A DNA stretch of 64,000 bases, from NCBI GenBank assembly GCA_021201655.1, contig JAJQEL010000074.1, positions 7,029-71,028 of the forward strand, in the 5' to 3' direction. The position numbers were made by a program, and so were the translations under genes. The DNA comes from Erysipelotrichaceae bacterium (lineage in GTDB: Bacteria; Bacillota_I; Bacilli_A; Erysipelotrichales; Coprobacillaceae). Below are positions 1-64,000 of this stretch, piece by piece. The notes beneath the pieces are model-generated. The model searched no databases. It worked only from the letters and a program-made list of their open reading frames with translations, and had not been told where the DNA came from. Numbering within the stretch: the stretch's first letter is position 1; the number at the start of each line of letters is the position of its first letter.

Positions 1-834
1 ATAATTTCTACCTTGATATAAAGCATAAGCACGACTCATGGCATATAAAGCAATACTACCTCGTGGTGAACTGCCTAAACTAATATCAGCATGATTTCTT
101 GTAGCTGTGACAATTTGGACAATATATGATGCAACCTCTGGTGAAACATAAACATGTTCAACTTGATCAATAAGTTGATTAATATTTTCACCATTTGTGA
201 CACTTTGGATATGCGCTTTGGCTGATTTTCCATTTAGAATAATATTCATTTCATCACTTATAGATGGATATCCTAATGATATTTTAATCATAAATCTATC
301 GATTTGAGCTTCTGGTAGTTGATATGTTCCTAATGATTCAATAGGATTTTGGGTTGCTAAAACCATGAATGGTGGTTTGAGTGTATAAGTATGGGAATCA
401 ACAATTACTTGTCTTTCTTCCATGATTTCTAACATACTGGATTGGGTTTTAGCCGTGGCACGATTGATTTCATCGGCTAAGACAATATGACTCATTGCTG
501 CTCCTGGTCGAAATTCAAATTCACCTGTTTTTTGATTATAAATGGAAAAACCTGAAATATCTGATGGCATAACATCAGGGGTAAATTGAATACGTTTAAA
601 ATCACATTCGATGGAATGGGCTAAAGCTGATACCATCGTCGTTTTTCCTACACCAGGAATGTCTTCAATGAGGACATGGCCTTGAGCTAACATACATAAT
701 ACGACGAGACTAATTTGTTCTCTTTTACCATTAATGACAGTAGCAACATTATCAATAATGGTGGATATGTCTTGACTGGCATGGATCGCATCGTTTTCAG
801 ATATAACGTTATAATTGATTTGATCTTGTTTCAT
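1..834 (-). CDS. MoxR-family AAA+ ATPase (AAA_3 type), 3' end cut by window edge
   Basis: My minus-strand translation from ATG 834 reads MKQDQINYNVISENDAIH. Region approx. 630-700 encodes AQGHVLIEDIPGVGKTTMVSALAHSI (MoxR Walker A context). Not in the ORF track because it runs off the window. Confidence 0.8.
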   Translation of the reverse strand, partial: MKQDQINYNVISENDAIHASQDISTIIDNVATVINGKREQISLVVLCMLAQGHVLIEDIPGVGKTTMVSALAHSIECDFKRIQFTPDVMPSDISGFSIYNQKTGEFEFRPGAAMSHIVLADEINRATAKTQSSMLEIMEERQVIVDSHTYTLKPPFMVLATQNPIESLGTYQLPEAQIDRFMIKISLGYPSISDEMNIILNGKSAKAHIQSVTNGENINQLIDQVEHVYVSPEVASYIVQIVTATRNHADISLGSSPRGSIALYAMSRAYALYQGRNY

Positions 835-838
835 TGTT

Positions 839-1639
839 TTAATTTTCATTTTCTCTCTCCTCAAATATTGGATTACACATTTTTATAGGTTGTTGATAAG
901 CATCTAGAAATTCGATAATTTGAATATGAGCATGGTATGCTTTGTAGAGGTTTTTTTCGGTAATAATTTTTTCTGATTCACCAAATATATAGGGATCATT
1001 TCTAAATAGCATCAATGTTTTTGCATGCATCATAAATGCTTGATTAGGATTATGGGTGGTAAATATAATACATAGACCTTTGGATGATAATTGTTTTAAA
1101 CAATTAAGTACCATAATCATATTACCATAATCAAGATTAGCTGTTGGTTCATCTAAAATAAGTATTTTAGGTTGTTGAACCAACGCTCTAGCAATCATAA
1201 GTAATTGCCTTTCACCCCCAGAAATATCAGTATAAACTTTATCTCTTAGATGACGTATCCCAACATCTTCTAAAGCCTGTTCAACAATTTCATAATCATG
1301 TATGGATGGCTGAGCAAAACTAGATATTTGGCCTAGTCTTCCTAGCATGGCGATATCTTTAACTAAGTATGGAAATGATGGCACATGGGCCTGTTCCACA
1401 TAAGCCATAATTTTGGATATTTTTTTAGGACTCCATTTTTGAATATTTTCACCATTAATACAAATTTGGCCATCAATCACTGGTAATAATTGCAATATTG
1501 TTTTAAAAAGCGTTGATTTACCGACACCATTGGCACCTAAAATACAACAAATATCACCATCTCCTAAGTCAAAGGAAATATGTTCTAAAATTGCATGTTT
1601 TTCATAACCACAACTAACATTTCGTACTTCTAATTTCAT
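839..1639 (-). CDS. ABC transporter ATP-binding protein (FecE/FepC-like, iron-siderophore/B12 class)
   Basis: Walker A GANGVGKST, signature SGGERQ, Walker B ILILDEPT. 4-nt overlap with the upstream permease gene. Confidence 0.85.
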   Translation of the reverse strand: MKLEVRNVSCGYEKHAILEHISFDLGDGDICCILGANGVGKSTLFKTILQLLPVIDGQICINGENIQKWSPKKISKIMAYVEQAHVPSFPYLVKDIAMLGRLGQISSFAQPSIHDYEIVEQALEDVGIRHLRDKVYTDISGGERQLLMIARALVQQPKILILDEPTANLDYGNMIMVLNCLKQLSSKGLCIIFTTHNPNQAFMMHAKTLMLFRNDPYIFGESEKIITEKNLYKAYHAHIQIIEFLDAYQQPIKMCNPIFEERENEN

Positions 1640-2772
1640 TCAAATCCTCTCCTTTGCCTAGCTAAAACAACCATAAAAATAGGCATAACTATTAAACTCA
1701 TCATAAAACTAACGGGTAACTCAGAACCATTAATATAAATCATGGATGATATCATACGACATAGAAGCATGAGCGATGCCCCCATCAGCATCGAACATAA
1801 CGATACCTTTTTAAAATCAGCTCCCACAAAATATCTTGCTAAGTGAGGAATAGCCATGGATAACATCCCTACATCTCCGCAATGAATCATAGCTGTCGTA
1901 ACCATGATAACCCCACATATTTGTCCCATGATTTTTAAACGGGTATCATGAATACCTTGCATCAAAGCTTCTTCTCTAGTCAAACCTGCACCATTAAAAC
2001 GATAATGAATGAGCATCGTTGGTATCAGACTCACAGCCATCGCTATTAAAAATATAATCATACTTGTTATATCAGTTCTGATATTAGTACCGAGATTCAT
2101 TTGTTGATAAGTTAATAAATCTTCATCCTCTAACAAATACATTAAATATGTTGTGATAACTTGAAAAACTTGGGAAACAACGGAACCTGCCATAACCATT
2201 TCTAAAACCGAATAGCGGTTGCTGCTTCCACTCGTAAATCTTGTTAGCACAAATACTCCTATAACAATGACCATTGTTATCCCATAACAATAACCATATC
2301 TAGTTAATGGCATATATAAGGCAGCAGCTCCATATATTGTAATCATAATCACATTACCTAATTGCACGCCTGCTGTAGCGCCAATAATATTTGGTGAAGC
2401 CATTGGATTTTTATAAATAGTTTGAAAAATCGCACCAGCTAATGGCACAGCCATACCTGAAAGTAAAAAGATAATTGTACGATAAAAACGAGTTAAAGAA
2501 ATATAATAGTTAGGTAATGATTGAATAATTTTGGTTTCATTTAAAGAATAGGATGTATGAAACAAATGGGATATAAATAAACGAAAAGCCGTTGTTAGGT
2601 TAGTAAATGTTTCTACTGGTGGAATGAATCCTGGTGATGATGTTTTAAAACATAGACTAAGTAAAAATAATAAGATAACGATCGTTATAAGAAAACCAAA
2701 CAAGATACGATCTTTTTGTTGATCCTTTTTGAGTGTTTGACGAATTTCCTGTTGATCTAATATCATCGTCAT
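1636..2772 (-). CDS. FecCD-family ABC permease
   Basis: Polytopic membrane protein with a FecCD-like core (AIFQTIYKNPMASPNIIGATAG). Overlaps both neighbours by 4 nt. Confidence 0.85.
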   Translation of the reverse strand: MTMILDQQEIRQTLKKDQQKDRILFGFLITIVILLFLLSLCFKTSSPGFIPPVETFTNLTTAFRLFISHLFHTSYSLNETKIIQSLPNYYISLTRFYRTIIFLLSGMAVPLAGAIFQTIYKNPMASPNIIGATAGVQLGNVIMITIYGAAALYMPLTRYGYCYGITMVIVIGVFVLTRFTSGSSNRYSVLEMVMAGSVVSQVFQVITTYLMYLLEDEDLLTYQQMNLGTNIRTDITSMIIFLIAMAVSLIPTMLIHYRFNGAGLTREEALMQGIHDTRLKIMGQICGVIMVTTAMIHCGDVGMLSMAIPHLARYFVGADFKKVSLCSMLMGASLMLLCRMISSMIYINGSELPVSFMMSLIVMPIFMVVLARQRRGFE

Positions 2773-3953
2773 GACCTCCTTGTCCTTAACAATGTATAAA
2801 GCATGACAATACTACCAATAACACTGGTAAACAAATTCATAGAACTTGTCATTCCTAAAACACGTGCTACATCATAGATAACCGTCAATAATATCGCACC
2901 CATTAAAACGGTTGTCGGAAAAAGTTTCTTTAGATTAGGACCATAAAGTTTTCTGGTGATTTGTGGTACCATAAAACCAATAAAACCAATTTGTCCCACA
3001 TACGCTATAACAACAGCACTCATAAGTGTCGAAACACCAATGATCAAATTTCTATATAAACCCACATTCATACCCATTGTGGTCGCGGTTTCTTCGCCAA
3101 ATGCTAAAACGTTCATTTTTTCAGAAACAATCGCTAATATAATAATACACGGTAATAAAATAATAGCCATGGAAATAAGATGTTCTAAACTGTAGCTGCG
3201 ATCTAATGATCCCATGGATAAGCTACGCATCGCTGATATTCTAACATCATTAGGATTAGCGGTGATAATATAATATTGAATAAGCTGACAAATACTATTG
3301 ATCACCGATGTTAAAACCATGCCCGATAAAATCATCGCACTAGTCGATAATTTTCCTCTGCCAGCAATGGTCGCAATACCCACCACAAATAAAACGCTTA
3401 ATAAACAACCAGCTAAAACAATAAGCTGTTGAATATTTCGATCTAAAAATGTGGACGAAGCAAACATCGTACTAATATCATCATAACTATAAGATATAAC
3501 CGTACTCGTTGAGGAATAAAATAATAAAACATAAATCATATTTCCTAATGTTCCACCAGCCTGTACGCCCATCGTAGATGGACTGGCTAAAACATTTCTA
3601 AAAGTTCCTTGCATTAAAACCCCACAAGCCGCTAGCGTTGCCCCAACAAGTCCCACAATCGCATATCTAATTAATTGATAATTGATACCACCAGTTGCCC
3701 CCATACCAAATATTAAATGATATAGATTGGTAAAATTAAGATTCACAATTCTTAATATATAGGCAATAGAAAATTGCCACCTAGCACCAGCAGAATATTC
3801 AACTAAGAATAATAATGAGAAGATAAGTAAAAGAATATAAATGATGGTCAATATCATCATATCATTAATTTGAATATGACGTTTTTGTTCGTTTTCTTTT
3901 AATGATGTCACATCATCATGAGATTCTTTAAGATGTATACGATTCTTATCCAT
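2769..3953 (-). CDS. FecCD-family ABC permease (second subunit)
   Basis: Paralogous to the previous gene (GTFRNVLASPSTMGVQAGG) and polytopic. Sits in the same operon. Confidence 0.85.
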   Translation of the reverse strand: MDKNRIHLKESHDDVTSLKENEQKRHIQINDMMILTIIYILLLIFSLLFLVEYSAGARWQFSIAYILRIVNLNFTNLYHLIFGMGATGGINYQLIRYAIVGLVGATLAACGVLMQGTFRNVLASPSTMGVQAGGTLGNMIYVLLFYSSTSTVISYSYDDISTMFASSTFLDRNIQQLIVLAGCLLSVLFVVGIATIAGRGKLSTSAMILSGMVLTSVINSICQLIQYYIITANPNDVRISAMRSLSMGSLDRSYSLEHLISMAIILLPCIIILAIVSEKMNVLAFGEETATTMGMNVGLYRNLIIGVSTLMSAVVIAYVGQIGFIGFMVPQITRKLYGPNLKKLFPTTVLMGAILLTVIYDVARVLGMTSSMNLFTSVIGSIVMLYTLLRTRRS

Positions 3954-3962
3954 ACGCTTCTC

Positions 3963-5549
3963 CTATAAACTTGGAGTGTTACTAGAGCCATAGAAAGTAC
4001 TATAAAAATCACTCACCATACTCTTCATCGAACTTTCACTAATAGTGCCATTCACACGACATGCTAGCCAAACAACTTCCAAAATTGTTTCAACTGAACC
4101 TTCAGTCCAGCTGCCAACACCATCAGGATTAACATAAATACTATAATCATCTTCTATATAGGATAATAGTGCATTGCCACTACCATCTAAAAAGCCATGG
4201 AAATTGACACCATTAACCTTAACCATACCATAAACATCCCAATGGAAATCACTTTGTATTTTTTCTTTAATACTACTGCTAGCAACAATAATACACTTAT
4301 AGCTGCTACCACCTAAACCATCGGTCATCTTATAAGAAGTATTTCGATATTTATAACTACCAGAAACAGATTGAATATAATAATTATCTTTCAACGGATT
4401 AATATAATAACCATCGCTAGCATTATTTGTCACTCCCGCTTTACTCATACATTCTTTAAGCATAGTTCCACCAGTTTTAGCCACTGCCATACCACTACCA
4501 GAAGCATAAGTTCCTGAAGATGAATCAATTGACCATGTAGCACTATCGTCCCATTCACCTACATAAAGTGTGGTTCCACTACCACCACTGACTTTTGATA
4601 AAGCATTATCAACCCATGAACTATAACTACTTGCTTTACTAGTCGCATCGCCACCTAATACCTTACCAACTAAAGTAACAGCACTTTTGATATTACTAAT
4701 TGATGATAAGGAAGGTATTACAAAATAGGCTATATCATTTTCCTCTAAAGTAGCAATCTGCGATGAAGTAAAAGTTGATTGCCCTGATATTTCAATACAT
4801 ACATCAACATCAGCTGAAATCAAAGCATTAAAATTAGCGGATGATATGGCACTATCACCATCGCCACTCCACCATTGTTTAATACCTGATGTTGAAAAAA
4901 CACCACTAGCACTAGAAAAGAAACTTGCTGAAGTACCTGTTAATTTGCTTGTACCTCCTAGCATCGCTACAATAATCGCTGCTTCACCGACAGCTGTCAC
5001 ACTGTCTACATTTTCAACGATATCGACAGTTTTACCACGATCATCGACAACCTGTTTGTATGTTTCCCCGTCAGTAGGTTCAGTTGTTGAACCACCTTCA
5101 CTACCATCCTCAGCTTCACCATTTTGACCATCATCACTGTCCTCATCGCCTTCATCTTGACCATCGTCATTATCTGATGATTGATCGGCTGATTGATTGG
5201 AACCATTATTATTGTTATTGGTTTCATTTGATGATCCATCTGAAGCCGTTCCCATTGCATTAGCGGTATCTACATAAGTCGTATCATATGTTGTGTCACT
5301 ATCACTATTATCATCACCAGAGTATGCATCGTTTCTTGTTTGATCTTGTTTATTAGACGCATCATCTTCTTCTTTTTCTGGTGATAAATCTTCATCTTCA
5401 TCATCATTTTCTTCATCATTATCTGTGGATTGATTTTCTTCATCAATTTCGTTATTCTCTTCATAAACTATTTGTTGCAAGACAGGACTCTCCCTACAAC
5501 CTGATAATAGAAAACATAAAGCTATAAAACATATCATCAATTTTTTCAT
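3963..5549 (-). CDS. ABC substrate-binding lipoprotein (Peripla_BP_2-like) with long acidic linker
   Basis: Start moved to ATG 5549 (GAGG SD upstream). Signal peptide plus lipobox MKKLMICFIALCFLLSGC. An approx. 140-aa D/E/N/S-rich tract precedes the binding-protein core (VDDRGKTVDI...VTAVGEAAIIVAMLGG). Confidence 0.7.
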   Translation of the reverse strand: MKKLMICFIALCFLLSGCRESPVLQQIVYEENNEIDEENQSTDNDEENDDEDEDLSPEKEEDDASNKQDQTRNDAYSGDDNSDSDTTYDTTYVDTANAMGTASDGSSNETNNNNNGSNQSADQSSDNDDGQDEGDEDSDDGQNGEAEDGSEGGSTTEPTDGETYKQVVDDRGKTVDIVENVDSVTAVGEAAIIVAMLGGTSKLTGTSASFFSSASGVFSTSGIKQWWSGDGDSAISSANFNALISADVDVCIEISGQSTFTSSQIATLEENDIAYFVIPSLSSISNIKSAVTLVGKVLGGDATSKASSYSSWVDNALSKVSGGSGTTLYVGEWDDSATWSIDSSSGTYASGSGMAVAKTGGTMLKECMSKAGVTNNASDGYYINPLKDNYYIQSVSGSYKYRNTSYKMTDGLGGSSYKCIIVASSSIKEKIQSDFHWDVYGMVKVNGVNFHGFLDGSGNALLSYIEDDYSIYVNPDGVGSWTEGSVETILEVVWLACRVNGTISESSMKSMVSDFYSTFYGSSNTPSL

Positions 5550-5634
5550 ACTATTACCTCTTTCATTTAAAAAAAGCCCCATTGATAACATCAATCGGAC
5601 TTATACATAACGCAACACATTGATTTCAAATGCC

Positions 5635-5643
5635 ATTATATCA
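5635..5643 (-). promoter_or_regulatory. Candidate extended -10 promoter (TGaTATAAT) for the ABC importer operon
   Basis: The minus strand reads gctgTGaTATAATgg about 85 nt upstream of ATG 5549. The -35 element is weak. Confidence 0.3.
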
Positions 5644-5718
5644 CAGCACCAAATTTCACATAATTATTTTTTATAAAAAATATCATATTATGCATTTTTG
5701 TATAGTAGTTTAGATAAC

Positions 5719-5754
5719 AAAAAAAAGAATTGATGCCTTACAACAAGGCATCAA
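5719..5754 (-). terminator. Intrinsic terminator (ancestral terminator of the AAA+ gene, now separated from it by the insertion)
   Basis: Perfect 10-bp stem ttgatgcctt/aaggcatcaa with a 5-nt loop. On the minus strand it is followed by TTC plus T8. Confidence 0.6.
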
Positions 5755-5778
5755 TTTCTCTTAATATTTCCTGATTTC
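5734..5778. repeat. 45-bp direct repeat, copy A (left boundary of inserted islet)
   Basis: tgccttacaacaaggcatcaatttctcttaatatttcctgatttc is identical to 8929-8973 by base-by-base comparison. Confidence 0.9.
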
Positions 5779-5846
5779 ATAATTAAATTAGCAATTGATA
5801 TCCAAAATATTTGATATAATATCATTAACGATTGGAAGTAAGAGAA

Positions 5847-6191
5847 ATGAAAATAGATGATTTAAAGAAATATAACTTCCATGATAGTCTTTTAGAAAAA
5901 GTATTAGCAAATGAAAATGAAATTGTTCTCATTATAGATTTCTGTAAATGGCAACAATCTGATTACAATGAAATCACTGACAAAGAAACTTGCATGCTTA
6001 AACTAATTTTTCCAAATGCTACTTGCAGTACCCAACCATGGAAAATCAATGATGATGCAATCATATCAGTCGATTTTCAGACAATTCAAAATAAAACTCA
6101 AATTACATTTATTGTATATAATGATTTATGTGAAAATATAATTGACATAAAAATATGTGGAGAAGATGTTATATGTGAATTTGAATCATAA
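5847..6191 (+). CDS. Hypothetical small cytoplasmic protein (114 aa from ATG 5847)
   Basis: Open frame MKIDDLKKYNFHDSLLEKV. No recognisable motif. Convergent with the GmrSD-like gene and lies inside the islet. Confidence 0.45.
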   Translation: MKIDDLKKYNFHDSLLEKVLANENEIVLIIDFCKWQQSDYNEITDKETCMLKLIFPNATCSTQPWKINDDAIISVDFQTIQNKTQITFIVYNDLCENIIDIKICGEDVICEFES

Positions 6192-6245
6192 CTTTTCAGC
6201 AACTAAAATATTATATTAAGGAAAACTGATTTTAATATCAGTATT

Positions 6246-8636
6246 TTACAAATGATTTTTATACCAATCAATGATTTCATGTCGATTTGTTTCAGACCAT
6301 TGAGTTGTTATAAATATTTCTTTCCCTTTAAAAATCAAAGACTTTTTTCTGTATTTATATACTTTTCCATTTCCCTTATTAGCATCTCTATTGTCAGATA
6401 TAATTGGATATTCAATACGACTAAATAATTTTGCTGCATATTCTTTTGTTTTTAATAATTCCATTTCACTTTCAGAAATAACATTTTTTTCAATTAAATC
6501 ATCAAAAAACGAGAATGCTAGTTGACCAACTGGTGTATATTGGTAAGTTTCTTCATTACTTATGTCAAATTTAGGCTTATTAGATTTTTCTTGAACTAAA
6601 AATTTTATATCATCTGATTCAAATCTACATATTCTTGCTATAGTACGTATTGTAGCAAGCTTATCCTGACTGCTTAAATTTGTTTCAATATAGGCATTAT
6701 CACCAATCTTATAACCTCTTCTTAGTTTTTCGCTATTTTCTCCAAACCAATAATAATTTCCATTATAATAAACCGTTGGATCTAAGTAAAATATTCTCTC
6801 ATGTACAATTTTAAAAGCTGCTGTTATATCATTTGTTTTTATTACACTATCCAAAAATATTACTTGTGAAATTTTCTTATTTGTGACATCAATATCATCA
6901 TCCCAAGTCATCCATATATCATTATCAGTATTTAATTGACTGGAAATATCAGGAATCCACCATATACTTATGGCCTTATTAAACAAACATCTTGCTCTAT
7001 TTAAAATTTCATTTTCATTCCACACTTCACATTGCTGAATGTATTCATTAAGATAAAGCTTACTATAATTAAACCCCTTATTTGGCATAGTCTTTTTAGC
7101 ATTAAATGATGAATTACTATAATCACTATTATAGCCAGTTAACGTTAAATTCCCTATAGTATCTTTATATTTTGAATGTGTCAATTCCCAATTATCACCT
7201 AGCATTGACTTCCATTCGTTAGTTAACGTTTGAGGCATAATATGTTCAATTGTTAAAGTTCCATTATTAATTAATTCTTCAACTGCTACAATTTCCTTAT
7301 TGCCATAATTTTCTAATCTCTCCAACATATATTTCTTTATTGATGATTTGGCATTATACAAATCATAGACCATGAATTTATCCTCGAAATCATGATCATT
7401 TGGAAAGCGACTCCTTCCAGATTTTTTCATTATTTCATACTTAAAAGCATCATAATACGTCATGTTTTCATCTTCAATATCTCTGTCTATTTCTGCACCT
7501 AATTGCACGAATACTTTATTTAATGCATTAGCTGGTAAATCGCATATTTCTCTACGTGCAATATAATTTTCAATTATCTCAAAAGACAGTATCATTTCTG
7601 TTTCTGAAATATATCCATCAACATTAGCTTTAAATAAGTCCATTAATAGTGGAACACATGTTTTAACTTCTAATTTATTAATACGTGATAAAATATCTGA
7701 ATATGGTTTATGCGATTCTTTAGGGTTTTCAATAATTTTAAAATAATCTGCAAACTCTAGCATCTCTAAAATGATAGTTTCTATAGATTTCTTGGTAGTT
7801 TCTTTATAGTATTTAAATTCAAAATATAATTTCTTCTCATTCGACAATTTTCGCGTTTTTACCGCAAGATAGTATCGAATAAATCTATTCATCTCATTAC
7901 GTGAAACTGTTTTTTCTAATGGCTCCCAATATTTTTTATAAAATCTTTCTTGTTCATTTGCATCCATTCTCATAAGAACAAAATTCCTTATTTTATCGGC
8001 AGATTCTAGATCTAAACCCGTAGAATTTAAACTTTCGAAAATTAATTGTGGATCATCACCGCTTTGGGGTTCCAGACTTATACTTACAATTTCTAATTTT
8101 GTTACTGCATTATATAAACCCTCAATTTCACACTCACTCATATTAATTATTTCTTTATAGAAATAATTATAATTAGCAGTAATACTTGTGTTTTCAATAG
8201 GTATTTTATTTTCAATTAAATTATCATATGCTTCGTCATCTCCTTGGACCAATTTTAATTTTAATTTTTTTTCGTTATTCGAATATTCATCAGTTAAATA
8301 TGCTCCCGTTATCTTATCAGGATTGATGTTTATTTTTTTATCAGGATGTTCAATTACATAATTGCGTAAAGCTAGCAATAATAATGATACTGTTGTAATT
8401 CTCTGTTGTCCATCAATTATGGTATGTTCTTCACAAACACCATTATTGTTAGATACAAAGACTATAGACCCGAAGAAATGAGATGAATAATTAAAATTAT
8501 AAACATCTTTTAAATCTTTTAATAGCTGCGAACAGTTATCTTTTTTCCAGCTATAAGGCCTTTGATAAACTGGAATTATAAATTTCTTATCAGTACCTGC
8601 CATAAACCTTAAAATATTACTTGCATTTGCCTTCAT
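6246..8636 (-). CDS. GmrSD-like type IV restriction/nuclease protein (DUF262 N-terminal, DUF1524 HNH-like, plus approx. 230-aa C-terminal extension)
   Basis: DUF262 signatures IPVYQRPYSW and DGQQRITT. DUF1524 His-Me motifs TIEHIMPQT and GNLTLTGYNSDYSN. Confidence 0.85.
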   Translation of the reverse strand: MKANASNILRFMAGTDKKFIIPVYQRPYSWKKDNCSQLLKDLKDVYNFNYSSHFFGSIVFVSNNNGVCEEHTIIDGQQRITTVSLLLLALRNYVIEHPDKKININPDKITGAYLTDEYSNNEKKLKLKLVQGDDEAYDNLIENKIPIENTSITANYNYFYKEIINMSECEIEGLYNAVTKLEIVSISLEPQSGDDPQLIFESLNSTGLDLESADKIRNFVLMRMDANEQERFYKKYWEPLEKTVSRNEMNRFIRYYLAVKTRKLSNEKKLYFEFKYYKETTKKSIETIILEMLEFADYFKIIENPKESHKPYSDILSRINKLEVKTCVPLLMDLFKANVDGYISETEMILSFEIIENYIARREICDLPANALNKVFVQLGAEIDRDIEDENMTYYDAFKYEIMKKSGRSRFPNDHDFEDKFMVYDLYNAKSSIKKYMLERLENYGNKEIVAVEELINNGTLTIEHIMPQTLTNEWKSMLGDNWELTHSKYKDTIGNLTLTGYNSDYSNSSFNAKKTMPNKGFNYSKLYLNEYIQQCEVWNENEILNRARCLFNKAISIWWIPDISSQLNTDNDIWMTWDDDIDVTNKKISQVIFLDSVIKTNDITAAFKIVHERIFYLDPTVYYNGNYYWFGENSEKLRRGYKIGDNAYIETNLSSQDKLATIRTIARICRFESDDIKFLVQEKSNKPKFDISNEETYQYTPVGQLAFSFFDDLIEKNVISESEMELLKTKEYAAKLFSRIEYPIISDNRDANKGNGKVYKYRKKSLIFKGKEIFITTQWSETNRHEIIDWYKNHL

Positions 8637-8892
8637 CTGTTTATTACTCTCCTTAATTTAATTTCAATAAAATTCAAAATTTGTATAATTATATCATATA
8701 AAATATATATTTTCATCTCAATTTATCACCATTTTCCAATCTAATCTTTAATTGTTTCTTTCTATTTGCTTTTTTATTTTTAGTCAATTTTTTTATCTAA
8801 AGAGGAATAGTATTATTTTAAAAAACATTGTATTTTATTTTGAATTATAGTTCAACATTACAAACCTAGTTCAGAAGATTATACTATAACTC

Positions 8893-8923
8893 AAAAAGTC
8901 AGTATTGAGTAATCAATACTGAC
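8893..8923 (-). terminator. Intrinsic terminator now serving the AAA+ gene 8933-10399 (islet-encoded)
   Basis: Perfect 11-bp stem gtcagtattga/tcaatactgac with a 4-nt loop, followed by T5 on the minus strand. Confidence 0.7.
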
Positions 8924-8928
8924 CATTT

Positions 8929-8973
8929 TGCCTTACAACAAGGCATCAATTTCTCTTAATATTTCCTGATTTC
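8929..8973. repeat. 45-bp direct repeat, copy B (contains stop codon and last 12 codons of the AAA+ gene)
   Basis: Identical to 5734-5778. Encodes ...NQEILREIDALL* on the minus strand. Confidence 0.9.
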
Positions 8974-10399
8974 TTTCATAAAATAGTAAATCTTTATTAT
9001 ATTTAAAATATGATTCACTACCATATATGCTGATATATCTTGCACACACACTAGATGAAGTTAATTCAGTAATTACCAATAGTATTTCCTGTTCTCCAAG
9101 AGCTATTTCTAAAAAATGAAAGATGTTTTCTAATTGATTGGAAGTTTTATTAGAAAAGATTTGTAGTTGTTGAATTGAACGATTGATATATTCTTTACCT
9201 ACTTCAAAGTGTTTTGATGCGTCTATATCTTGGATAAGTGATAATATTTCTTCAAGATATTGTTTTAAAGAGGCATACGCATCTTGGTCATTTTCTGATA
9301 ATAGTTCACGTTGATTAGCAGATAAACTCATATTGATGTTATTGATTTTTTCTTCAATGGAATCCATAATAGATGATGATTGAATGATTTTCTTGGCTTC
9401 GACAATTGTCTGTCTTCTATCTAATACTTGTTTCATGTCTTGCTTTTCTTTATCTAATAACAAACCAATAAGACTAATCCTTTCATCAAACGAAGCCTTT
9501 TGAGCACGTTCAATGATATCTTTACTAACTTGTCCTGCCAAAATATCATCAACCTTATAATCACTTTGATATTTCTTCCATAATTCAAAATAAACAGAGA
9601 ATTGATGAGCAATCTTTTCATCTCTTAAATATTGCTTTATGAGTAATTCGTCGATTTCAATATGATTTAATTCATAGAGTTTCATCATAATAGATAAATC
9701 ACTCCATCCTCTTGGTGTCACAAAACTACGTCCATCGATCGTATTTTCTACTTTATAGAATTGATCATTTCTGATATCTAAATAACTTAAGATACATGGA
9801 TGAATATCTTCATTAATAGCCCAATTTTTCCAAACACTATAATCTGGTTCAATATCAATACGTTTTAAACGATCTTCAGTCACCATATCAAATTCTCTGA
9901 CCGATTGATTATATTGTGGCGGATTCCCTGCCGTAACAACTATCCAACCTTCTGGTATGCGATGCTGGCCAAATACTTTATATTGGAGAAATTGGAGCAT
10001 GGAAGGAGCTAAAGTTTCAGAAACACAATTGATCTCATCTAAAAATAAGATACCTTCTCTGATGCCAGTTTCTTTCATTTTGTGATAAATTGAAGCAATA
10101 ATTTCACTCATGGTATATTCACTAGCACGATATGTTTGTCCATCGAATTCTTCTTCTTGAATATAAGGTAAACCTAAAGCTGATTGTCTGGTATGATGCG
10201 TAATGGAATAACTCACTAGACCAATATGTAATTCTTGGGCTATTTGTTCAATAATAGCTGTTTTACCAATACCTGGTGCTCCTACTAAAAACAATGGTCT
10301 TTGTTTATGTAAGGGTATAAGATAACGTCCATATTCATTTTTCGTGCGATAAGCAATAATTGCATTTTTTATTTGATCTTTTGCTTCATTAATATTCAT
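8933..10399 (-). CDS. AAA_5 (MoxR/CbbQ-like) AAA+ ATPase with helical C-terminal domain, module 1
   Basis: Walker A GAPGIGKT, Walker B ILFLDEIN, sensor-1 region VTAGNP, then DRLKRI. 66 of the first 80 residues are identical to the paralog at 23209-24663 (manual count). Confidence 0.85.
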   Translation of the reverse strand: MNINEAKDQIKNAIIAYRTKNEYGRYLIPLHKQRPLFLVGAPGIGKTAIIEQIAQELHIGLVSYSITHHTRQSALGLPYIQEEEFDGQTYRASEYTMSEIIASIYHKMKETGIREGILFLDEINCVSETLAPSMLQFLQYKVFGQHRIPEGWIVVTAGNPPQYNQSVREFDMVTEDRLKRIDIEPDYSVWKNWAINEDIHPCILSYLDIRNDQFYKVENTIDGRSFVTPRGWSDLSIMMKLYELNHIEIDELLIKQYLRDEKIAHQFSVYFELWKKYQSDYKVDDILAGQVSKDIIERAQKASFDERISLIGLLLDKEKQDMKQVLDRRQTIVEAKKIIQSSSIMDSIEEKINNINMSLSANQRELLSENDQDAYASLKQYLEEILSLIQDIDASKHFEVGKEYINRSIQQLQIFSNKTSNQLENIFHFLEIALGEQEILLVITELTSSSVCARYISIYGSESYFKYNKDLLFYERNQEILREIDALL

Positions 10400-10408
10400 A
10401 CTTTCTCC

Positions 10409-10981
10409 TTATAATATTTCTAAATCTTCTTTTTCTACGACAATCTGTAATGCCCATGGTGGTATTTTCGCATAATAGGCACTTTCATAATTGATAAATA
10501 CAAACGCTGTTAAATAAGATGGAACACGCTTAGGATATATACCTAAACCATCTGTAAAATAAAGCATACCTTTTAATTGATGAAATACATTGTCTTGAAT
10601 TAATTCGTCAACATAATCAAAAGCTGGTCGAAAATCAGTACCACCAAATCCCTTTAAAGTAAGCTTTGATAAATAGATATCTAATTCTCTTTGATTGGTA
10701 ATAACTTCATCGTGTTTGATTTGACTATCACATTGAATCAAATGTAAATTAAATTGTTTATCAAATGCTTCTTGTTGTTTTAAGATATTCCATGTTTTTT
10801 GTAAAAATAATTGTACCATATCTCCTTGAACGGAACCTGATGTATCAATAACAATCACAAAATCACGAATCTTCTTATCTTCACGATATTCCAATGGTTC
10901 TATTAATGGTGTATCTTTATAAAGCTCCAAACCATAAGTATAATAAATATAATCAAATTCATCCAATGATGTATGCATCAC
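10409..10981 (-). CDS. VWA-domain protein (DUF2201-type), C-terminal half of a split gene, module 1
   Basis: MIDAS motif VIVIDTSGSV, then GGTDFRP. Collinear with residues approx. 280-469 of the fused paralog 21855-23240. Confidence 0.8.
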   Translation of the reverse strand: MMHTSLDEFDYIYYTYGLELYKDTPLIEPLEYREDKKIRDFVIVIDTSGSVQGDMVQLFLQKTWNILKQQEAFDKQFNLHLIQCDSQIKHDEVITNQRELDIYLSKLTLKGFGGTDFRPAFDYVDELIQDNVFHQLKGMLYFTDGLGIYPKRVPSYLTAFVFINYESAYYAKIPPWALQIVVEKEDLEIL

Positions 10982-11775
10982 TTCTGATCTGCTCGCAAAT
11001 TTTTTAAAAACTCACGATAATCCACATGTTCACGATGTAATTCTAATAAAGCTCTCGTCAAATCACCAGATCTTTCACCTTGTTGTTTAGAAAAAGTTTG
11101 AAGTTGACTATCCATATCTTCACTTATATGTTTCCATAATGCTTTTAAATTTTCTGGATTGCCTGATGCTCCTTCTGTTTCATCACTACTTTCATAAACT
11201 TGACCTTTGGATGCTTTTTTCTTAGCTTTAACAATGCCTTTTTGATAATCATCATTATACCATAATTGATGATTATCAAAATGAAACAATTGTTTCCATT
11301 CTCCTAGTAAATCAGGATGAATAGGATAATCCATTAAATAACGATATATTTTTTCGGCTGTATAGATTTTCACTTTTAATTTAGATAATTCCTGCTTACG
11401 CAGTGAATCCAAAGGATCATTTTGAATAATATTGAGATCAATAATCATCGCTTCACTCGCCATATCACAAGCTAAATCCCACATCTCCTGATTAATGGAA
11501 TGATCTACAAACATATGCATAAATAGACAATGCATCAAAGGATGTAAAAAGCATCTTAAAGCATAGTTTTGATCTTGTTGATAAGATTGTAATACTAACA
11601 TTGACTGATAATAAAGATATTTCCCATCAGTGGCGATATAATTAGATTGGTGACTTTGCAGTTGTAATTGCCATAAGGCTTTATCTAAAAATCTCAGATT
11701 TAAAAGTATTTGGGTTTTACCCATATTAAGTATTTTTAGCGCTAGTTTATTGATTTTATCTGTATTGTCTACCAT
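10978..11775 (-). CDS. DUF2201_N-like putative metallopeptidase-fold protein, N-terminal half of the split gene, module 1
   Basis: FLHPLMHCLFMH followed by WDLACDMASE. Collinear with the N-terminal half of the fused paralog. Its stop overlaps the start of the VWA ORF (GTGATG). Confidence 0.7.
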   Translation of the reverse strand: MVDNTDKINKLALKILNMGKTQILLNLRFLDKALWQLQLQSHQSNYIATDGKYLYYQSMLVLQSYQQDQNYALRCFLHPLMHCLFMHMFVDHSINQEMWDLACDMASEAMIIDLNIIQNDPLDSLRKQELSKLKVKIYTAEKIYRYLMDYPIHPDLLGEWKQLFHFDNHQLWYNDDYQKGIVKAKKKASKGQVYESSDETEGASGNPENLKALWKHISEDMDSQLQTFSKQQGERSGDLTRALLELHREHVDYREFLKNLRADQK

Positions 11776-13742
11776 GATAATAAATCATCCTCTTGATTGA
11801 ATTTTGATTGATATTCTAATAATATAGCTATATTTTCCTGATGAGCATGTTTAATTGATGCTTCTAATAATATAGAAACATCTTCCTTAGTTAAACGTTC
11901 TAAATAAGGAAAAGCTTTAAGCTTGCCTTCTTTAATCAGTTCAAAGTATAACACATCATCCATGATATCTATCATTTCATTGAGTTCTCTTATTCGATAA
12001 GATGAATTAAGGAGTTCTCCTAACTTATAATTATCATCTTTAGGATAAATATCCATAATATTTTTGCCATGAAAAGATAACTTAAGATGTTCTTGAGGGT
12101 TACCAATAATATAAAAGTTTCTTTGAATGAGCTGTTGTAATTTGGGCATTGACATAGAAATATTTAAGTAACGATTTTTCCAATGAATATAATCATCAGG
12201 ATCATATTTTTGATTGAGTTGTTTTAATTGTGGAAAACATGAATCTAGAAGTAGTGGCTGATATGATCTTAAGGTTTGGCTATCAATGAGTGCACTATGA
12301 GCTATGGAAACAAATTGTTCATTATTAAAGTTCATAGGATTATTGTGAGCATCTTTGAGATGATCATCCTGGATGATAAAATATTGATTGTCACATTGCC
12401 ACAAGAGTGTTGAAGCAATATTCCTTAAGGTGAGACAACCCATGGTTTCTTTATACCAGGGAATAAAACGGGTTGCTTTGCCACTTAAGTAATCTTCGTA
12501 GAGCTTTTGTTTATAGATTTCTTGAATAATACTTAATTGTTGGGTATTATTTTTTTCTTCTAAGGACATGGTTATTTGAATAAATAGGGCATTTTCCTGT
12601 TTACCACGCATCGAAGCATATTGGGCTAATAATTGATGAGACAGAGCATAAACAGCAGCTTCTTCGTTGTCATTTAATAATATCGCTTTATTCAATGTTT
12701 CCAAACATAACAGACCGTCACGATTATAGATATCATATTGTTGCCAATGAATAGATTCTTCAATGATATGATTGAGCTGTAAAACAGAAGCATATCTTAA
12801 ATAAGGTATAAGCCTACGAGGATAATGCATATCTAAGTTATCTAAGGCTATTTGTAGTGATTCTTTATCTAGTTGACTTGCGACTTCATCAGCTGCTGTG
12901 TCTTTTTTAAAATAAGGTGGCTGACTATCAAATACTGACCATTGTGATATATACTTATATAGTATAAATTTTAATGCTTCCACAGGAGCAACTTTATCTT
13001 TTTCACGATATAGGACTTCTTTAAAAGTTGTGATATTTTCCTGTTCCATGGTTTGACGTATTTGTGATTGTGAGGCAAAGCGATTGATGTAACGAAGTAG
13101 TTTTTTATCACGTTCATCAAATTGTTGATGAGTGAGTCCTTCTTCTACTTCTATATGATCGATAAGTTTCTTTTGCTTATGAGTTAATGGCATAGTACGA
13201 ATATAAGAAATATATTGTTGTAAAGTAATTGTATCTTTAATGAGATGTCTTTTTCGACACATGAGAAAGATATCAATGATGCTTTTGTTTTCGCATAGTT
13301 CATTGAGATATTGAGGTAGCATGTCTAATATATATTGTTGATATTGATCTTGTAATTGTTGAGAGTAGCGATTTTCATATTCAGGATGTAATATGTAACC
13401 ACATGCCAAAATACGTTTTTCTATTTCAGATTGGTTTTGAAAAGGACGATATGGAGTACATATGTATTGAATGGTATTGATTGGTGGTAAGATGCGCATC
13501 AGTGGTGATTGATAAGGAATGGATGATAGCCAAATGATTTGTACATTATTATGGATATGATCAAAAGCATAAGATGCTATTTTTTTAACATGAGAACCAA
13601 TTGTTATTTTAGATAAATTGAGGCAATGACTAAAGGCACCCTCCCCAATTTCTTCCACTGATTCACCAATCATAACTTCATCAATCGATAAGTCATGACG
13701 ATAAGTATATGGTTTGACGTTTTCATTTATTTCTAGTTTCAT
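11769..13742 (-). CDS. Cytoplasmic BspA-type LRR protein with DUF4132-like central region and ankyrin-like C-terminus, module 1
   Basis: LRR_5-like ESVEEIGEGAFSHCLNLSKITIGSHVKKIASYAF with no signal peptide. Residues approx. 380-600 look DUF4132-like (LLWQCDNQYFIIQDD...VSIAHSALI...CFPQLKQL). C-terminal motif ILLEASIKHAHQENIAILLEYQ. Confidence 0.7.
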   Translation of the reverse strand: MKLEINENVKPYTYRHDLSIDEVMIGESVEEIGEGAFSHCLNLSKITIGSHVKKIASYAFDHIHNNVQIIWLSSIPYQSPLMRILPPINTIQYICTPYRPFQNQSEIEKRILACGYILHPEYENRYSQQLQDQYQQYILDMLPQYLNELCENKSIIDIFLMCRKRHLIKDTITLQQYISYIRTMPLTHKQKKLIDHIEVEEGLTHQQFDERDKKLLRYINRFASQSQIRQTMEQENITTFKEVLYREKDKVAPVEALKFILYKYISQWSVFDSQPPYFKKDTAADEVASQLDKESLQIALDNLDMHYPRRLIPYLRYASVLQLNHIIEESIHWQQYDIYNRDGLLCLETLNKAILLNDNEEAAVYALSHQLLAQYASMRGKQENALFIQITMSLEEKNNTQQLSIIQEIYKQKLYEDYLSGKATRFIPWYKETMGCLTLRNIASTLLWQCDNQYFIIQDDHLKDAHNNPMNFNNEQFVSIAHSALIDSQTLRSYQPLLLDSCFPQLKQLNQKYDPDDYIHWKNRYLNISMSMPKLQQLIQRNFYIIGNPQEHLKLSFHGKNIMDIYPKDDNYKLGELLNSSYRIRELNEMIDIMDDVLYFELIKEGKLKAFPYLERLTKEDVSILLEASIKHAHQENIAILLEYQSKFNQEDDLLSW

Positions 13743-13780
13743 AATATTCTCCTAAACATTATTATATGACAAAGATTCTA

Positions 13781-13808
13781 AAAAATCACTTCCAAAAGGA
13801 AGTGATTT
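13781..13808 (-). terminator. Intrinsic terminator after the Mo-hydroxylase operon, approx. 40 nt before module 1
   Basis: 11-bp stem aaatcacttcc/ggaagtgattt with loop aaaa and a T-rich tail on the minus strand. Confidence 0.65.
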
Positions 13809-13810
13809 GA

Positions 13811-16210
13811 TTATAAAACTGGAATTTCTTCTTGTTCAATGCCACCAGCACGACATACTGCTTGATAAATAACATCTTTTGCCATGAATATCTTATATTC
13901 ATTACCACTCATAGGTGTGGCCTTTTCTAAAGCAATTTCACCTGCTTTTGTAGCAACTTCTGTGTTAATTTCTTTACCAATGAGATATTCTTCTACTTTC
14001 TCTAAAGTATAAGGAACGGGTGCAACGCCACCAAAAACAAGCTTACAATCCTTAATAACATTGTCTTCGACGACAAATCTTTCAGCTAAAGACACAATCG
14101 CAAAATCAATCGCATCTCTTACTCTTCGTTTATCATAATGTGTTCCAGTTGTTTTAGGCACAATGATTTCAGTAACGAGTTCTCCATTATGTAAAACATC
14201 CTGAACTGTTAAATGTGTTGTAAATAACTCTTTAGCAGAGATAGTACGCTGCGTTGTTTTAATAGAAGCATTCATCATGACTAGTACTGGTGTTAAATCA
14301 GATGCATTAACTGCATAACAAGCACAATGTAAGCAACGTTTAGCTTCTTCAACGGCTGTTTGTTGATCTAAAGATTGACGATCTTCATCTGCTAAAGTAC
14401 GCTCTTCTACTGGTTTTTCATAAAGTTTATTTTGTTTTGGATTTTCGACACCTTCCACATTGAAGTGTGTATATTTTTCTTTGAATTCTTCAAAGGCTGA
14501 AGTTCCACCTAAATCATGATTCATACTTCTAGCAGCATTTCTACCTGCACGAATCGCGCGAATAGCTAGGTTTGGACCTGTTACAGCATCGCCACCAGCA
14601 TAATAGCCATCTTGTTTTGTTTTGCCAGATTCAATATCAGCATCAATCAAACCACGATTTGTCTTTAATTGTTGTGATAATTTATCACCTAAGAAAGAGA
14701 CATCAACTTTTTGACCAGTTGCTAAAATAATGAAATCTGAATCCACAAGCATAGTATCTTCTTCATCATAAGTCGGATTAAAACGTCCTTCTTTATCTCT
14801 TACTGATAAGCAACGTTTGGCTTCTAAAGCTTTCACATGACCATTTTCATCAGAAACAATACGTCCTAAGCCCCAGCCATTATAAATTTCAACGCCTTCT
14901 TCTTCAGCCATTTGAATCTCTGATTCATCAGCAGGCATTTCCTGTCTTTGTTCAAGACAAACCAATTTGACTTTCTTAGCACCTAAACGTTTTGATGTTA
15001 AAGCAACATCCATGGCAACATTTCCACCACCACAAACCAATACTTCTTCACCAATGGCTTTTTGTAAATATGTATTGACTTCTTCAAGGAAGTTTAAACC
15101 AAATTGTGTTAAATTTTCACCATCTAAACCTAAGATAGGTTGTGACCAAGCACCAGTACCAAAATAAACAACATCATTATTAGCACGAATATCTTCAACA
15201 CTAATATCTTTACCAACCATTGTATTCATGACAAATTGGATACCCATATTATCTTTTAAAGCATTGCAGAATTCATCAACAATAGATTTAGGTAAACGAT
15301 AATGCGGAATACCATATTGTAAAACACCACCTGGTTTTTCATGGGCATCATAAACTGTAACATCATGGCCTGCTTGTCTTAAATAGAAAGCAGCTGTTAA
15401 ACCACCAGGACCAGCACCAATAATAGCAGCTTTTTTACCCGTTAATTTTTCTGGAGCTTTATAGAAGCGATCTTTATTTTCTAGGATATAATCTCCTAAA
15501 GTTCTTTCCACAGCAGGAATATTCACAGGATCACCATATGTATTTTGATTACAATCATCTGTACATAAATGTGGACAAATACGACTTGTCATCATTGGCA
15601 TTGGATTATATTTAAAGAATTCTTGAGCAGCAGCTTCAAAATCACCTTGACGAATATAATCCATATATTTGGCAATATTTGTTCCAGCAGGACAAGCAGC
15701 TTGACAAGATGCTGCACTCTTGGTAGACATACCACCAAAAATAGAATGATATCTATTTTCCCCTACAATGGCATAACAAGTATCGCCACCTTTACGACGA
15801 CAATTCAAACGTCCACCAACATCATTTGGATAACGATAATACCAGCATCGTACATCTTGACATAAGTTACCACCTATAGTAGCTGTAGTACGAATAATTG
15901 GAGATGCTACAGAATGAGCTGCTTCAGATACAGCAGTTGCATATTTTTGCACTGTTTCATCTTCAGCAATTGTTTTTAAAGTTGTTCCAGCACCAATATA
16001 TAAGTTATCATTATCTTCTTTAATATATTGGCTACCTTCAATATTTTTTAAACTAACAACAGCTTTTGGATAAGTTGTTAATAATCTATCTTTATAAGTT
16101 CCCAGCAAATCAGTTCCTCCAGCAATTGGATCAATTGTACCGTGACTTTCACGGATAATTTGACTAGCTTGTTCATAACTATCTGCTTTTATATGATCAA
16201 ATTTTTTCAT
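13811..16210 (-). CDS. Mo-hydroxylase FAD-binding subunit (XdhB/CoxM-like) interleaved with a GltD/NfnB-like Fe-S NAD(P)H flavoprotein module
   Basis: N-terminal part IAGGTDLL...TIGGNLC. Middle part CQAACPAG...GDFEAA...IIGAGPGGLTAA...GGDAVTG. C-terminal part CYAVNASDLTPVLV plus a CO_deh_flav_C-like tail. Start chosen at the ATG 8 nt after the AAGGAG SD (the ORF track starts 6 nt upstream). Confidence 0.8.
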   Translation of the reverse strand: MKKFDHIKADSYEQASQIIRESHGTIDPIAGGTDLLGTYKDRLLTTYPKAVVSLKNIEGSQYIKEDNDNLYIGAGTTLKTIAEDETVQKYATAVSEAAHSVASPIIRTTATIGGNLCQDVRCWYYRYPNDVGGRLNCRRKGGDTCYAIVGENRYHSIFGGMSTKSAASCQAACPAGTNIAKYMDYIRQGDFEAAAQEFFKYNPMPMMTSRICPHLCTDDCNQNTYGDPVNIPAVERTLGDYILENKDRFYKAPEKLTGKKAAIIGAGPGGLTAAFYLRQAGHDVTVYDAHEKPGGVLQYGIPHYRLPKSIVDEFCNALKDNMGIQFVMNTMVGKDISVEDIRANNDVVYFGTGAWSQPILGLDGENLTQFGLNFLEEVNTYLQKAIGEEVLVCGGGNVAMDVALTSKRLGAKKVKLVCLEQRQEMPADESEIQMAEEEGVEIYNGWGLGRIVSDENGHVKALEAKRCLSVRDKEGRFNPTYDEEDTMLVDSDFIILATGQKVDVSFLGDKLSQQLKTNRGLIDADIESGKTKQDGYYAGGDAVTGPNLAIRAIRAGRNAARSMNHDLGGTSAFEEFKEKYTHFNVEGVENPKQNKLYEKPVEERTLADEDRQSLDQQTAVEEAKRCLHCACYAVNASDLTPVLVMMNASIKTTQRTISAKELFTTHLTVQDVLHNGELVTEIIVPKTTGTHYDKRRVRDAIDFAIVSLAERFVVEDNVIKDCKLVFGGVAPVPYTLEKVEEYLIGKEINTEVATKAGEIALEKATPMSGNEYKIFMAKDVIYQAVCRAGGIEQEEIPVL

Positions 16211-16222
16211 CGTCATGTCTCC

Positions 16223-18526
16223 TTATTTAATTTTACCCATTGCTTTAAGAATCTTTTGAGGTGTACATGGATATTCTGTCATTTCCACACCAATAGCATT
16301 ACTTACAGCCATTAAAATAGAGGCAGGTGCTGGTGATGGAGAAATTTCACCAAAACCTAAAGCATGGAAAGATTCACTATCCCATTCACTTTCTAAGAAT
16401 ACAGTATCAAATTGAGGGAAATTATTAAATGTACGCCATTTATAATCAATCATATTACCATTCATAAAACGACCTAATTTTTTATCAAGAATCATTTCTT
16501 CAAATAAACCAGTATCACCACCAGCTGAACCAAATGAACCTTCAGCCTGCATACGTAAATTAATTGGATCAATGATTTGTCCGACATCAGAACCTTCAAT
16601 AGCTCTAATCAATTTGGCTTCGCCAGTTTCAAGATTGACACATACTTCTGATAAATATAAGGCAAAGTTTGGTTTATCAAAGTTTTGTACATAATTATAT
16701 TTTCCTTGAATCGTCATTTCTGGACCAGTTACTGCAATCCAAGGGATATGCATTTGTGGATCTTTCTTATGGATAACCATAAAATCTTCGGTATCCAAAT
16801 CTTCAACATTCGCATTGAATTTAACAGCTGCCATTTCTAACAATTGGCGACGAGCATCTTTTGCTGCATTAACGGCTGTTGTTCCCATTGTAATCGTACC
16901 ACGAGAACCAATCATACCAGCATCATAACCTGTACCATGCGTATCAGCATCAACCACTTGAACACCATCCAATGGACATTTCAATACTTCAGCTACCATC
17001 TTTTGTACAGCTAAACGCTGTCCGCCACCAGTCTCACCTATACAAATCACAACTGTCACATTACCTGTCGCATGAAGTTTCACAATACCTTCTGTTGGAT
17101 CTTCACCGATATCAGCATTACCATGAACACCAACACCAACACCAATCGCATAACGACCATCTTTACTCACCCAGGTAGGCTTTTCCCAGCCTTTCCATTT
17201 ATCTTTCCAACCAAATGCTTTTGCTGTTTCATCAAAAGCTTTACGATAATCAACAGAATGAACATCCCACCATATATTATCACGCCAGATATAACGATCT
17301 CCAGCTCGTACAAAGTTTTCTCTAAACACTTCTAATGGATCCATATTGGCTTCTCTAATGGCGGTACAAACCATAGGTACTAATACGGATTTACATTCCT
17401 GGCCACCAAAACCACGTATAGGAGCTTGAGATGAATGGTTTGTCGCTACTAATTTCGTATCCAATGCCCAGTTTTTACATTTTCCTAAGAAGGCCTGACA
17501 TTCTCCTAAACCAACAGCTGTCATCGCTTGTGCATAAGTAGAAGACATACCAGAGTCAGTATACCACATACCTTCGACAGCATTAATAATACCATCCTCA
17601 GTCATACCAATTTTACCACGAATACGACTACCTTGACGCAGTTCATAGCTTAACATATGTTCATTTCGACTCATCATAAATTTACAAGGACGACCAGTAA
17701 TCTTACTCATCAACACAGCTTGTAAAATCATATGGGGAATCAATTGCTTAGAGCCATAAGAATCACCAGCCTGCACAGCAATAACACGCACAGCCACACC
17801 TGGAATAGATGCTTCAGTATTAAACTTTTGAATATGTGGTGCCCCACCATCATACCAAACTGTCACAGCATGATTACTTGTCCATTCAGCGATACATCCA
17901 GGACTTTCAGGTGGTAATGGATGCGCCATATTATCATATTTCATATAGCTTTCTTTCACATATTTACTTTCTTTGAATCCCTTTTCTACATCACCAACAA
18001 AGATATCATTAAAAGGTACCTCTGAAAAAGGTGTCACCTTAACAATTTCATTATGCGGATATTCTTCATATAATTGAGGAGCCCCATCTTCTAACGCTTC
18101 TTCACAATCCAATACAAAAGGTAAAACTTCATATTCAACCTTAATTAAATCTAACGCCTCATCTGCAGCTTCTAATGTTTCAGCAGCCACCAAAGCTACA
18201 GAATCGCCTGTAAAACGCACATGTTGATCGAGTACACGACGATGTTGTGGTAAACCACATTTCCAATCAGGTGCATCCTTATAAGTTGCTACGCCAATAA
18301 CACCTGGAACATTTTTGGCATCTTCTACGTCAATACTAGTAATCATCGCATTTGGATAAGGTGATCTCAAAACACGAACAATCAACATATCAGGTTTATA
18401 AATATCATCAATAAATTGTCTCTTTCCACTTACTAACTCATCAGCTTCAGCTCGATTTGCATGTTTACCAATATAACGATATTCATGTTCACTAACCTTA
18501 ACTTGTTCTTTCATTTTATCATACAT
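16223..18526 (-). CDS. Molybdopterin-binding large subunit of a xanthine dehydrogenase/aldehyde oxidase-family hydroxylase
   Basis: Size and sequence match XdhA/CoxL-type subunits (GKRQFIDDI..., GGFGGQ-like RGFGGQE, GQRLAVQKM). Start placed at ATG 18526, after the GGAGG SD. Confidence 0.85.
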   Translation of the reverse strand: MYDKMKEQVKVSEHEYRYIGKHANRAEADELVSGKRQFIDDIYKPDMLIVRVLRSPYPNAMITSIDVEDAKNVPGVIGVATYKDAPDWKCGLPQHRRVLDQHVRFTGDSVALVAAETLEAADEALDLIKVEYEVLPFVLDCEEALEDGAPQLYEEYPHNEIVKVTPFSEVPFNDIFVGDVEKGFKESKYVKESYMKYDNMAHPLPPESPGCIAEWTSNHAVTVWYDGGAPHIQKFNTEASIPGVAVRVIAVQAGDSYGSKQLIPHMILQAVLMSKITGRPCKFMMSRNEHMLSYELRQGSRIRGKIGMTEDGIINAVEGMWYTDSGMSSTYAQAMTAVGLGECQAFLGKCKNWALDTKLVATNHSSQAPIRGFGGQECKSVLVPMVCTAIREANMDPLEVFRENFVRAGDRYIWRDNIWWDVHSVDYRKAFDETAKAFGWKDKWKGWEKPTWVSKDGRYAIGVGVGVHGNADIGEDPTEGIVKLHATGNVTVVICIGETGGGQRLAVQKMVAEVLKCPLDGVQVVDADTHGTGYDAGMIGSRGTITMGTTAVNAAKDARRQLLEMAAVKFNANVEDLDTEDFMVIHKKDPQMHIPWIAVTGPEMTIQGKYNYVQNFDKPNFALYLSEVCVNLETGEAKLIRAIEGSDVGQIIDPINLRMQAEGSFGSAGGDTGLFEEMILDKKLGRFMNGNMIDYKWRTFNNFPQFDTVFLESEWDSESFHALGFGEISPSPAPASILMAVSNAIGVEMTEYPCTPQKILKAMGKIK

Positions 18527-18527
18527 A

Positions 18528-19043
18528 TTATACAGCCTCCTCATTGATAGACTCAATAAACATCATAACTGTTCTTATAACCTGATAATGACTAATACAA
18601 CGACAATAGTTACCTGACAATGCTTCTGTTAATTCTGCTTCAGTTGGATTTGGATTTTTCATTAATAAAGCCTGAGTAGACATAATAATACCTGGTGTAC
18701 AGTAACCACATTGAAAAGCTGAATTATCCGCAAAAGCACGTTGCAGCGGACTTAATTCTCCCGTAATTGGATCAGCCAAACCTTCTAGCGTAATCACTGA
18801 CTTACCATCGCAATCAGCTGTTAAAACCATACATGAAGCAACGGGTTCACCATCTAGAATAACTGTACAACATCCACATGCTCCATGTTCACAGCTTCTT
18901 TTGGCAGCTGTTAAATGTAAATGATCACGTAAAGTATCCAATAAAACTTCAGAAGGTGAAATACATCCATCAAAATCGCCAATTAAAAATTTATGTAATT
19001 TACCATTCACTGTGATAGATATACTTTCGATTTGCTCACTCAT
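18528..19043 (-). CDS. [2Fe-2S] small subunit of the Mo hydroxylase (XdhC-Fe-S/CoxS-like)
   Basis: Two cluster motifs: CEHGACGCCTV and CGYCTPG...C-x-C. Confidence 0.9.
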   Translation of the reverse strand: MSEQIESISITVNGKLHKFLIGDFDGCISPSEVLLDTLRDHLHLTAAKRSCEHGACGCCTVILDGEPVASCMVLTADCDGKSVITLEGLADPITGELSPLQRAFADNSAFQCGYCTPGIIMSTQALLMKNPNPTEAELTEALSGNYCRCISHYQVIRTVMMFIESINEEAV

Positions 19044-19243
19044 AAATTTTTCCTCCTATTAACCATAATTTTTATTAGTTTAACATCTATTATATAAGTC
19101 AAAAAGTAGCATACTTCTCACTAGTTGTGTAGACTACATATTTTTTATAAAAAAATTTATATGATACATATACTTCATATGTAATTTAGACTACTATATT
19201 ATTTTTCATTATGCTTTAAAATGGTATAAAAGGAGTTTTTATC

Positions 19244-20125
19244 ATGAAGAGTGTAATTATATTAGAGTCTGATCATTTAGCTGCAGTTGCGATGGATATG
19301 TTGAATCCTAATGAAATGGAACTCATTGGGATTGGTAATTCATATAGTGATGAATGGAATGTTTTAGATGATGAAGGAAATATAACAGATGACTTTGAAG
19401 GTATTGCGATTATGCCTATAGATTTAGCAGTTGCACTGCAAAGTGATGTGATCGTGTTAGCTGCCCCAACCAAAGAAAAATGCGATGGTTTAAGATATAT
19501 GGCTATTCGTGCAGGTTATATGAATGATATTATTTTTATGAGTGATTTAACGACGCAGTTTTCTATTCAGAGTGCCTCTTTAAGAAGAATGGCTTATCGT
19601 TTGAATACTTTAAATATTGAAGGAAATATTGCCGAGTTAGGTTGTTTTAATGGTAATATGTCATGGCAATTGAATGCTTTATTTAAGGATCGTAAATTAT
19701 ATTTATATGATACTTTTGTGGGATTTGATGAAAGAGATATTGAAATCGAAGAAAAGAATCATTATTCTGATGCCAAATTAGGGCAATACGCACCTAAGAA
19801 TCCTGATGCGATTATGGAGCGTTTACCATATAAAGATAACGTAATCATCAAAAAAGGATGGTTCCCAATGAGTGCCCAAAATGAAGAGGACGAAAAGTTT
19901 GCATTTGTTTTTATGGATGCTTGTCTTTATCAACCAACATACAAGGGTTTAGAATTTTTCTTTCCCCGTATGAGTCGTGGTGGTATGATTCTTATTAACC
20001 ACTATGACAGTCCTATTTATCAAGGTGTTGAAGCAGCAATAAAGGATTTAGAAGCAAAATATGGTGTCTTTTTAATAGTTCCTTTAGGAGATTTTCAAGG
20101 TTCTATGATGATTGTTCATCCATAA
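19244..20125 (+). CDS. TylF/MycF-like class I SAM-dependent methyltransferase with approx. 100-aa N-terminal extension
   Basis: ELGCFNGNMS, LYLYDTFVGF and FVFMDACLYQPTYKGLEFFFPRMSRGGMILINHY resemble macrocin-O-methyltransferase family motifs. Confidence 0.65.
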   Translation: MKSVIILESDHLAAVAMDMLNPNEMELIGIGNSYSDEWNVLDDEGNITDDFEGIAIMPIDLAVALQSDVIVLAAPTKEKCDGLRYMAIRAGYMNDIIFMSDLTTQFSIQSASLRRMAYRLNTLNIEGNIAELGCFNGNMSWQLNALFKDRKLYLYDTFVGFDERDIEIEEKNHYSDAKLGQYAPKNPDAIMERLPYKDNVIIKKGWFPMSAQNEEDEKFAFVFMDACLYQPTYKGLEFFFPRMSRGGMILINHYDSPIYQGVEAAIKDLEAKYGVFLIVPLGDFQGSMMIVHP

Positions 20126-20175
20126 AAGCTATTTCTTTTTGTTGGAAAAAATGTATAATTAAGAAAGGAGAAACT

Positions 20176-20712
20176 ATGAACTTTTATAAAAATCATTATG
20201 GTATGATTATATCATCAGTAATAGCGATTGGTGTATCCATTGTTATGGCAACAGCTGCTTTTATTGTACAAGGTAATCCTATTGAATTACCTGATTTGAT
20301 AAAGAACTGGGGAACAGCTTTTTTAACTATTTCTTTAACTGGTATGATTTGTCCATTAACTGATTGGAGTTTTGCCTTATGTCGTAAACTCAAGCTTAAA
20401 GTTGAATCTTTACCTCATGTATTAGTAGAAAACACTGTAGCGACATTAGTATTTAATACAACAGCTACACTTGTTTTATCAGCTGTTAATATTTATGGTA
20501 ATGAAGCGATTGAAGCTGCTGTTGCAGCAGGGCAAATTCCTAGTGTGACTTCTGTTTTTATCGAAAGTGTTATCCATGATTGGCCAATCATGTTTGTGAT
20601 TTCATTTATTGCAGCCTTCTTTGTAACACAGCTTGCAGTACGCATCGCTAAACAAGCAGTTGGTGAATTGATAACACCAGAATCACCTCAATATCAAGAA
20701 CATGAAGAATAA
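20176..20712 (+). CDS. Small integral membrane protein, unknown function
   Basis: Four predicted hydrophobic helices. GGAG SD upstream. Confidence 0.5.
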   Translation: MNFYKNHYGMIISSVIAIGVSIVMATAAFIVQGNPIELPDLIKNWGTAFLTISLTGMICPLTDWSFALCRKLKLKVESLPHVLVENTVATLVFNTTATLVLSAVNIYGNEAIEAAVAAGQIPSVTSVFIESVIHDWPIMFVISFIAAFFVTQLAVRIAKQAVGELITPESPQYQEHEE

Positions 20713-20717
20713 AAAAC

Positions 20718-20748
20718 ATTCCCTAAGATTATCTTAGGGAATTTGTTT
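20718..20748 (+). terminator. Intrinsic terminator-like hairpin approx. 20 nt before module 2
   Basis: 10-bp stem attccctaag/cttagggaat with loop attat, followed by TTGTTT. Confidence 0.6.
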
Positions 20749-20761
20749 AAGGAGAACCAAT

Positions 20762-21853
20762 ATGGAAGAGACTTTAATTATTGAAAATACCGATATCATC
20801 CAGCGCCATGCTTATTTTCATACTAATATTAAACATCTAATCATTAAAAATGTTAAAATTATTGATGTCGAAGCATTTCATGGCTGTAACAAGCTAGAAA
20901 CTATAGAATTTCATGAAGGGCTTCAAGAAATTAGGAGTCGTGCTTTTTGGTATTGTTCATCCTTAAAAGAAGTTGTTTTTCCTAAAAGCATCCAGCTGAT
21001 TGGTTCTCGTGCTTTTGAATGTTGTAGCCATTTAGAAAAGATCAAGCTTTTATATCCAGGTACATTTATTGATGAATATGCCTTTAATGAAACACCTTAT
21101 TGGAATACATTATTGCATCAAGCCAGTCTTTGTACCTCTCAAAATAAAAGCGATTGTTATCCTGAACTTGTTTTACCTGAAGGAGCGATGCATGTTGATA
21201 TTTGGGCTTATAATAAAAGTGCCATTGAATATCTTTATTTACCAAATAGTTTACGTACGATAGGTAATTGTGCTTTTAAAGATTGTACTTATTTAAAAGA
21301 AATTTCCATGTCACCTAATAGCTATTGCAATACCAAAATGAAATTACATTATACGGATGGTATTTTTTCTGGATGCCAAAGTTTAGAAAAAGTAATTTTT
21401 CGTGGTCCACTTAAACCTCATGGAAAGTTTTTAGAAGGATTTGATGAAGAAAAGACATTTATGGGTTGTTATCAACTCAAACAAATGATTGGCTGGGACA
21501 TTCCTTTAGAACTATATCCTGGATCATGGAGAGGTTATGCGATTAATGGTTATTTAGAAGATATTGATAGAAATAGTCATTATAGCAAAAATGTTCAAGC
21601 ATCCTATGATGATTATCTAAAAAATCATTATGAAATGTATATTCAAAAAGCTTCACGTAATCAATCCTATGCTATTCATCAATACTTAACAAGTCATCAA
21701 CTGATCAATGAACGACATATTCAAGCTTTATTAGAAGTTGCTACAAAGCATCAAAACGCAGATATCATTGCCCTGCTATTAGAATATCAAAATACCTATC
21801 ATAAACATAATTCATTTAATGAACTCATAGATGCCTTTTTACAGGAGGACTAG
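20762..21853 (+). CDS. Cytoplasmic BspA-type LRR protein with ankyrin-like C-terminus, module 2
   Basis: LRR_5-like repeats IIDVEAFHGCNKLETIEFHEGLQEIRSRAFWYCSSLKEVVFPKSIQLIGSRAFECCSHLEKI with no signal peptide. C-terminal motif ALLEVATKHQNADIIALLLEYQ. Confidence 0.7.
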   Translation: MEETLIIENTDIIQRHAYFHTNIKHLIIKNVKIIDVEAFHGCNKLETIEFHEGLQEIRSRAFWYCSSLKEVVFPKSIQLIGSRAFECCSHLEKIKLLYPGTFIDEYAFNETPYWNTLLHQASLCTSQNKSDCYPELVLPEGAMHVDIWAYNKSAIEYLYLPNSLRTIGNCAFKDCTYLKEISMSPNSYCNTKMKLHYTDGIFSGCQSLEKVIFRGPLKPHGKFLEGFDEEKTFMGCYQLKQMIGWDIPLELYPGSWRGYAINGYLEDIDRNSHYSKNVQASYDDYLKNHYEMYIQKASRNQSYAIHQYLTSHQLINERHIQALLEVATKHQNADIIALLLEYQNTYHKHNSFNELIDAFLQED

Positions 21854-21854
21854 T

Positions 21855-23240
21855 ATGAACGGTGAGGAACTCGCTTTAGAAATTATCAATCTTTCTAGAA
21901 ATACCCTTATGATTCATTATCGTTTTTTAGATAAAGCCATTTATCAATTGGAACTATCTATGGATCCTACCACAACTTTGGCAACTGATGGTTTTTATTA
22001 TTATTATAATCCTGCTCATGTTTTAAAAGTCTATAGTATGTCTCAATCAAGACTGATTCATGATTATTATCATACTTTACTTCATTGCATCTTTCATCAT
22101 CCCTTTGTGGAGAATATTGATACATTGGTTTGGGATTTAGCCTGTGATATTGCGATTGAAGCATGCATCCAATCAATGAATGATGATTTAGTAAAAATAA
22201 AATTAGATGTCCATGCCCAAATGATCCTCAACGATTTACAAAAAGAACTCAAACAACTAAGTGCTGAAAAAATATATCGTTATTTTAAAAATCAACATTT
22301 AGATGATGAAACCTTACTCACTTATCGTGATTATTTTAAAGTCGATGAACATGAATGCTGGTATGAACATACCAAGCAAAATGATAATCAACAACAAAGT
22401 GATGATTTAGATAAAGAAAGTCAAAACAATCAAAATAGTCAATCATCATCAAATAATGATAATCAAGGTGATACGCCACAAAATCAGGAAGGTGAATCCA
22501 TCAAAAAGCAGTGGCAACAAATATCCCAAAGTATGCAAACAGATTTAGAAACCTTATCTAAAGATTACGCAACTAAGTCAGGGACATTATCATTACAATT
22601 AAGTATCACCAACCATACTAAAACAAGTTATCATGATTTTTTAAGTCAATTTATGGTATTCAATGAAGAAATAACGATTAATGATGAAGAATTTGATTAT
22701 ATATATTATACATATGGATTAAAACTCTATGAGAATATACCGCTTATAGAACCATTAGAATATAAAGAAGATAAAAAGATTCAAGATTTAGTTATTGCGA
22801 TTGACACATCAGCATCGGTCAAAGAAAAAGTCATTCAAAAGCTTATTAATGAAACTTATGATATTCTTCTTTCTAAAGAAAGCTTTTTTCATCATTTTAA
22901 TTTATATTTGATACAATGTGATAGTCAAATCCAGGATGTTACGGTTATTCATCAATATGAAGAATTAGAAAATTATCAACTTACTATGAAAGGTTTTGGT
23001 GGGACGGATTTTAGACCAGTTTTTGAGTATATTGAAAATTTACAAGCCAATCATGAGCTGACTCAATTAAAAGGATTGATTTACTTAACCGATGGTGAAG
23101 GTATATATCCGCAAAAACAACCACCATATAAAGTAGCTTTTCTCATGTTTGATCAAAATATAGAAGTACCTGTGTGGGCAATAAAAATGATATTAGAGGA
23201 GGACGATTATGAATATCCAAGAAGCGAAAGATCAAATTAA
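21855..23240 (+). CDS. DUF2201-type protein: metallopeptidase-like N-domain fused to VWA domain, module 2
   Basis: Start at ATG 21855, after the AGGAGGA SD. YYHTLLHCIFHH, WDLACDIAIE, MIDAS motif VIAIDTSASV, GGTDFRP. Confidence 0.8.
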   Translation: MNGEELALEIINLSRNTLMIHYRFLDKAIYQLELSMDPTTTLATDGFYYYYNPAHVLKVYSMSQSRLIHDYYHTLLHCIFHHPFVENIDTLVWDLACDIAIEACIQSMNDDLVKIKLDVHAQMILNDLQKELKQLSAEKIYRYFKNQHLDDETLLTYRDYFKVDEHECWYEHTKQNDNQQQSDDLDKESQNNQNSQSSSNNDNQGDTPQNQEGESIKKQWQQISQSMQTDLETLSKDYATKSGTLSLQLSITNHTKTSYHDFLSQFMVFNEEITINDEEFDYIYYTYGLKLYENIPLIEPLEYKEDKKIQDLVIAIDTSASVKEKVIQKLINETYDILLSKESFFHHFNLYLIQCDSQIQDVTVIHQYEELENYQLTMKGFGGTDFRPVFEYIENLQANHELTQLKGLIYLTDGEGIYPQKQPPYKVAFLMFDQNIEVPVWAIKMILEEDDYEYPRSERSN

Positions 23241-24663
23241 ACAAGCCATGATAGCTTATTTTTCTAAGGATGAATACGGACAATATATGATTCCTTTGCA
23301 TAAACAAAGACCAATATTTCTCATTGGTGCTCCTGGTATTGGTAAAACAGCCATTATGGAACAAATTGCCCAGGAATTAAATGTTGGTTTAGTAAGCTAT
23401 TCTATGACTCATCATACCAGACAATCAGCTTTAGGTTTACCTTATATTGTTGAAAAGAATTATCAGGATGTTTCTTATCAGGTATCAGAGTATACGATGT
23501 CAGAGATTATTTCATCTATTTATGATTATATGAAAAATACCAATCATCAAGAAGGCATCTTATTTTTAGATGAAATTAATTGTGTATCAGAAACCTTAGC
23601 TCCTTCCATGTTACAGTTTTTACAATATAAGATTTTTGGTAGACACCAAGTTCCTGAAGGATGGATTGTGGTAACTGCAGGAAATCCTCCAGAATATAAT
23701 AAGTCAGTTAAGGAATTTGATATTGTGACGATGGATAGATTGAAATGCATCCATGTAGAACCTGATTATCAAGTATGGAAACAATACGCCCTGTCGCACA
23801 ATATGCATCCTGCTGTTTTATCTTATTTAGATAGTAAAAAGGATTATTTTTATAGAGTTGAAACAAGTGTTGAAGGAAAGATTTTTGTCACGGCTAGAGG
23901 CTGGGAAGATTTATCGACGATGATGAAACTTTATGAACAGAATGATTTACCTATTAATATTGATTTGATCATTCAATATTTACAACATCCTAAAATTGCC
24001 AGAGATTTTGCCTCTTATTATGATTTATTTATGAAATATCAATCACAATATGATATTGTAGATATTTTACAAGGAAATGTTGATGATAAAATCAAACAAC
24101 AAGCCACGCATGCACGTTTTGATGAACGTTTAGCATTACTTAGCTTATTGATTGATCATGTAACATCACAAATGAAAGATATTCAAATCAAACAAAATGC
24201 CTTATTGAAGATTATGGAACAACTCAAAAAAGATCACTCATCTGAATCTTTACAGCAATATCTTAATCAAAACAACGATTTAATGGCTACACATAAAAAA
24301 TATCACAACTTAGCATCGCAGGAAATAAGTGAAATATCTATGATTAATACATTTTTTAGTGAACATCTTCATGATGATTGTCCAACGACAAAACAGGCAT
24401 TTGGATTACAAGTCAATACTATCAAAACACAAATCGCTGATATGCAAAACCAATTAGAAAATTTATTTAATTTTGTCGAAGAAGTATTTCAAGATGGTCA
24501 AGAATTACTTATATTAGTTACTGAATTAACACTCAATCCTTATTCAGCATCTTTTATATCACAAAATGGTTGTCCTCAATATTTCAAACATAATAAGGAA
24601 TTACTATTCTATGAAAGAAACAAAGAAATTATTACAAAATTAGAAGAATTAAACGATAACTAA
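23209..24663 (+). CDS. AAA_5 (MoxR/CbbQ-like) AAA+ ATPase, module 2
   Basis: GAPGIGKT, ILFLDEIN, VTAGNP. GAGGAGGA SD upstream. Overlaps the end of the VWA gene by 32 nt. Confidence 0.85.
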   Translation: MNIQEAKDQIKQAMIAYFSKDEYGQYMIPLHKQRPIFLIGAPGIGKTAIMEQIAQELNVGLVSYSMTHHTRQSALGLPYIVEKNYQDVSYQVSEYTMSEIISSIYDYMKNTNHQEGILFLDEINCVSETLAPSMLQFLQYKIFGRHQVPEGWIVVTAGNPPEYNKSVKEFDIVTMDRLKCIHVEPDYQVWKQYALSHNMHPAVLSYLDSKKDYFYRVETSVEGKIFVTARGWEDLSTMMKLYEQNDLPINIDLIIQYLQHPKIARDFASYYDLFMKYQSQYDIVDILQGNVDDKIKQQATHARFDERLALLSLLIDHVTSQMKDIQIKQNALLKIMEQLKKDHSSESLQQYLNQNNDLMATHKKYHNLASQEISEISMINTFFSEHLHDDCPTTKQAFGLQVNTIKTQIADMQNQLENLFNFVEEVFQDGQELLILVTELTLNPYSASFISQNGCPQYFKHNKELLFYERNKEIITKLEELNDN

Positions 24664-24666
24664 AAA

Positions 24667-24690
24667 CCATTTATCAAAACTGATAAATGG
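24667..24690. terminator. Bidirectional intrinsic terminator between the convergent AAA+ and nitroreductase genes
   Basis: ccatttatca/tgataaatgg stem with loop aaac. Flanked by an A-run on the left and CTTTTT on the right. Confidence 0.65.
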
Positions 24691-24697
24691 CTTTTTA

Positions 24698-25363
24698 TTA
24701 TGCCCACTCAAAATTTTCTTTACCTGCACCTAGTTCAAAATGATATTTTCCAATACCTAAATCAATACCACTAAAACCTTTATTACTACAAGTAATTGAT
24801 ACTTTATTTTCATGACCCTTGACAGTAAAGGCTTGTTTGTTCATAGCTGTTGGTGCTTGAAGCAATGCCTTTATGCCTTCATTAAACCATGCAGGAGCAG
24901 CTCCTTCATAACTACTAATTTCATCTGCTGTTTTAGATTTGTGTGGTTTTCCTGATTCGGCACCATATCCTACAACAATAACACCACTATTACGTAAAGA
25001 ATCATCATCCAAGTGTTTCTTAACGCCTTTCTTACTAACCATGCCACCAATCCACCAAGTATTAAGTCCTAAAGTTTGTGCGTATAAAACAATATCAGCA
25101 CCACAATAACCTAATTTTTCATCAAGATCAGGTGTATCAGCTCCAGCTAAAATAAAATAATTATTAATATTCTTACCACCAGAAATCTTCGCTAAAGATG
25201 AAACACCATCTGAATTGTTAGTAATTAATTTTATATTTAATCCATATTTTTCATTATTCTCATCTACACGTTCATTAAGTAATTCAACAACATCAGCTGA
25301 AAGTGGTTTGTCCATATATTTATGTACTGTATGTCTTTCATAAATAGCTTCATTCATATTCAT
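24698..25363 (-). CDS. Nitroreductase-family protein
   Basis: N-terminal AIYERHTVHKYMDKPL is typical of the family, and the size fits. Confidence 0.75.
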   Translation of the reverse strand: MNMNEAIYERHTVHKYMDKPLSADVVELLNERVDENNEKYGLNIKLITNNSDGVSSLAKISGGKNINNYFILAGADTPDLDEKLGYCGADIVLYAQTLGLNTWWIGGMVSKKGVKKHLDDDSLRNSGVIVVGYGAESGKPHKSKTADEISSYEGAAPAWFNEGIKALLQAPTAMNKQAFTVKGHENKVSITCSNKGFSGIDLGIGKYHFELGAGKENFEWA

Positions 25364-25527
25364 AGTTATAAACCTCCTCTTTTTCTATAAATATTTATGA
25401 TTTTCCAAAAAGTAACTTGATAATCATATCACCGAATGGTATTATTATCATACCATGTATGAAAAGTGTATACAAGTACGCAGAAAAATCATACATAGTA
25501 TGAATGACCATACTAGGAGGACTATTA

Positions 25528-25875
25528 ATGAAAGCCGAAGAAATTGCAGAAATGATTCAAAATACTGATTTAGATGAAGATTGTCCTGTAGAAAAAACAA
25601 TTGATTTATTAGCAGGAAAATGGACAACTAAAATTATTTATCAATTACTCATGAATAATGTGCTTAGATTTGGAGAATTCAAAAAGAATATACCCGAAAT
25701 CACCAATGCTATGCTTTCTTCTACATTAAAAGAACTTGAAGGAAAAGGTATTATCACTAGAAAACAATATAATGAAGTGCCGTTACGTGTAGAATATAGT
25801 TTAACAGAAGCAGGGCAAGCTATGCTGCCTATCTTTTTAGAAATGGGTAAGTGGGGTATTGATTATTTAAAATAA
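25528..25875 (+). CDS. HxlR-family transcriptional regulator
   Basis: CPVEKTIDLLAGKWTTKIIYQL...RFGEFKK...VEYSLTEAG. Start at ATG 25528, after the AGGAGG SD. Confidence 0.85.
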   Translation: MKAEEIAEMIQNTDLDEDCPVEKTIDLLAGKWTTKIIYQLLMNNVLRFGEFKKNIPEITNAMLSSTLKELEGKGIITRKQYNEVPLRVEYSLTEAGQAMLPIFLEMGKWGIDYLK

Positions 25876-25969
25876 TGATATATAGCCAAAAAGATCATCA
25901 GATTGGGTGATCTTTTTTTGCATATTTCCTAATGAAAAACATTTAATTTTCAATCATGTAATTGTCTCA

Positions 25970-26281
25970 TTAAACAAATTTCACAGCTGTTCCATAAGCA
26001 ATCACTTCTGCCGCACCTTGCATAATGGCCGATGATGCATATCTTATATTTACAATAGCATCTGCTCCAAGTTGTTCTGCTTCCCCAACCATTCTCTTTG
26101 TCGCAAGTGCGCGTGCTTCATTCATCATATCATTGTAGGCCTTCAATTCCCCACCAACCAATGTCTTAAAACCCTGAGTTATATCTTTTCCCACATTTTT
26201 TGACTGAATTGTGCTCCCTTTCACAAGACCAAGCATTTCCAATTCTTTTCCTGAAATGTAATCAGTATTTACTAAGATCAT
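25970..26281 (-). CDS. YbjQ/UPF0145-family protein
   Basis: MILVNTDYISGKE...GADAIVNIRY...AYGTAVKF. Start chosen at the internal ATG with a GGAG SD. Confidence 0.8.
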   Translation of the reverse strand: MILVNTDYISGKELEMLGLVKGSTIQSKNVGKDITQGFKTLVGGELKAYNDMMNEARALATKRMVGEAEQLGADAIVNIRYASSAIMQGAAEVIAYGTAVKFV

Positions 26282-26480
26282 CTTCTTCTCCACTCCTTAT
26301 TTCTCTGATTCTTTGGATGCATACATAAATCATTGTAACAGCTAGAGCAAGTGGAATAATACCAAGAAGAAATGCCCCTACCGTGTCAAATAGGCTGATC
26401 AGCAGACAAAAATAGGCGATATAATATATGACCACCAAAATTGTTATAGCAATTGGTGCAATCATTTTCCTTCTCTTCAT
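26262..26480 (-). CDS. Small two-helix membrane protein
   Basis: MKRRKMIAPIAITILVVIYYIAYFCLLISLF. The start is uncertain. Confidence 0.4.
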   Translation of the reverse strand: MKRRKMIAPIAITILVVIYYIAYFCLLISLFDTVGAFLLGIIPLALAVTMIYVCIQRIREIRSGEEDDLSKY

Positions 26481-26502
26481 ATTCCAATCAATCTCCCCAA
26501 TA

Positions 26503-26937
26503 TTATTGAATCTTATTAAGAATAGAAACAACTAATGCTTTTTCATCATCAGTTAAAGCATCAAATACAGCAGCTTCATTTGTTTTTTTAGCTTCCTCAT
26601 CCTGTTGTAATTTGGTTTTACCTTCTTCAGTAATAGAAAGAATAGCATCTTTACCTTTACCATTCATAGCTACATAATTCTTTTCTACTAAATCTTTTAA
26701 GATTCTATCATTCATACTATGAGGTATTCCTAAGATCATTTCAAGTTGTGGTTTTTCAATACTTTCTACTTTAGATAATAAGACTAATATTCTTTCATGC
26801 ATTGGTTTACCTTTTGGTGGAGGGCCCATCGGTGGTTTATCACCATGACATTCTGGTTTTTGTGGCTTATTCGCTAATTTAATTTTATGTGATATACGAT
26901 TAATATTTTCTACTAATTCTTCTGTTATAGTTTTCAT
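26503..26937 (-). CDS. Winged-helix (MarR/PadR-like) transcriptional regulator
   Basis: The ERILVLLSKVESIEKPQLEMILGIPHSMNDRILKDLVEKNYV segment looks like a wHTH domain. Family assignment is tentative. Confidence 0.5.
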   Translation of the reverse strand: MKTITEELVENINRISHKIKLANKPQKPECHGDKPPMGPPPKGKPMHERILVLLSKVESIEKPQLEMILGIPHSMNDRILKDLVEKNYVAMNGKGKDAILSITEEGKTKLQQDEEAKKTNEAAVFDALTDDEKALVVSILNKIQ

Positions 26938-28151
26938 TTTTTCTCCTTTTCTAAATCAACTAAATATTTTCTCACTGTTGAAATAAAATGTAATGATCCT
27001 GTGATGACAATATGTGTCTTTTTAATATAAGCAGTACGTAGTGCCTCTTTAAAACTACCTACCTTAATCAAATGATCACGATCTTCTACATCTGCAACAT
27101 CAATAACACGTTCATCATCAAACGGTGTCAAATAGACTTCATAGCCCTCTTCTAATAAAATATCCAACATCGGATTAATATCCTTGTCTTTTAAACATGA
27201 AAAGATAATACTAACATTTTCTTCTTCTTTAACTTCCAATGTTTGAATAAGGGCAATAATGCCTGGTACATTATGAGCACCATCAATATCAACAGTTGTA
27301 TCTTTATAAGGTAATGTTTCATATCTACCCTTCCAAGAAGCATTTTCAATGGCAGGAACTGTTACTTCTGGATTTAAACGGAATAATTTAGAAGCAATGG
27401 TTAAAGCAAGTCTAGCGTTATCTACTTGATATATACCTTGATTCTTTAACTCAAATTCCATATCACGATATCTAAAATGGAATGGATAATGGGATACCTG
27501 ATATTCAGGAACAACAACCATCATAGCACCCATAGCATCACATTGTTCCTGAAGTCTAGCTAAAATAGTTCCTTGCTTTTCGGAAGTAATAAAAATTTGA
27601 TTAGGTTTAATAATACCCATTTTTTCATTAATAATGTCATAAATACTATCACCTAATTGTTTTTGATGATCCATCCCAATATTTGTAATAGCACTAATAA
27701 TAGGATCAATAACATTGGTTTTATCATTTAAACCGCCAATACCTGTTTCAATAATACGATAATCCAAATCTTCATCTTGGAAATAGGCTAACATAATTAA
27801 AACATCGATTTCAAACATGGACAAGCCATCTTCTTCAATAACATCATAGTATTTATTAATATAGAATAATAAATCCTCATCACTAATAGGGGTATCATCT
27901 ATTCTAATTCGATCATTATGACATATGAGATATGGTGATGTAAATGTTCCTACATGATATTCATGAGCATTGAGAATACTACGTAAATAATTGACTGTTG
28001 AGCCTTTCCCATTAGTACCAGCAATATGAATCATATTCTTTTGTTTCATACGGATATGACATTTATTAAGTGTTTTTCTAAAAGCATCAATCGTTCGTTT
28101 ACTGCGTTTAGATTCTATATAAGCAATGGCTTCTTCAACATTATCAAACAT
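26934..28151 (-). CDS. folC: Folylpolyglutamate synthase/dihydrofolate synthase
   Basis: Mur-ligase P-loop HIAGTNGKGST. Size and layout are typical of FolC. Confidence 0.85.
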   Translation of the reverse strand: MFDNVEEAIAYIESKRSKRTIDAFRKTLNKCHIRMKQKNMIHIAGTNGKGSTVNYLRSILNAHEYHVGTFTSPYLICHNDRIRIDDTPISDEDLLFYINKYYDVIEEDGLSMFEIDVLIMLAYFQDEDLDYRIIETGIGGLNDKTNVIDPIISAITNIGMDHQKQLGDSIYDIINEKMGIIKPNQIFITSEKQGTILARLQEQCDAMGAMMVVVPEYQVSHYPFHFRYRDMEFELKNQGIYQVDNARLALTIASKLFRLNPEVTVPAIENASWKGRYETLPYKDTTVDIDGAHNVPGIIALIQTLEVKEEENVSIIFSCLKDKDINPMLDILLEEGYEVYLTPFDDERVIDVADVEDRDHLIKVGSFKEALRTAYIKKTHIVITGSLHFISTVRKYLVDLEKEKK

Positions 28152-28152
28152 G

Positions 28153-28803
28153 TTACAACCTCCAATCTATTGGTTCTATATGATTTTCAATTAAAAATTT
28201 ATTCGTACGAGAAAATGGTTTGGATCCAAAGAAACCTCGATGCGCAGATAAGGGTGATGGATGAGGACTTGTTATAACAAGATGTTTACTTTGATCAATC
28301 ATAATAGCTTTATCAATAGCTTGTCTACCCCATAAAATAAAGACTAGTGGCTTATCTCTTTGATTCATGACTTCAATAATATGATTTGTGAAAGTTTCCC
28401 AACCTCTACCTTTATGCGAATTGGCACGATGGGCTTCTACTGTTAAAACAGTGTTTAGTAACAACACTCCTTGATTCGCCCAGGCTGATAAATCCCCATG
28501 TTTAGGAATATCAATACCCACATCATCATGTGCTTCTTTATAGATATTCACCAAACTAGGAGGTATTTTAACCCCTCTAGCGACGCTAAAAGCTAGGCCA
28601 TTTGCCTGATGCTCTTCATGATAAGGATCTTGTCCAATAATGACTACTTTAATATCATCATAATCTTTAAAATTAAAACAATGAAATACTCTATTGCGTG
28701 GTGGATAAATGGTTTTTGTTTGGTATTCATGATTCACAAATGTTTCTAACTGTTTATAATAAGGCTGTTTTCTTTCTTCATTAATAATTGTTTTAAAATC
28801 CAT
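28153..28803 (-). CDS. ung: Uracil-DNA glycosylase
   Basis: Family-1 UDG motifs GQDPYH and HPSPLS. Confidence 0.9.
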   Translation of the reverse strand: MDFKTIINEERKQPYYKQLETFVNHEYQTKTIYPPRNRVFHCFNFKDYDDIKVVIIGQDPYHEEHQANGLAFSVARGVKIPPSLVNIYKEAHDDVGIDIPKHGDLSAWANQGVLLLNTVLTVEAHRANSHKGRGWETFTNHIIEVMNQRDKPLVFILWGRQAIDKAIMIDQSKHLVITSPHPSPLSAHRGFFGSKPFSRTNKFLIENHIEPIDWRL

Positions 28804-29615
28804 TATTGTATAAACCTTTCTATCACTTCAGCGACGGCACAATCACCATAATCCACGGTTGTGACATAATCACATAAGTCTTTGATATCCTGCGTAGAGC
28901 TTAAAACACAAACACCTAATCCTGCTTCTTCCATCATAGAAACATCATTATAATTATCACCAATCGCTACCGTATCTTGAATATCCACATGTAAATAATC
29001 AGATAACCAATGAATAGCTTCACCTTTATTGACACCTTTTTTATTCATTTCTAAATAACGATTACTAGAGAAAGTAAAGGATACATTTTCATCAAATTCA
29101 TTAATTAAATCTACAGATATATCTTTTAAATAATCCATATCTCTTTTTTCAAATAATATTTTCGCAATCTTATCATCTTTGAGAAAATCCATATTATATT
29201 CATCAATGACTTTAAAATTAGCTTTTTGATCTATTTTACGTTGTACTTCATTAGGATCAGCATGGAATATATAACAGCAATCTAAGGTAAAGATAAGAGT
29301 ACAAACATCTAAGTCTTTTCCTTTATCAAATAATTGTTTAGCTAAATCAAAAGATAAACCTTTAAATCTTAATATTCTTGCATCTTTGTTTTCAACAATA
29401 AGACCTCCATTAAAACAAATAGAATATTCATTCTCTTTCTCATATGTACCAACTTCCTGTAATATTTCACCAATCATATTAAAAGCTCGACCCGTAGCTA
29501 CCACAAACTTCACATCTTTATTTTTTAAAGTTGCGATAGCTTTTTGATTACCTAAAGGTACATGATGATTTACCAATAAAGTTTCATCCAAATCTGAAAA
29601 AATTAATTTATACAT
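28803..29615 (-). CDS. Cof-type HAD-IIB phosphatase
   Basis: MYKLIFSDLDETLL (DxD motif) and GDNYNDVSM. Start at ATG 29615, 6 nt after the GGAGG SD. Confidence 0.8.
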   Translation of the reverse strand: MYKLIFSDLDETLLVNHHVPLGNQKAIATLKNKDVKFVVATGRAFNMIGEILQEVGTYEKENEYSICFNGGLIVENKDARILRFKGLSFDLAKQLFDKGKDLDVCTLIFTLDCCYIFHADPNEVQRKIDQKANFKVIDEYNMDFLKDDKIAKILFEKRDMDYLKDISVDLINEFDENVSFTFSSNRYLEMNKKGVNKGEAIHWLSDYLHVDIQDTVAIGDNYNDVSMMEEAGLGVCVLSSTQDIKDLCDYVTTVDYGDCAVAEVIERFIQ

Positions 29616-30396
29616 TTTCATCCTCCGCATATAAAAATTCCATAAAAATAGGCACACGTGCACGCCATTCGCTTTCATTATGTACTGTATCTTCAAAGAA
29701 ACGATATTCTAATATCATATCTTTTTCTAATAATCTTTGATATATATAATCATTTGTTTCTATGTACATTTGATCAATTTCTTCATTACCACAGCCTTCA
29801 AACTCACCTAAATCCATATAGAAATATTGGCCATGATAATCATATTGATCAATCAAATCATCAAACTCATACATATAAAACCAAAATGCCGTTGATAAAC
29901 AAGCACATCTATTAAAAACTTCCGGATAAGCTAGTCCTGCATAAGCCGCTATCACACCGCCCATGGAACTACCAACAATTCCACAATCATCCACTATCGT
30001 ACGATAATGACTATCGATATATGGTTTCAACTCATTAACCATCCAATCAACATAATCCTGACCTTCTCCGCCATTAGGAATCTCCGTTTGTCCCGTTTCT
30101 AATAACGTCAATTCATCACTAATGACCCAAGGTCCATACTCATCATTACGTTTATATCCTTCTTCATTACATGGTATAGCAACCATAATAATATCTAAAC
30201 CTGTCTCTTCTACATAATCTGCAAAGCCCCAACTAATACCACTATATGATTCTTCATCAAAGAAAGCATTTTGACCATCCTGAATATATAAAACAGGATA
30301 TCTTTGTTCACTCATTTCATAATCATCTGGTAAATAGATAGTAATGGTACGATCTCTATCAAGCTTAGACATATGCATATTCAATGATTCAAACAT
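29608..30396 (-). CDS. Alpha/beta-hydrolase esterase (putative esterase family)
   Basis: Nucleophile elbow GSSMGG and C-terminal His (DTVHNESEW). Start at the ATG after the GAGGAGG SD. Confidence 0.7.
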   Translation of the reverse strand: MFESLNMHMSKLDRDRTITIYLPDDYEMSEQRYPVLYIQDGQNAFFDEESYSGISWGFADYVEETGLDIIMVAIPCNEEGYKRNDEYGPWVISDELTLLETGQTEIPNGGEGQDYVDWMVNELKPYIDSHYRTIVDDCGIVGSSMGGVIAAYAGLAYPEVFNRCACLSTAFWFYMYEFDDLIDQYDYHGQYFYMDLGEFEGCGNEEIDQMYIETNDYIYQRLLEKDMILEYRFFEDTVHNESEWRARVPIFMEFLYAEDENV

Positions 30397-30434
30397 AAAA
30401 AACCTCCTCATATATAAAGAAAAATAAGCTAAGC

Positions 30435-30731
30435 TTATTCTTCCTGTTCTGGTAAAATGACGACTTCCTCTCCTTCAGATGGAAAAATATAATTATCCCT
30501 CGCATATCTGGCAGCATAGTCATCATCATTTAATAAATCAACTTCTTCTTCTAATGCATCTTTTTCTTCTTGAAGTGCATCTCTTTGCTCGGTTAAAATG
30601 GCTAATTCTTCACGACGCTCTAAAACACGTACTGCTGTAACGACTAAAGTATATATCATACCTACTGATACAATAATACAAGCAATACCTATTAATTTTT
30701 TATATCTTGCTTCTTTTCTTTTTTTCGCCAT
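30435..30731 (-). CDS. divIC: Septum formation initiator (FtsB/DivIC family)
   Basis: Single TM helix plus coiled coil, with C-terminal DDDYAARYARDNY. Positioned after yabP-yabQ. Confidence 0.65.
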   Translation of the reverse strand: MAKKRKEARYKKLIGIACIIVSVGMIYTLVVTAVRVLERREELAILTEQRDALQEEKDALEEEVDLLNDDDYAARYARDNYIFPSEGEEVVILPEQEE

Positions 30732-31117
30732 ATTTTTTCCACCTTCTTTAATCTCCTAAGTATTATAGCATTAATAGAATGAAAAAAGAAGAAAAAAGGT
30801 TTGAGAATTCTCTTAATCATCATTAAGATGATTTCTAAGTAATACAACATATACTTAGCATAAGATTTTTGATACATCACATAACCCATAAAAACCATCA
30901 TCAAGAAATATAATCTTAAAATACCATCATTCAGATAAACTAAGCCATAGTAATATATAAAGCCAATGACAAATCCTAAAATGATTTGGATCATATATCT
31001 TAATATGAGCGGTATTTTGATACATATACGATTAACAATATGATAAAACATACAAGCTACAAAACCATATACATAAGAATAAAACAAACAACGAAATTGA
31101 ACAGTTAAATCACTCAT
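30692..31117 (-). CDS. yabQ: YabQ-like sporulation membrane protein
   Basis: Polytopic small membrane protein immediately downstream of yabP. Assigned by synteny. Confidence 0.5.
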   Translation of the reverse strand: MSDLTVQFRCLFYSYVYGFVACMFYHIVNRICIKIPLILRYMIQIILGFVIGFIYYYGLVYLNDGILRLYFLMMVFMGYVMYQKSYAKYMLYYLEIILMMIKRILKPFFFFFHSINAIILRRLKKVEKIWRKKEKKQDIKN

Positions 31118-31398
31118 CGTAAAAATTTACTTAATGGTTTCTCTGCTTTCTTTTTCTTATCTGTTACATAAGCCATACTATCAATATTACCTTTAATGCT
31201 GACTTCATTTTGTTCCTGATTCAAATTGACTAACGTTAAATCTGTTCCTGTAACATTGAGAAATCCCAATGAAGTTTCAATAAGAAATTCAAAAGAATCA
31301 AAGCTTTCAATCTTTTTCACCCCTGTTAATTCTAAAGTCTTGCGATCTTTCAAACATAAATGATGATAAGGTGTTTCAAAATGTAAATTATTATCCAT
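31114..31398 (-). CDS. yabP: Sporulation protein YabP
   Basis: LELTGVKKIESFDSFEFLIETSLGFLNVTGTDL is YabP-like. Start at the ATG after the GGGAGG SD. Confidence 0.75.
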   Translation of the reverse strand: MDNNLHFETPYHHLCLKDRKTLELTGVKKIESFDSFEFLIETSLGFLNVTGTDLTLVNLNQEQNEVSIKGNIDSMAYVTDKKKKAEKPLSKFLR

Positions 31399-31442
31399 AA
31401 TTACCTCCCAAATCACTATATGAAAAAAATATAAGAATATGA

Positions 31443-31709
31443 CTAATTCACATTCTTATATTTTACTACAATCAGTAGTTCATTAAGTTCTTTGTTTAAA
31501 TTATCAATTTCGTTATTTAAATCATTTATTTGATTATTCATATATAATGATGGCAGATTATCAGCACGTTCTAAAAAATTTCTCACTCTATTTAAAAATA
31601 GATCATTTTCATTAAACATGTTATGTTCTCTCATATAGGGAAAAACATGCTCATATATTTGATCAGTTAAGGTATCTCTAATAGCTTCTATATTATTGAT
31701 ATCATTCAT
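31443..31709 (-). CDS. Hypothetical coiled-coil protein
   Basis: Open frame inside the operon with no recognisable motif. Confidence 0.4.
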   Translation of the reverse strand: MNDINNIEAIRDTLTDQIYEHVFPYMREHNMFNENDLFLNRVRNFLERADNLPSLYMNNQINDLNNEIDNLNKELNELLIVVKYKNVN

Positions 31710-31965
31710 AGTCTTTCTTCTTTTCTTCTATAATTTCATATAGCATACTACTATCATCTTTTAATACATGTTCTTTTAATTCTTTTACTTTAACGATTAA
31801 TATACTTCTACCGAATTCTATTTCAATAATATCACCAATTTTTAATTGTGTGGATGGTTTTGCTACTTTCCCATTGACTTTCACACGAGAAGATTCAGCT
31901 ATTTGTTTGGATAATGTTCTTCTTTTAATAATTCTTGATACTTTTAAAAATTTATCTAATCTCAT
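31702..31965 (-). CDS. yabO: S4-domain RNA-binding protein (YabO/Hsp15-like)
   Basis: MRLDKFLKVSRIIKRRTLSKQIAESSRVKVNGKVAKPS is an S4 motif. Confidence 0.8.
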   Translation of the reverse strand: MRLDKFLKVSRIIKRRTLSKQIAESSRVKVNGKVAKPSTQLKIGDIIEIEFGRSILIVKVKELKEHVLKDDSSMLYEIIEEKKKDYE

Positions 31966-32654
31966 AAGTTCTCCTTTAAATATTCATTGGATATAATAAT
32001 ATCGACATCTTGTAATCTTTGATATTCTTTAATATTTGGTACTGTCCAGGTAGCAATTTTCATGTTATTTTGTTTTAATTTTTTGATATTTTCTTTATTT
32101 AAATAATCATAACGAGGATGGATTGCTGTTAAATGATGTTGATATAATTGTTGGATTCTTTCCTCATAATGATCTTCCATTAGATATCCTAAGTATAAGG
32201 TACTATCTAATTCTTTTAATTTTAATAGTGATGGTAAATAAAATGATGAATATATAATTTTATCATGAAGATGATAATTTTCGACCATTTCATAGACTTT
32301 TTGTTCGATGTTTTCATAATGAATATGATCGGTTTTAATTTCTATATTAACTATCATATCTTTATCATGGATATATTCTAATAGTTCTTTAAGTGTTGGT
32401 ATTGTATATATACCATTAAATTTGTATGGAAAGTTATATTGTTTTAACTGATTTAATGTCATATCTTTAATATACCCTTTGCCATTACTTGTACGACTAA
32501 TATCTTCATCATGTATAAGTACGAGTTCACCATCTAATGTCATATGTACATCCGTCTCCAAACCATCAAAACCCTTTTTATAAGCTTGTTTAAAAGCCTC
32601 CATGGTGTTTTCAGGATAATGAGCACTATAACCTCGATGCGCTAATTTAATCAT
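31962..32654 (-). CDS. Glycerophosphodiester phosphodiesterase
   Basis: AHRGYSAHYPENT, ETDVHMTLDGELVLIHD. Confidence 0.85.
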   Translation of the reverse strand: MIKLAHRGYSAHYPENTMEAFKQAYKKGFDGLETDVHMTLDGELVLIHDEDISRTSNGKGYIKDMTLNQLKQYNFPYKFNGIYTIPTLKELLEYIHDKDMIVNIEIKTDHIHYENIEQKVYEMVENYHLHDKIIYSSFYLPSLLKLKELDSTLYLGYLMEDHYEERIQQLYQHHLTAIHPRYDYLNKENIKKLKQNNMKIATWTVPNIKEYQRLQDVDIIISNEYLKENL

Positions 32655-32710
32655 TTACTTGCCTCCTCGTTTTTGATAAAATCATTATACTTAAAAAAGG
32701 AGATTGTGCA

Positions 32711-33490
32711 ATGATTAAAGCTATATTTTTTGATATTGATGGAACCTTGTTATCACATATAAGTAAATCTGTTCCTGCTTCTACGAAAGAAGCATTACAT
32801 TTGTTAAAACAAAAGGGTATTTATACATTTATTGCTAGTGGTAGACATATTTCAGAGATGAAAAATTTACCAATGGATGATTTAGATTTTACTGGTTATA
32901 TTACTTTAAACGGTCAGTATTGTTTTAATGATGATGGCATTATATATGATTTACCTATTGAGCAAGATGATATTCATAGCATCATTAAATATATTGATAA
33001 AAATCCTTTTCCTTGTATATTTGTTGAAGATGAACTGATGTATATTAATTATCATAACGATGCAGTTCAAATTATTCAAGACGCTATCTCTACATCACTG
33101 CCAGATATCAATGACTTGCATCGTGGTTACAATCATAAAATATATCAAGTGATTCCTTATGATATTGATAAAAATAAAGAAAAAGAAATACTTAAACTGA
33201 TGCCTCATTCTAAATCTACACGCTGGCATGATTTAGCCATTGATATTATTCCTAAAAATGGTGGTAAACAAAATGGTATTCAACAAGTATTAAATTATTA
33301 TAATATAAAGCGAAATGAAACAATGGCTTTTGGTGATGGTGATAACGATATAGATATGTTAAAATTTGTAGAAATAGCTGTAGTTATGGGTAATGCTTCT
33401 GATAAGGTTAAAGAATTTAGTGATTATGTCACTGATGATGTTGATAGTGAAGGCATCTATAATGCTTTAAAGAAATATAAAGTCATATAA
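32711..33490 (+). CDS. Cof-type HAD-IIB phosphatase
   Basis: IFFDIDGTLL, GDGDNDIDM. Confidence 0.85.
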   Translation: MIKAIFFDIDGTLLSHISKSVPASTKEALHLLKQKGIYTFIASGRHISEMKNLPMDDLDFTGYITLNGQYCFNDDGIIYDLPIEQDDIHSIIKYIDKNPFPCIFVEDELMYINYHNDAVQIIQDAISTSLPDINDLHRGYNHKIYQVIPYDIDKNKEKEILKLMPHSKSTRWHDLAIDIIPKNGGKQNGIQQVLNYYNIKRNETMAFGDGDNDIDMLKFVEIAVVMGNASDKVKEFSDYVTDDVDSEGIYNALKKYKVI

Positions 33491-33515
33491 AAAAGATTAG
33501 GAAAATCCTAATCTT

Positions 33516-35159
33516 TTATGATGCCGTTAAAACTTCGGTAATAACTGGAACAACTTGTTTCTTACGAGAAATAACACCTGGTAAGCTTGCTTGGCTATCA
33601 TTTAATGTTACATTAAATGCTTCCTCAACATATTCTGGATGAGGTCCAGCAACAAAGACTTCACTTGTAGCATTAATAACATCTGTTAATAATAACATAG
33701 CAAATTCCATACCATTTTTCGTTGTCACTGATTCCATATAATCAAGCATATCTTGTTTATATGGAGCAAAACCTTCAATATCCATAGTATTGACTTGAGC
33801 TACACCAACAGAAGCTTCACCAAAGTTAAACTTCTTATAATCAGAATTAAAGATTTCTTCAACAGTTTTACCAACTAATGAAGTACCAGCCTTAAACATG
33901 CTCATACCAAATTCCTGAATATCAACACCAGCAATCTTCGCTAATTCTTTAGCAATCTTGGTATCTTGAGGTGTACATGTTGGTGATTTGAAAATAAGGG
34001 TATCACTTAAAATAGCACCTAACATCAATCCTGCCATATCTGGTTCAATCTCTAAATTGTTTTCTTTATAGCATTTTGCGACAATGGTCGCAGTACAACC
34101 AACTGGTTCAGCTCTAAATAATACAGGACCTATTGTTTGAATATCAGCAACTCTATGATGATCAACGACTTCTAATATTTCAGCCTCTTCAATACCATCA
34201 ATTGATTGACTTCTTTCATTATGATCGACTTGTATAATCTTTTTCTTTTCGCCATTCAATACCTGGAAACGTGAAACAGAACCCACAACACGACCCATAA
34301 AATCAATAACAGGATAACTACGATAACGTGTTTGACTCATGACTTCTTTAACATATTCTAATGTATCATCTGTTGAAAATGTTTTTAAGCCACCTTTTTG
34401 CATAACATATTCTACAGGAACAGCTTGAATAATTTGTTGTGATGTCATAAATGTATTAAATGGTGTTGAAATAACAGATACATGAGCTTTGGCATATTTT
34501 TCTAATGCTTCGTCATTAATTGTAAGTGAGCCCGTTAAAATAATTAATGCAACTTTACAGCTAACAAAACGATCAATGGCTTCATGACGATCACCACCAA
34601 CAATAACAATATCATTTTCGTGAATACGTTTGCTTGCTTCTTCAGCAGTCATAGCAGCAACATGGATTTCACCTTTGACTGTTTTTAAAGCTTTATCTAA
34701 GTATAAAATACTTGCTTCTAACGTATCAATAACATTTTCAATAGGTGTATTGGCTTGTTTTAAAATATTACTATCCCAATCATCCATATAACCTTCAATA
34801 ATGTTTGATGTTGATAATAGTCCTAATAATTGACTATGGTCATCTAATACAGGGGCACTCTTTAAATTTTGTTGTTTCATTAAAGACCATGCTGTCTTTA
34901 ATGTTAATTCTTTTGAGAAGACTGTCGCTTTATCATATTCCAGATCTTCTACTGTTTGTTTTGCTGATTTCATCATAACTGGAACTTCAGTATGGAATCT
35001 TTTTAAAATATATTCTGTTTCTTTATTGATCTCGCCAAGTCTTACTGGTACAGCATTATAACGACCAATTCTAAAAAGAAAATTTGCATATGCAATTGCA
35101 CTACAAATAGAATCACTGTCAGGATTCTTATGTCCAGTTACAAAAACAACTTCTTTCAT
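33516..35159 (-). CDS. ppaC: CBS-domain-containing family II (Mn-dependent) inorganic pyrophosphatase
   Basis: DHH motifs GHKNPDSDSICSAIAYA and VDHNE, a CBS pair insert and a DHHA2-like C-terminus. Confidence 0.85.
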   Translation of the reverse strand: MKEVVFVTGHKNPDSDSICSAIAYANFLFRIGRYNAVPVRLGEINKETEYILKRFHTEVPVMMKSAKQTVEDLEYDKATVFSKELTLKTAWSLMKQQNLKSAPVLDDHSQLLGLLSTSNIIEGYMDDWDSNILKQANTPIENVIDTLEASILYLDKALKTVKGEIHVAAMTAEEASKRIHENDIVIVGGDRHEAIDRFVSCKVALIILTGSLTINDEALEKYAKAHVSVISTPFNTFMTSQQIIQAVPVEYVMQKGGLKTFSTDDTLEYVKEVMSQTRYRSYPVIDFMGRVVGSVSRFQVLNGEKKKIIQVDHNERSQSIDGIEEAEILEVVDHHRVADIQTIGPVLFRAEPVGCTATIVAKCYKENNLEIEPDMAGLMLGAILSDTLIFKSPTCTPQDTKIAKELAKIAGVDIQEFGMSMFKAGTSLVGKTVEEIFNSDYKKFNFGEASVGVAQVNTMDIEGFAPYKQDMLDYMESVTTKNGMEFAMLLLTDVINATSEVFVAGPHPEYVEEAFNVTLNDSQASLPGVISRKKQVVPVITEVLTAS

Positions 35160-35172
35160 CTTTTTCTCCTTT

Positions 35173-35832
35173 CTACATTTTCTTTAAATAACGATAGATT
35201 GTTGGTTCACTTACTGCTAATTTTTCTGCCACTAAAACAATAGCTCCCTTAACTTTAAAAGTTCCTTTTTCTTGTAAATATTTAACAACTTTAATTTTTT
35301 CTTCAACATTAAGTCTTTCAACAAGGAAATAGCTAGGGAATCCCATTTGTTCTAAGCATTCTTTAATATACATATCAATCATTTCATCCAATGGTGATGA
35401 TAAGATTTCAATTGGATTGTCCATCTTATATTCAACATCTTTATTTTCTTTAATGCCAAGAATCCTTTTAATAGTTGTTTCTAAGTATTCATAATCAGAA
35501 ATATTAACATTAATACAAAGCATCCCAATCGGTGTTTCTCTACCTTCTTCTTTAATAAAGTAAGTTGCAGAACGCATTAATTTCCCATCTGGTCCAGTTG
35601 TTTTATAGTTTACTACAAAATCTTTATCTTTATATTGTTTACTTTCAAGATAATGAAGTGATAAATTAGATAGTTTTGCTCCAATATCTCTACCTGATAA
35701 ATGATTATTAGCAATTGCCACTACTTCTTGCTCTTTTGTCGTTAGATCATGTAATGCTATTTCTACATTTTCACCTAACGCTTCTCCTAAAAATGTCACT
35801 AGCTTTCCATATGGTTCTAATAACTTATACAT
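35173..35832 (-). CDS. YheO-like PAS/HTH transcriptional regulator
   Basis: LEPYGKLVTFLGEALGENVEIALHDL and a C-terminal HTH (VAEKLAVSEPTIYRYLKK). Start at the ATG after the GGAGG SD. Confidence 0.65.
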   Translation of the reverse strand: MYKLLEPYGKLVTFLGEALGENVEIALHDLTTKEQEVVAIANNHLSGRDIGAKLSNLSLHYLESKQYKDKDFVVNYKTTGPDGKLMRSATYFIKEEGRETPIGMLCINVNISDYEYLETTIKRILGIKENKDVEYKMDNPIEILSSPLDEMIDMYIKECLEQMGFPSYFLVERLNVEEKIKVVKYLQEKGTFKVKGAIVLVAEKLAVSEPTIYRYLKKM

Positions 35833-35956
35833 GTTTCTTACCTCCAAATACAATTATACAACAAATTTATTAAAAGTCCTAGTAATTTTTATCACGATAA
35901 GAAAATTTAGATAGCGCTTTCAAAAAATATAAAAATACTTTTTGAAACAAAAATAC

Positions 35957-36325
35957 CTACTCATTATAAGTAGGTTCTTTTTCATCTAAATATATCAATA
36001 ATCTTGTAATCAATCCTGCTAAACCAATACCAAATAATCCACCAGTTATAGCTCTTCTTAGATTTGTTGATAATATACCTAAAAAAGTCTGTAGTCCACC
36101 ATCAACAAGCATCGGTATTAATAAAATAATAATCAACCAATATCTTAATTTGATGTTCTTATAATAAAATAAGTATAACATAATAGCGAACATCAAAATA
36201 AGAAAAGTACAACGATAACATAAAGGAAAGCAAAAACCAAAAATATGTGGTGCACGATCACTATAACCATTACATATTGGTACTTCTCCAATATGTGATA
36301 ATCTATCAAACAGTATTTCTAACAT
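35957..36325 (-). CDS. DUF2085-like membrane protein
   Basis: CYRCT motif plus hydrophobic helices. Confidence 0.5.
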   Translation of the reverse strand: MLEILFDRLSHIGEVPICNGYSDRAPHIFGFCFPLCYRCTFLILMFAIMLYLFYYKNIKLRYWLIIILLIPMLVDGGLQTFLGILSTNLRRAITGGLFGIGLAGLITRLLIYLDEKEPTYNE

Positions 36326-36331
36326 ATATGA

Positions 36332-36736
36332 TTATTTGACTTTTCCAAAGTCTTTCTTTTTAAATACAAGATAATTTAATATTAATAAGACCACAATATC
36401 TAAAATAAAGACAAATATAATCATTGTAGAACTATTGGTAATATTACCAATAAAACAAATGATAAATTCATTAATTAACATAACAATCACATGTCTTATA
36501 AATTCCAAAGTTGTTGTTTTCTTGGCCTTTTCTAGCATTGTACACAATGCTACACAAAGCAAGCCGACACTTCCAAACATAAAATATTGAATGATTAAAT
36601 TCAAATCATCTATACCTGTTAAAGCAAAGCTTTGAAAATAACTTAATCTCAGTATTAATAATAACGTATATCCTGTAAAAACCCCAAAAGGGAAACCAAC
36701 TAAGCATCTCAATTTTAATTTTCGCATTTTTATCAC
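36332..36736 (-). CDS. Small polytopic membrane protein
   Basis: Four hydrophobic segments. Family unclear. Confidence 0.4.
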   Translation of the reverse strand: MIKMRKLKLRCLVGFPFGVFTGYTLLLILRLSYFQSFALTGIDDLNLIIQYFMFGSVGLLCVALCTMLEKAKKTTTLEFIRHVIVMLINEFIICFIGNITNSSTMIIFVFILDIVVLLILNYLVFKKKDFGKVK

Positions 36737-36808
36737 CCATTTCTTAAAAAGAATATACGCTTAATTTTCATAATTGTCTATCATTTTTCTCAACAAGAAA
36801 GAAAATAG

Positions 36809-37723
36809 TTAATAGTTATCTTCAATTTCTTTGATTTTTTGATACAATAACTTGTTCTGTGGAACATGAATATGATATTGATTAGCTAATGGAATAATAG
36901 TCCCTGAAAATAATTCTAATTCTGACTTTCGATGAGCTAAAATATCCTGACGCATGGAAGGCATAGCATCTGAACTTAAGGCATCAATAGCTTTTAACCA
37001 ATTATCGATTTCATCATCTGTCAATAAAATACCTAGGCACTTCGCTACTTGTTGGACTTCTTTCATGGTTTCAATCATCATATTTCTCATAGTTATATTA
37101 TTTTGCACACCACCATAAGGTATATCGTAAGCTCCACATACTTGATTGACGCCACAATTAAGCATAAGCTTGCTCCATTGGTCGTGGATAATATCAGAAG
37201 ATATAACATAAGAAATATGAACTTTATCAAAGAAATCAATCAATATATCAAATGCTTCTTTTTGATTTTTATTATCCATCCCAACAACAAGTTCACCAGT
37301 ACAAGAATAATTAACTTCATTATTTTGGTAAACTGAATCCATTTTTTGAGCAATACAACGTATAATCGTATTATTTTTAAATGTATTAGATAATATATCT
37401 TCACTAGAAATACCATTTAAGGTAGAAATGATAATAGTATCATCATTGATAAATGGTTTAGATATGTCAATAGCATCGTTTAATGCTGGAAATTTGATGG
37501 CATATATCAATAAATCTACTGGTTTATAATTATGGATATCACTGCAATAACGAAATTGACATAATTGATTATTACAATATAAAGGATATTGCTGATATTT
37601 TGTTAATCTATCTTTATCAACTATGAATACCATATTATTACCTAATGATTGTTGAATAATTTGTCCAAATATAACACCTATAGCACCTCTACCAACAATT
37701 CCAACTGTTTTTATTTCTTTCAT
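36809..37723 (-). CDS. panE: 2-dehydropantoate 2-reductase (ketopantoate reductase family)
   Basis: N-terminal Rossmann motif VGIVGRGAIG and an ApbA_C-like C-terminus (SMRQDI). Confidence 0.75.
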   Translation of the reverse strand: MKEIKTVGIVGRGAIGVIFGQIIQQSLGNNMVFIVDKDRLTKYQQYPLYCNNQLCQFRYCSDIHNYKPVDLLIYAIKFPALNDAIDISKPFINDDTIIISTLNGISSEDILSNTFKNNTIIRCIAQKMDSVYQNNEVNYSCTGELVVGMDNKNQKEAFDILIDFFDKVHISYVISSDIIHDQWSKLMLNCGVNQVCGAYDIPYGGVQNNITMRNMMIETMKEVQQVAKCLGILLTDDEIDNWLKAIDALSSDAMPSMRQDILAHRKSELELFSGTIIPLANQYHIHVPQNKLLYQKIKEIEDNY

Positions 37724-37767
37724 TTGTCTCTCGCCTCAACATACTTTAAATTTTTGATATATCTTAT

Positions 37768-38040
37768 TTATGAATGCATCTTCGCAAGTTCATCAAGCGT
37801 TAATACGCAACCACATTTTTGGCATCGAAAAATATATCCATAATGGACAACTTTTAGATTTGATACAAAGAATGGATCAGATTTTGAGTTGACATCTTTG
37901 CCTTCAACTATTTCTGATGTTTTTTCTTTTATTAGCTTTCCTGAACATTTTGGACATTTTTTTGAGTGAAATAGCATTGTTTTCATTTGTGAAAAAGTAA
38001 AATCATATTTGAAACCCTGAACTTTTTCCTTTTCCTGCAT
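37768..38040 (-). CDS. Small zinc-ribbon protein
   Basis: Cysteine pairs CPKC...CQKCGC. Confidence 0.45.
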   Translation of the reverse strand: MQEKEKVQGFKYDFTFSQMKTMLFHSKKCPKCSGKLIKEKTSEIVEGKDVNSKSDPFFVSNLKVVHYGYIFRCQKCGCVLTLDELAKMHS

Positions 38041-38111
38041 AGTTTCTCCTCCTTGTTTATAAGTATTATATCATAAAAAACCAACAAAGAAATATTTACT
38101 GGTTTTATCAC

Positions 38112-39386
38112 TTATGAAACCTTTTTACCACCATATTTTCTTACTTTAAGAACATGACATGAACCTTCACCAAAATATTTCTCAATTTCGGTTTTATATG
38201 TTTCTACAAATTCATCTTCTACAAAGGCTTGAATGGTTCCTGCAAAACCACCACCATGGACACGACAAACACCTTTATCCTGTAAGATATCTTCTGATAA
38301 GGCAATAGCTAATGATACAGCCTGATTGCCTGCATCATGAGGAGAATAACAGTTTTGTAGATATTTATAGCTACTTTCTCCTGAAGCTTTAATAGTTTCT
38401 TTGAAAGTATCAAAATCTAAAGCATTTAAAGCATTCACAGCTTGAACAACACGTTTGTTTTCGTTAAACAAGTGCATAGCACGAAGAACCGCACGATCAT
38501 TGGTAGCTTTTCGAATAGCTGGTATTTGTTGATAGAAGTCTTGTTCATCGACTTCTCTTAATACATTTTTATTAAAGAATTTAGCGACTTGTTTCATTTC
38601 TAAAGGTATATCAGCATAATCACTTGTTAAATCAGCATGCGATGCATGTACATCTATAATACATAAACTATGTTTGAACTCAGGAAAATCAACTTCTATT
38701 TTTTCTACCATTGGAGAGGCAGAATCTTTAAAATCAATATGAATGAGACTACCAATAGAACATGCACATTGATCCATAAGTCCACAAGGTTTTTCAAAAT
38801 AAACATTTTCACTATATTGACCAATTTGTGCTATTAATAAAGGATCAATACTCATATCATTATATAAACCTGAAATAATTGTCCCAATCATAACTTCAAA
38901 AGCAGCTGATGATGATAAACCTGATCCTTGCAAAACATCGCTTGTTATGAATGCATTAAAACCACCAATATGATATTTTAATTCTTGTAGCTTATATAAT
39001 ACACCTCTGATAAGTCCTTCAGAAGTTCCTACTTCACTATCTTTTTTAGTAAGGTCAGAAACATCAATTGTATTGATATCATAATCATCTGATAAAACAT
39101 GAATAGTATCACTTTTACCTACAATAGCTATCATATCCAAATTAATAGCGGCAGCTAAAACTTCTCCATTTTGATGATCTGTATGATTACCACATACTTC
39201 ACTTCTTCCAGGTACACTATAAATTTCTATTTCTTCATCACCATATAAAGAAATATATTTTTCAATAGCCTTGATATATCTTTCTTTTTGATAAGAGAGC
39301 AAACTTTCATCTACATAAACATCTAATAAGATATCATCCAATTGATTATTTTGAATGTTTTGAATGAGTTTTGTTGCGGGTGTCAT
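38112..39386 (-). CDS. galK: Galactokinase
   Basis: GRSEVCGNHTDHQNG signature and GHMP motif GSGLSSSAA. Confidence 0.9.
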   Translation of the reverse strand: MTPATKLIQNIQNNQLDDILLDVYVDESLLSYQKERYIKAIEKYISLYGDEEIEIYSVPGRSEVCGNHTDHQNGEVLAAAINLDMIAIVGKSDTIHVLSDDYDINTIDVSDLTKKDSEVGTSEGLIRGVLYKLQELKYHIGGFNAFITSDVLQGSGLSSSAAFEVMIGTIISGLYNDMSIDPLLIAQIGQYSENVYFEKPCGLMDQCACSIGSLIHIDFKDSASPMVEKIEVDFPEFKHSLCIIDVHASHADLTSDYADIPLEMKQVAKFFNKNVLREVDEQDFYQQIPAIRKATNDRAVLRAMHLFNENKRVVQAVNALNALDFDTFKETIKASGESSYKYLQNCYSPHDAGNQAVSLAIALSEDILQDKGVCRVHGGGFAGTIQAFVEDEFVETYKTEIEKYFGEGSCHVLKVRKYGGKKVS

Positions 39387-39388
39387 TA

Positions 39389-40399
39389 TTATATTACTTC
39401 AAACTTATATGATGTATATTCATCATAAGTTTCTCCTTTCTTTAAAATTGTTGATGGATTTTCTTCTAAGTGAATAGCATCAGGAAGATTTTCAGTTTCG
39501 ATGCATACAGCATCTCTTTCATAGTAATGTTGTCCATATTTGCCTAAACGTCCGTCTAAATAGTTAGCAGTATAGATTTGAGCTATTGGTAAACTGGTTG
39601 AAACTGTGAGTCTTCTAGATGTTTCAGGATGTTCTAAAATGACCTGATTTTCTTTAGCAGTGAGAATGAATGGATGATCAAAGCCTTTACCAATATGCAA
39701 TTGTTCATCATTTTGATTAACTCTTTCACCAATGTATGCTGGTTGATTGAAGTCAAAAGGTGTACCTTTAACATCATTAAACACTCCTGTCGTTAAACCA
39801 TCTTTATCTACACAAGCGTATTGATCAGCTTTTACTGTTAATAAATGCTGATAGACATTTTCTTTTTTGCCTGATAAGTTAAAGTATGAATGATTGGTTA
39901 TATTAATAAGTGTATCTTGATCAGTTGTTGCTTGATATTGGATTTTCAATGTATTACCTTTTAATGTATAAATAGCATAAAAATCAAGATTGCCTGGATA
40001 GCCTTCTTCATCATCCTTTGATAAGTAATGAAAAATAATTGTTTCATCATCTTTGATTTGATAATCAAATACTTGATAAGAAAAACCTTTAATACCTCCA
40101 TGAATCGCATTCGGACCATTATTGATAGCTAATGAATATTCCTGATTGTTTAAGGTAAACTTTCCTAGTTTAATACGATTAGCGACTCTGCCTACTAAAG
40201 CACCTAAATAAGCATCTAAACTTGAATATTGACTAAAATCATCATATCCTAAAACCACATCATCAATGTTCCCATCTTTATCTTTCATCAAAACTTTCAT
40301 AATGGTGCATCCATAATTAGAAACAACAATCTCTAATAAATCATTTTTCATTGATATCATATCTATATGATCATCCAAATGTTTAATGACCTGTATCAT
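39389..40399 (-). CDS. galM: Aldose 1-epimerase (mutarotase)
   Basis: GRVANRI, NAIHGG, NHSYFNL. Confidence 0.85.
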   Translation of the reverse strand: MIQVIKHLDDHIDMISMKNDLLEIVVSNYGCTIMKVLMKDKDGNIDDVVLGYDDFSQYSSLDAYLGALVGRVANRIKLGKFTLNNQEYSLAINNGPNAIHGGIKGFSYQVFDYQIKDDETIIFHYLSKDDEEGYPGNLDFYAIYTLKGNTLKIQYQATTDQDTLINITNHSYFNLSGKKENVYQHLLTVKADQYACVDKDGLTTGVFNDVKGTPFDFNQPAYIGERVNQNDEQLHIGKGFDHPFILTAKENQVILEHPETSRRLTVSTSLPIAQIYTANYLDGRLGKYGQHYYERDAVCIETENLPDAIHLEENPSTILKKGETYDEYTSYKFEVI

Positions 40400-40525
40400 G
40401 TATTATCTCCTCCATTAATTTATTATCTTATAATCACTATTTTTTATATTTTTCATTCTAATAAGATAATTTCTTTATGTCAATATATTTTACTAAAAAT
40501 TTGAATTTTTTAGTAAATGCTGATA

Positions 40526-41533
40526 TCAATCATCCTTCAAATGTTTCTTGGCAAAATTCCATGTATCTCGACACATATCATCCAATGTCTTTTCAGCTAC
40601 CCAGTCTAACTCTTCTTTTGCACGTGTTGGATCAGCATAACATGTCGCAATATCGCCAGGACGTCTATCTTTAATAACATAAGGAATTTTGATATTGTTG
40701 ACAAGTTCAAAAGCATTGACAATATCTAATACAGAATATCCTTTACCTGTTCCCAAATTACAAATATGCACACCAGGCGTTGCATACTTTTCAATCGCTA
40801 ACACATGTCCTTTGGCTAAATCCACAACATGGATATAATCTCTCACTCCTGTACCATCTGGTGTATCATAGTCATTACCAAACACACCGAGTTCTGGTAA
40901 CTCTCCTATGGCTACTTTCATAATATATGGCATCAAATTATTTGGTATACCTTTTGGATTCTCACCTATTAAACCTGACTCATGAGCACCAATTGGATTA
41001 AAATATCTAAGTAGTGATACAGACATTTGGGGATAAGCATGAGCCACATCCATGAGGATTCTTTCCATCATCGCTTTAGATGTACCATATGGATTGGTGG
41101 TTTCACCAAGCTTGCAATCTTCTGTAAGTGGTACTGTTTCAGGATCACCATAAACTGTGGCACTTGATGAAAAGACAATACTCTTAACCTCATAATCACG
41201 CATCATCTTGGCCATAATCAGCGTTGTTGTAAGGTTATTCATATAATATTCAATAGGTTTGACAACGGATTCACCTACCGCTTTAAAAGCAGCACAATGG
41301 ATAATCGCATCTAACTTATTTTCTGCAAAAACCTGTTTTGTTTTTGCTTCATCCAAAATATTAAATTCATAAAACTTCACAGCTTTACCAGTAATTTCTT
41401 TAATATAATCCAATACTTCAGGTCTAGAATTCGAAAAATCATCAATCACCACAACATCATGACCTGCTTCTAACAATTCTACACAAATATGGCTACCAAT
41501 ATAGCCAGCACCACCTGCCACTAAAATATTCAT
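40526..41533 (-). CDS. galE: UDP-glucose 4-epimerase
   Basis: GGAGYIGSH, YGTSK. Confidence 0.9.
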   Translation of the reverse strand: MNILVAGGAGYIGSHICVELLEAGHDVVVIDDFSNSRPEVLDYIKEITGKAVKFYEFNILDEAKTKQVFAENKLDAIIHCAAFKAVGESVVKPIEYYMNNLTTTLIMAKMMRDYEVKSIVFSSSATVYGDPETVPLTEDCKLGETTNPYGTSKAMMERILMDVAHAYPQMSVSLLRYFNPIGAHESGLIGENPKGIPNNLMPYIMKVAIGELPELGVFGNDYDTPDGTGVRDYIHVVDLAKGHVLAIEKYATPGVHICNLGTGKGYSVLDIVNAFELVNNIKIPYVIKDRRPGDIATCYADPTRAKEELDWVAEKTLDDMCRDTWNFAKKHLKDD

Positions 41534-42996
41534 TGTAATCCTCCTACAAATCTCTTAAATCCTTTAATTCCTTTTTCATTCATCTTATAAACACCTGCAT
41601 CTTCTAAAACTTGTACAAACTTTTTTGTCAGTTCCATTTCTATAAAATCATCAATTGTATCTTCACTATATTCTAAAGTTTTAAGATAATTATACCATTC
41701 CTTATGTTTATCCAATGATGAATCATCATTGATATTTTGTTTACCCAATAAACATAGTTTCAATTCTTCCAACTCATTCTTTAATCTAGCGGGTAAAATA
41801 GCCAATCCCATCACTTCAATTAATCCTATATTTTCTTTTTTAATATGATGATGCTTACTATGAGGATGAAATATACCTAGAGAATGTTCTTCGCTTGTTC
41901 GGTTATTTCTTAAGACAAGATCCATTTGATACATGTTATTCTTCTTTCTCGCAATTGGCGTTATTGTATTATGTCTTTCTTTAGTATATGCAATAATATC
42001 ATTTTCTTCATCATTATAGTTTATCCATCGTTTTAATATTTTATCAGATAATTGAGTGATTTTATCTTTATCATTACTGATTAAACGTAATGTTGATAAA
42101 GGCCAATATAATATTTGTACTTGGACATCATCAATCGTATATTCTTGAATGATTTTAGCATCTTCAATAGGAAAATGATGTCTGCCTCCCTGATAATGAT
42201 CATGCGTTAAAATAGAACCGCCAACAATCGGTAAATCAGCATTGCTGCCAAGCATATAATGGGGAAATAAATCTATAAAATTCAAGAGGTTCACAAAAGT
42301 TTGATAATCAATACGCATCGGTATATGCTTTTCATTAAAAACAATGCAATGCTCATTATAATAAACATAGGGAGAATATTGGAGGTAGTATTGTTGATGG
42401 TTCAAGGAAATAGGAATAATGCGATGTGTTTGTCTTGGAGCATGATTGTAATCACCTGCAAAGCCTACATTTTCTTTACATAGCTGACATTTTGGATAAT
42501 CACTTGTTTTTATAAGTTTGGCTTTAGCTATTTCTTTTGGATCCTTTTCAGGTTTGGAAAGATTGATAGTTATTTGGATATCACCATATTTATAATAGTG
42601 AGTAAACTGGATATTTTTATCGGTTCGAGATTTTCGAATATAATTAGAATTGATGGATAGTTGATAGAAGTAGTTAGTAGCATTAATAGGATTATTTCGA
42701 TAAAGCTCATTGAATTTTTGAATAATACTATGAGGTCTAGGCATGATACAATTCATGATTTTGGTATCAAAGATATCTTTAGTTGTTATGTTGTTTTCAA
42801 TGATTTTATTTTCTACAGCATAGTCTAACATATGATCTAAGATATCATAAATATTATCATCTTGAACTTCTTCTCTTATAAAATCATTTAATTGAAGTAA
42901 ATCTAATAATAAATTCACACTATAATCTATTTCATCATCTTCTATCATTTGATGAGATAAGGCATAATTAATAAGTTGATTGATATATGTATTCAT
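41530..42996 (-). CDS. galT: Galactose-1-phosphate uridylyltransferase (long Firmicute type 2)
   Basis: 488 aa with a GalT type-2 layout (CQLC...HDHYQGG). Confidence 0.9.
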   Translation of the reverse strand: MNTYINQLINYALSHQMIEDDEIDYSVNLLLDLLQLNDFIREEVQDDNIYDILDHMLDYAVENKIIENNITTKDIFDTKIMNCIMPRPHSIIQKFNELYRNNPINATNYFYQLSINSNYIRKSRTDKNIQFTHYYKYGDIQITINLSKPEKDPKEIAKAKLIKTSDYPKCQLCKENVGFAGDYNHAPRQTHRIIPISLNHQQYYLQYSPYVYYNEHCIVFNEKHIPMRIDYQTFVNLLNFIDLFPHYMLGSNADLPIVGGSILTHDHYQGGRHHFPIEDAKIIQEYTIDDVQVQILYWPLSTLRLISNDKDKITQLSDKILKRWINYNDEENDIIAYTKERHNTITPIARKKNNMYQMDLVLRNNRTSEEHSLGIFHPHSKHHHIKKENIGLIEVMGLAILPARLKNELEELKLCLLGKQNINDDSSLDKHKEWYNYLKTLEYSEDTIDDFIEMELTKKFVQVLEDAGVYKMNEKGIKGFKRFVGGLQ

Positions 42997-43644
42997 TTAT
43001 AACACCTCACTAAAATCTTCAATGACTTGAATAACTCCAGGTAATTGTTGATATTCGTTTTTCTTATGGGCAGAATCTAAAACAATAATATGAGTACATC
43101 CTGCTTGATAGGCAGATGTTATACCACTTAATGCATCTTCATAAATAATACAATCATCTATTGAAATATGGATATTTTGAGCCGCTTTTTTATACATAGC
43201 TATCTTATTTTCATATGAACCATTATCATAAACTATTTTAGAAATATCAAACCATTGATTGAGATGAAATGATTCAATAAAGAAATCCATATTGTCTTTT
43301 ATTGATGCACTTGCAATTGTCATCGGAATATGATGTTCGATAAGAAATTCAAAATAAGAAATAACCCCATTTGTAAGATGAAAGTTAGTAATATCTTCTA
43401 AACAATATTCTCTATAATATTGTTCTTTTAATGTAGAGTAATACTTGATTTCTTCATTAGTACACGCTCTCTCCATTAAATATGGAATAATCAATTGATT
43501 AGGAACACCATTAAAATGCTCATGTAATTCTTTATCACTAATATCACAATGTCTTATTTCCTTAGATATTTTATTCCAGGCTAATACATGTTTATCATTA
43601 TCTAAAAATAACGTTCCATTAAAATCAAATATGACACCTTGCAT
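42997..43644 (-). CDS. HAD-IA hydrolase (beta-phosphoglucomutase-like subfamily)
   Basis: Motif I reads VIFDFNGTL (Asp+2 is Asn). Motif IV is YEDALSG. Confidence 0.75.
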   Translation of the reverse strand: MQGVIFDFNGTLFLDNDKHVLAWNKISKEIRHCDISDKELHEHFNGVPNQLIIPYLMERACTNEEIKYYSTLKEQYYREYCLEDITNFHLTNGVISYFEFLIEHHIPMTIASASIKDNMDFFIESFHLNQWFDISKIVYDNGSYENKIAMYKKAAQNIHISIDDCIIYEDALSGITSAYQAGCTHIIVLDSAHKKNEYQQLPGVIQVIEDFSEVL

Positions 43645-43646
43645 AG

Positions 43647-45032
43647 CTATACCTCTCTATTTTCAATAACACGCTTATACCAATAAGCAGATGCTTTCGG
43701 ATAACGTTTTTGGGTTTTAAAATCAACATAGAATAATCCATAACGTTTATTATAACCATTAGACCAGGAAAACATATCCATTAAGGACCATACAAAATAA
43801 CCTCTAATATTTATACCTTCATTGATAGCTTTTTGTAAGACTTCTAAATGTTGTTTAATATAATCAATACGTGGTTCATCATCAATGAGGCCGTTTTCAA
43901 AATCATCTTTATATCCCATACCATTTTCTGTAATATAGATACCTTTAGTAAAATTATATTGTTTTGATATACGTTTAACCATATCATATAATCCTTTTGG
44001 ATAGATCATCCAATCCCAATCGGTTGTAGGTATATCTACTTTAAAAGCACGTTCACCAATATTATTTAATCTAAAGACATTGGTTCCTTTTTCTCCAGTG
44101 CCATTATGATGGATTTGATTTTCACCATGATATGCTTTAATAAAATGACTTTGATAATAGTTAATACCTAAATAATCTATTTTATGAGATGCTTGTTGCA
44201 TGATTTTGGTATCTTTAAAATCATAGTTAAATGTGCTATCGAGTTGTTGAATAATATTAAATGTATCTTCACTAATAGTTCCTTGTAATGTCATATCTAA
44301 AAGGAACTGATTAGCTAATACATCTTCTTTATGACTAGCAATGATATCTTGATTATTGTTTTCTTCATAAGGATATTTGGTTTCTAAAGAATGGATGATA
44401 CCTATATAACCATTGTATTTTTCTTTATAGATATTTACAGCTCGGCTATGTGCAATCATCATATTGTACATGGAAGTAATCGCTTTGGAAATATCATATT
44501 TGATACATGGTGGAAATGTGCCACTAATATATTGATTACAAGCGATAGGCCATACTTCATTAAAGGTAAACCAACAAGTGACTTCATCTTGGTATTCCTC
44601 AAAACAGAATTTTGCATAATTAACATATGCCTCAATTGTCTCACTATTAAGGAAATCACCGTTTTTATGTAAAGCATCAGGTGTATCAAAATGATGCAAA
44701 GTGACATAAGGTTCTACATTATTTTTATGACATTCCTGAAATAATCGATGATAAAATTCAACACCTTCTTGATTGATCTTGCCTTTTCCTTCAGGAAAAA
44801 TTCTTGACCAGGCAATAGAAATGCGAATAGCATGAACAGAAAATTGTTGACAAAGCTTTAAATCAACAGGATACATATGATAAAAATCACTGGCTGGTTC
44901 AGGTGAAAAACGTCCTTGGGATGATAAATAATCATCCCATGCGACTTTTCCCTTACCGTGACTTAAACAACTACCCTCGCATTGATAAGCGGCAGTGGCT
45001 CCTCCAAAAACAAAATCCTTACTTAACTTCAT
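43647..45032 (-). CDS. lacG: 6-phospho-beta-galactosidase (GH1)
   Basis: Collinear with Lactococcus LacG as I remember it (ISIAWSRIFP, HHFDTP, TFNE, ITENG, WSLMDMFSWSNGY). Confidence 0.9.
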   Translation of the reverse strand: MKLSKDFVFGGATAAYQCEGSCLSHGKGKVAWDDYLSSQGRFSPEPASDFYHMYPVDLKLCQQFSVHAIRISIAWSRIFPEGKGKINQEGVEFYHRLFQECHKNNVEPYVTLHHFDTPDALHKNGDFLNSETIEAYVNYAKFCFEEYQDEVTCWFTFNEVWPIACNQYISGTFPPCIKYDISKAITSMYNMMIAHSRAVNIYKEKYNGYIGIIHSLETKYPYEENNNQDIIASHKEDVLANQFLLDMTLQGTISEDTFNIIQQLDSTFNYDFKDTKIMQQASHKIDYLGINYYQSHFIKAYHGENQIHHNGTGEKGTNVFRLNNIGERAFKVDIPTTDWDWMIYPKGLYDMVKRISKQYNFTKGIYITENGMGYKDDFENGLIDDEPRIDYIKQHLEVLQKAINEGINIRGYFVWSLMDMFSWSNGYNKRYGLFYVDFKTQKRYPKASAYWYKRVIENREV

Positions 45033-45034
45033 AC

Positions 45035-46679
45035 TTACTCTCCTTCTAAAATTGAAAATACAAATTCCAATGCTTTTTGTGGATTACGAGTTAATTCAAT
45101 ATATTTTTTTCCATCACATGAAGCACATTTAATACCTAATCTATCCGTATCTTTCTTTAAATCTTCATAATAATTAGCCACTTGTGGTGCTAAAACAACC
45201 AAATCATAATCTTTCAATAAATCATAGTGCGCACCATATGAGCCAGCTGCCGTAATAATGGAAATGCCTTTTTCTGCTGCTCCTTTAGCAAGTGCATTAG
45301 CTAATAAACCACTTGTCCCGCCACCAGCACATAATACTAAGACACGTTTTTCATTAACCACATCATTACTTACTTCAATATGTTCCTCCTCTTCCTGTTT
45401 ATAACCACCTTTTAATGCTTCTTCTTCACATTTTTCTTTATCATAAACCTTAAAGAATGGATAATAGACCACAAAGTCAACAGCTAAAACCAATACTGCA
45501 AAAACAACAGATAACAAGGTGATGCCACAGCCAAGAATAATACCCAATGGTCCTGGGGTTGTCCAAGGTAAGATATACATGAAACTATTCATACCTAAGA
45601 AATCTACAAAGATCTTAAATAGCCAAACATTCAATATTGGTGCAAATACAAAGGGAATAAAGAAGATTGGATTTAAAATAAGCGGTGCACCAAATAAGAT
45701 GGGTTCATTCACTCCAAATAAAACAGGAATAGAACTTGCTCTACCTACAGCTTTTAATTCTTTAGATTTTGCCATAAAAGCAAACATCAACGTAATCACT
45801 AACGTGGCACCTGTTCCTCCTAGTGTAGCCACAAATTGTTGAACACCAGGCGTTAAAATATTATATGCGTGTGCTCCTGTTTGATAAAGTTCTAAGTTAG
45901 CTGCAATATTAACATAATAAATAGCGGAAACTGCTGGTTCTACAATAGATGGACCTTGAATACCGACAAACCAGAATAGAGACATAGCCCCGTAAATAAT
46001 GGCTAACCCTAAATAACCATCAGCAGCTGTAAAAATCGGTTTAAAGAATTCAATCACCGCTGCAGCAAAACACATCCCAGCAAAATGTCTAAATACAATA
46101 TCAAACAATGCTAATAAGATAATTGATATTGCAAAAGGAATAACATCTGCAAATGTTTGGGAAATATTAGGTGGAACTTCTTCAGGCATACGAATAGTAA
46201 TATTTCTTTTAACACAAAACTTGTATACATTGCAAACAATAAATGCCACTAAAAAAAGCTGTTAACAACCCTTTAGATCCCATATATCCACTCGCAAAAC
46301 CATCTTCAATACTATCCACAGCTACTACCATAAACCCAACAATAGCAGCCATAAATGTTGATATATTATTGATTTGACGATTCACTGGCATATCTCTGTT
46401 TAGACTGTCACAAAGATTCTTGGCAGTTGATCCAGCCACTAGTACGGCTAATAATCCCATTGAATAGTTATATGGTTTCAAGATCATTGTTTCAATGCTT
46501 TCAGACCAATAGAATCCAAAAATATTAGGAACATAAGCAATTAACATAAAGATACTTGAGAATAATACTACTGGCATTGCTGACATAAAGCCATCGCGAA
46601 TGGCCTTTAAGTATTTATTGCGAGAAACTTTTTCAAATAAAGGCTTTGCCTTTTCAATTTGTCCAATTAATGCATCCAT
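45035..46679 (-). pseudogene. lacE: PTS lactose-family EIICB, interrupted by a +1 frameshift in a homopolymer
   Basis: ORFs 46209-46679 (EIIC N-terminus) and 45035-46249 (rest of EIIC plus EIIB, VLVLCAGGGTSG) join into one LacE-like frame if one base of the A7 run at 46251-46257 is removed. Confidence 0.85.
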
Positions 46680-46688
46680 AACTTTCTC

Positions 46689-46994
46689 CTATCTATATAT
46701 ATCCATTATATTATTAACAATATCTTTTAATAAAATAGATGTCATTAAATGATCTTGCGCATGAACAGTAATAAAACTAATTTCAATATTCTCACCACGT
46801 GCTTCCATTTGCAATAATTCTGTTTGTGCACGGTGCGCATCATTCAAGCATTCATTAGCTTCATCAATAAGCTTTTGACATTCATTAAAATTCTTTTGTT
46901 TAGCCTTTTCAATTGCTAATAATAATTTACTTCTGGCATCACCTGAATAGGCTACTATTTCAAAACCTATCATACTTGCTTCTTCTTTTGTCAT
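46689..46994 (-). CDS. lacF: PTS lactose/cellobiose-family EIIA
   Basis: 101-aa helical protein with FEIVAYSGDARS...AHRAQTELL...HAQDH. Confidence 0.85.
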   Translation of the reverse strand: MTKEEASMIGFEIVAYSGDARSKLLLAIEKAKQKNFNECQKLIDEANECLNDAHRAQTELLQMEARGENIEISFITVHAQDHLMTSILLKDIVNNIMDIYR

Positions 46995-46995
46995 A

Positions 46996-49524
46996 TTATT
47001 TCCTCTTTCTATAATTAATAATTATTTCTACAATAGTTGCTTTATCTCCTTCACTAAAAGTTATGTCAAATGCCTCTTCTAATGTTTCTAAAGCAACATT
47101 CACTTTATCAAATTCGATCATATATTCCTTCTTAATATGATCCATATTAAAATTCACAGCTGAGCTTTGTTTCTTATACAATCTATCAATCAAGCATCCC
47201 ATATGTATGAGTAATCCTAATCTAGTATCTTCATCAAATGTTTCATCAAATATATTTTCTAAATGATCTATAAATGGTAACAATGTCTTTTTTAAATCAT
47301 CATAATCGAAGATATCAAATTGTTCTGTTAAATATCTTAATACATCAAAATCATCTTGTTTATCGGCAAATAATTCATGTATTGTATAAATATGTGGTAA
47401 GTGTTGATGATCAACATAAGGAATATTGAATATATCAGGATTATATGTTCCTACTATACCTATGACTTTACCATTGATTTGGATTTCATTAATCTTATTA
47501 ATCAGATTTTGTTTATCTGTAATATTGAAAGCTAAAATACGATAATCACGATAATCTTCTAATGTTTGAAGATATCTTTTAATACTTTCACTGTTATTTT
47601 CATGAACTGAAGATAGAGCTATAACAATATCCTTATGATTTTTACGATTATAAGATATATCTGAATATTCAATTAATACATGTTCATAGACTTCATCTAA
47701 ACTATGGCCTTCTTCGCACTGTTTCCCAGCACTCATAGCTAATAATGGAATAGGCACCTCAATAGCATGCAATGGAATATGTGTATCTTCATAAATAGAA
47801 TCGAGCATAACACGAATAGATCCCATATCATAAAATACCAAAACACCGCTACCTTGATTCATATCTACTATTTTATCTTTTAATAAATCATAAGAAACTT
47901 CTATATCATCTTCTAACAATAAATTAAAATATTCTATATTTCTTATAGGCATCAATGTTTTTACCACCTCTACAATAGATGAAGCAGTGTTTTTACCATG
48001 CATAGCAATGAGAATAGTTACATAACGATTCTGTGATGTTTCAGTTATTGTCATAAATAAAGTAATAATGATTGTTTCATCTATTGATAAATGAATATTG
48101 AATATATTTTGCAACTCTCGTATAAATTTTCTAACAAATATATATTCTTCATCATAGTTATCAATGATATTCATGATATTATCATTGGATAGTCTTTGCT
48201 TGTTTTGATTTTTAATGATGGCGTTATTTAAATGGAGACAAATGCCATAATAAATCTTATTAGAATAAACCTGATTAAAACGTATAGATGCATTGTTTAA
48301 GAAATCCTGAACGATTTTTCTGAGTTTTTCTGAGACAATAGTATTTAGTGTTTCATGTGTCATGTCATGCGTTAATTGATTTAAGTAATCAGTAATCTGA
48401 CTTTCTATATTTGCATAGATATAATCATTGGCATCTTGAGTTGCAAAGCTATGATATGAAGCATCTAGTTTAGAATAAATATTGATATTTTCACTTTTAT
48501 CTTTATATCTTAGAGTTTTATCTGCATAAAAAACATAGTTTGTATTTTTATCAATGATTGTTTCTAATTGAATCATATTATCTTTAAGATATAATAATCC
48601 TTTTCTAACATCTGCAGGCAGATCACTAAGTTCTATGATGACTTCTGACTTCTTTTTACTTTTAACCAATGCATTTGCCACACCATAACGTATATTATTT
48701 CTTAAACCTATAAGATTATCCTGACATGGATAAACCATCAAACATTGCATTAAACCATAATTAATTTCTATTTTTTTATCTAATTGTTTAGCTTCATCTT
48801 GAAGAAACTTTTCTATGAATTGATATCTTTCTAATAAAGATCTATTTTTCAAGGAGGTAAGATGAACGATAAAATTAAATTCGTCTTTTATATAAGATAT
48901 ATCAGTTTCTTCATTCATTTGAACAATAAGTATAAAATCAAGGATTTTATTATTTTGAATATTTGACTTTAATTGCATCATTGTTTGTTTAGATAATTGA
49001 TCAGCATTTCTTAATAATATGAGTCCATGATTGTTCTTAATAAATAGATTATTTAATAATTCTAAATTATTTGATGAACAATTATAAATTGTATAAGGTG
49101 CATCTTTTTGTAGTAAATGTGTTGAACATGCATATTCATATATCTTTTGTGATAGTGTTCTTACACCAACACCTTTTTGACCAATATAGAGAATTCTAGG
49201 AATTCGCATTGGATAAGTTAAAGCTGCTTGAGTAAGTTGTATAGCTTCTTTTAAACTATTATCATAACCAATAAGTGAAGAAAAATAATCATTTTTAAAC
49301 TGTACATCTTGTGATAAATAATAGAGTACTGGGCGCCCGTTTGTTTTTTCAATCAAATTTTCTTTGACTAATTGATTTAAGATACTAGAAATATTGCTTC
49401 TTTGCATATTCAATTGATTAGATAGAAATTGTGTATCAAATTTTGGAAACTCATTGACATTTGTTTGAAATTCTTTTGTATAATCTACAATGAAATCATA
49501 GACACGTTGTTTATTTGTTTTCAT
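46996..49524 (-). CDS. LevR-like PRD/EIIA(Man)-domain transcriptional regulator with degenerate AAA+ module
   Basis: N-terminal wHTH, a P-loop-like GQKGVGVRT, an EIIA-Man-like VTILIAMHGKNTASS, and PRD-like regions. Confidence 0.7.
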   Translation of the reverse strand: MKTNKQRVYDFIVDYTKEFQTNVNEFPKFDTQFLSNQLNMQRSNISSILNQLVKENLIEKTNGRPVLYYLSQDVQFKNDYFSSLIGYDNSLKEAIQLTQAALTYPMRIPRILYIGQKGVGVRTLSQKIYEYACSTHLLQKDAPYTIYNCSSNNLELLNNLFIKNNHGLILLRNADQLSKQTMMQLKSNIQNNKILDFILIVQMNEETDISYIKDEFNFIVHLTSLKNRSLLERYQFIEKFLQDEAKQLDKKIEINYGLMQCLMVYPCQDNLIGLRNNIRYGVANALVKSKKKSEVIIELSDLPADVRKGLLYLKDNMIQLETIIDKNTNYVFYADKTLRYKDKSENINIYSKLDASYHSFATQDANDYIYANIESQITDYLNQLTHDMTHETLNTIVSEKLRKIVQDFLNNASIRFNQVYSNKIYYGICLHLNNAIIKNQNKQRLSNDNIMNIIDNYDEEYIFVRKFIRELQNIFNIHLSIDETIIITLFMTITETSQNRYVTILIAMHGKNTASSIVEVVKTLMPIRNIEYFNLLLEDDIEVSYDLLKDKIVDMNQGSGVLVFYDMGSIRVMLDSIYEDTHIPLHAIEVPIPLLAMSAGKQCEEGHSLDEVYEHVLIEYSDISYNRKNHKDIVIALSSVHENNSESIKRYLQTLEDYRDYRILAFNITDKQNLINKINEIQINGKVIGIVGTYNPDIFNIPYVDHQHLPHIYTIHELFADKQDDFDVLRYLTEQFDIFDYDDLKKTLLPFIDHLENIFDETFDEDTRLGLLIHMGCLIDRLYKKQSSAVNFNMDHIKKEYMIEFDKVNVALETLEEAFDITFSEGDKATIVEIIINYRKRK

Positions 49525-49815
49525 AATCTTCTCCCTTTCTATCTATGTTCATCTTACAAAATAGATATTTTTAAAACAAATTGCCTTTTTTAAATAATCA
49601 AATACAATAAGAGTCTATTTATTACATAAAGCAAGCTTATAGTTTAGTCATATCTTTTAAAAGTTAAACACTATTTTAAATTATGTTGATAATTTCATTT
49701 ATTGTTTAACTTTATTTTGTATATAAAATTTCTTTTATACACTATTTGATTTTTATTATATTTTTTGATTACTTATAAACAATGTCATAAAGAATAATGA
49801 TAGGTAAAAAGGAAT

Positions 49816-49841
49816 AAAAAAACTGTAGATTTCTCTACAGT
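49816..49841 (-). terminator. Intrinsic terminator of the PD-(D/E)XK gene
   Basis: actgtaga/tctacagt stem with a 4-nt loop, followed by T7 on the minus strand. Confidence 0.75.
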
Positions 49842-50648
49842 CTAGTTTAATGCAAGCTCACTTTGGAGTTTAAAAACTTCATCTTTTGGTAATTCAGAAT
49901 ACTTAGCAACTAAATCTAAGGAAAGATTGTCCTTTAACATATTCTTTGCTATCTCCTTAGCTCTTTCTTCTATAAGTTCATCCATATACTGACACATATC
50001 ACTTATACCTCCATCAACACACTTCACACGACTAACACACTCTCTAAAAACATCATAATACATATCTTCTGGATTAGCACACATTAAATCATGACATACT
50101 CTACCTAAATCTGTATCTTCATTTTGTGCAGCTTTCACATTGACATATACAATACCTTTGTTTTTATTGAGACACTCAAATAACACATGACCATGTTTAT
50201 CAAGTTGAATACTTTCTCTTAGAACAGCATCTGCATGATAAACACTCTCTGACATTTTAAAAGTATCAGAAACAACCAGAAAGATAACAAACGCTTTAGC
50301 TAAATCAATCCATTCACATTGCGGCTTGGAATATTTGACTGTAAGCATACACATATGATAATCAGCTCTTTCATATACAGATCCTTCTTTATATTTCTGC
50401 ATCTCAAGATTAAATAATACATTATTTATATCTTTTGCCAATATATCCATAATAATGGATCTAGAGCCTGGATTATCCAAATGCTTATTTGTTTCCATAG
50501 TAGCTAAGTGGATAGTTGAATCATTAAAGATAGTTTGAAGCAAGAATTCAACAGCTTCATTAGTAAAAGCCATTCTTGCTAAAGTGTCATCAATCAATCT
50601 AAGTTTTTTTAATACTTTTAAGTATTTAGTAACATTTGTTTTTTTCAT
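49842..50648 (-). CDS. PD-(D/E)XK nuclease-family (Rpn/YhgA-like, putative transposase-related) protein
   Basis: MDILAKD...FNLEMQKY core. Stand-alone gene with its own terminator. Confidence 0.5.
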   Translation of the reverse strand: MKKTNVTKYLKVLKKLRLIDDTLARMAFTNEAVEFLLQTIFNDSTIHLATMETNKHLDNPGSRSIIMDILAKDINNVLFNLEMQKYKEGSVYERADYHMCMLTVKYSKPQCEWIDLAKAFVIFLVVSDTFKMSESVYHADAVLRESIQLDKHGHVLFECLNKNKGIVYVNVKAAQNEDTDLGRVCHDLMCANPEDMYYDVFRECVSRVKCVDGGISDMCQYMDELIEERAKEIAKNMLKDNLSLDLVAKYSELPKDEVFKLQSELALN

Positions 50649-50654
50649 ATTTTT

Positions 50655-50671
50655 CCTCCATTCAAAGGAGG
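50655..50671 (-). promoter_or_regulatory. Hairpin able to sequester the SD of the PD-(D/E)XK gene
   Basis: The minus strand reads CCTCC-tttgaat-GGAGG-aaaaat-ATG. The anti-SD pairs with the SD. Confidence 0.3.
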
Positions 50672-50874
50672 TTAATATGAAAGATGAGAAATAATTGTTA
50701 AGACAATTACATTATAGCAAATTATTATATATTTCGCAACATCAAACATTAATTATTAGCAATTATTTGTCGCAAAATTATGCATATTCAATATTATTAT
50801 AATCATTCAAGATAAATCAAATATATCTTTTAAACTATGAAATGTTATTGTCGAATTATTTCCTCGGAAATGAA

Positions 50875-50898
50875 ACGAGAATGATTATTCATTCTCGT
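50875..50898 (-). terminator. Hairpin overlapping the stop codon of the IIB-ROK gene
   Basis: 10-bp stem acgagaatga/tcattctcgt with loop ttat. The T-tail is weak. Confidence 0.5.
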
Positions 50899-52294
50899 TG
50901 TTTTCATTAATATAGTCTACACACATCTTTGTTATACCACTTAAAATATAAGGATATGGTTTTTCAATATAGTAGAATTCAGGTAAGAATTCATCATCCA
51001 AGAAAGATTTTAAAGCTTCTTTCACTTCATTGACATTTGGCGTCATTGGTGAATGCAAAGCAACTGCTTCAGGGCCAATAGCTATAAGCGTAGGAAGTAA
51101 AGATTTCGTAACCAATTCTAGTGCGCCATGTTCTGTTTTAATCAACTTATCTGGTTCGTTTGATAACTGCATACGTCTTAAGAAAAATCTTACTTCTCCA
51201 GAAATACCATTCTTTCCTCTTATTGGTTGACCATTTACAATAATTCCTTGACCACCGACACCATAACCAAATGGTTGTGTATGATAAACGACACTTGAAT
51301 ATTCAGGATGCTCTTCACTAAAACCAACAACTGCAGCATTCGCATTATTCTCTGCAAAAAACTTAACATGATATTTATCTTCAAAATCTGCTTTCATATC
51401 AACAGCGCCAGGAATTTGTGGTTCTTTAATAAGTCTATTGTTTTCAACAACACCTGGTGTTGCAATACCAATCATATCAATATGTCCATGTTTCAATAAA
51501 ATGGTATCAATAATATCGTATAAGTCAAATATATTAAATTTACATTTAATAATAAGGTTACTATCAATGATTTCACATTTATCATGAAGTTGATAGAATA
51601 TACGCGTTTTATCATAGTTTCTTACAATGGCAATAGATAATATACGATTTTCATATTCAGTACAGTGTTCACAAGATGTTTCCTCTGTTTCTTCTTTGTC
51701 TTTATAGTAGATTTCTAATTCGCTTTGAACATATTTAATTGCCTCCAAAGCATCATATTGGGCAAAAACTGTTGTTGGTATTTGAAGTACAAGTTTATCT
51801 GTTAATGTATCTTTGAGACGATTTAACATATAACCAATTTGAGGTGCTATGAGTATTACATCATAAGCATTAGCTTCTTCATATATGTTAAGATATGAAA
51901 CAGCATTAAATTCATAGTCTAAACCTAACATATCAGCTGTAGATTGAAGCATTTCAGCAAACATGCCCGTTGTTAAACCTGCACTACAAGATAATAAGAT
52001 ACGTAATGTTTTTTCATCTTTTAAACCTATTAATGTATCGACCATTTCATCATATAGTTGTTTTGCATGATCTTCATCAACAAGTTCAAAGTGAAGATAA
52101 AATTTAGAGGAATTATCTTTATAAGATGTGATACTAAATTCTACAATTGTATTGTCCTCAATATCGGTAAATGTGATAGAGCTTTCACCGTACTGCGTTG
52201 TGAGTTTAATAAGATTATCACTTTCGATATTGATTTGATAATCAGTAGTATTATGTTGTTTAATCCAGGTTTTAAATTCATTTGATTTTGTCAT
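50885..52294 (-). CDS. Three-part protein: unknown N-domain, PTS EIIB (lactose/cellobiose type) domain and ROK-like domain
   Basis: LRILLSCSAGLTTGMFAEML (EIIB Cys loop). ROK signature AENNANAAVVGF...GYGVGGQGIIVNGQPIRGKNGISGEV. Confidence 0.65.
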   Translation of the reverse strand: MTKSNEFKTWIKQHNTTDYQINIESDNLIKLTTQYGESSITFTDIEDNTIVEFSITSYKDNSSKFYLHFELVDEDHAKQLYDEMVDTLIGLKDEKTLRILLSCSAGLTTGMFAEMLQSTADMLGLDYEFNAVSYLNIYEEANAYDVILIAPQIGYMLNRLKDTLTDKLVLQIPTTVFAQYDALEAIKYVQSELEIYYKDKEETEETSCEHCTEYENRILSIAIVRNYDKTRIFYQLHDKCEIIDSNLIIKCKFNIFDLYDIIDTILLKHGHIDMIGIATPGVVENNRLIKEPQIPGAVDMKADFEDKYHVKFFAENNANAAVVGFSEEHPEYSSVVYHTQPFGYGVGGQGIIVNGQPIRGKNGISGEVRFFLRRMQLSNEPDKLIKTEHGALELVTKSLLPTLIAIGPEAVALHSPMTPNVNEVKEALKSFLDDEFLPEFYYIEKPYPYILSGITKMCVDYINENNENE

Positions 52295-52393
52295 TGTTGT
52301 CCCTCTTTTCTTAATATCATTTTACAAATAATTTAAAGAAAAGTAAAATAAAATATATGTATAACACTATAATTATCTTGCATAAAAGCTAGA

Positions 52394-52422
52394 AAGGGTA
52401 AGGAATAGATCTCCTTACCCTT
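52394..52422. terminator. Hairpin downstream of nfnB
   Basis: 11-bp stem aagggtaagga/tccttaccctt. The T-run lies on the plus-strand side, so the orientation is ambiguous. Confidence 0.5.
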
Positions 52423-52501
52423 TTCGTTTTTTGTGATTTTATGTTTCTCAACTTCACAAGATGGTTATAACATTCAAATTATTTTAATTCAAGTATAACT
52501 T

Positions 52502-53890
52502 TTATTGATTCTTTAAGGCTTCATCTATAGCTTGAGCTGCTTTTTTACCAGCACCCATAGCTAAAATAACAGTAGCCGCACCAGTAACAGCATCGCCACC
52601 AGCATAAACACCATCTTTAGATGTCTTCATAGTGTCTTCATCAACAATGATACCACCCCATCTTTGAGTATCTAAACCAGGTGTTGTTTGTCTAATTAAT
52701 GGGTTTGGACTTTGTCCAATGGCAACAATAACAGTACCTGTTTCAATAGAGAAGTTTGAACCTTCTTTAACGATAGGTCTTCTTCTTCCACTTGCATCAG
52801 GTTCACCTAATTCCATTTCTACACATTCCATAGATTTAACCCATCCTTCTTCACCATAGATATGAACTGGATTAGTTAGGAATTTAAAGATAATTCCTTC
52901 TTCTTGAGCATGATGGATTTCTTCAGCTCTAGCTGGTACTTCTTTAGCACTACGACGATAAACGATGTAAACATTTTCAGCTCCTAATCGTTTAGCTGTT
53001 CTAGCCGCATCCATAGCAACGTTACCAGCACCAATAACGCATACGGTATCTGTAATCTTAACAGGTGTAGGATGATCAGGGAACTGATATCCTTTCATTA
53101 AATTCACACGTGTCAAGAATTCATTAGCGACATAAACACCATTCAAGTTTTCTCCAGGGATACCTTGGAAACGTGGAAGTCCTGCTCCACTACCAACAAA
53201 TATAGCTTCATAACCATCAGCTTGTAATTCATCAATAGTAATTGAACGTCCTACAACAACGTTTGTTTCAAAGTCAACACCTAAAGCAGCAACACCATCA
53301 ACTTCTTGTTGAACCAAAGCTTTTGGTAAACGGAATTCTGGTATTCCATAAGATAATACGCCACCTGTTTTATGTAATGCTTCAAATACAGTAACATCAT
53401 AACCTCTTTTAGCAAGTTCTCCTGCACAAGTAATACCAGCTGGGCCACTTCCTACAATAGCTACTTTCTTACCATTCTTTTCAATATTAACTTCTTTTTG
53501 AACACCATGTTCTCTATGATAATCAGCAACAAATCTTTCTAGACGACCAATACCTACTGGTTCACCTCTTCTACCTCTAACACATTGTCCTTCACATTGA
53601 TTTTCTTGTGGACATACACGACCACAAATTGCTGGCAAAGCATTTTCACTTGTAATAATATCATAAGCTGCTTCAAAATCTCCTTCAGCGACTTTAGAGA
53701 TAAAATCAGGAATAGGTACACCTACTGGACAACCTTGAGTACAAGGCTTATTACGACAATTCAAGCATCTTGTGGCTTCTTCCATAGCTTGTTCCTTTGT
53801 ATAACCCAAAGAAACTTCTTCAAAATTTTTATTTCTTACGTTAGGATCCTGTTCAGGCATCTTAACTTTTTCTTGTGACATATTAGGCAT
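52502..53890 (-). CDS. nfnB: NfnB-like / GltD-like NADPH-dependent Fe-S flavoprotein
   Basis: RCLNCRNKPCTQGCPVG, VAIVGSGPAGITCA, GGDAVTG. Paired with an NfnA-like gene through a TAATG overlap. Confidence 0.8.
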   Translation of the reverse strand: MPNMSQEKVKMPEQDPNVRNKNFEEVSLGYTKEQAMEEATRCLNCRNKPCTQGCPVGVPIPDFISKVAEGDFEAAYDIITSENALPAICGRVCPQENQCEGQCVRGRRGEPVGIGRLERFVADYHREHGVQKEVNIEKNGKKVAIVGSGPAGITCAGELAKRGYDVTVFEALHKTGGVLSYGIPEFRLPKALVQQEVDGVAALGVDFETNVVVGRSITIDELQADGYEAIFVGSGAGLPRFQGIPGENLNGVYVANEFLTRVNLMKGYQFPDHPTPVKITDTVCVIGAGNVAMDAARTAKRLGAENVYIVYRRSAKEVPARAEEIHHAQEEGIIFKFLTNPVHIYGEEGWVKSMECVEMELGEPDASGRRRPIVKEGSNFSIETGTVIVAIGQSPNPLIRQTTPGLDTQRWGGIIVDEDTMKTSKDGVYAGGDAVTGAATVILAMGAGKKAAQAIDEALKNQ

Positions 53891-54717
53891 TATCTCTTCA
53901 CCCCCGTAATCTTACATATATGTGATTCTTCGCTCTTAAACATACGTTGTCTTGTAACCAATTCATCAAAATCAACCAATAAGCCATCAAAATCAGGTCC
54001 ATCAACACAAGCGAACTTAATCTTACCATCAACAGTTACACGACAACAACCACACATACCAGTACCATCAATCATAATTGGATTCAATGATACTGAAGTT
54101 TTTAAATTATGAGGTTTTGTTACATTAACAACCGCTCTCATCATAGGAACAGGTCCAATCGCAATAACTTCATCAATTTCATCACCACGATCAATCATAT
54201 CTTTTAATACATCAGTCACAAACCCATGATGGCCCATTGAACCATCATCAGTCGTAATATAAACATTCTTACAGAATTCTTTAAATTTATCTGCCCATAA
54301 AACATATTGTGTTTCACGTCCACCAATAATCACATCACATTCAACACCCATAGCTGCTAAAGCACGTAATTGTGAATATAATGGTGCGCTTCCAACACCA
54401 CCAGCAACACCAACAACATGATTTGATTTCACTAATTTAGTAGGTTCACCTAAAGGTCCAACAAAATCAGTCAAGCAATCACCTTGTTGTAATTTAGATA
54501 ATTGAATAGTAGAATAGCCTACAACCTGATAAATAATAGTAATCGTTTCCTTTTCTCTATCATAATCAGCAATTGTTAAAGGAATTCTTTCACCATCTTC
54601 GCCAACTCTAAGAATAATGAATTGCCCAGGCTCACATTTTCTAGCCACATAAGGTGCATGTACAACCATAAGTTCAACTGCATCATTCAATACTTCTTTC
54701 TTTAAAATTTCGTACAT
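53890..54717 (-). CDS. nfnA: NfnA-like ferredoxin-NADP+ reductase-type FAD/[2Fe-2S] subunit
   Basis: PyrK/sulfide-dehydrogenase-like protein (RIPLTIADY, GGVGSAPL, C-terminal CGCCRV). Confidence 0.8.
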   Translation of the reverse strand: MYEILKKEVLNDAVELMVVHAPYVARKCEPGQFIILRVGEDGERIPLTIADYDREKETITIIYQVVGYSTIQLSKLQQGDCLTDFVGPLGEPTKLVKSNHVVGVAGGVGSAPLYSQLRALAAMGVECDVIIGGRETQYVLWADKFKEFCKNVYITTDDGSMGHHGFVTDVLKDMIDRGDEIDEVIAIGPVPMMRAVVNVTKPHNLKTSVSLNPIMIDGTGMCGCCRVTVDGKIKFACVDGPDFDGLLVDFDELVTRQRMFKSEESHICKITGVKR

Positions 54718-54777
54718 TCTTTCATCCCCTATTCATATTAAAGGCATTATATCATAGCTTTTTTTATTTATCAATAC

Positions 54778-54793
54778 TGTGATAAAACACACA
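54778..54793. promoter_or_regulatory. Weak Rex-box-like palindrome upstream of nfnA
   Basis: TGTGA-taaaac-ACACA lies about 60-75 nt upstream of the nfnA start. It matches 9 of 10 positions of TGTGA-N6-TCACA. Confidence 0.2.
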
Positions 54794-54895
54794 TATCGTG
54801 ATAAAAAAGATTCATTATACCTTTTTCATATTGTAACTGATTATTTCATATTTGTACAATGTTTATTTTTCTATCTACTATAATTTATATGCATA

Positions 54896-55450
54896 TTATT
54901 CAATTGTTTTCATTATCTTTGCTGGTACGCCTGCAATCATCACATTATCAGGAATATCTTTTGTCACGACACTACCAGCAGCTATCACACAACCACTTCC
55001 GATAGTAACTCCAGGCATAACGGATACATTTGCCCCAATCCAACAATTATCTCCAACTATAATTGGTAATGCTTTCTCTAATCCTTTATTTCTACTTTGA
55101 TAGTCTAAAGGATGAGTTGCTGTATAAAAACCACAAGACGGCCCTATAAATACATTGTTACCAATAGTAATATCAGCACAGTCCATAAAATAATTATTAA
55201 TATTAATAAAAACATTATCTCCTAAATGAATATGATAACCATAATCACAATTAAAAGGTGACAATAATTCTAAATTATTAGGCAAGTAACCTAATATATC
55301 TTTAATCATATCATAACGTGATATATCACTAGGTTTTAATTGATTAAGTGCAAAGCACTTATCAAAACATGCATATCTTAATTTTAATAGTTCTTGATTG
55401 TTATTAGCATCATACCATAAGCCTTTATTCATCTTTTCTAATTCATTCAT
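54896..55450 (-). CDS. maa: Maltose/galactoside O-acetyltransferase (hexapeptide repeat)
   Basis: N-terminal Mac domain (MNKGLWYDAN) and LbH repeats. Confidence 0.85.
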   Translation of the reverse strand: MNELEKMNKGLWYDANNNQELLKLRYACFDKCFALNQLKPSDISRYDMIKDILGYLPNNLELLSPFNCDYGYHIHLGDNVFININNYFMDCADITIGNNVFIGPSCGFYTATHPLDYQSRNKGLEKALPIIVGDNCWIGANVSVMPGVTIGSGCVIAAGSVVTKDIPDNVMIAGVPAKIMKTIE

Positions 55451-55528
55451 TTTATTCTCCCTATTTTATAAAATCTTTACTTGACAATATTTTATCCTTC
55501 GTTATTATATAACAAACGGAGGATATTT

Positions 55529-56317
55529 ATGAATACAAAGGTTATATTTTTTGATATAGATGGTACATTAATTAGTGAGAATACTTATACGATTCCTAAA
55601 TCTACTATTAAAGCTATTACTTTAGCCCAGGATAATGGTCATCGTTGTTTTGTGAATACTGGTCGACCTAAATGTACAGTGGATGATATGATTACCGATA
55701 TTCCTTTTGATGGATATATTTGTGGTTGTGGTACTTATGTAGAATATCATGATAGAGTTATTTATCATAATACTTTAGGTGAAGATATTAGAAAACTAGT
55801 GATTCAACTTTGTTTTCAATGTCGTGTTGATGCTGTATTAGAGGGTAAGGATGCTGTTTATTTTACAGAGAATATTAGACATAAAGAATTACAGGATATG
55901 AAAAAGCATTATATTGAATTAGATTGTCCTGTCTATGATGTCAAAGAAAATGAATTGGTTCCTTTTGATAAATTAGCTGTATGGTATCATGATGATAGTG
56001 ATATTGAAACATTTAAAGATGAGTTATCACCATATTTTGAACTTATCCAAAGAGCTGATGATTTCTTAGAAATTGTGCCATTACCCCATTCTAAAGCATC
56101 AGGTATTCAAACTTTAATTGATTATTTACATATGAATATTAATCAAACAATAGCTATTGGTGATTCTACTAATGATTTATCGATGCTTACTTATACAAAA
56201 GAAAGTATTGCTATGGGAAATGCCCATCCTGCTTTATTTGATAAAGTCACTTATGTAACAACTGATATAGAAGATGATGGTGTATTCAACGGATTAAAAC
56301 ATTTTAAGTTATTTTAA
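55529..56317 (+). CDS. Cof-type HAD-IIB phosphatase
   Basis: VIFFDIDGTL, GDSTNDLSM. Start at the ATG after the GGAGG SD. Confidence 0.85.
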   Translation: MNTKVIFFDIDGTLISENTYTIPKSTIKAITLAQDNGHRCFVNTGRPKCTVDDMITDIPFDGYICGCGTYVEYHDRVIYHNTLGEDIRKLVIQLCFQCRVDAVLEGKDAVYFTENIRHKELQDMKKHYIELDCPVYDVKENELVPFDKLAVWYHDDSDIETFKDELSPYFELIQRADDFLEIVPLPHSKASGIQTLIDYLHMNINQTIAIGDSTNDLSMLTYTKESIAMGNAHPALFDKVTYVTTDIEDDGVFNGLKHFKLF

Positions 56318-56320
56318 AAA

Positions 56321-56339
56321 AGGTTCGCAATGCGAACCT
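56321..56339. terminator. Bidirectional terminator between the HAD and ABC exporter genes
   Basis: aggttcgca-a-tgcgaacct flanked by an A-run and a T-run. Confidence 0.7.
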
Positions 56340-56340
56340 T

Positions 56341-58713
56341 TTACATTTCCTCTTCAACATCAAATTGACTATTATATAACTGGGCATAGAAACCATTCTT
56401 AGCTAATAATTCATCATGTGTACCAGTTTCAACTATATCACCATGATTCATAACTAAGATAAGATCTGAATTCTTAATAGTAGAAAGTCTATGAGCAATA
56501 ATGAACGATGTTCTATTTTCCATTAACTTATCCATAGCTTTTTGAATAATGATTTCGCTACGCGTATCTACAGAACTTGTAGCTTCATCTAAAATCAACA
56601 TTGGTTTATTAGCAATCATTGCTCTGGCAATCGTTAATTGCTGTTTTTGACCTTGTGATAAATTAACATTATCAGTTAAAACAGTATCATAACCATTTGG
56701 TAATGTTCTAATAAAGTGATCTAAGCCTACTGCTTTAGTGGCTTCCATCATCGTTTCATCAGAGATATTCTTAGAACAATAAATCAAGTTTTCTCTAATT
56801 GTTCCTTCAAATAACCAAGTATCCTGTAATACCATAGAGAACTTAGAATGGACTTCTTCACGTTTAACATCTTTTGTCGAAATACCATCAATCTTAATAT
56901 CACCTTGATTTGTTTCATAAAAACGCATCAACAAGTTAACCATAGTTGTTTTACCAGCACCTGTAGGACCTACAATCGCAATCTTTTGACCTGCTTTTGC
57001 TTGAGCAGAGAAATCATTAATAATCGGTTGACCTTCATCATAACCAAAGTTAACATGATTAAATTCAACATCACCAGTTATCTCTCCTAATGACTCTATT
57101 TTATATGATTCATCTTCCATTTCATCAGCTTCTAAGAAATCAAAGACACGTTTACCAGCTGCAGCAGCCATTTGCATTGATTGCATAGATTGTGCTATTT
57201 GAGATAAAGGTTGCGTAAATAGTCTAATGTAAATCATAAATGCTACAATAGTACCAAATGATGTCATATCGTTCATTGTTAAAACAGCGCCAACAACACA
57301 TACAACAACATAACCAAAGTTTCCAATAAATGTCATAATAGGCATCATTAAACCTGATAAACATTGCGCTCTAAAAGCACTATTTCTTAAATCTTGATTA
57401 TATTTATCAAAGGTTTGTTTAGACTTTTCTTCGCCATTATATGCTTTAACAACTAATTGTCCTGTATATATTTCTTCAACATGTCCATTTAATAAACCTA
57501 AATCTTCTTGTTGTTCATTGAAATATTTTTGAGAATGAGACATAATGACCATCATTAATACAAAACCTATAATAGTCGCCAAAATTCCAGATATTGACAT
57601 AATTACATTCGTACTAAACATCATAATTAATGCACCTATAAATAAAGTAACAGCACTTACTAATGTCCCAATACTTTGATTCAATGTTTGACCAATGGTA
57701 TCGACATCATTGGTAATACGAGATAAGATATCACCAGTAGATGTATGATTGAAATAAGACATTGGTAAACAATTTATTTTATGAGAAATAGATTTTCTTA
57801 GTTTCTTTGTAATATTTTGTGTAACATAATTCATAATTAAATGTTGTGACAAAGACAATGCAAAACTTGCACAATACAATATAATCAAAGTTACTAAAAT
57901 GCCTACAATTTTATCCATATCAATACTAGGATTAACTAAACTGTAAATGCTTTCTGGTAATTCATCTAAAGCTTCAAGTAAAGCTGAAGAATCCTCTGTA
58001 TCAACATCTGCTAGCAAGGTCATCATTTCCTGTTGATCAGCACCTGTTATAATTGTTCCTTCAACTTCAATATCGCTAAATAATGCTGCCATGATAGAAT
58101 CTGCTAAGTCATCAAACATGTCCATAGAAATGTCTTCACTATCAGCATCAATATCCATGTCACTTAAAATACTTATCGCTGTAACTTGATCACTAGCTGA
58201 AATGGTTGAACCATTAACTTCAATATCGTCAAATAATATTTCTAATATACTATCAGGTAAATATAATAACATTTCCTGCATCTCTGATTCATCAGTAACA
58301 CTAGACATAGAAGCAATCACTGTTTGGAAGGTTACTTTGTCTTCATCAGATATTTCCGTAGAAGCTAATATTTCTGCAGCTTTTGAAGACATAGATTCTT
58401 GATCAAAACTACTGGATATTTCACTCATAAGTGTTTCCATATTGTCTTGAACATTATCAGACATAGCTGTGGTAATTTCTTCCAAATTATCTGTATCAGG
58501 TGTTATACCTTCAGTAATGGCATTAGTAACATCAGATAATCTATCTGGACCTAAAATAGTACAAATAGAGCCACCCATAGCACATACAACTGCAATAATA
58601 ATTAATATTCTATATCCTCCAGCAAATCCTAATAATTTTCTAAAAAATTCACCCACATTACCTTTTTCTCCGGAATTAGCATTAGGGCCGCCTGGTCGCA
58701 TACGTCTATTCAT
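56341..58713 (-). CDS. ABC exporter (TMD-NBD half transporter) with approx. 210-aa acidic insert between TM1 and TM2
   Basis: GPTGAGKTT, LSQGQKQQ, LILDEATS. See the finding on the insert. Confidence 0.85.
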   Translation of the reverse strand: MNRRMRPGGPNANSGEKGNVGEFFRKLLGFAGGYRILIIIAVVCAMGGSICTILGPDRLSDVTNAITEGITPDTDNLEEITTAMSDNVQDNMETLMSEISSSFDQESMSSKAAEILASTEISDEDKVTFQTVIASMSSVTDESEMQEMLLYLPDSILEILFDDIEVNGSTISASDQVTAISILSDMDIDADSEDISMDMFDDLADSIMAALFSDIEVEGTIITGADQQEMMTLLADVDTEDSSALLEALDELPESIYSLVNPSIDMDKIVGILVTLIILYCASFALSLSQHLIMNYVTQNITKKLRKSISHKINCLPMSYFNHTSTGDILSRITNDVDTIGQTLNQSIGTLVSAVTLFIGALIMMFSTNVIMSISGILATIIGFVLMMVIMSHSQKYFNEQQEDLGLLNGHVEEIYTGQLVVKAYNGEEKSKQTFDKYNQDLRNSAFRAQCLSGLMMPIMTFIGNFGYVVVCVVGAVLTMNDMTSFGTIVAFMIYIRLFTQPLSQIAQSMQSMQMAAAAGKRVFDFLEADEMEDESYKIESLGEITGDVEFNHVNFGYDEGQPIINDFSAQAKAGQKIAIVGPTGAGKTTMVNLLMRFYETNQGDIKIDGISTKDVKREEVHSKFSMVLQDTWLFEGTIRENLIYCSKNISDETMMEATKAVGLDHFIRTLPNGYDTVLTDNVNLSQGQKQQLTIARAMIANKPMLILDEATSSVDTRSEIIIQKAMDKLMENRTSFIIAHRLSTIKNSDLILVMNHGDIVETGTHDELLAKNGFYAQLYNSQFDVEEEM

Positions 58714-60475
58714 TTTCTAATTCCTCCTTTGAGAATTGTGATAAAGCTATTTCATAATAAACATCACAATTCTTTAATAATTCTTCATGTGTTCCAATAC
58801 CTACAACTTTGCCTTCATCTAACACCACAATCTTATCAGCATCAATAATGGTACCAATACGTTGTGCCACAATCAATTTAGTTGCATCTTTACAATAATC
58901 ATTTAATGCTGTTCTTAAATCTTTATCAGTCTTAAAATCTAGTGCAGAGAATGAATCATCAAAAATAAAGATCTCTGGTCTACGACAAATGGCTCTGGCA
59001 ATGGATAAACGTTGTTTCTGTCCACCAGAGAAGTTAGCACCATTTTGAGCTACATATCCATCATAACCAACATCCTCAGTCTCTACAAATTCATTAGCCT
59101 TAGCCGTATAGATAGCTTCTACGATATCACTTTCTAAGGCTTGTCCTTTACCATTGTCTCCATAATCGACATTAGATTTAATTGTGCCTTTAAACAAAAC
59201 AGCTTTTTGTGAAATATAACCTAATTTATTACGTAAAGCTTTTTGGGTATAATCTTTAACATTAATACCATCAACTAATATTTCACCTTCGCTTGCATCA
59301 TAAAAACGTGGTACTAAATTAATTAAAGTTGTTTTACCACTACCAGTGGAACCAATAAAGGCAACAGTTTCGCCTTTATGAGCTGTAAAAGAAATATTCT
59401 CTAAAACATAATCCTGAGCATCAGGATATTTAAAGCTTACGTTTCTAAATTCTACTTCGCCAGTTTCTTCAGTATTTGAATCATTTATATCACCATCAAA
59501 GATAGTCATTTGTGTATCTAATACTTCATTAATACGTTGAGCAGCTACTAAAGCTCTTGGTAACATAATAAATATGGCTACCAACATCATAAATGACATA
59601 ACAACCTGCATAGCATAACTAGAGAATACGACCATATCAGAGAATAGACTGATCTTATTACTAATTAAAGCATTACTAATAAGATAGGCTCCAATCCAAT
59701 AAATAGATAATGTTAAACCGTTTTGAATAAGTTGCATAGAAGGCTGCATCAAAGCCATAACACCATTACCAATCAAATTATTGTGTTTTAATTCTTCATT
59801 AGCCACTTCAAATTTATCTTCTTGATATTCTTCGGCATTATAAGCACGAACAACTGATAAACCTGTTAAGTTTTCTCTGGCAACTCTGTTGACATTATCA
59901 GTTAAATATTGAATTTTTCTAAAACGTGGAATTGCAAACATCACACAAATACCAACAACTGTTAATAAAACAATAACGGCGACACATGTTGCCGCACTCC
60001 ATTGCCAACTCTTATTAATAATCTTCATAATAGCCCATACTGCCATAATAGGGGCTCTGACAAACATCTGTAATCCCATAACTATCAAATTTTGAACCTG
60101 GGTAACATCATTGGTTGAACGAATAATTAAGCTTGATGTAGAAAACTTATTTACTTCTTCTAATGAAAAACCTTGTACCTTGTCAAACATATCTTCGCGT
60201 AGTCTTGCCCCAAAATTACTTGCAATACGTGATGATGTAATGGCAACGATAACAGAACAGCATAAAGCTCCTAAAGCGCAAACTATCATCTTTGCACCTT
60301 CAACCAAAATTTCATTCATTTCACTACCTTCAGTCTCTACTAAAGTCGTAATAGAACTCATATAATCAGGTAATTTTAAATCTAATCCAACCATAGCACA
60401 AATGAAAGCAATGCTTATGACAATATAAATATATTCGGTTCTAGTTAATTTTCTAAATAATTTTAATATCGACAT
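58706..60475 (-). CDS. ABC exporter half transporter (heterodimer partner)
   Basis: GSTGSGKTT, FSGGQKQR, IFIFDDSFSALD. The start is approximate (ATG after AAAGGA). Confidence 0.85.
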   Translation of the reverse strand: MSILKLFRKLTRTEYIYIVISIAFICAMVGLDLKLPDYMSSITTLVETEGSEMNEILVEGAKMIVCALGALCCSVIVAITSSRIASNFGARLREDMFDKVQGFSLEEVNKFSTSSLIIRSTNDVTQVQNLIVMGLQMFVRAPIMAVWAIMKIINKSWQWSAATCVAVIVLLTVVGICVMFAIPRFRKIQYLTDNVNRVARENLTGLSVVRAYNAEEYQEDKFEVANEELKHNNLIGNGVMALMQPSMQLIQNGLTLSIYWIGAYLISNALISNKISLFSDMVVFSSYAMQVVMSFMMLVAIFIMLPRALVAAQRINEVLDTQMTIFDGDINDSNTEETGEVEFRNVSFKYPDAQDYVLENISFTAHKGETVAFIGSTGSGKTTLINLVPRFYDASEGEILVDGINVKDYTQKALRNKLGYISQKAVLFKGTIKSNVDYGDNGKGQALESDIVEAIYTAKANEFVETEDVGYDGYVAQNGANFSGGQKQRLSIARAICRRPEIFIFDDSFSALDFKTDKDLRTALNDYCKDATKLIVAQRIGTIIDADKIVVLDEGKVVGIGTHEELLKNCDVYYEIALSQFSKEELENE

Positions 60476-60559
60476 ATTCATCATCCTTTCGCTAGCCATT
60501 ATAGTAAACAAAACTAAACTGAAAAAAAACAAAATATAAACTCAAAATAAACAACAAAA

Positions 60560-60584
60560 AAACCGAATGAAAAACATTCGGTTT
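60560..60584 (-). terminator. Intrinsic terminator of the NlpC/P60 gene
   Basis: aaaccgaatg/cattcggttt stem followed by T7 on the minus strand. Confidence 0.75.
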
Positions 60585-60590
60585 AATATC

Positions 60591-61988
60591 CTAATAACGA
60601 ACACCACAAGTAAATCCACTAACACTAGTATAGCATACATAGGCACCTGTATGAGGTGAATGAATAACCAAACCGTTACCTACATAAATACCAACATGTC
60701 CTGATCTCCAAACAATGTCGCCTGCTTTTAATTCAGATAATGAAATAACTGTACCACCAGCTTTTTGCGCACTGGAAGTACGTGGAATACTGATACCATT
60801 TTGCTTATATACCCATTGAGTAAATCCAGAGCAATCAAAAGTATATGGACCAGTAGCACCATATTTATAAGCACATCCAAGTTTAGATATAGCCGTAGCG
60901 ACAATACCAGAAGTTGCTTTACTTACTGTTACTTTTAATGTCTTAGATGTAGAGTTACCTGCTGCATCACTAACAGAATATGTGACAGTATATGTTCCTG
61001 CAGTACTCGTACTAACATTACTGCTAATTTCAACTTCATCAGTTAAATCGCCATCCTTGTTATCAGTAGCGCTTGATAAATATTTAGAAGCTGTAAAACT
61101 ATCATCTGTTGTAATAGATACTGATGTTTTAGTTAAAGTAATTGTAGGTGCAGTTAAGTCTTCAACATTAACTGTTAATGTTTCTGTAGATGTATTACCA
61201 GATGAATCAGTTGCTGTAATAGTTAATGTTTGAGAATCTTCTGATGTTGTATCAATAGTTCCTTCAACATTAATATCAACTTCTTTATCATAGTTATCTT
61301 TAACAGTTACATAATCAGTGTAATCAAAGCTTGAACCGTAATCAACAGTGACAGTATCATCAGATAACGTAATTGTTGGTGCTTCAGTATCAGTTATAGC
61401 AAACTCATAAGTTTCTGTCGTTGTATTACCAGAGTTATCAGCAACTGTAACTTCAATTGTTTGTGAACCTAATGCACTTGTATTAAGATCTTCATCTGTT
61501 TCAATAAATGCTGTAACATCACCATCAACATTATCAGTTGCGCTAACATACTCAGTAATATCTTCACTACCATTAACTGCTACTTCAATAACATAACCTT
61601 CACCAGTAGTAGATAAAACAGGTGCTGTTTTATCGACAACTTCTACTTCTACAATTTTTGTATAAGTATTGCTAAACATATCAGTAGCTGATACCTCAAC
61701 ACTATATGTACCTAATTGATTGGCATCATATGTACTATCATCAATAGTCACATCAAGATTATCCAAAGAATCACGATTATCTTCAATACTAAACATTGTT
61801 TTATCTAAATCAGTTCCATAAAGAACTTCTACTTTATTGGCATCTATTGTTGGTGCTTCTTTATCTATCGCAGCATAACCTACTAATCCAAAAGTTGAAA
61901 CAAATAACAATGGGATAAACATTGCTTTACGATTTATAACATGCTCTTGCAAGTTTTCCAGGATAAATGTTTTTAAATCACTTTTCAT
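60591..61988 (-). CDS. Secreted/anchored cell-wall hydrolase: four Ig-like repeats plus C-terminal NlpC/P60 domain
   Basis: Start at ATG 61988, after the GGGAGG SD, then an N-terminal TM/signal segment. Four repeats of approx. 75-80 aa begin with AP(T/V)I. Catalytic residues in FDCSGFTQWVY and GHVGIYVG. Confidence 0.8.
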   Translation of the reverse strand: MKSDLKTFILENLQEHVINRKAMFIPLLFVSTFGLVGYAAIDKEAPTIDANKVEVLYGTDLDKTMFSIEDNRDSLDNLDVTIDDSTYDANQLGTYSVEVSATDMFSNTYTKIVEVEVVDKTAPVLSTTGEGYVIEVAVNGSEDITEYVSATDNVDGDVTAFIETDEDLNTSALGSQTIEVTVADNSGNTTTETYEFAITDTEAPTITLSDDTVTVDYGSSFDYTDYVTVKDNYDKEVDINVEGTIDTTSEDSQTLTITATDSSGNTSTETLTVNVEDLTAPTITLTKTSVSITTDDSFTASKYLSSATDNKDGDLTDEVEISSNVSTSTAGTYTVTYSVSDAAGNSTSKTLKVTVSKATSGIVATAISKLGCAYKYGATGPYTFDCSGFTQWVYKQNGISIPRTSSAQKAGGTVISLSELKAGDIVWRSGHVGIYVGNGLVIHSPHTGAYVCYTSVSGFTCGVRY

Positions 61989-62120
61989 TTGTATCCTCCC
62001 TTTCAATAATATACCCATGGCCATTATAGACCATAAAATACAAAATGTCCACACTTTTCTTAAGAAATTCTTAAGAAATTAAAATAATATTGATTTAATC
62101 ATAATTTTTAAAACAAAAAA

Positions 62121-62145
62121 ATCAAGCAAGGGGAATGTGCTTGAT
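62121..62145 (-). terminator. Intrinsic terminator of the two-component operon
   Basis: atcaagca/tgcttgat stem followed by T7 on the minus strand. Confidence 0.7.
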
Positions 62146-62266
62146 TTTTATATGATAGACATATTATTTTGAAGGGAGAGAGATTTATTGTCTATTATAT
62201 CGTCTTTTTTTAGACAATTAAATAATAATAAAGAAATATTAACTTCATATGAAATTCTAATGAACT

Positions 62267-63316
62267 TTATATGAACTGTACAATTGGAAGAGAAACAGTA
62301 AAAGTTGTTAAACGATCACTTTTAACATTGACACTACCCTTATGTAAATGAACGACTTGACTAACAATGGATAGTCCAATTCCTGTTCCTTTAGAAGCGT
62401 GTGAAGTGTCTCCCTGATAAAATTTTTCAAAGATACGTTTTTGATCTTCTTCTTTAATTTTTTCTCCTTCATTACTGATGGCAATATCTAATTGATTATC
62501 GATTTCTTTCATAAAAATTCTTATATGACCATTTCGGGGAGAAAATTTAATAGAATTATCTAATAAATTTATCCATACCTGTTTGAGTAATTCTTCATTT
62601 CCATCTATAAAATGATCAGTAAAAGATAAATCAAATTCGATACTTTTTTGATCCCATTTCTTTTCTAATAATATCACAGCATTTCTAATTTGTTCAGAAA
62701 CATTGAAATGAGTTATATTAGTGAGAATAGTTTGTTTTTCTACCTTGGATAAGTTTAAAACATTGGTAGCCATATCTGCTAATCTTTCGGATTCATCAAT
62801 GATAATATCTAAATATTCATATTGTGTTTCTTTAGGTAATTCATGATCCCTTAATATTCTAGCAAAACCTTTAATAGATACAATAGGTGTTTTAAATTCA
62901 TGAGAAAAATTATTGACAAAATCCGTTCTTAATAATTCTGTATTTTCTAATTCTTCAGCTAAATGATTAAAATTAGTTTCCATATCCTGACTGACAGGAT
63001 TTCGTCCTAAATGAATTCTTGTATCATAATGGCCTGCTGCTAGAGCCTGCATACCTTCGATAACTTTGACAACTGGTCTAATAGGAATACGGGTAACAAA
63101 TGTGGAAACAATCAATCCTATAACGATACTTCCTAAAGCAAATGCAATAAATGGTAAAGTAAAAGGATAGGCTTCAAAATCAAAAATGCCAAAATAATAA
63201 AGCATTATCATAAACCCACCAGTGATTAAAGCTGTTAAAACAAGTATAATAAACACAAAAAATGCTACAATGATTGAAACCGTCCAACGATTTAGTCTGC
63301 GATTATTTTCCATCAT
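62267..63316 (-). CDS. Sensor histidine kinase (HisKA/HATPase_c)
   Basis: Two TM helices, H-box FSHEFKTP, and G-box GTGIGLS. Confidence 0.85.
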   Translation of the reverse strand: MMENNRRLNRWTVSIIVAFFVFIILVLTALITGGFMIMLYYFGIFDFEAYPFTLPFIAFALGSIVIGLIVSTFVTRIPIRPVVKVIEGMQALAAGHYDTRIHLGRNPVSQDMETNFNHLAEELENTELLRTDFVNNFSHEFKTPIVSIKGFARILRDHELPKETQYEYLDIIIDESERLADMATNVLNLSKVEKQTILTNITHFNVSEQIRNAVILLEKKWDQKSIEFDLSFTDHFIDGNEELLKQVWINLLDNSIKFSPRNGHIRIFMKEIDNQLDIAISNEGEKIKEEDQKRIFEKFYQGDTSHASKGTGIGLSIVSQVVHLHKGSVNVKSDRLTTFTVSLPIVQFI

Positions 63317-63983
63317 GTTTCACCGCCTTATAACCAAGCCCTCTCACTGATTCAATAGAAAATTCATCCCAAGAGGCAAAGCGTTTGCGCAAACGCCCAA
63401 TATGAACAGTGACAGTTTCCCATCCCGTATCTGTGTCATATCCCCAAATATCATCCATTAATTGAATACGCGTAAATATTTTCCCAGGATAAGATAATAA
63501 TTTATAAAGTAATTGAAATTCTTTTAATGGTAACGTCATTTCTTCACCAGGTCTAGAAACAGTTAAGCTATCATAATCTAGTGTCACATCACCTATATGA
63601 ATCTTATGATCACTCACAATCTTTGCACGTCTTAATAAAGCTTGTATCTTTAATAAGAACTCTTCTTCATCTACAGGTTTACTCATATAATCATCAATAC
63701 CTACTAAGTAACCTTTTTTACGATCTTGAGTTTCCTGCTTTGCTGAAACCATTAAAATTGGCAATTCACTATAGGATTGTCTAACTAGATCTGTTAATTC
63801 ATAGCCATCTATATTTGGCATCATAATATCAACAATCATCAAATCAATATGATTGGTTTCAAATTTATCTAAAGCTTCCTGTCCATTACTAGCTAAAACA
63901 ACCATATAACCTTCGGCTTCTAGTAATGCTTTCATAAACAATCTTGTATTTTTATCATCATCTACAACAAGTATAGTAATCAT
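63303..63983 (-). CDS. OmpR-family response regulator
   Basis: ILVVDDD, the phospho-acceptor in DLMIVDIMMP, and a winged-helix C-terminus (VHIGRLRKR...RGLGYK). Confidence 0.9.
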   Translation of the reverse strand: MITILVVDDDKNTRLFMKALLEAEGYMVVLASNGQEALDKFETNHIDLMIVDIMMPNIDGYELTDLVRQSYSELPILMVSAKQETQDRKKGYLVGIDDYMSKPVDEEEFLLKIQALLRRAKIVSDHKIHIGDVTLDYDSLTVSRPGEEMTLPLKEFQLLYKLLSYPGKIFTRIQLMDDIWGYDTDTGWETVTVHIGRLRKRFASWDEFSIESVRGLGYKAVKHDGK

Positions 63984-64000
63984 GTTTAAACCTCTTTTCT

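Follow-up and report, generated by a model that had tools for sequence, protein, structure and literature searches.

In the genome of a gut Erysipelotrichaceae bacterium (assembly GCA_021201655.1), a 3.15-kb cassette of foreign DNA, coding for a GmrSD-family nuclease and a 114-aa protein (ORF114), separates the region around the stop codon of a MoxR-like AAA+ ATPase gene from the 3′ arm of the terminator hairpin which belongs to that gene. The window analysed is a stretch of 64,000 nt of contig JAJQEL010000074.1, and all coordinates refer to it (Table 1).

Table 1. Features of the islet and of the adjoining host locus (window coordinates)
Feature	Position	Strand	Basis and remarks
Binding-lipoprotein gene	3963..5549	-	ORF with signal/lipobox start; first gene of a FecCD-type ABC importer operon; lies natively just downstream of the insertion site
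Native intrinsic terminator of the AAA+ operon	5719..5756	-	13-pair hairpin (5756-5728), then T8 tract; terminator scan and RNA fold
Direct repeat, copy A	5734..5778	.	Orphan copy of the AAA+ gene end (its last 41 nt, and 4 nt more); directly joined to the native spacer and terminator arm
Inserted DNA	5779..8928	.	3,150 bp, 26.3% GC; two related genomes lack it at the corresponding site
Promoter-like site of ORF114	5795..5822	+	TTGATA-16-TAATAT; consensus scan, pattern match only; 16 bp inside the islet
ORF114	5847..6191	+	114-aa beta-rich protein; family of ~110-120-aa proteins with motif FHDSLLE...IDFCxWxQ...ET
GmrSD-family type IV restriction enzyme	6246..8636	-	796 aa; PF03235 (1.2e-35), PF07510 (3.4e-27); PADLOC Orf5 and HEC-06 models
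Promoter-like sites of GmrSD	8688..8721	-	TTGAGA-17-TATGAT and TG-extended TATAAT; consensus scan, pattern match only
Islet's own intrinsic terminator	8897..8924	-	12-pair hairpin and T-run, 5 nt past copy B; terminator scan and fold
Direct repeat, copy B	8929..8973	.	Functional 3′ end of the AAA+ gene
MoxR-like AAA+ ATPase gene	8933..10399	-	Pfam; last gene of an LRR / DUF2201_N / VWA / AAA+ module; its tail is the insertion target

Direct repeats and boundaries of the insertion

The islet is bounded by two copies of the 45-mer TGCCTTACAACAAGGCATCAATTTCTCTTAATATTTCCTGATTTC at a spacing of 3195 nt; they show 0 mismatches, as the first-pass annotation of this DNA had claimed. A match of this kind was absent from 100 of 100 shuffles, and the whole genome (2,637,503 bp) contains the 45-mer twice when up to 3 mismatches are allowed. 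The sequence is therefore not a generic genome-wide repeat, whereas a repeat of that sort would, according to the first-pass annotation, have spoken against its reading. Sub-segments of the 45-mer and of the islet ends likewise had no further copy in this genome. Copy B comprises two of the three bases of an Arg codon and, after these, the NQEILREIDALL codons, the stop codon, and finally GGCA, and so contains the stop and last codons of the AAA+ gene that had been assigned to it. The edges of the repeat are sharp, the adjacent 16 nt matching at 10 of 16 positions, which is about chance level for AT-rich DNA in this region. A longer homology extending past the 45-mer (reported as 61 nt with 90% identity) was rejected, since its extra 16 nt match only at these 10 positions. 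Local alignment of the left end of the islet with the gene or the flank gave scores no better than those of shuffles.

Empty sites in related genomes

In the genome G002, which belongs to the same genus and is collinear with the islet genome over 17 kb at 88% identity, and in GCA_965328645.1, the AAA+ orthologues share 90-91% amino acid identity with the AAA+ protein of the islet genome, and the AAA+ stop codon leads directly into ...TCAATTTCTTTTTTGTAATCTAAACTACTATA (corresponding to window positions 5733->5700). Because of this empty site, the 3,150 bp between the copies together with one copy of the repeat are identified as an insertion; both relatives possess a single 45-mer and no insert, which is the arrangement that had been proposed as the one to look for. 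The orthologous 45-mers differ from that of the islet genome at 4 positions in G002 and at 3 positions in L037, whereas the two copies flanking the islet agree at 45 of 45 positions, suggesting that the insertion was a recent event.

The empty sites of both genomes, together with the gene order of the more distant relative L041 (AAA+ gene, binding protein, two FecCD genes, ABC ATPase), bear out the earlier proposal that the AAA+ gene was ancestrally followed by its terminator and then by the importer operon; a spacer comes after the terminator. In the islet genome two FecCD genes also come after the binding-lipoprotein gene, and the Logan contig L042 has the same binding lipoprotein at the head of the operon. 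Relatives vary in the slot that separates the AAA+ gene from the importer, L040 and L041 having a 115-aa HTH-like ORF and G002 having other genes beyond about 50 nt. ORF114 was considered as the ancestral gene of this slot and rejected, the 115-aa ORF of L040 and L041 being unrelated to it (no BLASTP hit).

Terminators and promoter-like sites

The hairpin terminator claimed earlier for copy A was recovered as a stem of 13 pairs that runs into CTTTTTTTT on the minus strand (RNA fold, -19.9 kcal/mol; z -4.4). Its 5′ arm and loop are located inside copy A, the insertion point falls within its 3′ arm, and an inner stem of 7 pairs is all that remains of it at copy B; the orthologous hairpins of G002 and L037 are whole. 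A replacement terminator brought in by the insert, which the first-pass annotation had also described, was found next to copy B, and the stretch comprising copy B and the islet hairpin folds with -26.7 kcal/mol. Judged from these predicted structures, transcripts of the AAA+ operon would now be ended by the islet's own terminator, and the displaced native terminator would still insulate the importer operon downstream. With one promoter-like site for each of its genes, the cassette appears to be transcriptionally self-contained. No Rfam family was matched between positions 5300 and 9200.

Cargo genes

Only two real ORFs are present in the islet, GmrSD and ORF114, and the Pfam matches of the larger one agree with the earlier description of the cargo as a DUF262/DUF1524 nuclease accompanied by one small ORF. 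The DUF262/GmrS domain (ParB/Srx-like) of the nuclease spans aa 16-220, and the DUF1524/GmrD His-Me nuclease domain aa 412-553. Members of the GmrSD family are characterized by the motifs (I/V)(I/V)DGQQR(L)TT, (E/D)HxxPQ, (G/A)NLxL...N, and NxxFxxKK (PMC4619093). The islet protein contains TIIDGQQRITTVSLL / IIDGQQRITT in its GmrS part, fitting the first of these, and TIEHIMPQ, IGNLTLTGYN, and NSSFNAKK in its GmrD part; the gene is complete and has every motif of the family. It shares the two-domain build of DUF262 and DUF1524 and the four conserved motifs with known GmrSD enzymes (Eco94GmrSD, PMC4437046; BrxU, PMC8565348; PMC4619093) and, like many of them, occurs in a mobile or defence context. 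As a member of this family, the nuclease would be expected to cleave phage DNA bearing modified cytosines in an NTP-dependent manner and so to protect the host from phage. In contrast to enzymes of the size of BrxU, it possesses a conserved C-terminal extension of about 240 aa (predicted fold, pLDDT 86). The best, albeit weak, fold match of this extension is the C-domain of SeqA; in the model, the extra domain looks like a reader of DNA modification, not like a recombinase. The islet enzyme is far from solved structures (E ~1e-5 over the N-domain).

The closest GmrSD relative inside the host's family is 39% identical and the closest anywhere 74% identical; such close relatives are found in unrelated defence or recombinase contexts, and DNA homology to them ends at the ORF ends. 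Within the family and the order of the host, both cargo genes are rare or lacking. The low GC content of the insert (26%, against a comparison value of 31%) and the distance of the nearest GmrSD relatives point to a foreign origin of the islet. A GmrSD homologue (50% identical) located behind tRNA-Thr and between 28-nt direct repeats in the genome G280 was examined as a second case, and was rejected as a parallel because its 28-mer is dispersed at at least 8 places in that genome. Many clusters of GmrSD homologues are represented solely by contigs of about 3 kb, which was considered as a possible sign of mobility. In the two of these contigs that were inspected, the flanks were too short for cassette boundaries, and one of them was a low-coverage (3.4x) fragment.

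ORF114 itself had no Pfam match reaching threshold. Among its relatives, 90 of which were retrieved at E<=1e-3, DUF6258 was weakly matched by 4 of 40 family members (best E 1.3e-4) and Imm50 by one (E 0.054). The best PDB fold match of the AlphaFold model (pLDDT 96) is the PIM7 immunity protein 8owu_D/E, with an E value of 9e-3, a TM score of 0.46-0.51, and a Foldseek probability of 1.0. In its size of about 114 aa and its predicted beta-rich fold, ORF114 is similar to PIM7 of Bacillus cereus (PDB 8owu), Imm50, and DUF6258, and its family weakly resembles immunity proteins of polymorphic toxins. By analogy with this family, ORF114 would neutralise some toxin. Unlike these immunity proteins, however, it adjoins a restriction enzyme and has no toxin gene beside it, the ORFs of the islet comprising none.

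Search for mobility functions

Neither of the two ORFs codes for a recombinase, in agreement with the first-pass annotation, and no tyrosine or serine recombinase was found on the 72-kb contig; the whole genome encodes 14 tyrosine recombinases and one serine recombinase. Hallmarks of a transposon were likewise not found in the islet, which contains no transposase and whose termini are no more complementary than shuffles (963 of 2000 score as well); the duplication of 45 bp compares with target-site duplications of 2-15 bp, which are short, in transposons and IS elements. A dif-like XerC/D site, as expected of an IMEX (Xer-dependent integrative element), was not detected in the repeats, the best ungapped match being 13-15 of 28 positions against a background mean of 14.4 (query, the B. 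subtilis dif 28-mer). A second copy of the islet was not found in its own genome. Its sequence was not found in plasmid, viral, or JGI metagenome collections, phage collections yielded one irrelevant hit of 150 nt, and a search of GTDB genomes returned only the empty site of G002. The genome, three congeners, and the plasmid, phage, viral, and JGI collections yielded neither an intact element nor a remnant nor a further copy of the att sequence, the lineage being represented by very few genomes, and no circular or excised form of the cassette occurred in the collections searched.

Origin of the insertion

We tentatively favour, at somewhat less than even confidence, an origin in which the tail of the gene and an identical stretch of 45 bp on a circular cassette recombined by a single crossover, mediated in a CIME-like manner by a recombinase acting in trans or by host recombination. 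The circle, bearing the 45-bp gene tail once, would have entered the chromosome at the identical counterpart of this tail via one reciprocal (Campbell-type) crossover; the end of the AAA+ gene would then be restored by the copy which the cassette brought along, with the cassette terminator behind it. The enzyme responsible would not be islet-encoded, but would be either the recombinase of another element, supplied in trans, or the homologous recombination machinery of the host acting on 45 bp of identity. Since this enzyme would be encoded outside the islet, the latter would behave as a CIME-type element, i.e., att-flanked, integrase-less, and confined to cargo. A gene-attached copy of the repeat followed at once by a predicted replacement terminator is a layout typical of elements that integrate at the 3′ ends of genes, and the ends of the cassette are tight (5 nt to the terminator, 16 nt to the promoter-like site). 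Several observations, the sharp repeat edges among them, count against the single crossover. As only 414 bp of the islet are non-coding, there is no integrase remnant, and no intact element at the site, no second locus of the cassette, and no circle were found in the collections searched. The crossover target is a lineage-specific protein-coding tail which differs in sequence between sister species; the identity of the element-borne copy over all 45 bp would therefore imply a donor of the same species.

CIMEs (cis-mobilizable elements) are elements in which attL and attR persist while the genes for integration and transfer are lost (PMC5704250). In the islet, the positions of attL and attR are taken by the perfect 45-bp direct repeat, represented by a single copy at the empty sites of the relatives, and its two ORFs provide neither a recombinase nor other integration, excision, or transfer genes of its own. 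CIMEs related to ICESt1 and ICESt3 are located at the 3′ end of fda in Streptococcus thermophilus, as outlined in PMC5704250 with reference to Pavlovic et al. 2004. Like these, the islet has att-like direct repeats of which the 3′ end of a protein-coding gene forms part, contains cargo without integrase or transfer genes, and has a repeat that restores the gene end. It differs from them in lacking a known related intact ICE or IME at the site, a decay remnant, an adjacent accretion partner, and a demonstrated recombinase, and in its target, which is the tail of a lineage-specific MoxR-like AAA+ gene together with a terminator hairpin.

Nearly as likely as the single crossover, and on its own terms a possible rather than a probable event, is a one-off illegitimate insertion with duplication of 45 bp of the target, in which a break or stalled fork at the hairpin captured a foreign fragment, leaving a fixed, non-mobile islet. 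Possible routes are staggered nicks 45 nt apart with subsequent fill-in, or microhomology-mediated template switching to foreign DNA and back again. An in-situ duplication, if that occurred, automatically accounts for both the perfect 45-bp identity and the sharp edges of the repeat. One breakpoint is indeed situated inside a strong hairpin, and the distal junction shows a possible microhomology of 4-8 nt (GAAA / TTATGAAA), read by eye; the lack of a recombinase, of an att-like site elsewhere, and of another copy, and of the cassette at any other locus in the collections searched, also fits such an insertion. However, both ends of the insert are trimmed to functional units (terminator and promoter), which is unexpected for a random fragment, and a duplication of 45 bp is outside the usual range of fill-in. 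Allelic transfer from a relative whose AAA+ locus already had a GmrSD gene downstream seems improbable. In such a transfer, the islet terminator and some 150 nt following it would represent the AAA+ terminator and spacer of the donor, the fragment having entered by way of AAA+ tail homology at one end and illegitimate joining at the opposite end. The non-coding stretch past the islet terminator (8865-8812) can be weakly aligned to the spacer that follows the native terminator, with a score also reached by 36 of 2000 shuffles and by 1% of AT-rich segments of the genome. This alignment and the variable AAA+/importer slot of L040, L041, and G002 are consistent with this route, but the spacer similarity is marginal, post hoc, and one of four comparisons, and MAFFT favours another register for it. 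Moreover, a simple linear replacement leaves both tails only if the right-hand join was 45 bp inside the recipient gene; a donor-like locus was not found, the close GmrSD relatives residing in unrelated contexts.

An assembly artefact, in which an empty chromosomal site and a free 3.2-kb circle with the 45-mer were threaded into one contig via the shared repeat, can hardly be credited. The three Logan contigs which confirm pieces of the locus were built at k=31, and because the integrated form and a circle plus empty site share the same k-mer set at this value (45 > k-1), they are uninformative on integration and were rejected as independent proof of it; this much would be compatible with an artefact. 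On the other hand, the circle would be devoid of a replication gene, most assemblers finish at k>=55 and so span a 45-bp repeat, and the 72-kb contig passes through both copies; a circle with a host gene tail would, besides, amount to an integrating element in its excised state. We give equally little credence to an ancestral islet that both relatives lost by precise recombination between the repeat copies. Deletion between the repeats would yield exactly the empty site seen, but the copies show 0 differences as compared to 3-4 of 45 positions and about 12% overall between species, the GC content is foreign, the scarcity or absence of both cargo genes in the family and the order is at odds with ancestry, and two independent losses would be required.

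Implications

On present evidence, the islet is an ordinary member of the att-flanked, integrase-less islets, a fairly familiar kind. It seems quite unlikely that single-gene GmrSD-type cassettes constitute a class of recombinase-free mobile defence units of their own, with this islet as one instance, which enter gene-tail or terminator-hairpin sites, generate long (27-45 bp) perfect host duplications there, and are moved by host recombination or repair or by an activity of the cassette itself instead of a known integrase or transposase. The locus shows, to the exact base pair and with empty sites for comparison, how a single anti-phage gene can be gained without a linked mobility gene. The neighbouring genes would be left undisturbed by it, as the upstream operon receives a new terminator from the insert and the downstream one stays insulated by the native terminator. 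Such islets probably represent a large, under-annotated part of defence-gene turnover in gut Firmicutes. If a trans-acting enzyme does recombine the 45-bp copies, the islet, with its 3.2 kb and two genes, would be a small and tractable substrate for finding this enzyme.

Repeat-bounded structure of the locus

The 45-mer TGCCTTACAACAAGGCATCAATTTCTCTTAATATTTCCTGATTTC is present twice, as copies A and B, with 0 mismatches between the copies, as claimed in the first-pass annotation; of 100 dinucleotide-preserving shuffles, none matched it. A generic genomic repeat was one of two findings that the annotation had named as refuting an islet. Within the source genome (2.64 Mb, 120 contigs; the window corresponds to contig C83:7029-71028), a search allowing up to three mismatches returned only these two copies, and neither sub-pieces of the 45-mer nor the two islet ends gave a further copy, so that the sequence is not a generic repeat. 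Copy B contains the final 12 codons and the stop codon of the AAA+ gene plus four more bases. A paralogous MoxR-like AAA+ gene lies in mirror orientation at 22686-24637(+); at the DNA level it is about 69-73% identical to 8933-10399, and 84% identity is reached between its 3' end and window 8957-9011. This paralogue was rejected as the source of the 45-mer, because the overlap with the repeat amounts to only 17 nt.

Features of the islet and its neighbourhood, in right-to-left order (window coordinates)
Feature	Position	Strand	Remark
LRR/DUF4132 protein	13742-11769	-	first in order
DUF2201_N gene	11775-10978	-	after LRR/DUF4132
VWA/DUF2201 gene	10981-10409	-	after DUF2201_N
MoxR-like AAA+ ATPase	10399-8933	-	last before islet interval
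45-mer, copy B	8929-8973		
Islet (3,150 bp)	5779-8928		
Islet hairpin + T-run	8924-8897	-	12 pairs
GmrSD gene	6246-8636	-	
ORF114	5847-6191	+	
45-mer, copy A	5734-5778		
Binding lipoprotein	5549-3963	-	after islet interval; then two FecCD permeases, ABC importer

The sequence of copy A extends into a hairpin of 13 pairs with T8 behind it (fold -19.9 kcal/mol, z -4.4), a canonical intrinsic terminator. Copy B keeps just the inner seven pairs of this native stem; starting five bases past it, the islet provides an unrelated hairpin with a T-run, which corresponds to the replacement terminator previously ascribed to it. Transcripts of the AAA+ operon presumably now end at this hairpin, the convergent GmrSD and ORF114 genes appear to share a weak hairpin between them, and minus-strand read-through would still be halted by the native terminator ahead of the importer promoter. 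The insertion should therefore be transcriptionally neutral for both neighbours.

Empty sites and insertion history

The genome G002, which belongs to the same genus and is titled as a MAG of Erysipelotrichaceae, is collinear with the window from 25900 to 8929 (88% identity over 17 kb), and the collinearity then passes straight into the sequence left of copy A (G002 18304-18394 corresponding to window 5778-5680). Base-by-base reading and folding place the AAA+ stop codon of G002 within an undisrupted terminator hairpin of 17 pairs, after which GTAATCTAAACTACTATA follows. The same uninterrupted arrangement occurs in GCA_965328645.1, the AAA+ protein of which is 90% identical. The empty site that the first-pass annotation had suggested looking for is thus found in two relatives, and the 3,150 bp plus one repeat copy therefore represent an insertion in this lineage. 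Of the ancestral state proposed in the annotation, AAA+ gene, terminator and importer, the direct join of gene end and terminator agrees with both genomes, and the importer adjacency with the more distant L041 (AAA+ 64% identical), where the order AAA+, binding protein, two FecCD genes, ABC ATPase, MoxR indicates that this adjacency is old.

The insertion is probably recent, since copies A and B show no difference, whereas the 45-mers at the orthologous sites of G002 and GCA_965328645.1 diverge from that of the window at four and three positions, respectively. An ancestral islet, lost in both relatives, would be less parsimonious, and it would have to be reconciled with a foreign GC content (26.3% versus 31.2%), with a best GmrSD relative in the family of 39% identity, with a single match (50% identity) among 399 scored genomes of the class, and with the presence of the ORF114 family in a single genome among 200 others of the order.

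At L041:9567-9914 and L040:9550-9900 (AAA+ 64% identical), the space separating the AAA+ gene from the importer is filled by an HTH-like ORF of 115 aa that has no relation to ORF114. Sequence comparison marks this intergenic slot as a variable spot in several lineages. The sequence of G002 beyond about 50 nt past the terminator is also different.

The GmrSD-type nuclease

The 796-aa GmrSD protein matches Pfam GmrSD_N and GmrSD_C well above threshold, and also the PADLOC models Orf5 and HEC-06. It contains all the motifs listed for the family by Machnicka et al. (IIDGQQRITT, IEHIMPQ, GNLTL..N and NSSFNAKK; PMC4619093), so that the initial assignment to DUF262/DUF1524 GmrSD enzymes stands. Characterised family members, among them Eco94GmrSD and BrxU, catalyze the NTP-dependent cutting of DNA with 5mC, 5hmC or glucosyl-5hmC (PMC4437046; PMC8565348). 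The nearest relatives (73-74% aa identity), found in other organisms, adjoin large serine recombinases, Mrr-like enzymes and methyltransferases, and the DNA similarity to them extends from the start codon to about the stop codon. As the similarity is confined to the ORF and the contexts are unlike, GmrSD moves between contexts as a gene-sized module.

A C-terminal extension of about 240 aa (residues 556-796; window 6249-6971(-)) is conserved throughout the subfamily, with 28 invariant columns among 15 sequences, and was modelled by AlphaFold with a pLDDT of 86. Its only suggestive fold match is 1iu3_C (prob 0.92, E = 1; TM 0.58 on the target, rmsd 1.9 Å over 89 columns), the C-domain of SeqA, which binds (hemi)methylated DNA; one subfamily member shows a weak Pfam SeqA match. 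The extension does not resemble a recombinase and is a candidate reader of DNA modification.

A Logan contig from SRR15221320 (L029; window 7661-8252) carries a GmrSD gene that has lost about 196 aa internally and in frame (residues ~126-321). The deletion fuses NNEKKL with EVKTCVPLL at a short microhomology, AAATTA, and eliminates the linker along with the end of the DUF262 domain, so that a related population probably has a loss-of-function allele.

ORF114

No match to ORF114 was found in Pfam, PHROGs, NCBIfam or PADLOC. An exhaustive HMMER search yielded about 90 relatives of 110-120 aa with the common signature FHDSLLE...IDFCxWxQ...ET, a few of which weakly match DUF6258 or Imm50. The structure is predicted confidently (pLDDT 96), and its best match among solved structures is PIM7 (8owu; E 9e-3, TM ~0.5), which confers immunity to a polymorphic toxin of Bacillus cereus. 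With moderate confidence, we regard the ORF114 product as immunity-like. As none of the inspected loci of GmrSD relatives has a comparable convergent small ORF, the gene does not count as a conserved GmrSD partner. The only other family member among 200 genomes of the order (L048; G067:C178, 27-3296) lies in a run of same-strand small ORFs of 168, 149, 74, 114, 87 and 284 aa, which gave no Pfam match, a layout typical of immunity-gene arrays.

Other cassettes

A GmrSD homologue (50% identical) of genome G280 is located, together with a 328-aa ORF, right behind tRNA-Thr(GGT) (L049, G280:C2:48000-67900; 8643-12667), between repeats of 28 nt that take in the CCA end as well as an arm of a hairpin. 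Since this 28-mer is scattered over at least eight sites in G280, it is a generic, terminator-like repeat rather than an att duplication, and the locus was rejected as a parallel islet.

Outside the window, G000:C8:23100-28100 (within L043, C8:22500-29000) harbors a repeat of about 200 bp in four copies, which are 72-82% identical, with 77 bp perfect between 23443-23519 and 24532-24608. Each copy ends like a tRNA T-arm, ...GCAGGTTCGAATCCTGTCATGGACGC, followed by a T-run, and ARAGORN and Rfam gave no match. The copies bracket small cassettes, namely a HEPN and nucleotidyltransferase pair, a 95-aa ORF, and a 592-aa AAA-ATPase_like + PDDEXK_9 protein. Contig C8 contains no recombinase, and the array looks like tandem integrase-less cassettes adjoining parA/parB.

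Mobility functions and mode of insertion

The description of the islet as recombinase-less was borne out: its non-coding DNA totals 414 bp, leaving no space for an integrase remnant, and neither a tyrosine nor a serine recombinase is encoded on the 72-kb contig. Other contigs of the genome carry about 14 tyrosine recombinases and one resolvase (serine recombinase). The islet termini do not form inverted repeats, nor does the 45-mer resemble a dif-like site.

Formally, the structure equals either a 3,195-bp circle plus a single crossover or a 3,150-bp fragment plus a 45-bp target duplication. We tentatively favor the former, in which a circle bearing one 45-mer would have integrated through a single crossover, because the layout is classical for elements integrating into gene 3' ends; the replacement terminator directly follows the gene-joined repeat copy, and each cassette end is cut back to a functional unit, which we count for the circle. 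Target duplication is a somewhat less likely origin, from which the perfect identity of the copies and the sharp repeat edges follow automatically. Also in its favor, the target is fast-evolving, lineage-specific sequence, for which a 45/45-bp match by a foreign element is unexpected; one breakpoint falls within a strong hairpin, and no DNA relative of the islet was found in the source genome, PLSDB plasmids, INPHARED phages, IMG/VR or JGI metagenomes.

It is improbable that the islet terminator and the next spacer are diverged native copies from the homologous locus of a distant donor. The non-coding segment 8812-8865 past the islet terminator does resemble the native post-terminator spacer 5661-5720 (TTTGTAAT..AACTA..CAAAAT..ATGTTTTTTA), a similarity matched by 36 of 2000 shuffles and by 1% of AT-rich genome segments (p ~0.01-0.02); however, it is marginal and post hoc, and MAFFT favors another register. 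Parts of the locus recur in three Logan contigs (SRR15221317, SRR15221320 and SRR15221321), but as these were built at k=31, where an integrated state and a circle plus an empty site look alike, a very slight chance is left that the integrated configuration is an assembly artefact.

Integration of a circle remains our preferred, tentative reading, and it seems highly doubtful that the locus reveals a recombinase-free route for GmrSD-type cassettes. The closest described kind of element is the CIME, att-flanked and with its integration and transfer genes lost (PMC5704250). The islet is real, precisely delimited and probably of recent insertion, and it is a defence islet of a known kind.

Follow-up and report, generated by a model that had tools for sequence, protein, structure and literature searches.

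Organization of the locus

The window, a 64,000-nt stretch of an Erysipelotrichaceae contig, contains two arms (Table 1). This layout, together with the coordinates and strands given in the first-pass annotation, was borne out by an ORF check, and Pfam profile searches supported all of its AAA_5, DUF2201_N, DUF2201/VWA and LRR_5 calls. The left arm holds an XDH-family Mo-hydroxylase operon and a module of three genes, encoding an LRR protein (L_L), a VWA protein (V_L) and an AAA+ ATPase (A_L). The right arm carries genes for a methyltransferase and a 178-aa protein, followed by a second module (L_R, V_R, A_R).

Genes within each module overlap or abut, as described earlier. L_L and V_L overlap by 7 nt and a 9-nt gap precedes A_L; on the right, L_R and V_R are 1 nt apart, and V_R overlaps A_R by 32 nt. 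All four hairpins at the module boundaries are present, and a promoter-like site lies at 13839-13810, upstream of the left module.

Table 1. Features of the two arms, with coordinates in the window.
Feature	Coordinates	Strand	Evidence or details
Terminator-like hairpin, end of left module	8897..8924	-	12-bp stem, then TTTTTGAGTT, directly past the A_L stop codon
A_L, AAA_5/MoxR-like ATPase, 488 aa	8933..10399	-	Pfam AAA 32.9 bits, AAA_5 32.1 bits
V_L C-terminal part, DUF2201 VWA, MIDAS DTSGS	10409..10981	-	Pfam DUF2201 49.6 bits; colinear with the C-terminal half of V_R
V_L N-terminal part, DUF2201_N zincin-like domain, HPLMH, catalytic Glu absent	10978..11775	-	Pfam DUF2201_N 38 bits; motif from translation
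V_L frame-change site, T5A6T3 run, -1 shift (A_AAA_AAT)	10997..11010	-	One added A restores an intact 455-aa protein
L_L, 657 aa, N-terminal LRR_5, DUF4132-like region, C-terminal ankyrin-like "handle" (residues 618-648)	11769..13742	-	Pfam LRR_5 40.1 bits
Intergenic region between hydroxylase operon and left module: terminator hairpin, then TATAAT, AGGAG	13743..13810	-	11-bp stem and T run, -17.5 kcal/mol
XDH-family Mo-hydroxylase operon: 2Fe-2S, Mo subunit, FAD subunit with GltD-like insertion	13811..19043	-	Pfam and NCBIfam scans
TylF-like methyltransferase, cassette membership uncertain	19244..20125	+	Pfam TylF 48 bits
178-aa protein, cassette membership uncertain	20176..20712	+	No Pfam match
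Hairpin between 178-aa protein gene and right module	20718..20742	+	11-bp stem, then TTGTTT
L_R, BspA-type LRR_5 protein, 363 aa, ankyrin-like "handle" (residues 315-345)	20762..21853	+	Pfam LRR_5 110 bits
V_R, fused pseudo-zincin and VWA/MIDAS, 461 aa	21855..23240	+	Pfam DUF2201 59 bits, DUF2201_N 35.5 bits
A_R, AAA_5/MoxR-like ATPase, 484 aa	23209..24663	+	Pfam AAA_5 37.8 bits
Terminator-like hairpin, end of right module	24667..24690	+	10-bp stem, then CTTTTTATTA

The two modules had been called paralogous. This holds for the AAA proteins (53% identity over the full length) and for the VWA proteins (39%, with an alignment that crosses the left split without a gap), but not for the LRR proteins along their length, in which similarity is limited to the LRR_5 repeats at the N-terminus and a ~30-residue motif at the C-terminus. 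The modules are not a recent local duplication: the similarity of each AAA protein to homologues from other bacterial families (54–59%) equals or exceeds that to its neighbour.

The Mo-hydroxylase operon is a neighbour of the cassette and not part of it; its Mo subunit is closer to XdhA than to CODH in the NCBIfam scan. The translated 178-aa protein contains hydrophobic stretches compatible with a putative membrane protein. Its homologue was found directly upstream of the three genes at locus L049 only, and a TylF-like gene occurs 3 kb downstream of the cassette at locus L052 only.

Protein components of the cassette

A_L contains the Walker A motif GAPGIGKT, the Walker B motif LFLDE and a helical C-terminal tail of ~300 residues. 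The Walker motifs are invariant across the family, as are N159 and R177, which are candidate sensor-1 and Arg-finger residues. A_L matched phrog_1297 (E 5e-41). For A_R, an Erysipelotrichaceae MAG encodes a protein with 100% identity, listed at NCBI as a "MoxR family ATPase"; AAA relatives form more than 8000 clusters. The bpMoxR profile scored below threshold against the A proteins in the Pfam scan, and the predicted AAA structure, of poor quality (pLDDT 74), matched only generic AAA+ folds. The label "MoxR-like" is therefore based on the AAA_5 profile together with the VWA partner.

In V_R, checked against the family-invariant positions, the pseudo-zincin domain carries HTLLHC..H, D98 and E102, and the MIDAS motif is DTSAS. 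The protein matched phrog_1314 (E 4e-35), and its modelled VWA domain resembles integrin I-domains and the MDN1 MIDAS domain in structure comparison. Of 77 V proteins, 74 carry the MIDAS signature DxSxS. At the position of the catalytic Glu in HExxH, 62 of 63 members have another residue, whereas distant homologues from phages and plasmids retain HELxH. The V gene of the left copy is frameshifted. Addition of one A at 10997-11010 gives an intact 455-aa V_L reading ...EFLKKFASRSEVMH..., in agreement with the family consensus. The same split is present in a second assembly, on an independent contig (L173) that is 99.99% identical.

The LRR proteins are more heterogeneous. LRR_5 in L_L is confined to residues 9-73, and its DUF4132 match (residues 397-509) is sub-threshold at 24.1 bits against a cutoff of 27. 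L_R shares 47% identity with the LRR protein of L049. Neither L_L nor L_R shows a signal-peptide-like N-terminus, as previously noted from the sequence, and both are presumably cytoplasmic. Among 86 scanned L proteins, LRR_5 was found in 78, DUF4132 in nine, Ank in six and BRCT in five, and any given enzymatic domain was matched by one protein at most. Of 133 L proteins, 87 carry the 30-residue ankyrin-like motif, which matched only once beyond this set; many have it no more than ~45 residues from the C-terminus, and in many others it is internal. Gene fusions of L with V or with A were looked for, and none was found.

Distribution and conservation

More than 521 species genomes contain the VWA-LRR-AAA cassette, chiefly those of Clostridia, Erysipelotrichaceae and Coriobacteriia. 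The triad forms a conserved unit. Of 54 well-flanked loci, 50 carry V and A on one strand, with V upstream of A in 49, and 49 have one or more L genes. The number of L genes per locus ranges from 0 to 9, with five loci lacking one nearby.

Conservation decreases in the order AAA, VWA, LRR. The ATPase retains 50–60% identity between phyla. In one comparison of loci, identity was 84% for A, 73% for V and 54% for the best L pair; in another, the values were 73%, 62% and 34%. The L arrays differ between two contigs whose A proteins are identical and whose V proteins match at 98% identity.

The surroundings of the cassette are essentially random. The 130 immediate flanking genes represent 153 Pfam families, none of which occurs more than four times. 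The neighbourhood check proposed in the first-pass annotation had asked whether the triad accompanies XDH-family operons or resides in variable or defence islands; the flanks are heterogeneous, with neither conserved linkage to such operons nor enrichment of defence genes.

The statement that no LRR_5, DUF2201 and AAA_5 unit has been characterised held up. PADLOC models gave no match to V or L, no NCBIfam or PADLOC model was found for the whole cassette, and no description of it was found in the searchable literature. Titles and abstract openings of publications on DUF2201 or DUF4132 contained nothing about it. In a 2020 survey of MoxR-vWA conflict systems, DUF4132 and YehL are absent, and LRR appears once, in passing, in the reference list. 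The cassette is common among gut anaerobes and unstudied, and it is the cassette itself, rather than its placement beside a Mo enzyme, that is the point of interest.

Possible function of the cassette

In CbbQ-CbbO, NorQ-NorD, RavA-ViaA and Rea1/midasin, a VWA/MIDAS adaptor connects the AAA+ ring to its substrate. By analogy with these pairs, we propose with moderate confidence that the cassette is an ATP-driven remodeller of the MoxR/VWA type, in which exchangeable LRR proteins recognise the targets. Each arm ends with one copy of this free-standing cassette. We infer the contacts within it and what it acts on as follows: A may serve as the ATP-driven motor and V as the adaptor that couples it to the L proteins, possibly contacting their shared motif through the MIDAS site or the pseudo-peptidase groove. 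The L proteins would be exchangeable target-recognition subunits, whose LRR surfaces might capture proteins for remodelling, stripping or sequestering. Of the earlier suggestions, an NTPase module with LRR/ankyrin recognition subunits best fits the evolutionary pattern; the conflict role attached to it is unproven.

The headline of the first-pass annotation was the mirror-image placement of the modules around a Mo enzyme, and one of its proposals was that they are CoxD/CoxE-like maturation or remodelling factors for the adjacent hydroxylase. CoxD and CoxE mature a Mo enzyme, the modules adjoin the hydroxylase operon in the window, and an XDH-type operon lies 15 nt ahead of V in the same orientation at L052 and one gene from the cassette at L029. 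However, these are the only two of ~75 other loci in which an XDH-type Mo subunit is encoded no more than 10 kb away, and about one such subunit per 0.7 Mb of examined DNA is close to random expectation. Both are non-orthologous to the Mo subunit of the window (only 24–28% identity), which itself is XdhA-like, and MoCoBD occurs once in the 130 flanking genes. The V domain is DUF2201, not VWA_CoxE, and the cassette is unlike CoxD/CoxE. Moreover, a terminator separates the hydroxylase operon from the left module, in front of which lie a separate -10 element and ribosome-binding site, and unrelated genes precede the right module. Maturation or repair of the hydroxylase found no support and is highly improbable; the placement of two copies around the operon appears incidental. 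That the cassette represents the yehI/yehLMPQ system of E. coli, itself uncharacterised, in Firmicutes and shares its function is also quite unlikely. The general composition is alike (a DUF4132 protein, an AAA_5 ATPase and a VWA protein), and, besides the nine L proteins with DUF4132, an in-house HMM of the L_L C-terminal region matches YehI residues 981-1102 (E 1e-8), inside Pfam DUF4132 (954-1138). Nevertheless, most L proteins lack DUF4132, and YehI has no LRR_5 match in the Pfam scan. YehP belongs to VWA_CoxE and lacks a zincin-like domain, the cassette contains nothing equivalent to YehM (DUF5682) or YehQ (SWIM), and apart from the P-loop no resemblance of YehL and YehP to A and V could be detected. 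What stands of this kinship is the weak sharing of DUF4132; the cassette is not orthologous to the yeh cluster.

Variable proteins with a C-terminal motif in common could just as well be clients or cargo as receptors. V and A could accordingly form a chaperone or targeting machine dedicated to the folding, assembly or delivery of BspA-type LRR proteins, with the ankyrin-like motif as a sorting signal. The motif is almost exclusive to the L proteins, many of which have it near the C-terminus, and L genes are tightly linked to V and A. LRR proteins of the BspA type usually reside on the cell surface, and most of the characterised MoxR systems mature particular client complexes, two points that we count in favour of clients. 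We still regard this explanation as unlikely: the cassette has no conserved membrane channel or secretion component (the 178-aa protein has a homologue at just one other locus), the L proteins lack signal peptides, the motif is internal in many of them, and clients that diverge far faster than their chaperone and vary from none to nine copies would be hard to explain. Abortive infection or anti-phage defence in the strict sense, with a still unrecognised effector such as the helical tail of A, is unlikely. Variable LRR arrays and the conservation gradient recall sensor diversification, a GmrSD restriction enzyme adjoins the left module, and transposases, recombinases, SbcCD or WYL genes adjoin some loci; a distant A-V pair on Synechocystis pSYSA lies among toxin-antitoxin genes and a DUF262 gene. 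On the other hand, defence matches among the 130 flanking genes are few and not enriched, many neighbours are housekeeping genes, the peptidase domain is inactivated, and the identity of the motor across phyla is unusual for defence genes. Since the L proteins also lack an effector-like domain, and given the PADLOC results, a defence role is speculative. A role in genetic conflict is nevertheless possible: for an ATP-driven remodeller with exchangeable recognition subunits, the fast turnover of L would suit fast-evolving targets, e.g., proteins of phages or other mobile elements.

Architecture of the two modules

Two modules, left (_L) and right (_R), flank the molybdenum-hydroxylase operon of the window, each made up of an AAA_5 ATPase (A), a DUF2201_N+DUF2201/VWA protein (V) and a cytoplasmic LRR_5 protein (L). 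The ORF check agreed with the first-pass annotation on the positions and strands of both modules, the Pfam scan returned the AAA_5, DUF2201_N/DUF2201 and LRR_5 domains that it had assigned, and all four hairpins that it had claimed were found, with terminator-like T tails. Its description of the modules as paralogous holds for the ATPases (53% identity in pairwise alignment) and the VWA proteins (39%); the LRR proteins are alike only in their N-terminal repeats and a C-terminal motif. Identity values led us to reject a duplication of recent date, whether tandem or inverted: each window ATPase shares 54–59% identity with homologues in other bacterial families versus 53% with its neighbour.

Features of the window and of compared loci
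Feature	Sequence	Coordinates	Strand	Basis
GmrSD-type (DUF262/DUF1524) type IV restriction enzyme, 796 aa	window	6246-8636	-	PADLOC Orf5, E 6e-148
A_L, AAA_5/AAA ATPase	window	8933-10399	-	Pfam
Inverted repeat, copy in A_L gene	window	10169-10400
V_L, two domains on two ORFs	window	10978-11775 and 10409-10981	-	Pfam
T5A6T3 run in V_L	window	10997-11010	-
L_L, LRR_5 in residues 9-73 only, sub-threshold DUF4132	window	11769-13742	-	Pfam
Mo-hydroxylase operon	window	13811-19043	-
FAD subunit of the hydroxylase	window	13811-16216	-
L_R, strong LRR_5 protein	window	20762-21853	+	Pfam
V_R, DUF2201_N + DUF2201 (VWA-like) on one ORF	window	21855-23240	+	Pfam
A_R, AAA_5/AAA ATPase	window	23209-24663	+	Pfam
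Inverted repeat, copy in A_R gene	window	23208-23439
TM1586-type nitroreductase (-) and HxlR-family regulator (+)	window	24698-25875
Cassette compared with that of L008	L007	4740-12442
Cassette compared with that of L007	L008	263-12473
XDH-type operon and V-L-A cassette	L052	2532-15303
AAA + DUF2201 pair of Synechocystis pSYSA	L092	4932-7210
gp050 of Aeromonas phage 2L372X	L091	5160-6629

In the interval 13743-13810, a TATAAT and an AGGAG follow the hairpin 3' of the FAD-subunit gene, which points to a probable promoter of the left module's own. Between the modules lie the three subunit genes of the hydroxylase (2Fe-2S, XDH-type Mo and FAD), a gene for a TylF-like methyltransferase and one for a protein of 178 aa that matched no Pfam family; a further hairpin, at 20718-20742, precedes the right module. 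The 5' ends of the two ATPase genes form an inverted repeat of 232 bp (80% identical); an independent contig (L173) terminates exactly at both copies, which marks them as assembler breakpoints. A GmrSD-type restriction enzyme adjoins the left module, and no homologue of it was present in the other cassette loci compared. Directly to the right of the right module lie a nitroreductase gene and a divergent regulator gene, the former sharing the module's terminator hairpin.

The AAA_5 profile scored 37.8 bits for A_R and 32.1 bits for A_L (cutoff 22). Walker A (GAPGIGKT) and Walker B (LFLDE) are intact, the Walker motifs are invariant, and N159 and R177, which may be the sensor-1 and Arg-finger residues, do not vary among 14 A sequences. 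The protein is ~490 aa long, its C-terminal ~300 residues being predicted helical. AlphaFold prediction from a 14-sequence alignment reached a pLDDT of 74 with a poorly resolved core, which was too poor to assign A to an AAA+ clade by MoxR hallmarks such as the helix-2 insert and the pre-sensor-1 hairpin, and Foldseek with this low-confidence model returned generic AAA+ matches alone (TM ~0.2). PDB sequence searches with A, V and L gave no informative relatives; for A, no MoxR-family chain was among the best 60 of 62 matches at E<=0.1. NCBI has a ‘MoxR family ATPase’ of an Erysipelotrichaceae MAG that shares 100% identity with A_R. Among PADLOC-DB 2.0.0 models, A matched IetA, TRIP13 and PDC-S73 (E 1e-3 to 7e-6) over just N-terminal segments of ~30–60 residues containing the P-loop, and V and L proteins matched none.

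Both domains of V scored above the gathering threshold, with 35.5 bits (DUF2201_N) and 59 bits (DUF2201) in V_R and 38 and 49.6 bits in the corresponding halves of V_L. The MIDAS motif is intact: it reads DTSAS or DTSGS in the window, DxSxS was found in 74/77 V proteins, and GGTDF and TDG are invariant in the family. The peptidase site is dead. The zincin motif HExxH reads HTLLH in V_R and HPLMH in V_L, and 62 of the 63 V proteins of the clade have I, M, V, T, S, L or A in place of its glutamate; what is kept is HxxxHC..H, with an invariant D and E downstream. The predicted structure consists of an N-terminal domain (pLDDT ~90), a disordered acidic or polar linker and a VWA domain, the last matching integrin I-domains and the MDN1 MIDAS; the structure matches listed gave no support for the fold of the N-terminal domain. 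VWA_CoxE (PF05762) did not match V at E<=0.01, and E. coli YehP scored 243 bits for it in an equivalent scan.

V_L alone is split, all other V homologues examined being single fused ORFs, and its alignment with V_R crosses the split uninterrupted. The break is a -1 frame change within a T5A6T3 run; adding one A restores an intact 455-aa protein whose junction, FLKKFASRSE, agrees with the family consensus. The split is probably real, since both it and the A6 run recur in a second contig, assembled independently, with a difference of 1 base over 13,271; the gene may have become a pseudogene, yield two polypeptides or undergo -1 frameshifting at A_AAA_AAT. This sequence is an X_XXY_YYZ-type heptamer that could support -1 ribosomal frameshifting.

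The L proteins are far more heterogeneous, ranging from 100 to 1290 aa across loci. LRR_5 scored 110 bits in L_R and 40 bits in L_L, where it covers the N-terminus only. DUF4132 reached 24.1 bits in L_L (cutoff 27) and was not found in L_R; an in-house HMM of L_L matched the DUF4132 region of E. coli YehI. Among 86 cassette-linked L proteins, Pfam detected LRR_5 in 78, DUF4132 in nine, ankyrin repeats in six and BRCT in five, and no enzymatic domain occurred in more than one member, the domains being nearly all of the repeat or binding type. A common element is an ankyrin-like motif of 30 residues (consensus IPAEDIDELLEEASENGATELTALLLEYKNRN), hereafter the handle; 87 of 133 L proteins carry it, as does just one protein outside the L set among all loci. 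It occupies residues 618–648 of L_L and 315–345 of L_R.

Conservation and distribution of the cassette

ORFs were called in all loci and labelled by iterated HMMs built from the window proteins (HMMER-made alignments). The triad that the first-pass annotation had treated as one unit is kept as such in related genomes: in 54 well-flanked loci, V lies on the same strand as A in 50 and upstream of it in 49, and at least one L gene is found within 9 kb in 49. The number of L genes per locus ranges from 0 to 9, with a mode of 1. The surroundings are not conserved. The 130 immediately flanking genes contained 153 Pfam families, none at more than four loci, with MoCoBD seen once; they include housekeeping genes (tRNA synthetases, SmpB, Lgt, UvrC), and defence-type neighbours identified with PADLOC were merely scattered. 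Clustering of unlabelled neighbours yielded no fourth conserved component, no family occurring in more than ~15 of ~85 loci; of the larger clusters, those checked proved to be one family of MatE-type transporters and ORF-calling artefacts on the antisense strand. Over-long V or A proteins in Coriobacteriia and one Lachnospiraceae, considered as Rosetta-stone fusions with L, were rejected; they carry no extra Pfam domains, and their length probably reflects ORFs called too long or linkers that have expanded.

Across locus pairs, the motor is conserved, the adaptor varies more, and the LRR proteins evolve fast and differ in copy number. Identity decreased from 84% (A) through 73% (V) to 54% (best L) in one pair, and from 73% through 62% to 34% in another. 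In the metagenomic contigs L007 and L008, A is identical, V is 98% identical and the best L pair reaches 69%. Their arrays between and around V and A are unlike, with one LRR gene versus three, and the downstream genes differ too. This suggests deletion or recombination of LRR genes at the strain level.

The A and V families are very large, with at least 8000 candidates for each (clusters at 90% identity in the case of A) and homologues at 56–61% identity for A and 40–50% for V. In a scan of one genome per species, the cassette AAA was carried by at least 521 species, most of them from the gut microbiota of humans and animals. The best 80 of these carriers belong to Oscillospiraceae, Lachnospiraceae, Acutalibacteraceae and other Clostridia, plus Coriobacteriia (Eggerthella, Paraeggerthella, Slackia, Adlercreutzia). 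The cassette is abundant in gut bacteria and uncharacterised; no description of it was found in the titles and abstract openings searched or by term searches, and an earlier mention, for instance in surveys of MoxR subfamilies, is possible. A phage- or plasmid-borne cassette was rejected because close homologues in viral sets amounted to seven small faecal virome fragments and two of 2.9 million IMG/VR contigs, and the plasmid collections searched contained none.

Placement beside the molybdenum hydroxylase

The headline reading of the first-pass annotation, in which the modules are tied to the Mo enzyme, found no support. Of ~75 other loci, only two, L052 and L029, encode an XDH-type Mo subunit less than 10 kb from the cassette. 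In L052 the XDH-type operon ends 15 nt upstream of V, and in L029 it is divergent and one gene off; the Mo subunits share 28% (L052) and 24% (L029) identity with that of the window, which means that these enzymes are different, non-orthologous ones. A further locus (L044) has an FAD-subunit-like gene alone, adjoining a gene for an 856-aa protein with no Pfam match. Two XDH operons in the ~1.4 Mb of DNA examined around cassettes come close to the number expected if such operons were placed at random in Clostridial genomes, the background rate being an estimate. The best NCBIfam matches of the window Mo subunit were XdhA models (330 bits, below cutoff), with CODH models lower, and a terminator lies between the hydroxylase operon and the left module. 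Given the near-random frequency of XDH operons, a V protein that is not of CoxE type, the XdhA-like Mo subunit and this terminator, we regard the mirror-image placement as incidental. Recognizing this avoids a misleading ‘maturation factor’ annotation.

L052 belongs to Candidatus Scatomorpha gallistercoris, and its XDH-type operon runs into a V-L-A cassette followed 3 kb downstream by a TylF-like methyltransferase gene. The three ingredients of the window thus occur again in another bacterial family, possibly by chance. In L049, the gene immediately before L-V-A encodes a homologue of the 178-aa protein of the window. The FAD subunit of the window hydroxylase is atypical in having a GltD-like module (Fer4_20 + Pyr_redox_2, residues ~169–570) inserted between its FAD_binding_5 N-terminal part and its CO_deh_flav_C end, which suggests that the hydroxylase may be coupled directly to NAD(P)H. 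L029 encodes a 674-aa relative (34% identical).

Related systems and possible function

In the cassette, as in the MoxR/VWA pairs RavA-ViaA, CbbQ-CbbO, NorQ-NorD and CoxD-CoxE, the gene of an AAA_5-type ATPase adjoins that of a MIDAS-intact VWA protein, the genes overlap or are translationally coupled, and the likely common logic is a motor plus a MIDAS adaptor. However, the cassette VWA protein is of the DUF2201 family with an N-terminal zincin-like domain, the ~490-aa ATPase has a predicted helical tail of ~300 residues, a variable LRR component is added, and there is no fixed client operon. The departure from CoxD/CoxE concerns the VWA family, linkage to a client operon and the type of client, which resembles XdhA and not a Cu-Mo CO dehydrogenase. 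With AAA_5, DUF2201 and MIDAS present and HExxH missing, the cassette is, as far as its sequence indicates, of the MoxR-VWA kind. It represents a new architecture on this theme, in which a dead zincin is fused to the VWA adaptor and combined with a fast-turnover array of cytoplasmic LRR proteins bearing a common handle.

Ternary vWA-MoxR-VMAP conflict systems (PMC7159879) also put a vWA protein and a MoxR-like ATPase together with a third protein that varies. The tie is a weak match to the bpMoxR profile, at 24.3 and 21.8 bits on A proteins against a cutoff of 27. In contrast to these systems, no VMAP, effector or effector-associated domains were detected in the cassette (86 L proteins scanned), and its third part is an LRR_5, DUF4132 or Ank protein. 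Their hosts are multicellular actinobacteria or cyanobacteria, whereas the cassette resides in unicellular gut anaerobes. A term search of Kaur et al. 2020 (PMC7159879) found neither DUF4132 nor YehL, and LRR in the reference list only.

The E. coli yehI/yehLMPQ cluster, another comparison made by the first-pass annotation, resembles the cassette in bringing together an AAA_5 ATPase, a VWA protein and a protein with DUF4132, the cassette's own DUF4132 match being weak. However, YehP is a VWA_CoxE, YehM a DUF5682 and YehQ a SWIM protein, families absent from the module proteins. YehI has no LRR_5 match and YehP no DUF2201_N match, unlike cassette L and V, and HMMs of A and V detected no similarity to YehL and YehP. 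No paper on the function of the yeh cluster was found in the literature searched.

Characterised MoxR-VWA systems and midasin provide the model for a possible mechanism. By analogy, A would act as a ring motor, V would link the ring to the L proteins via the common motif, and the LRR surfaces of L would pick proteins for remodelling or sequestration. Rea1/midasin is a mechanistic analogue only: in its MIDAS-UBL interaction, a MIDAS linked to an AAA+ motor binds a small domain that otherwise dissimilar substrates have in common. The MDN1 MIDAS is among the fold matches of V, with homology limited to the VWA fold; Rea1 is a eukaryotic ribosome-assembly factor, and its MIDAS sits in the motor polypeptide.

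The last of three options in the first-pass annotation, an NTPase module using LRR/ankyrin proteins as recognition subunits, fits these data best. Its fullest version would be a widespread and so far unrecognised class of cytoplasmic protein-targeting system of gut anaerobes, in which exchangeable, handle-bearing LRR receptors, a pseudo-peptidase/VWA adaptor and a MoxR-like motor disassemble or sequester invader (e.g. phage) proteins; this effector-less LRR innate immunity would derive from a peptidase-VWA/AAA pair with an active peptidase, of a kind found in phages too. We offer this version tentatively and consider it rather unlikely as a whole. Diversification of L suggests variable targets and would fit genetic conflict, but a strict defence-system reading is given modest weight because an effector, a defence-island signal and a PADLOC match are all absent. 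The main rival interpretation treats the L proteins as clients or cargo, bound through the same common motif. If the L proteins are instead receptors, the cassette would couple bacterial LRR-based target recognition to an AAA+ remodeller and would account functionally for some of the very large, as yet unexplained expansion of BspA-type LRR_5 proteins in gut Firmicutes.

The phage and plasmid pairs of an AAA protein (phrog_1297) and a DUF2201 protein (phrog_1314) are homologous to A and V over most of their length (PHROG profile matches at E 1e-47 and 4e-35). Examples are gp051/gp050 of Aeromonas phage 2L372X and the MoxR and VWA-like pair of the Synechocystis plasmid pSYSA, in which the genes are adjacent and V has the same two domains as in the cassette. 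Unlike the cassette, these pairs have the gene order A then V, neither of the two examples examined has an LRR gene annotated alongside, the ATPase is shorter (~340–380 aa), and identity to the cassette proteins is just 21–29%. Both keep the canonical HELxH in V, so that the peptidase is presumably active. Comparison of this motif in the distant homologues with the lost glutamate of the clade indicates that the V clade descends from this widespread AAA + peptidase-VWA pair, with loss of the peptidase chemistry.

The distant pair of pSYSA, a plasmid carrying CRISPR loci, lies among toxin-antitoxin genes with a DUF262 gene adjacent. Phage protein gp050 and its family phrog_1314 are annotated as ‘HNH endonuclease’; the match between the family and the DUF2201-type V spans almost the entire length, gp050 has both HELxH and DxSxS, and the name is probably an annotation error.
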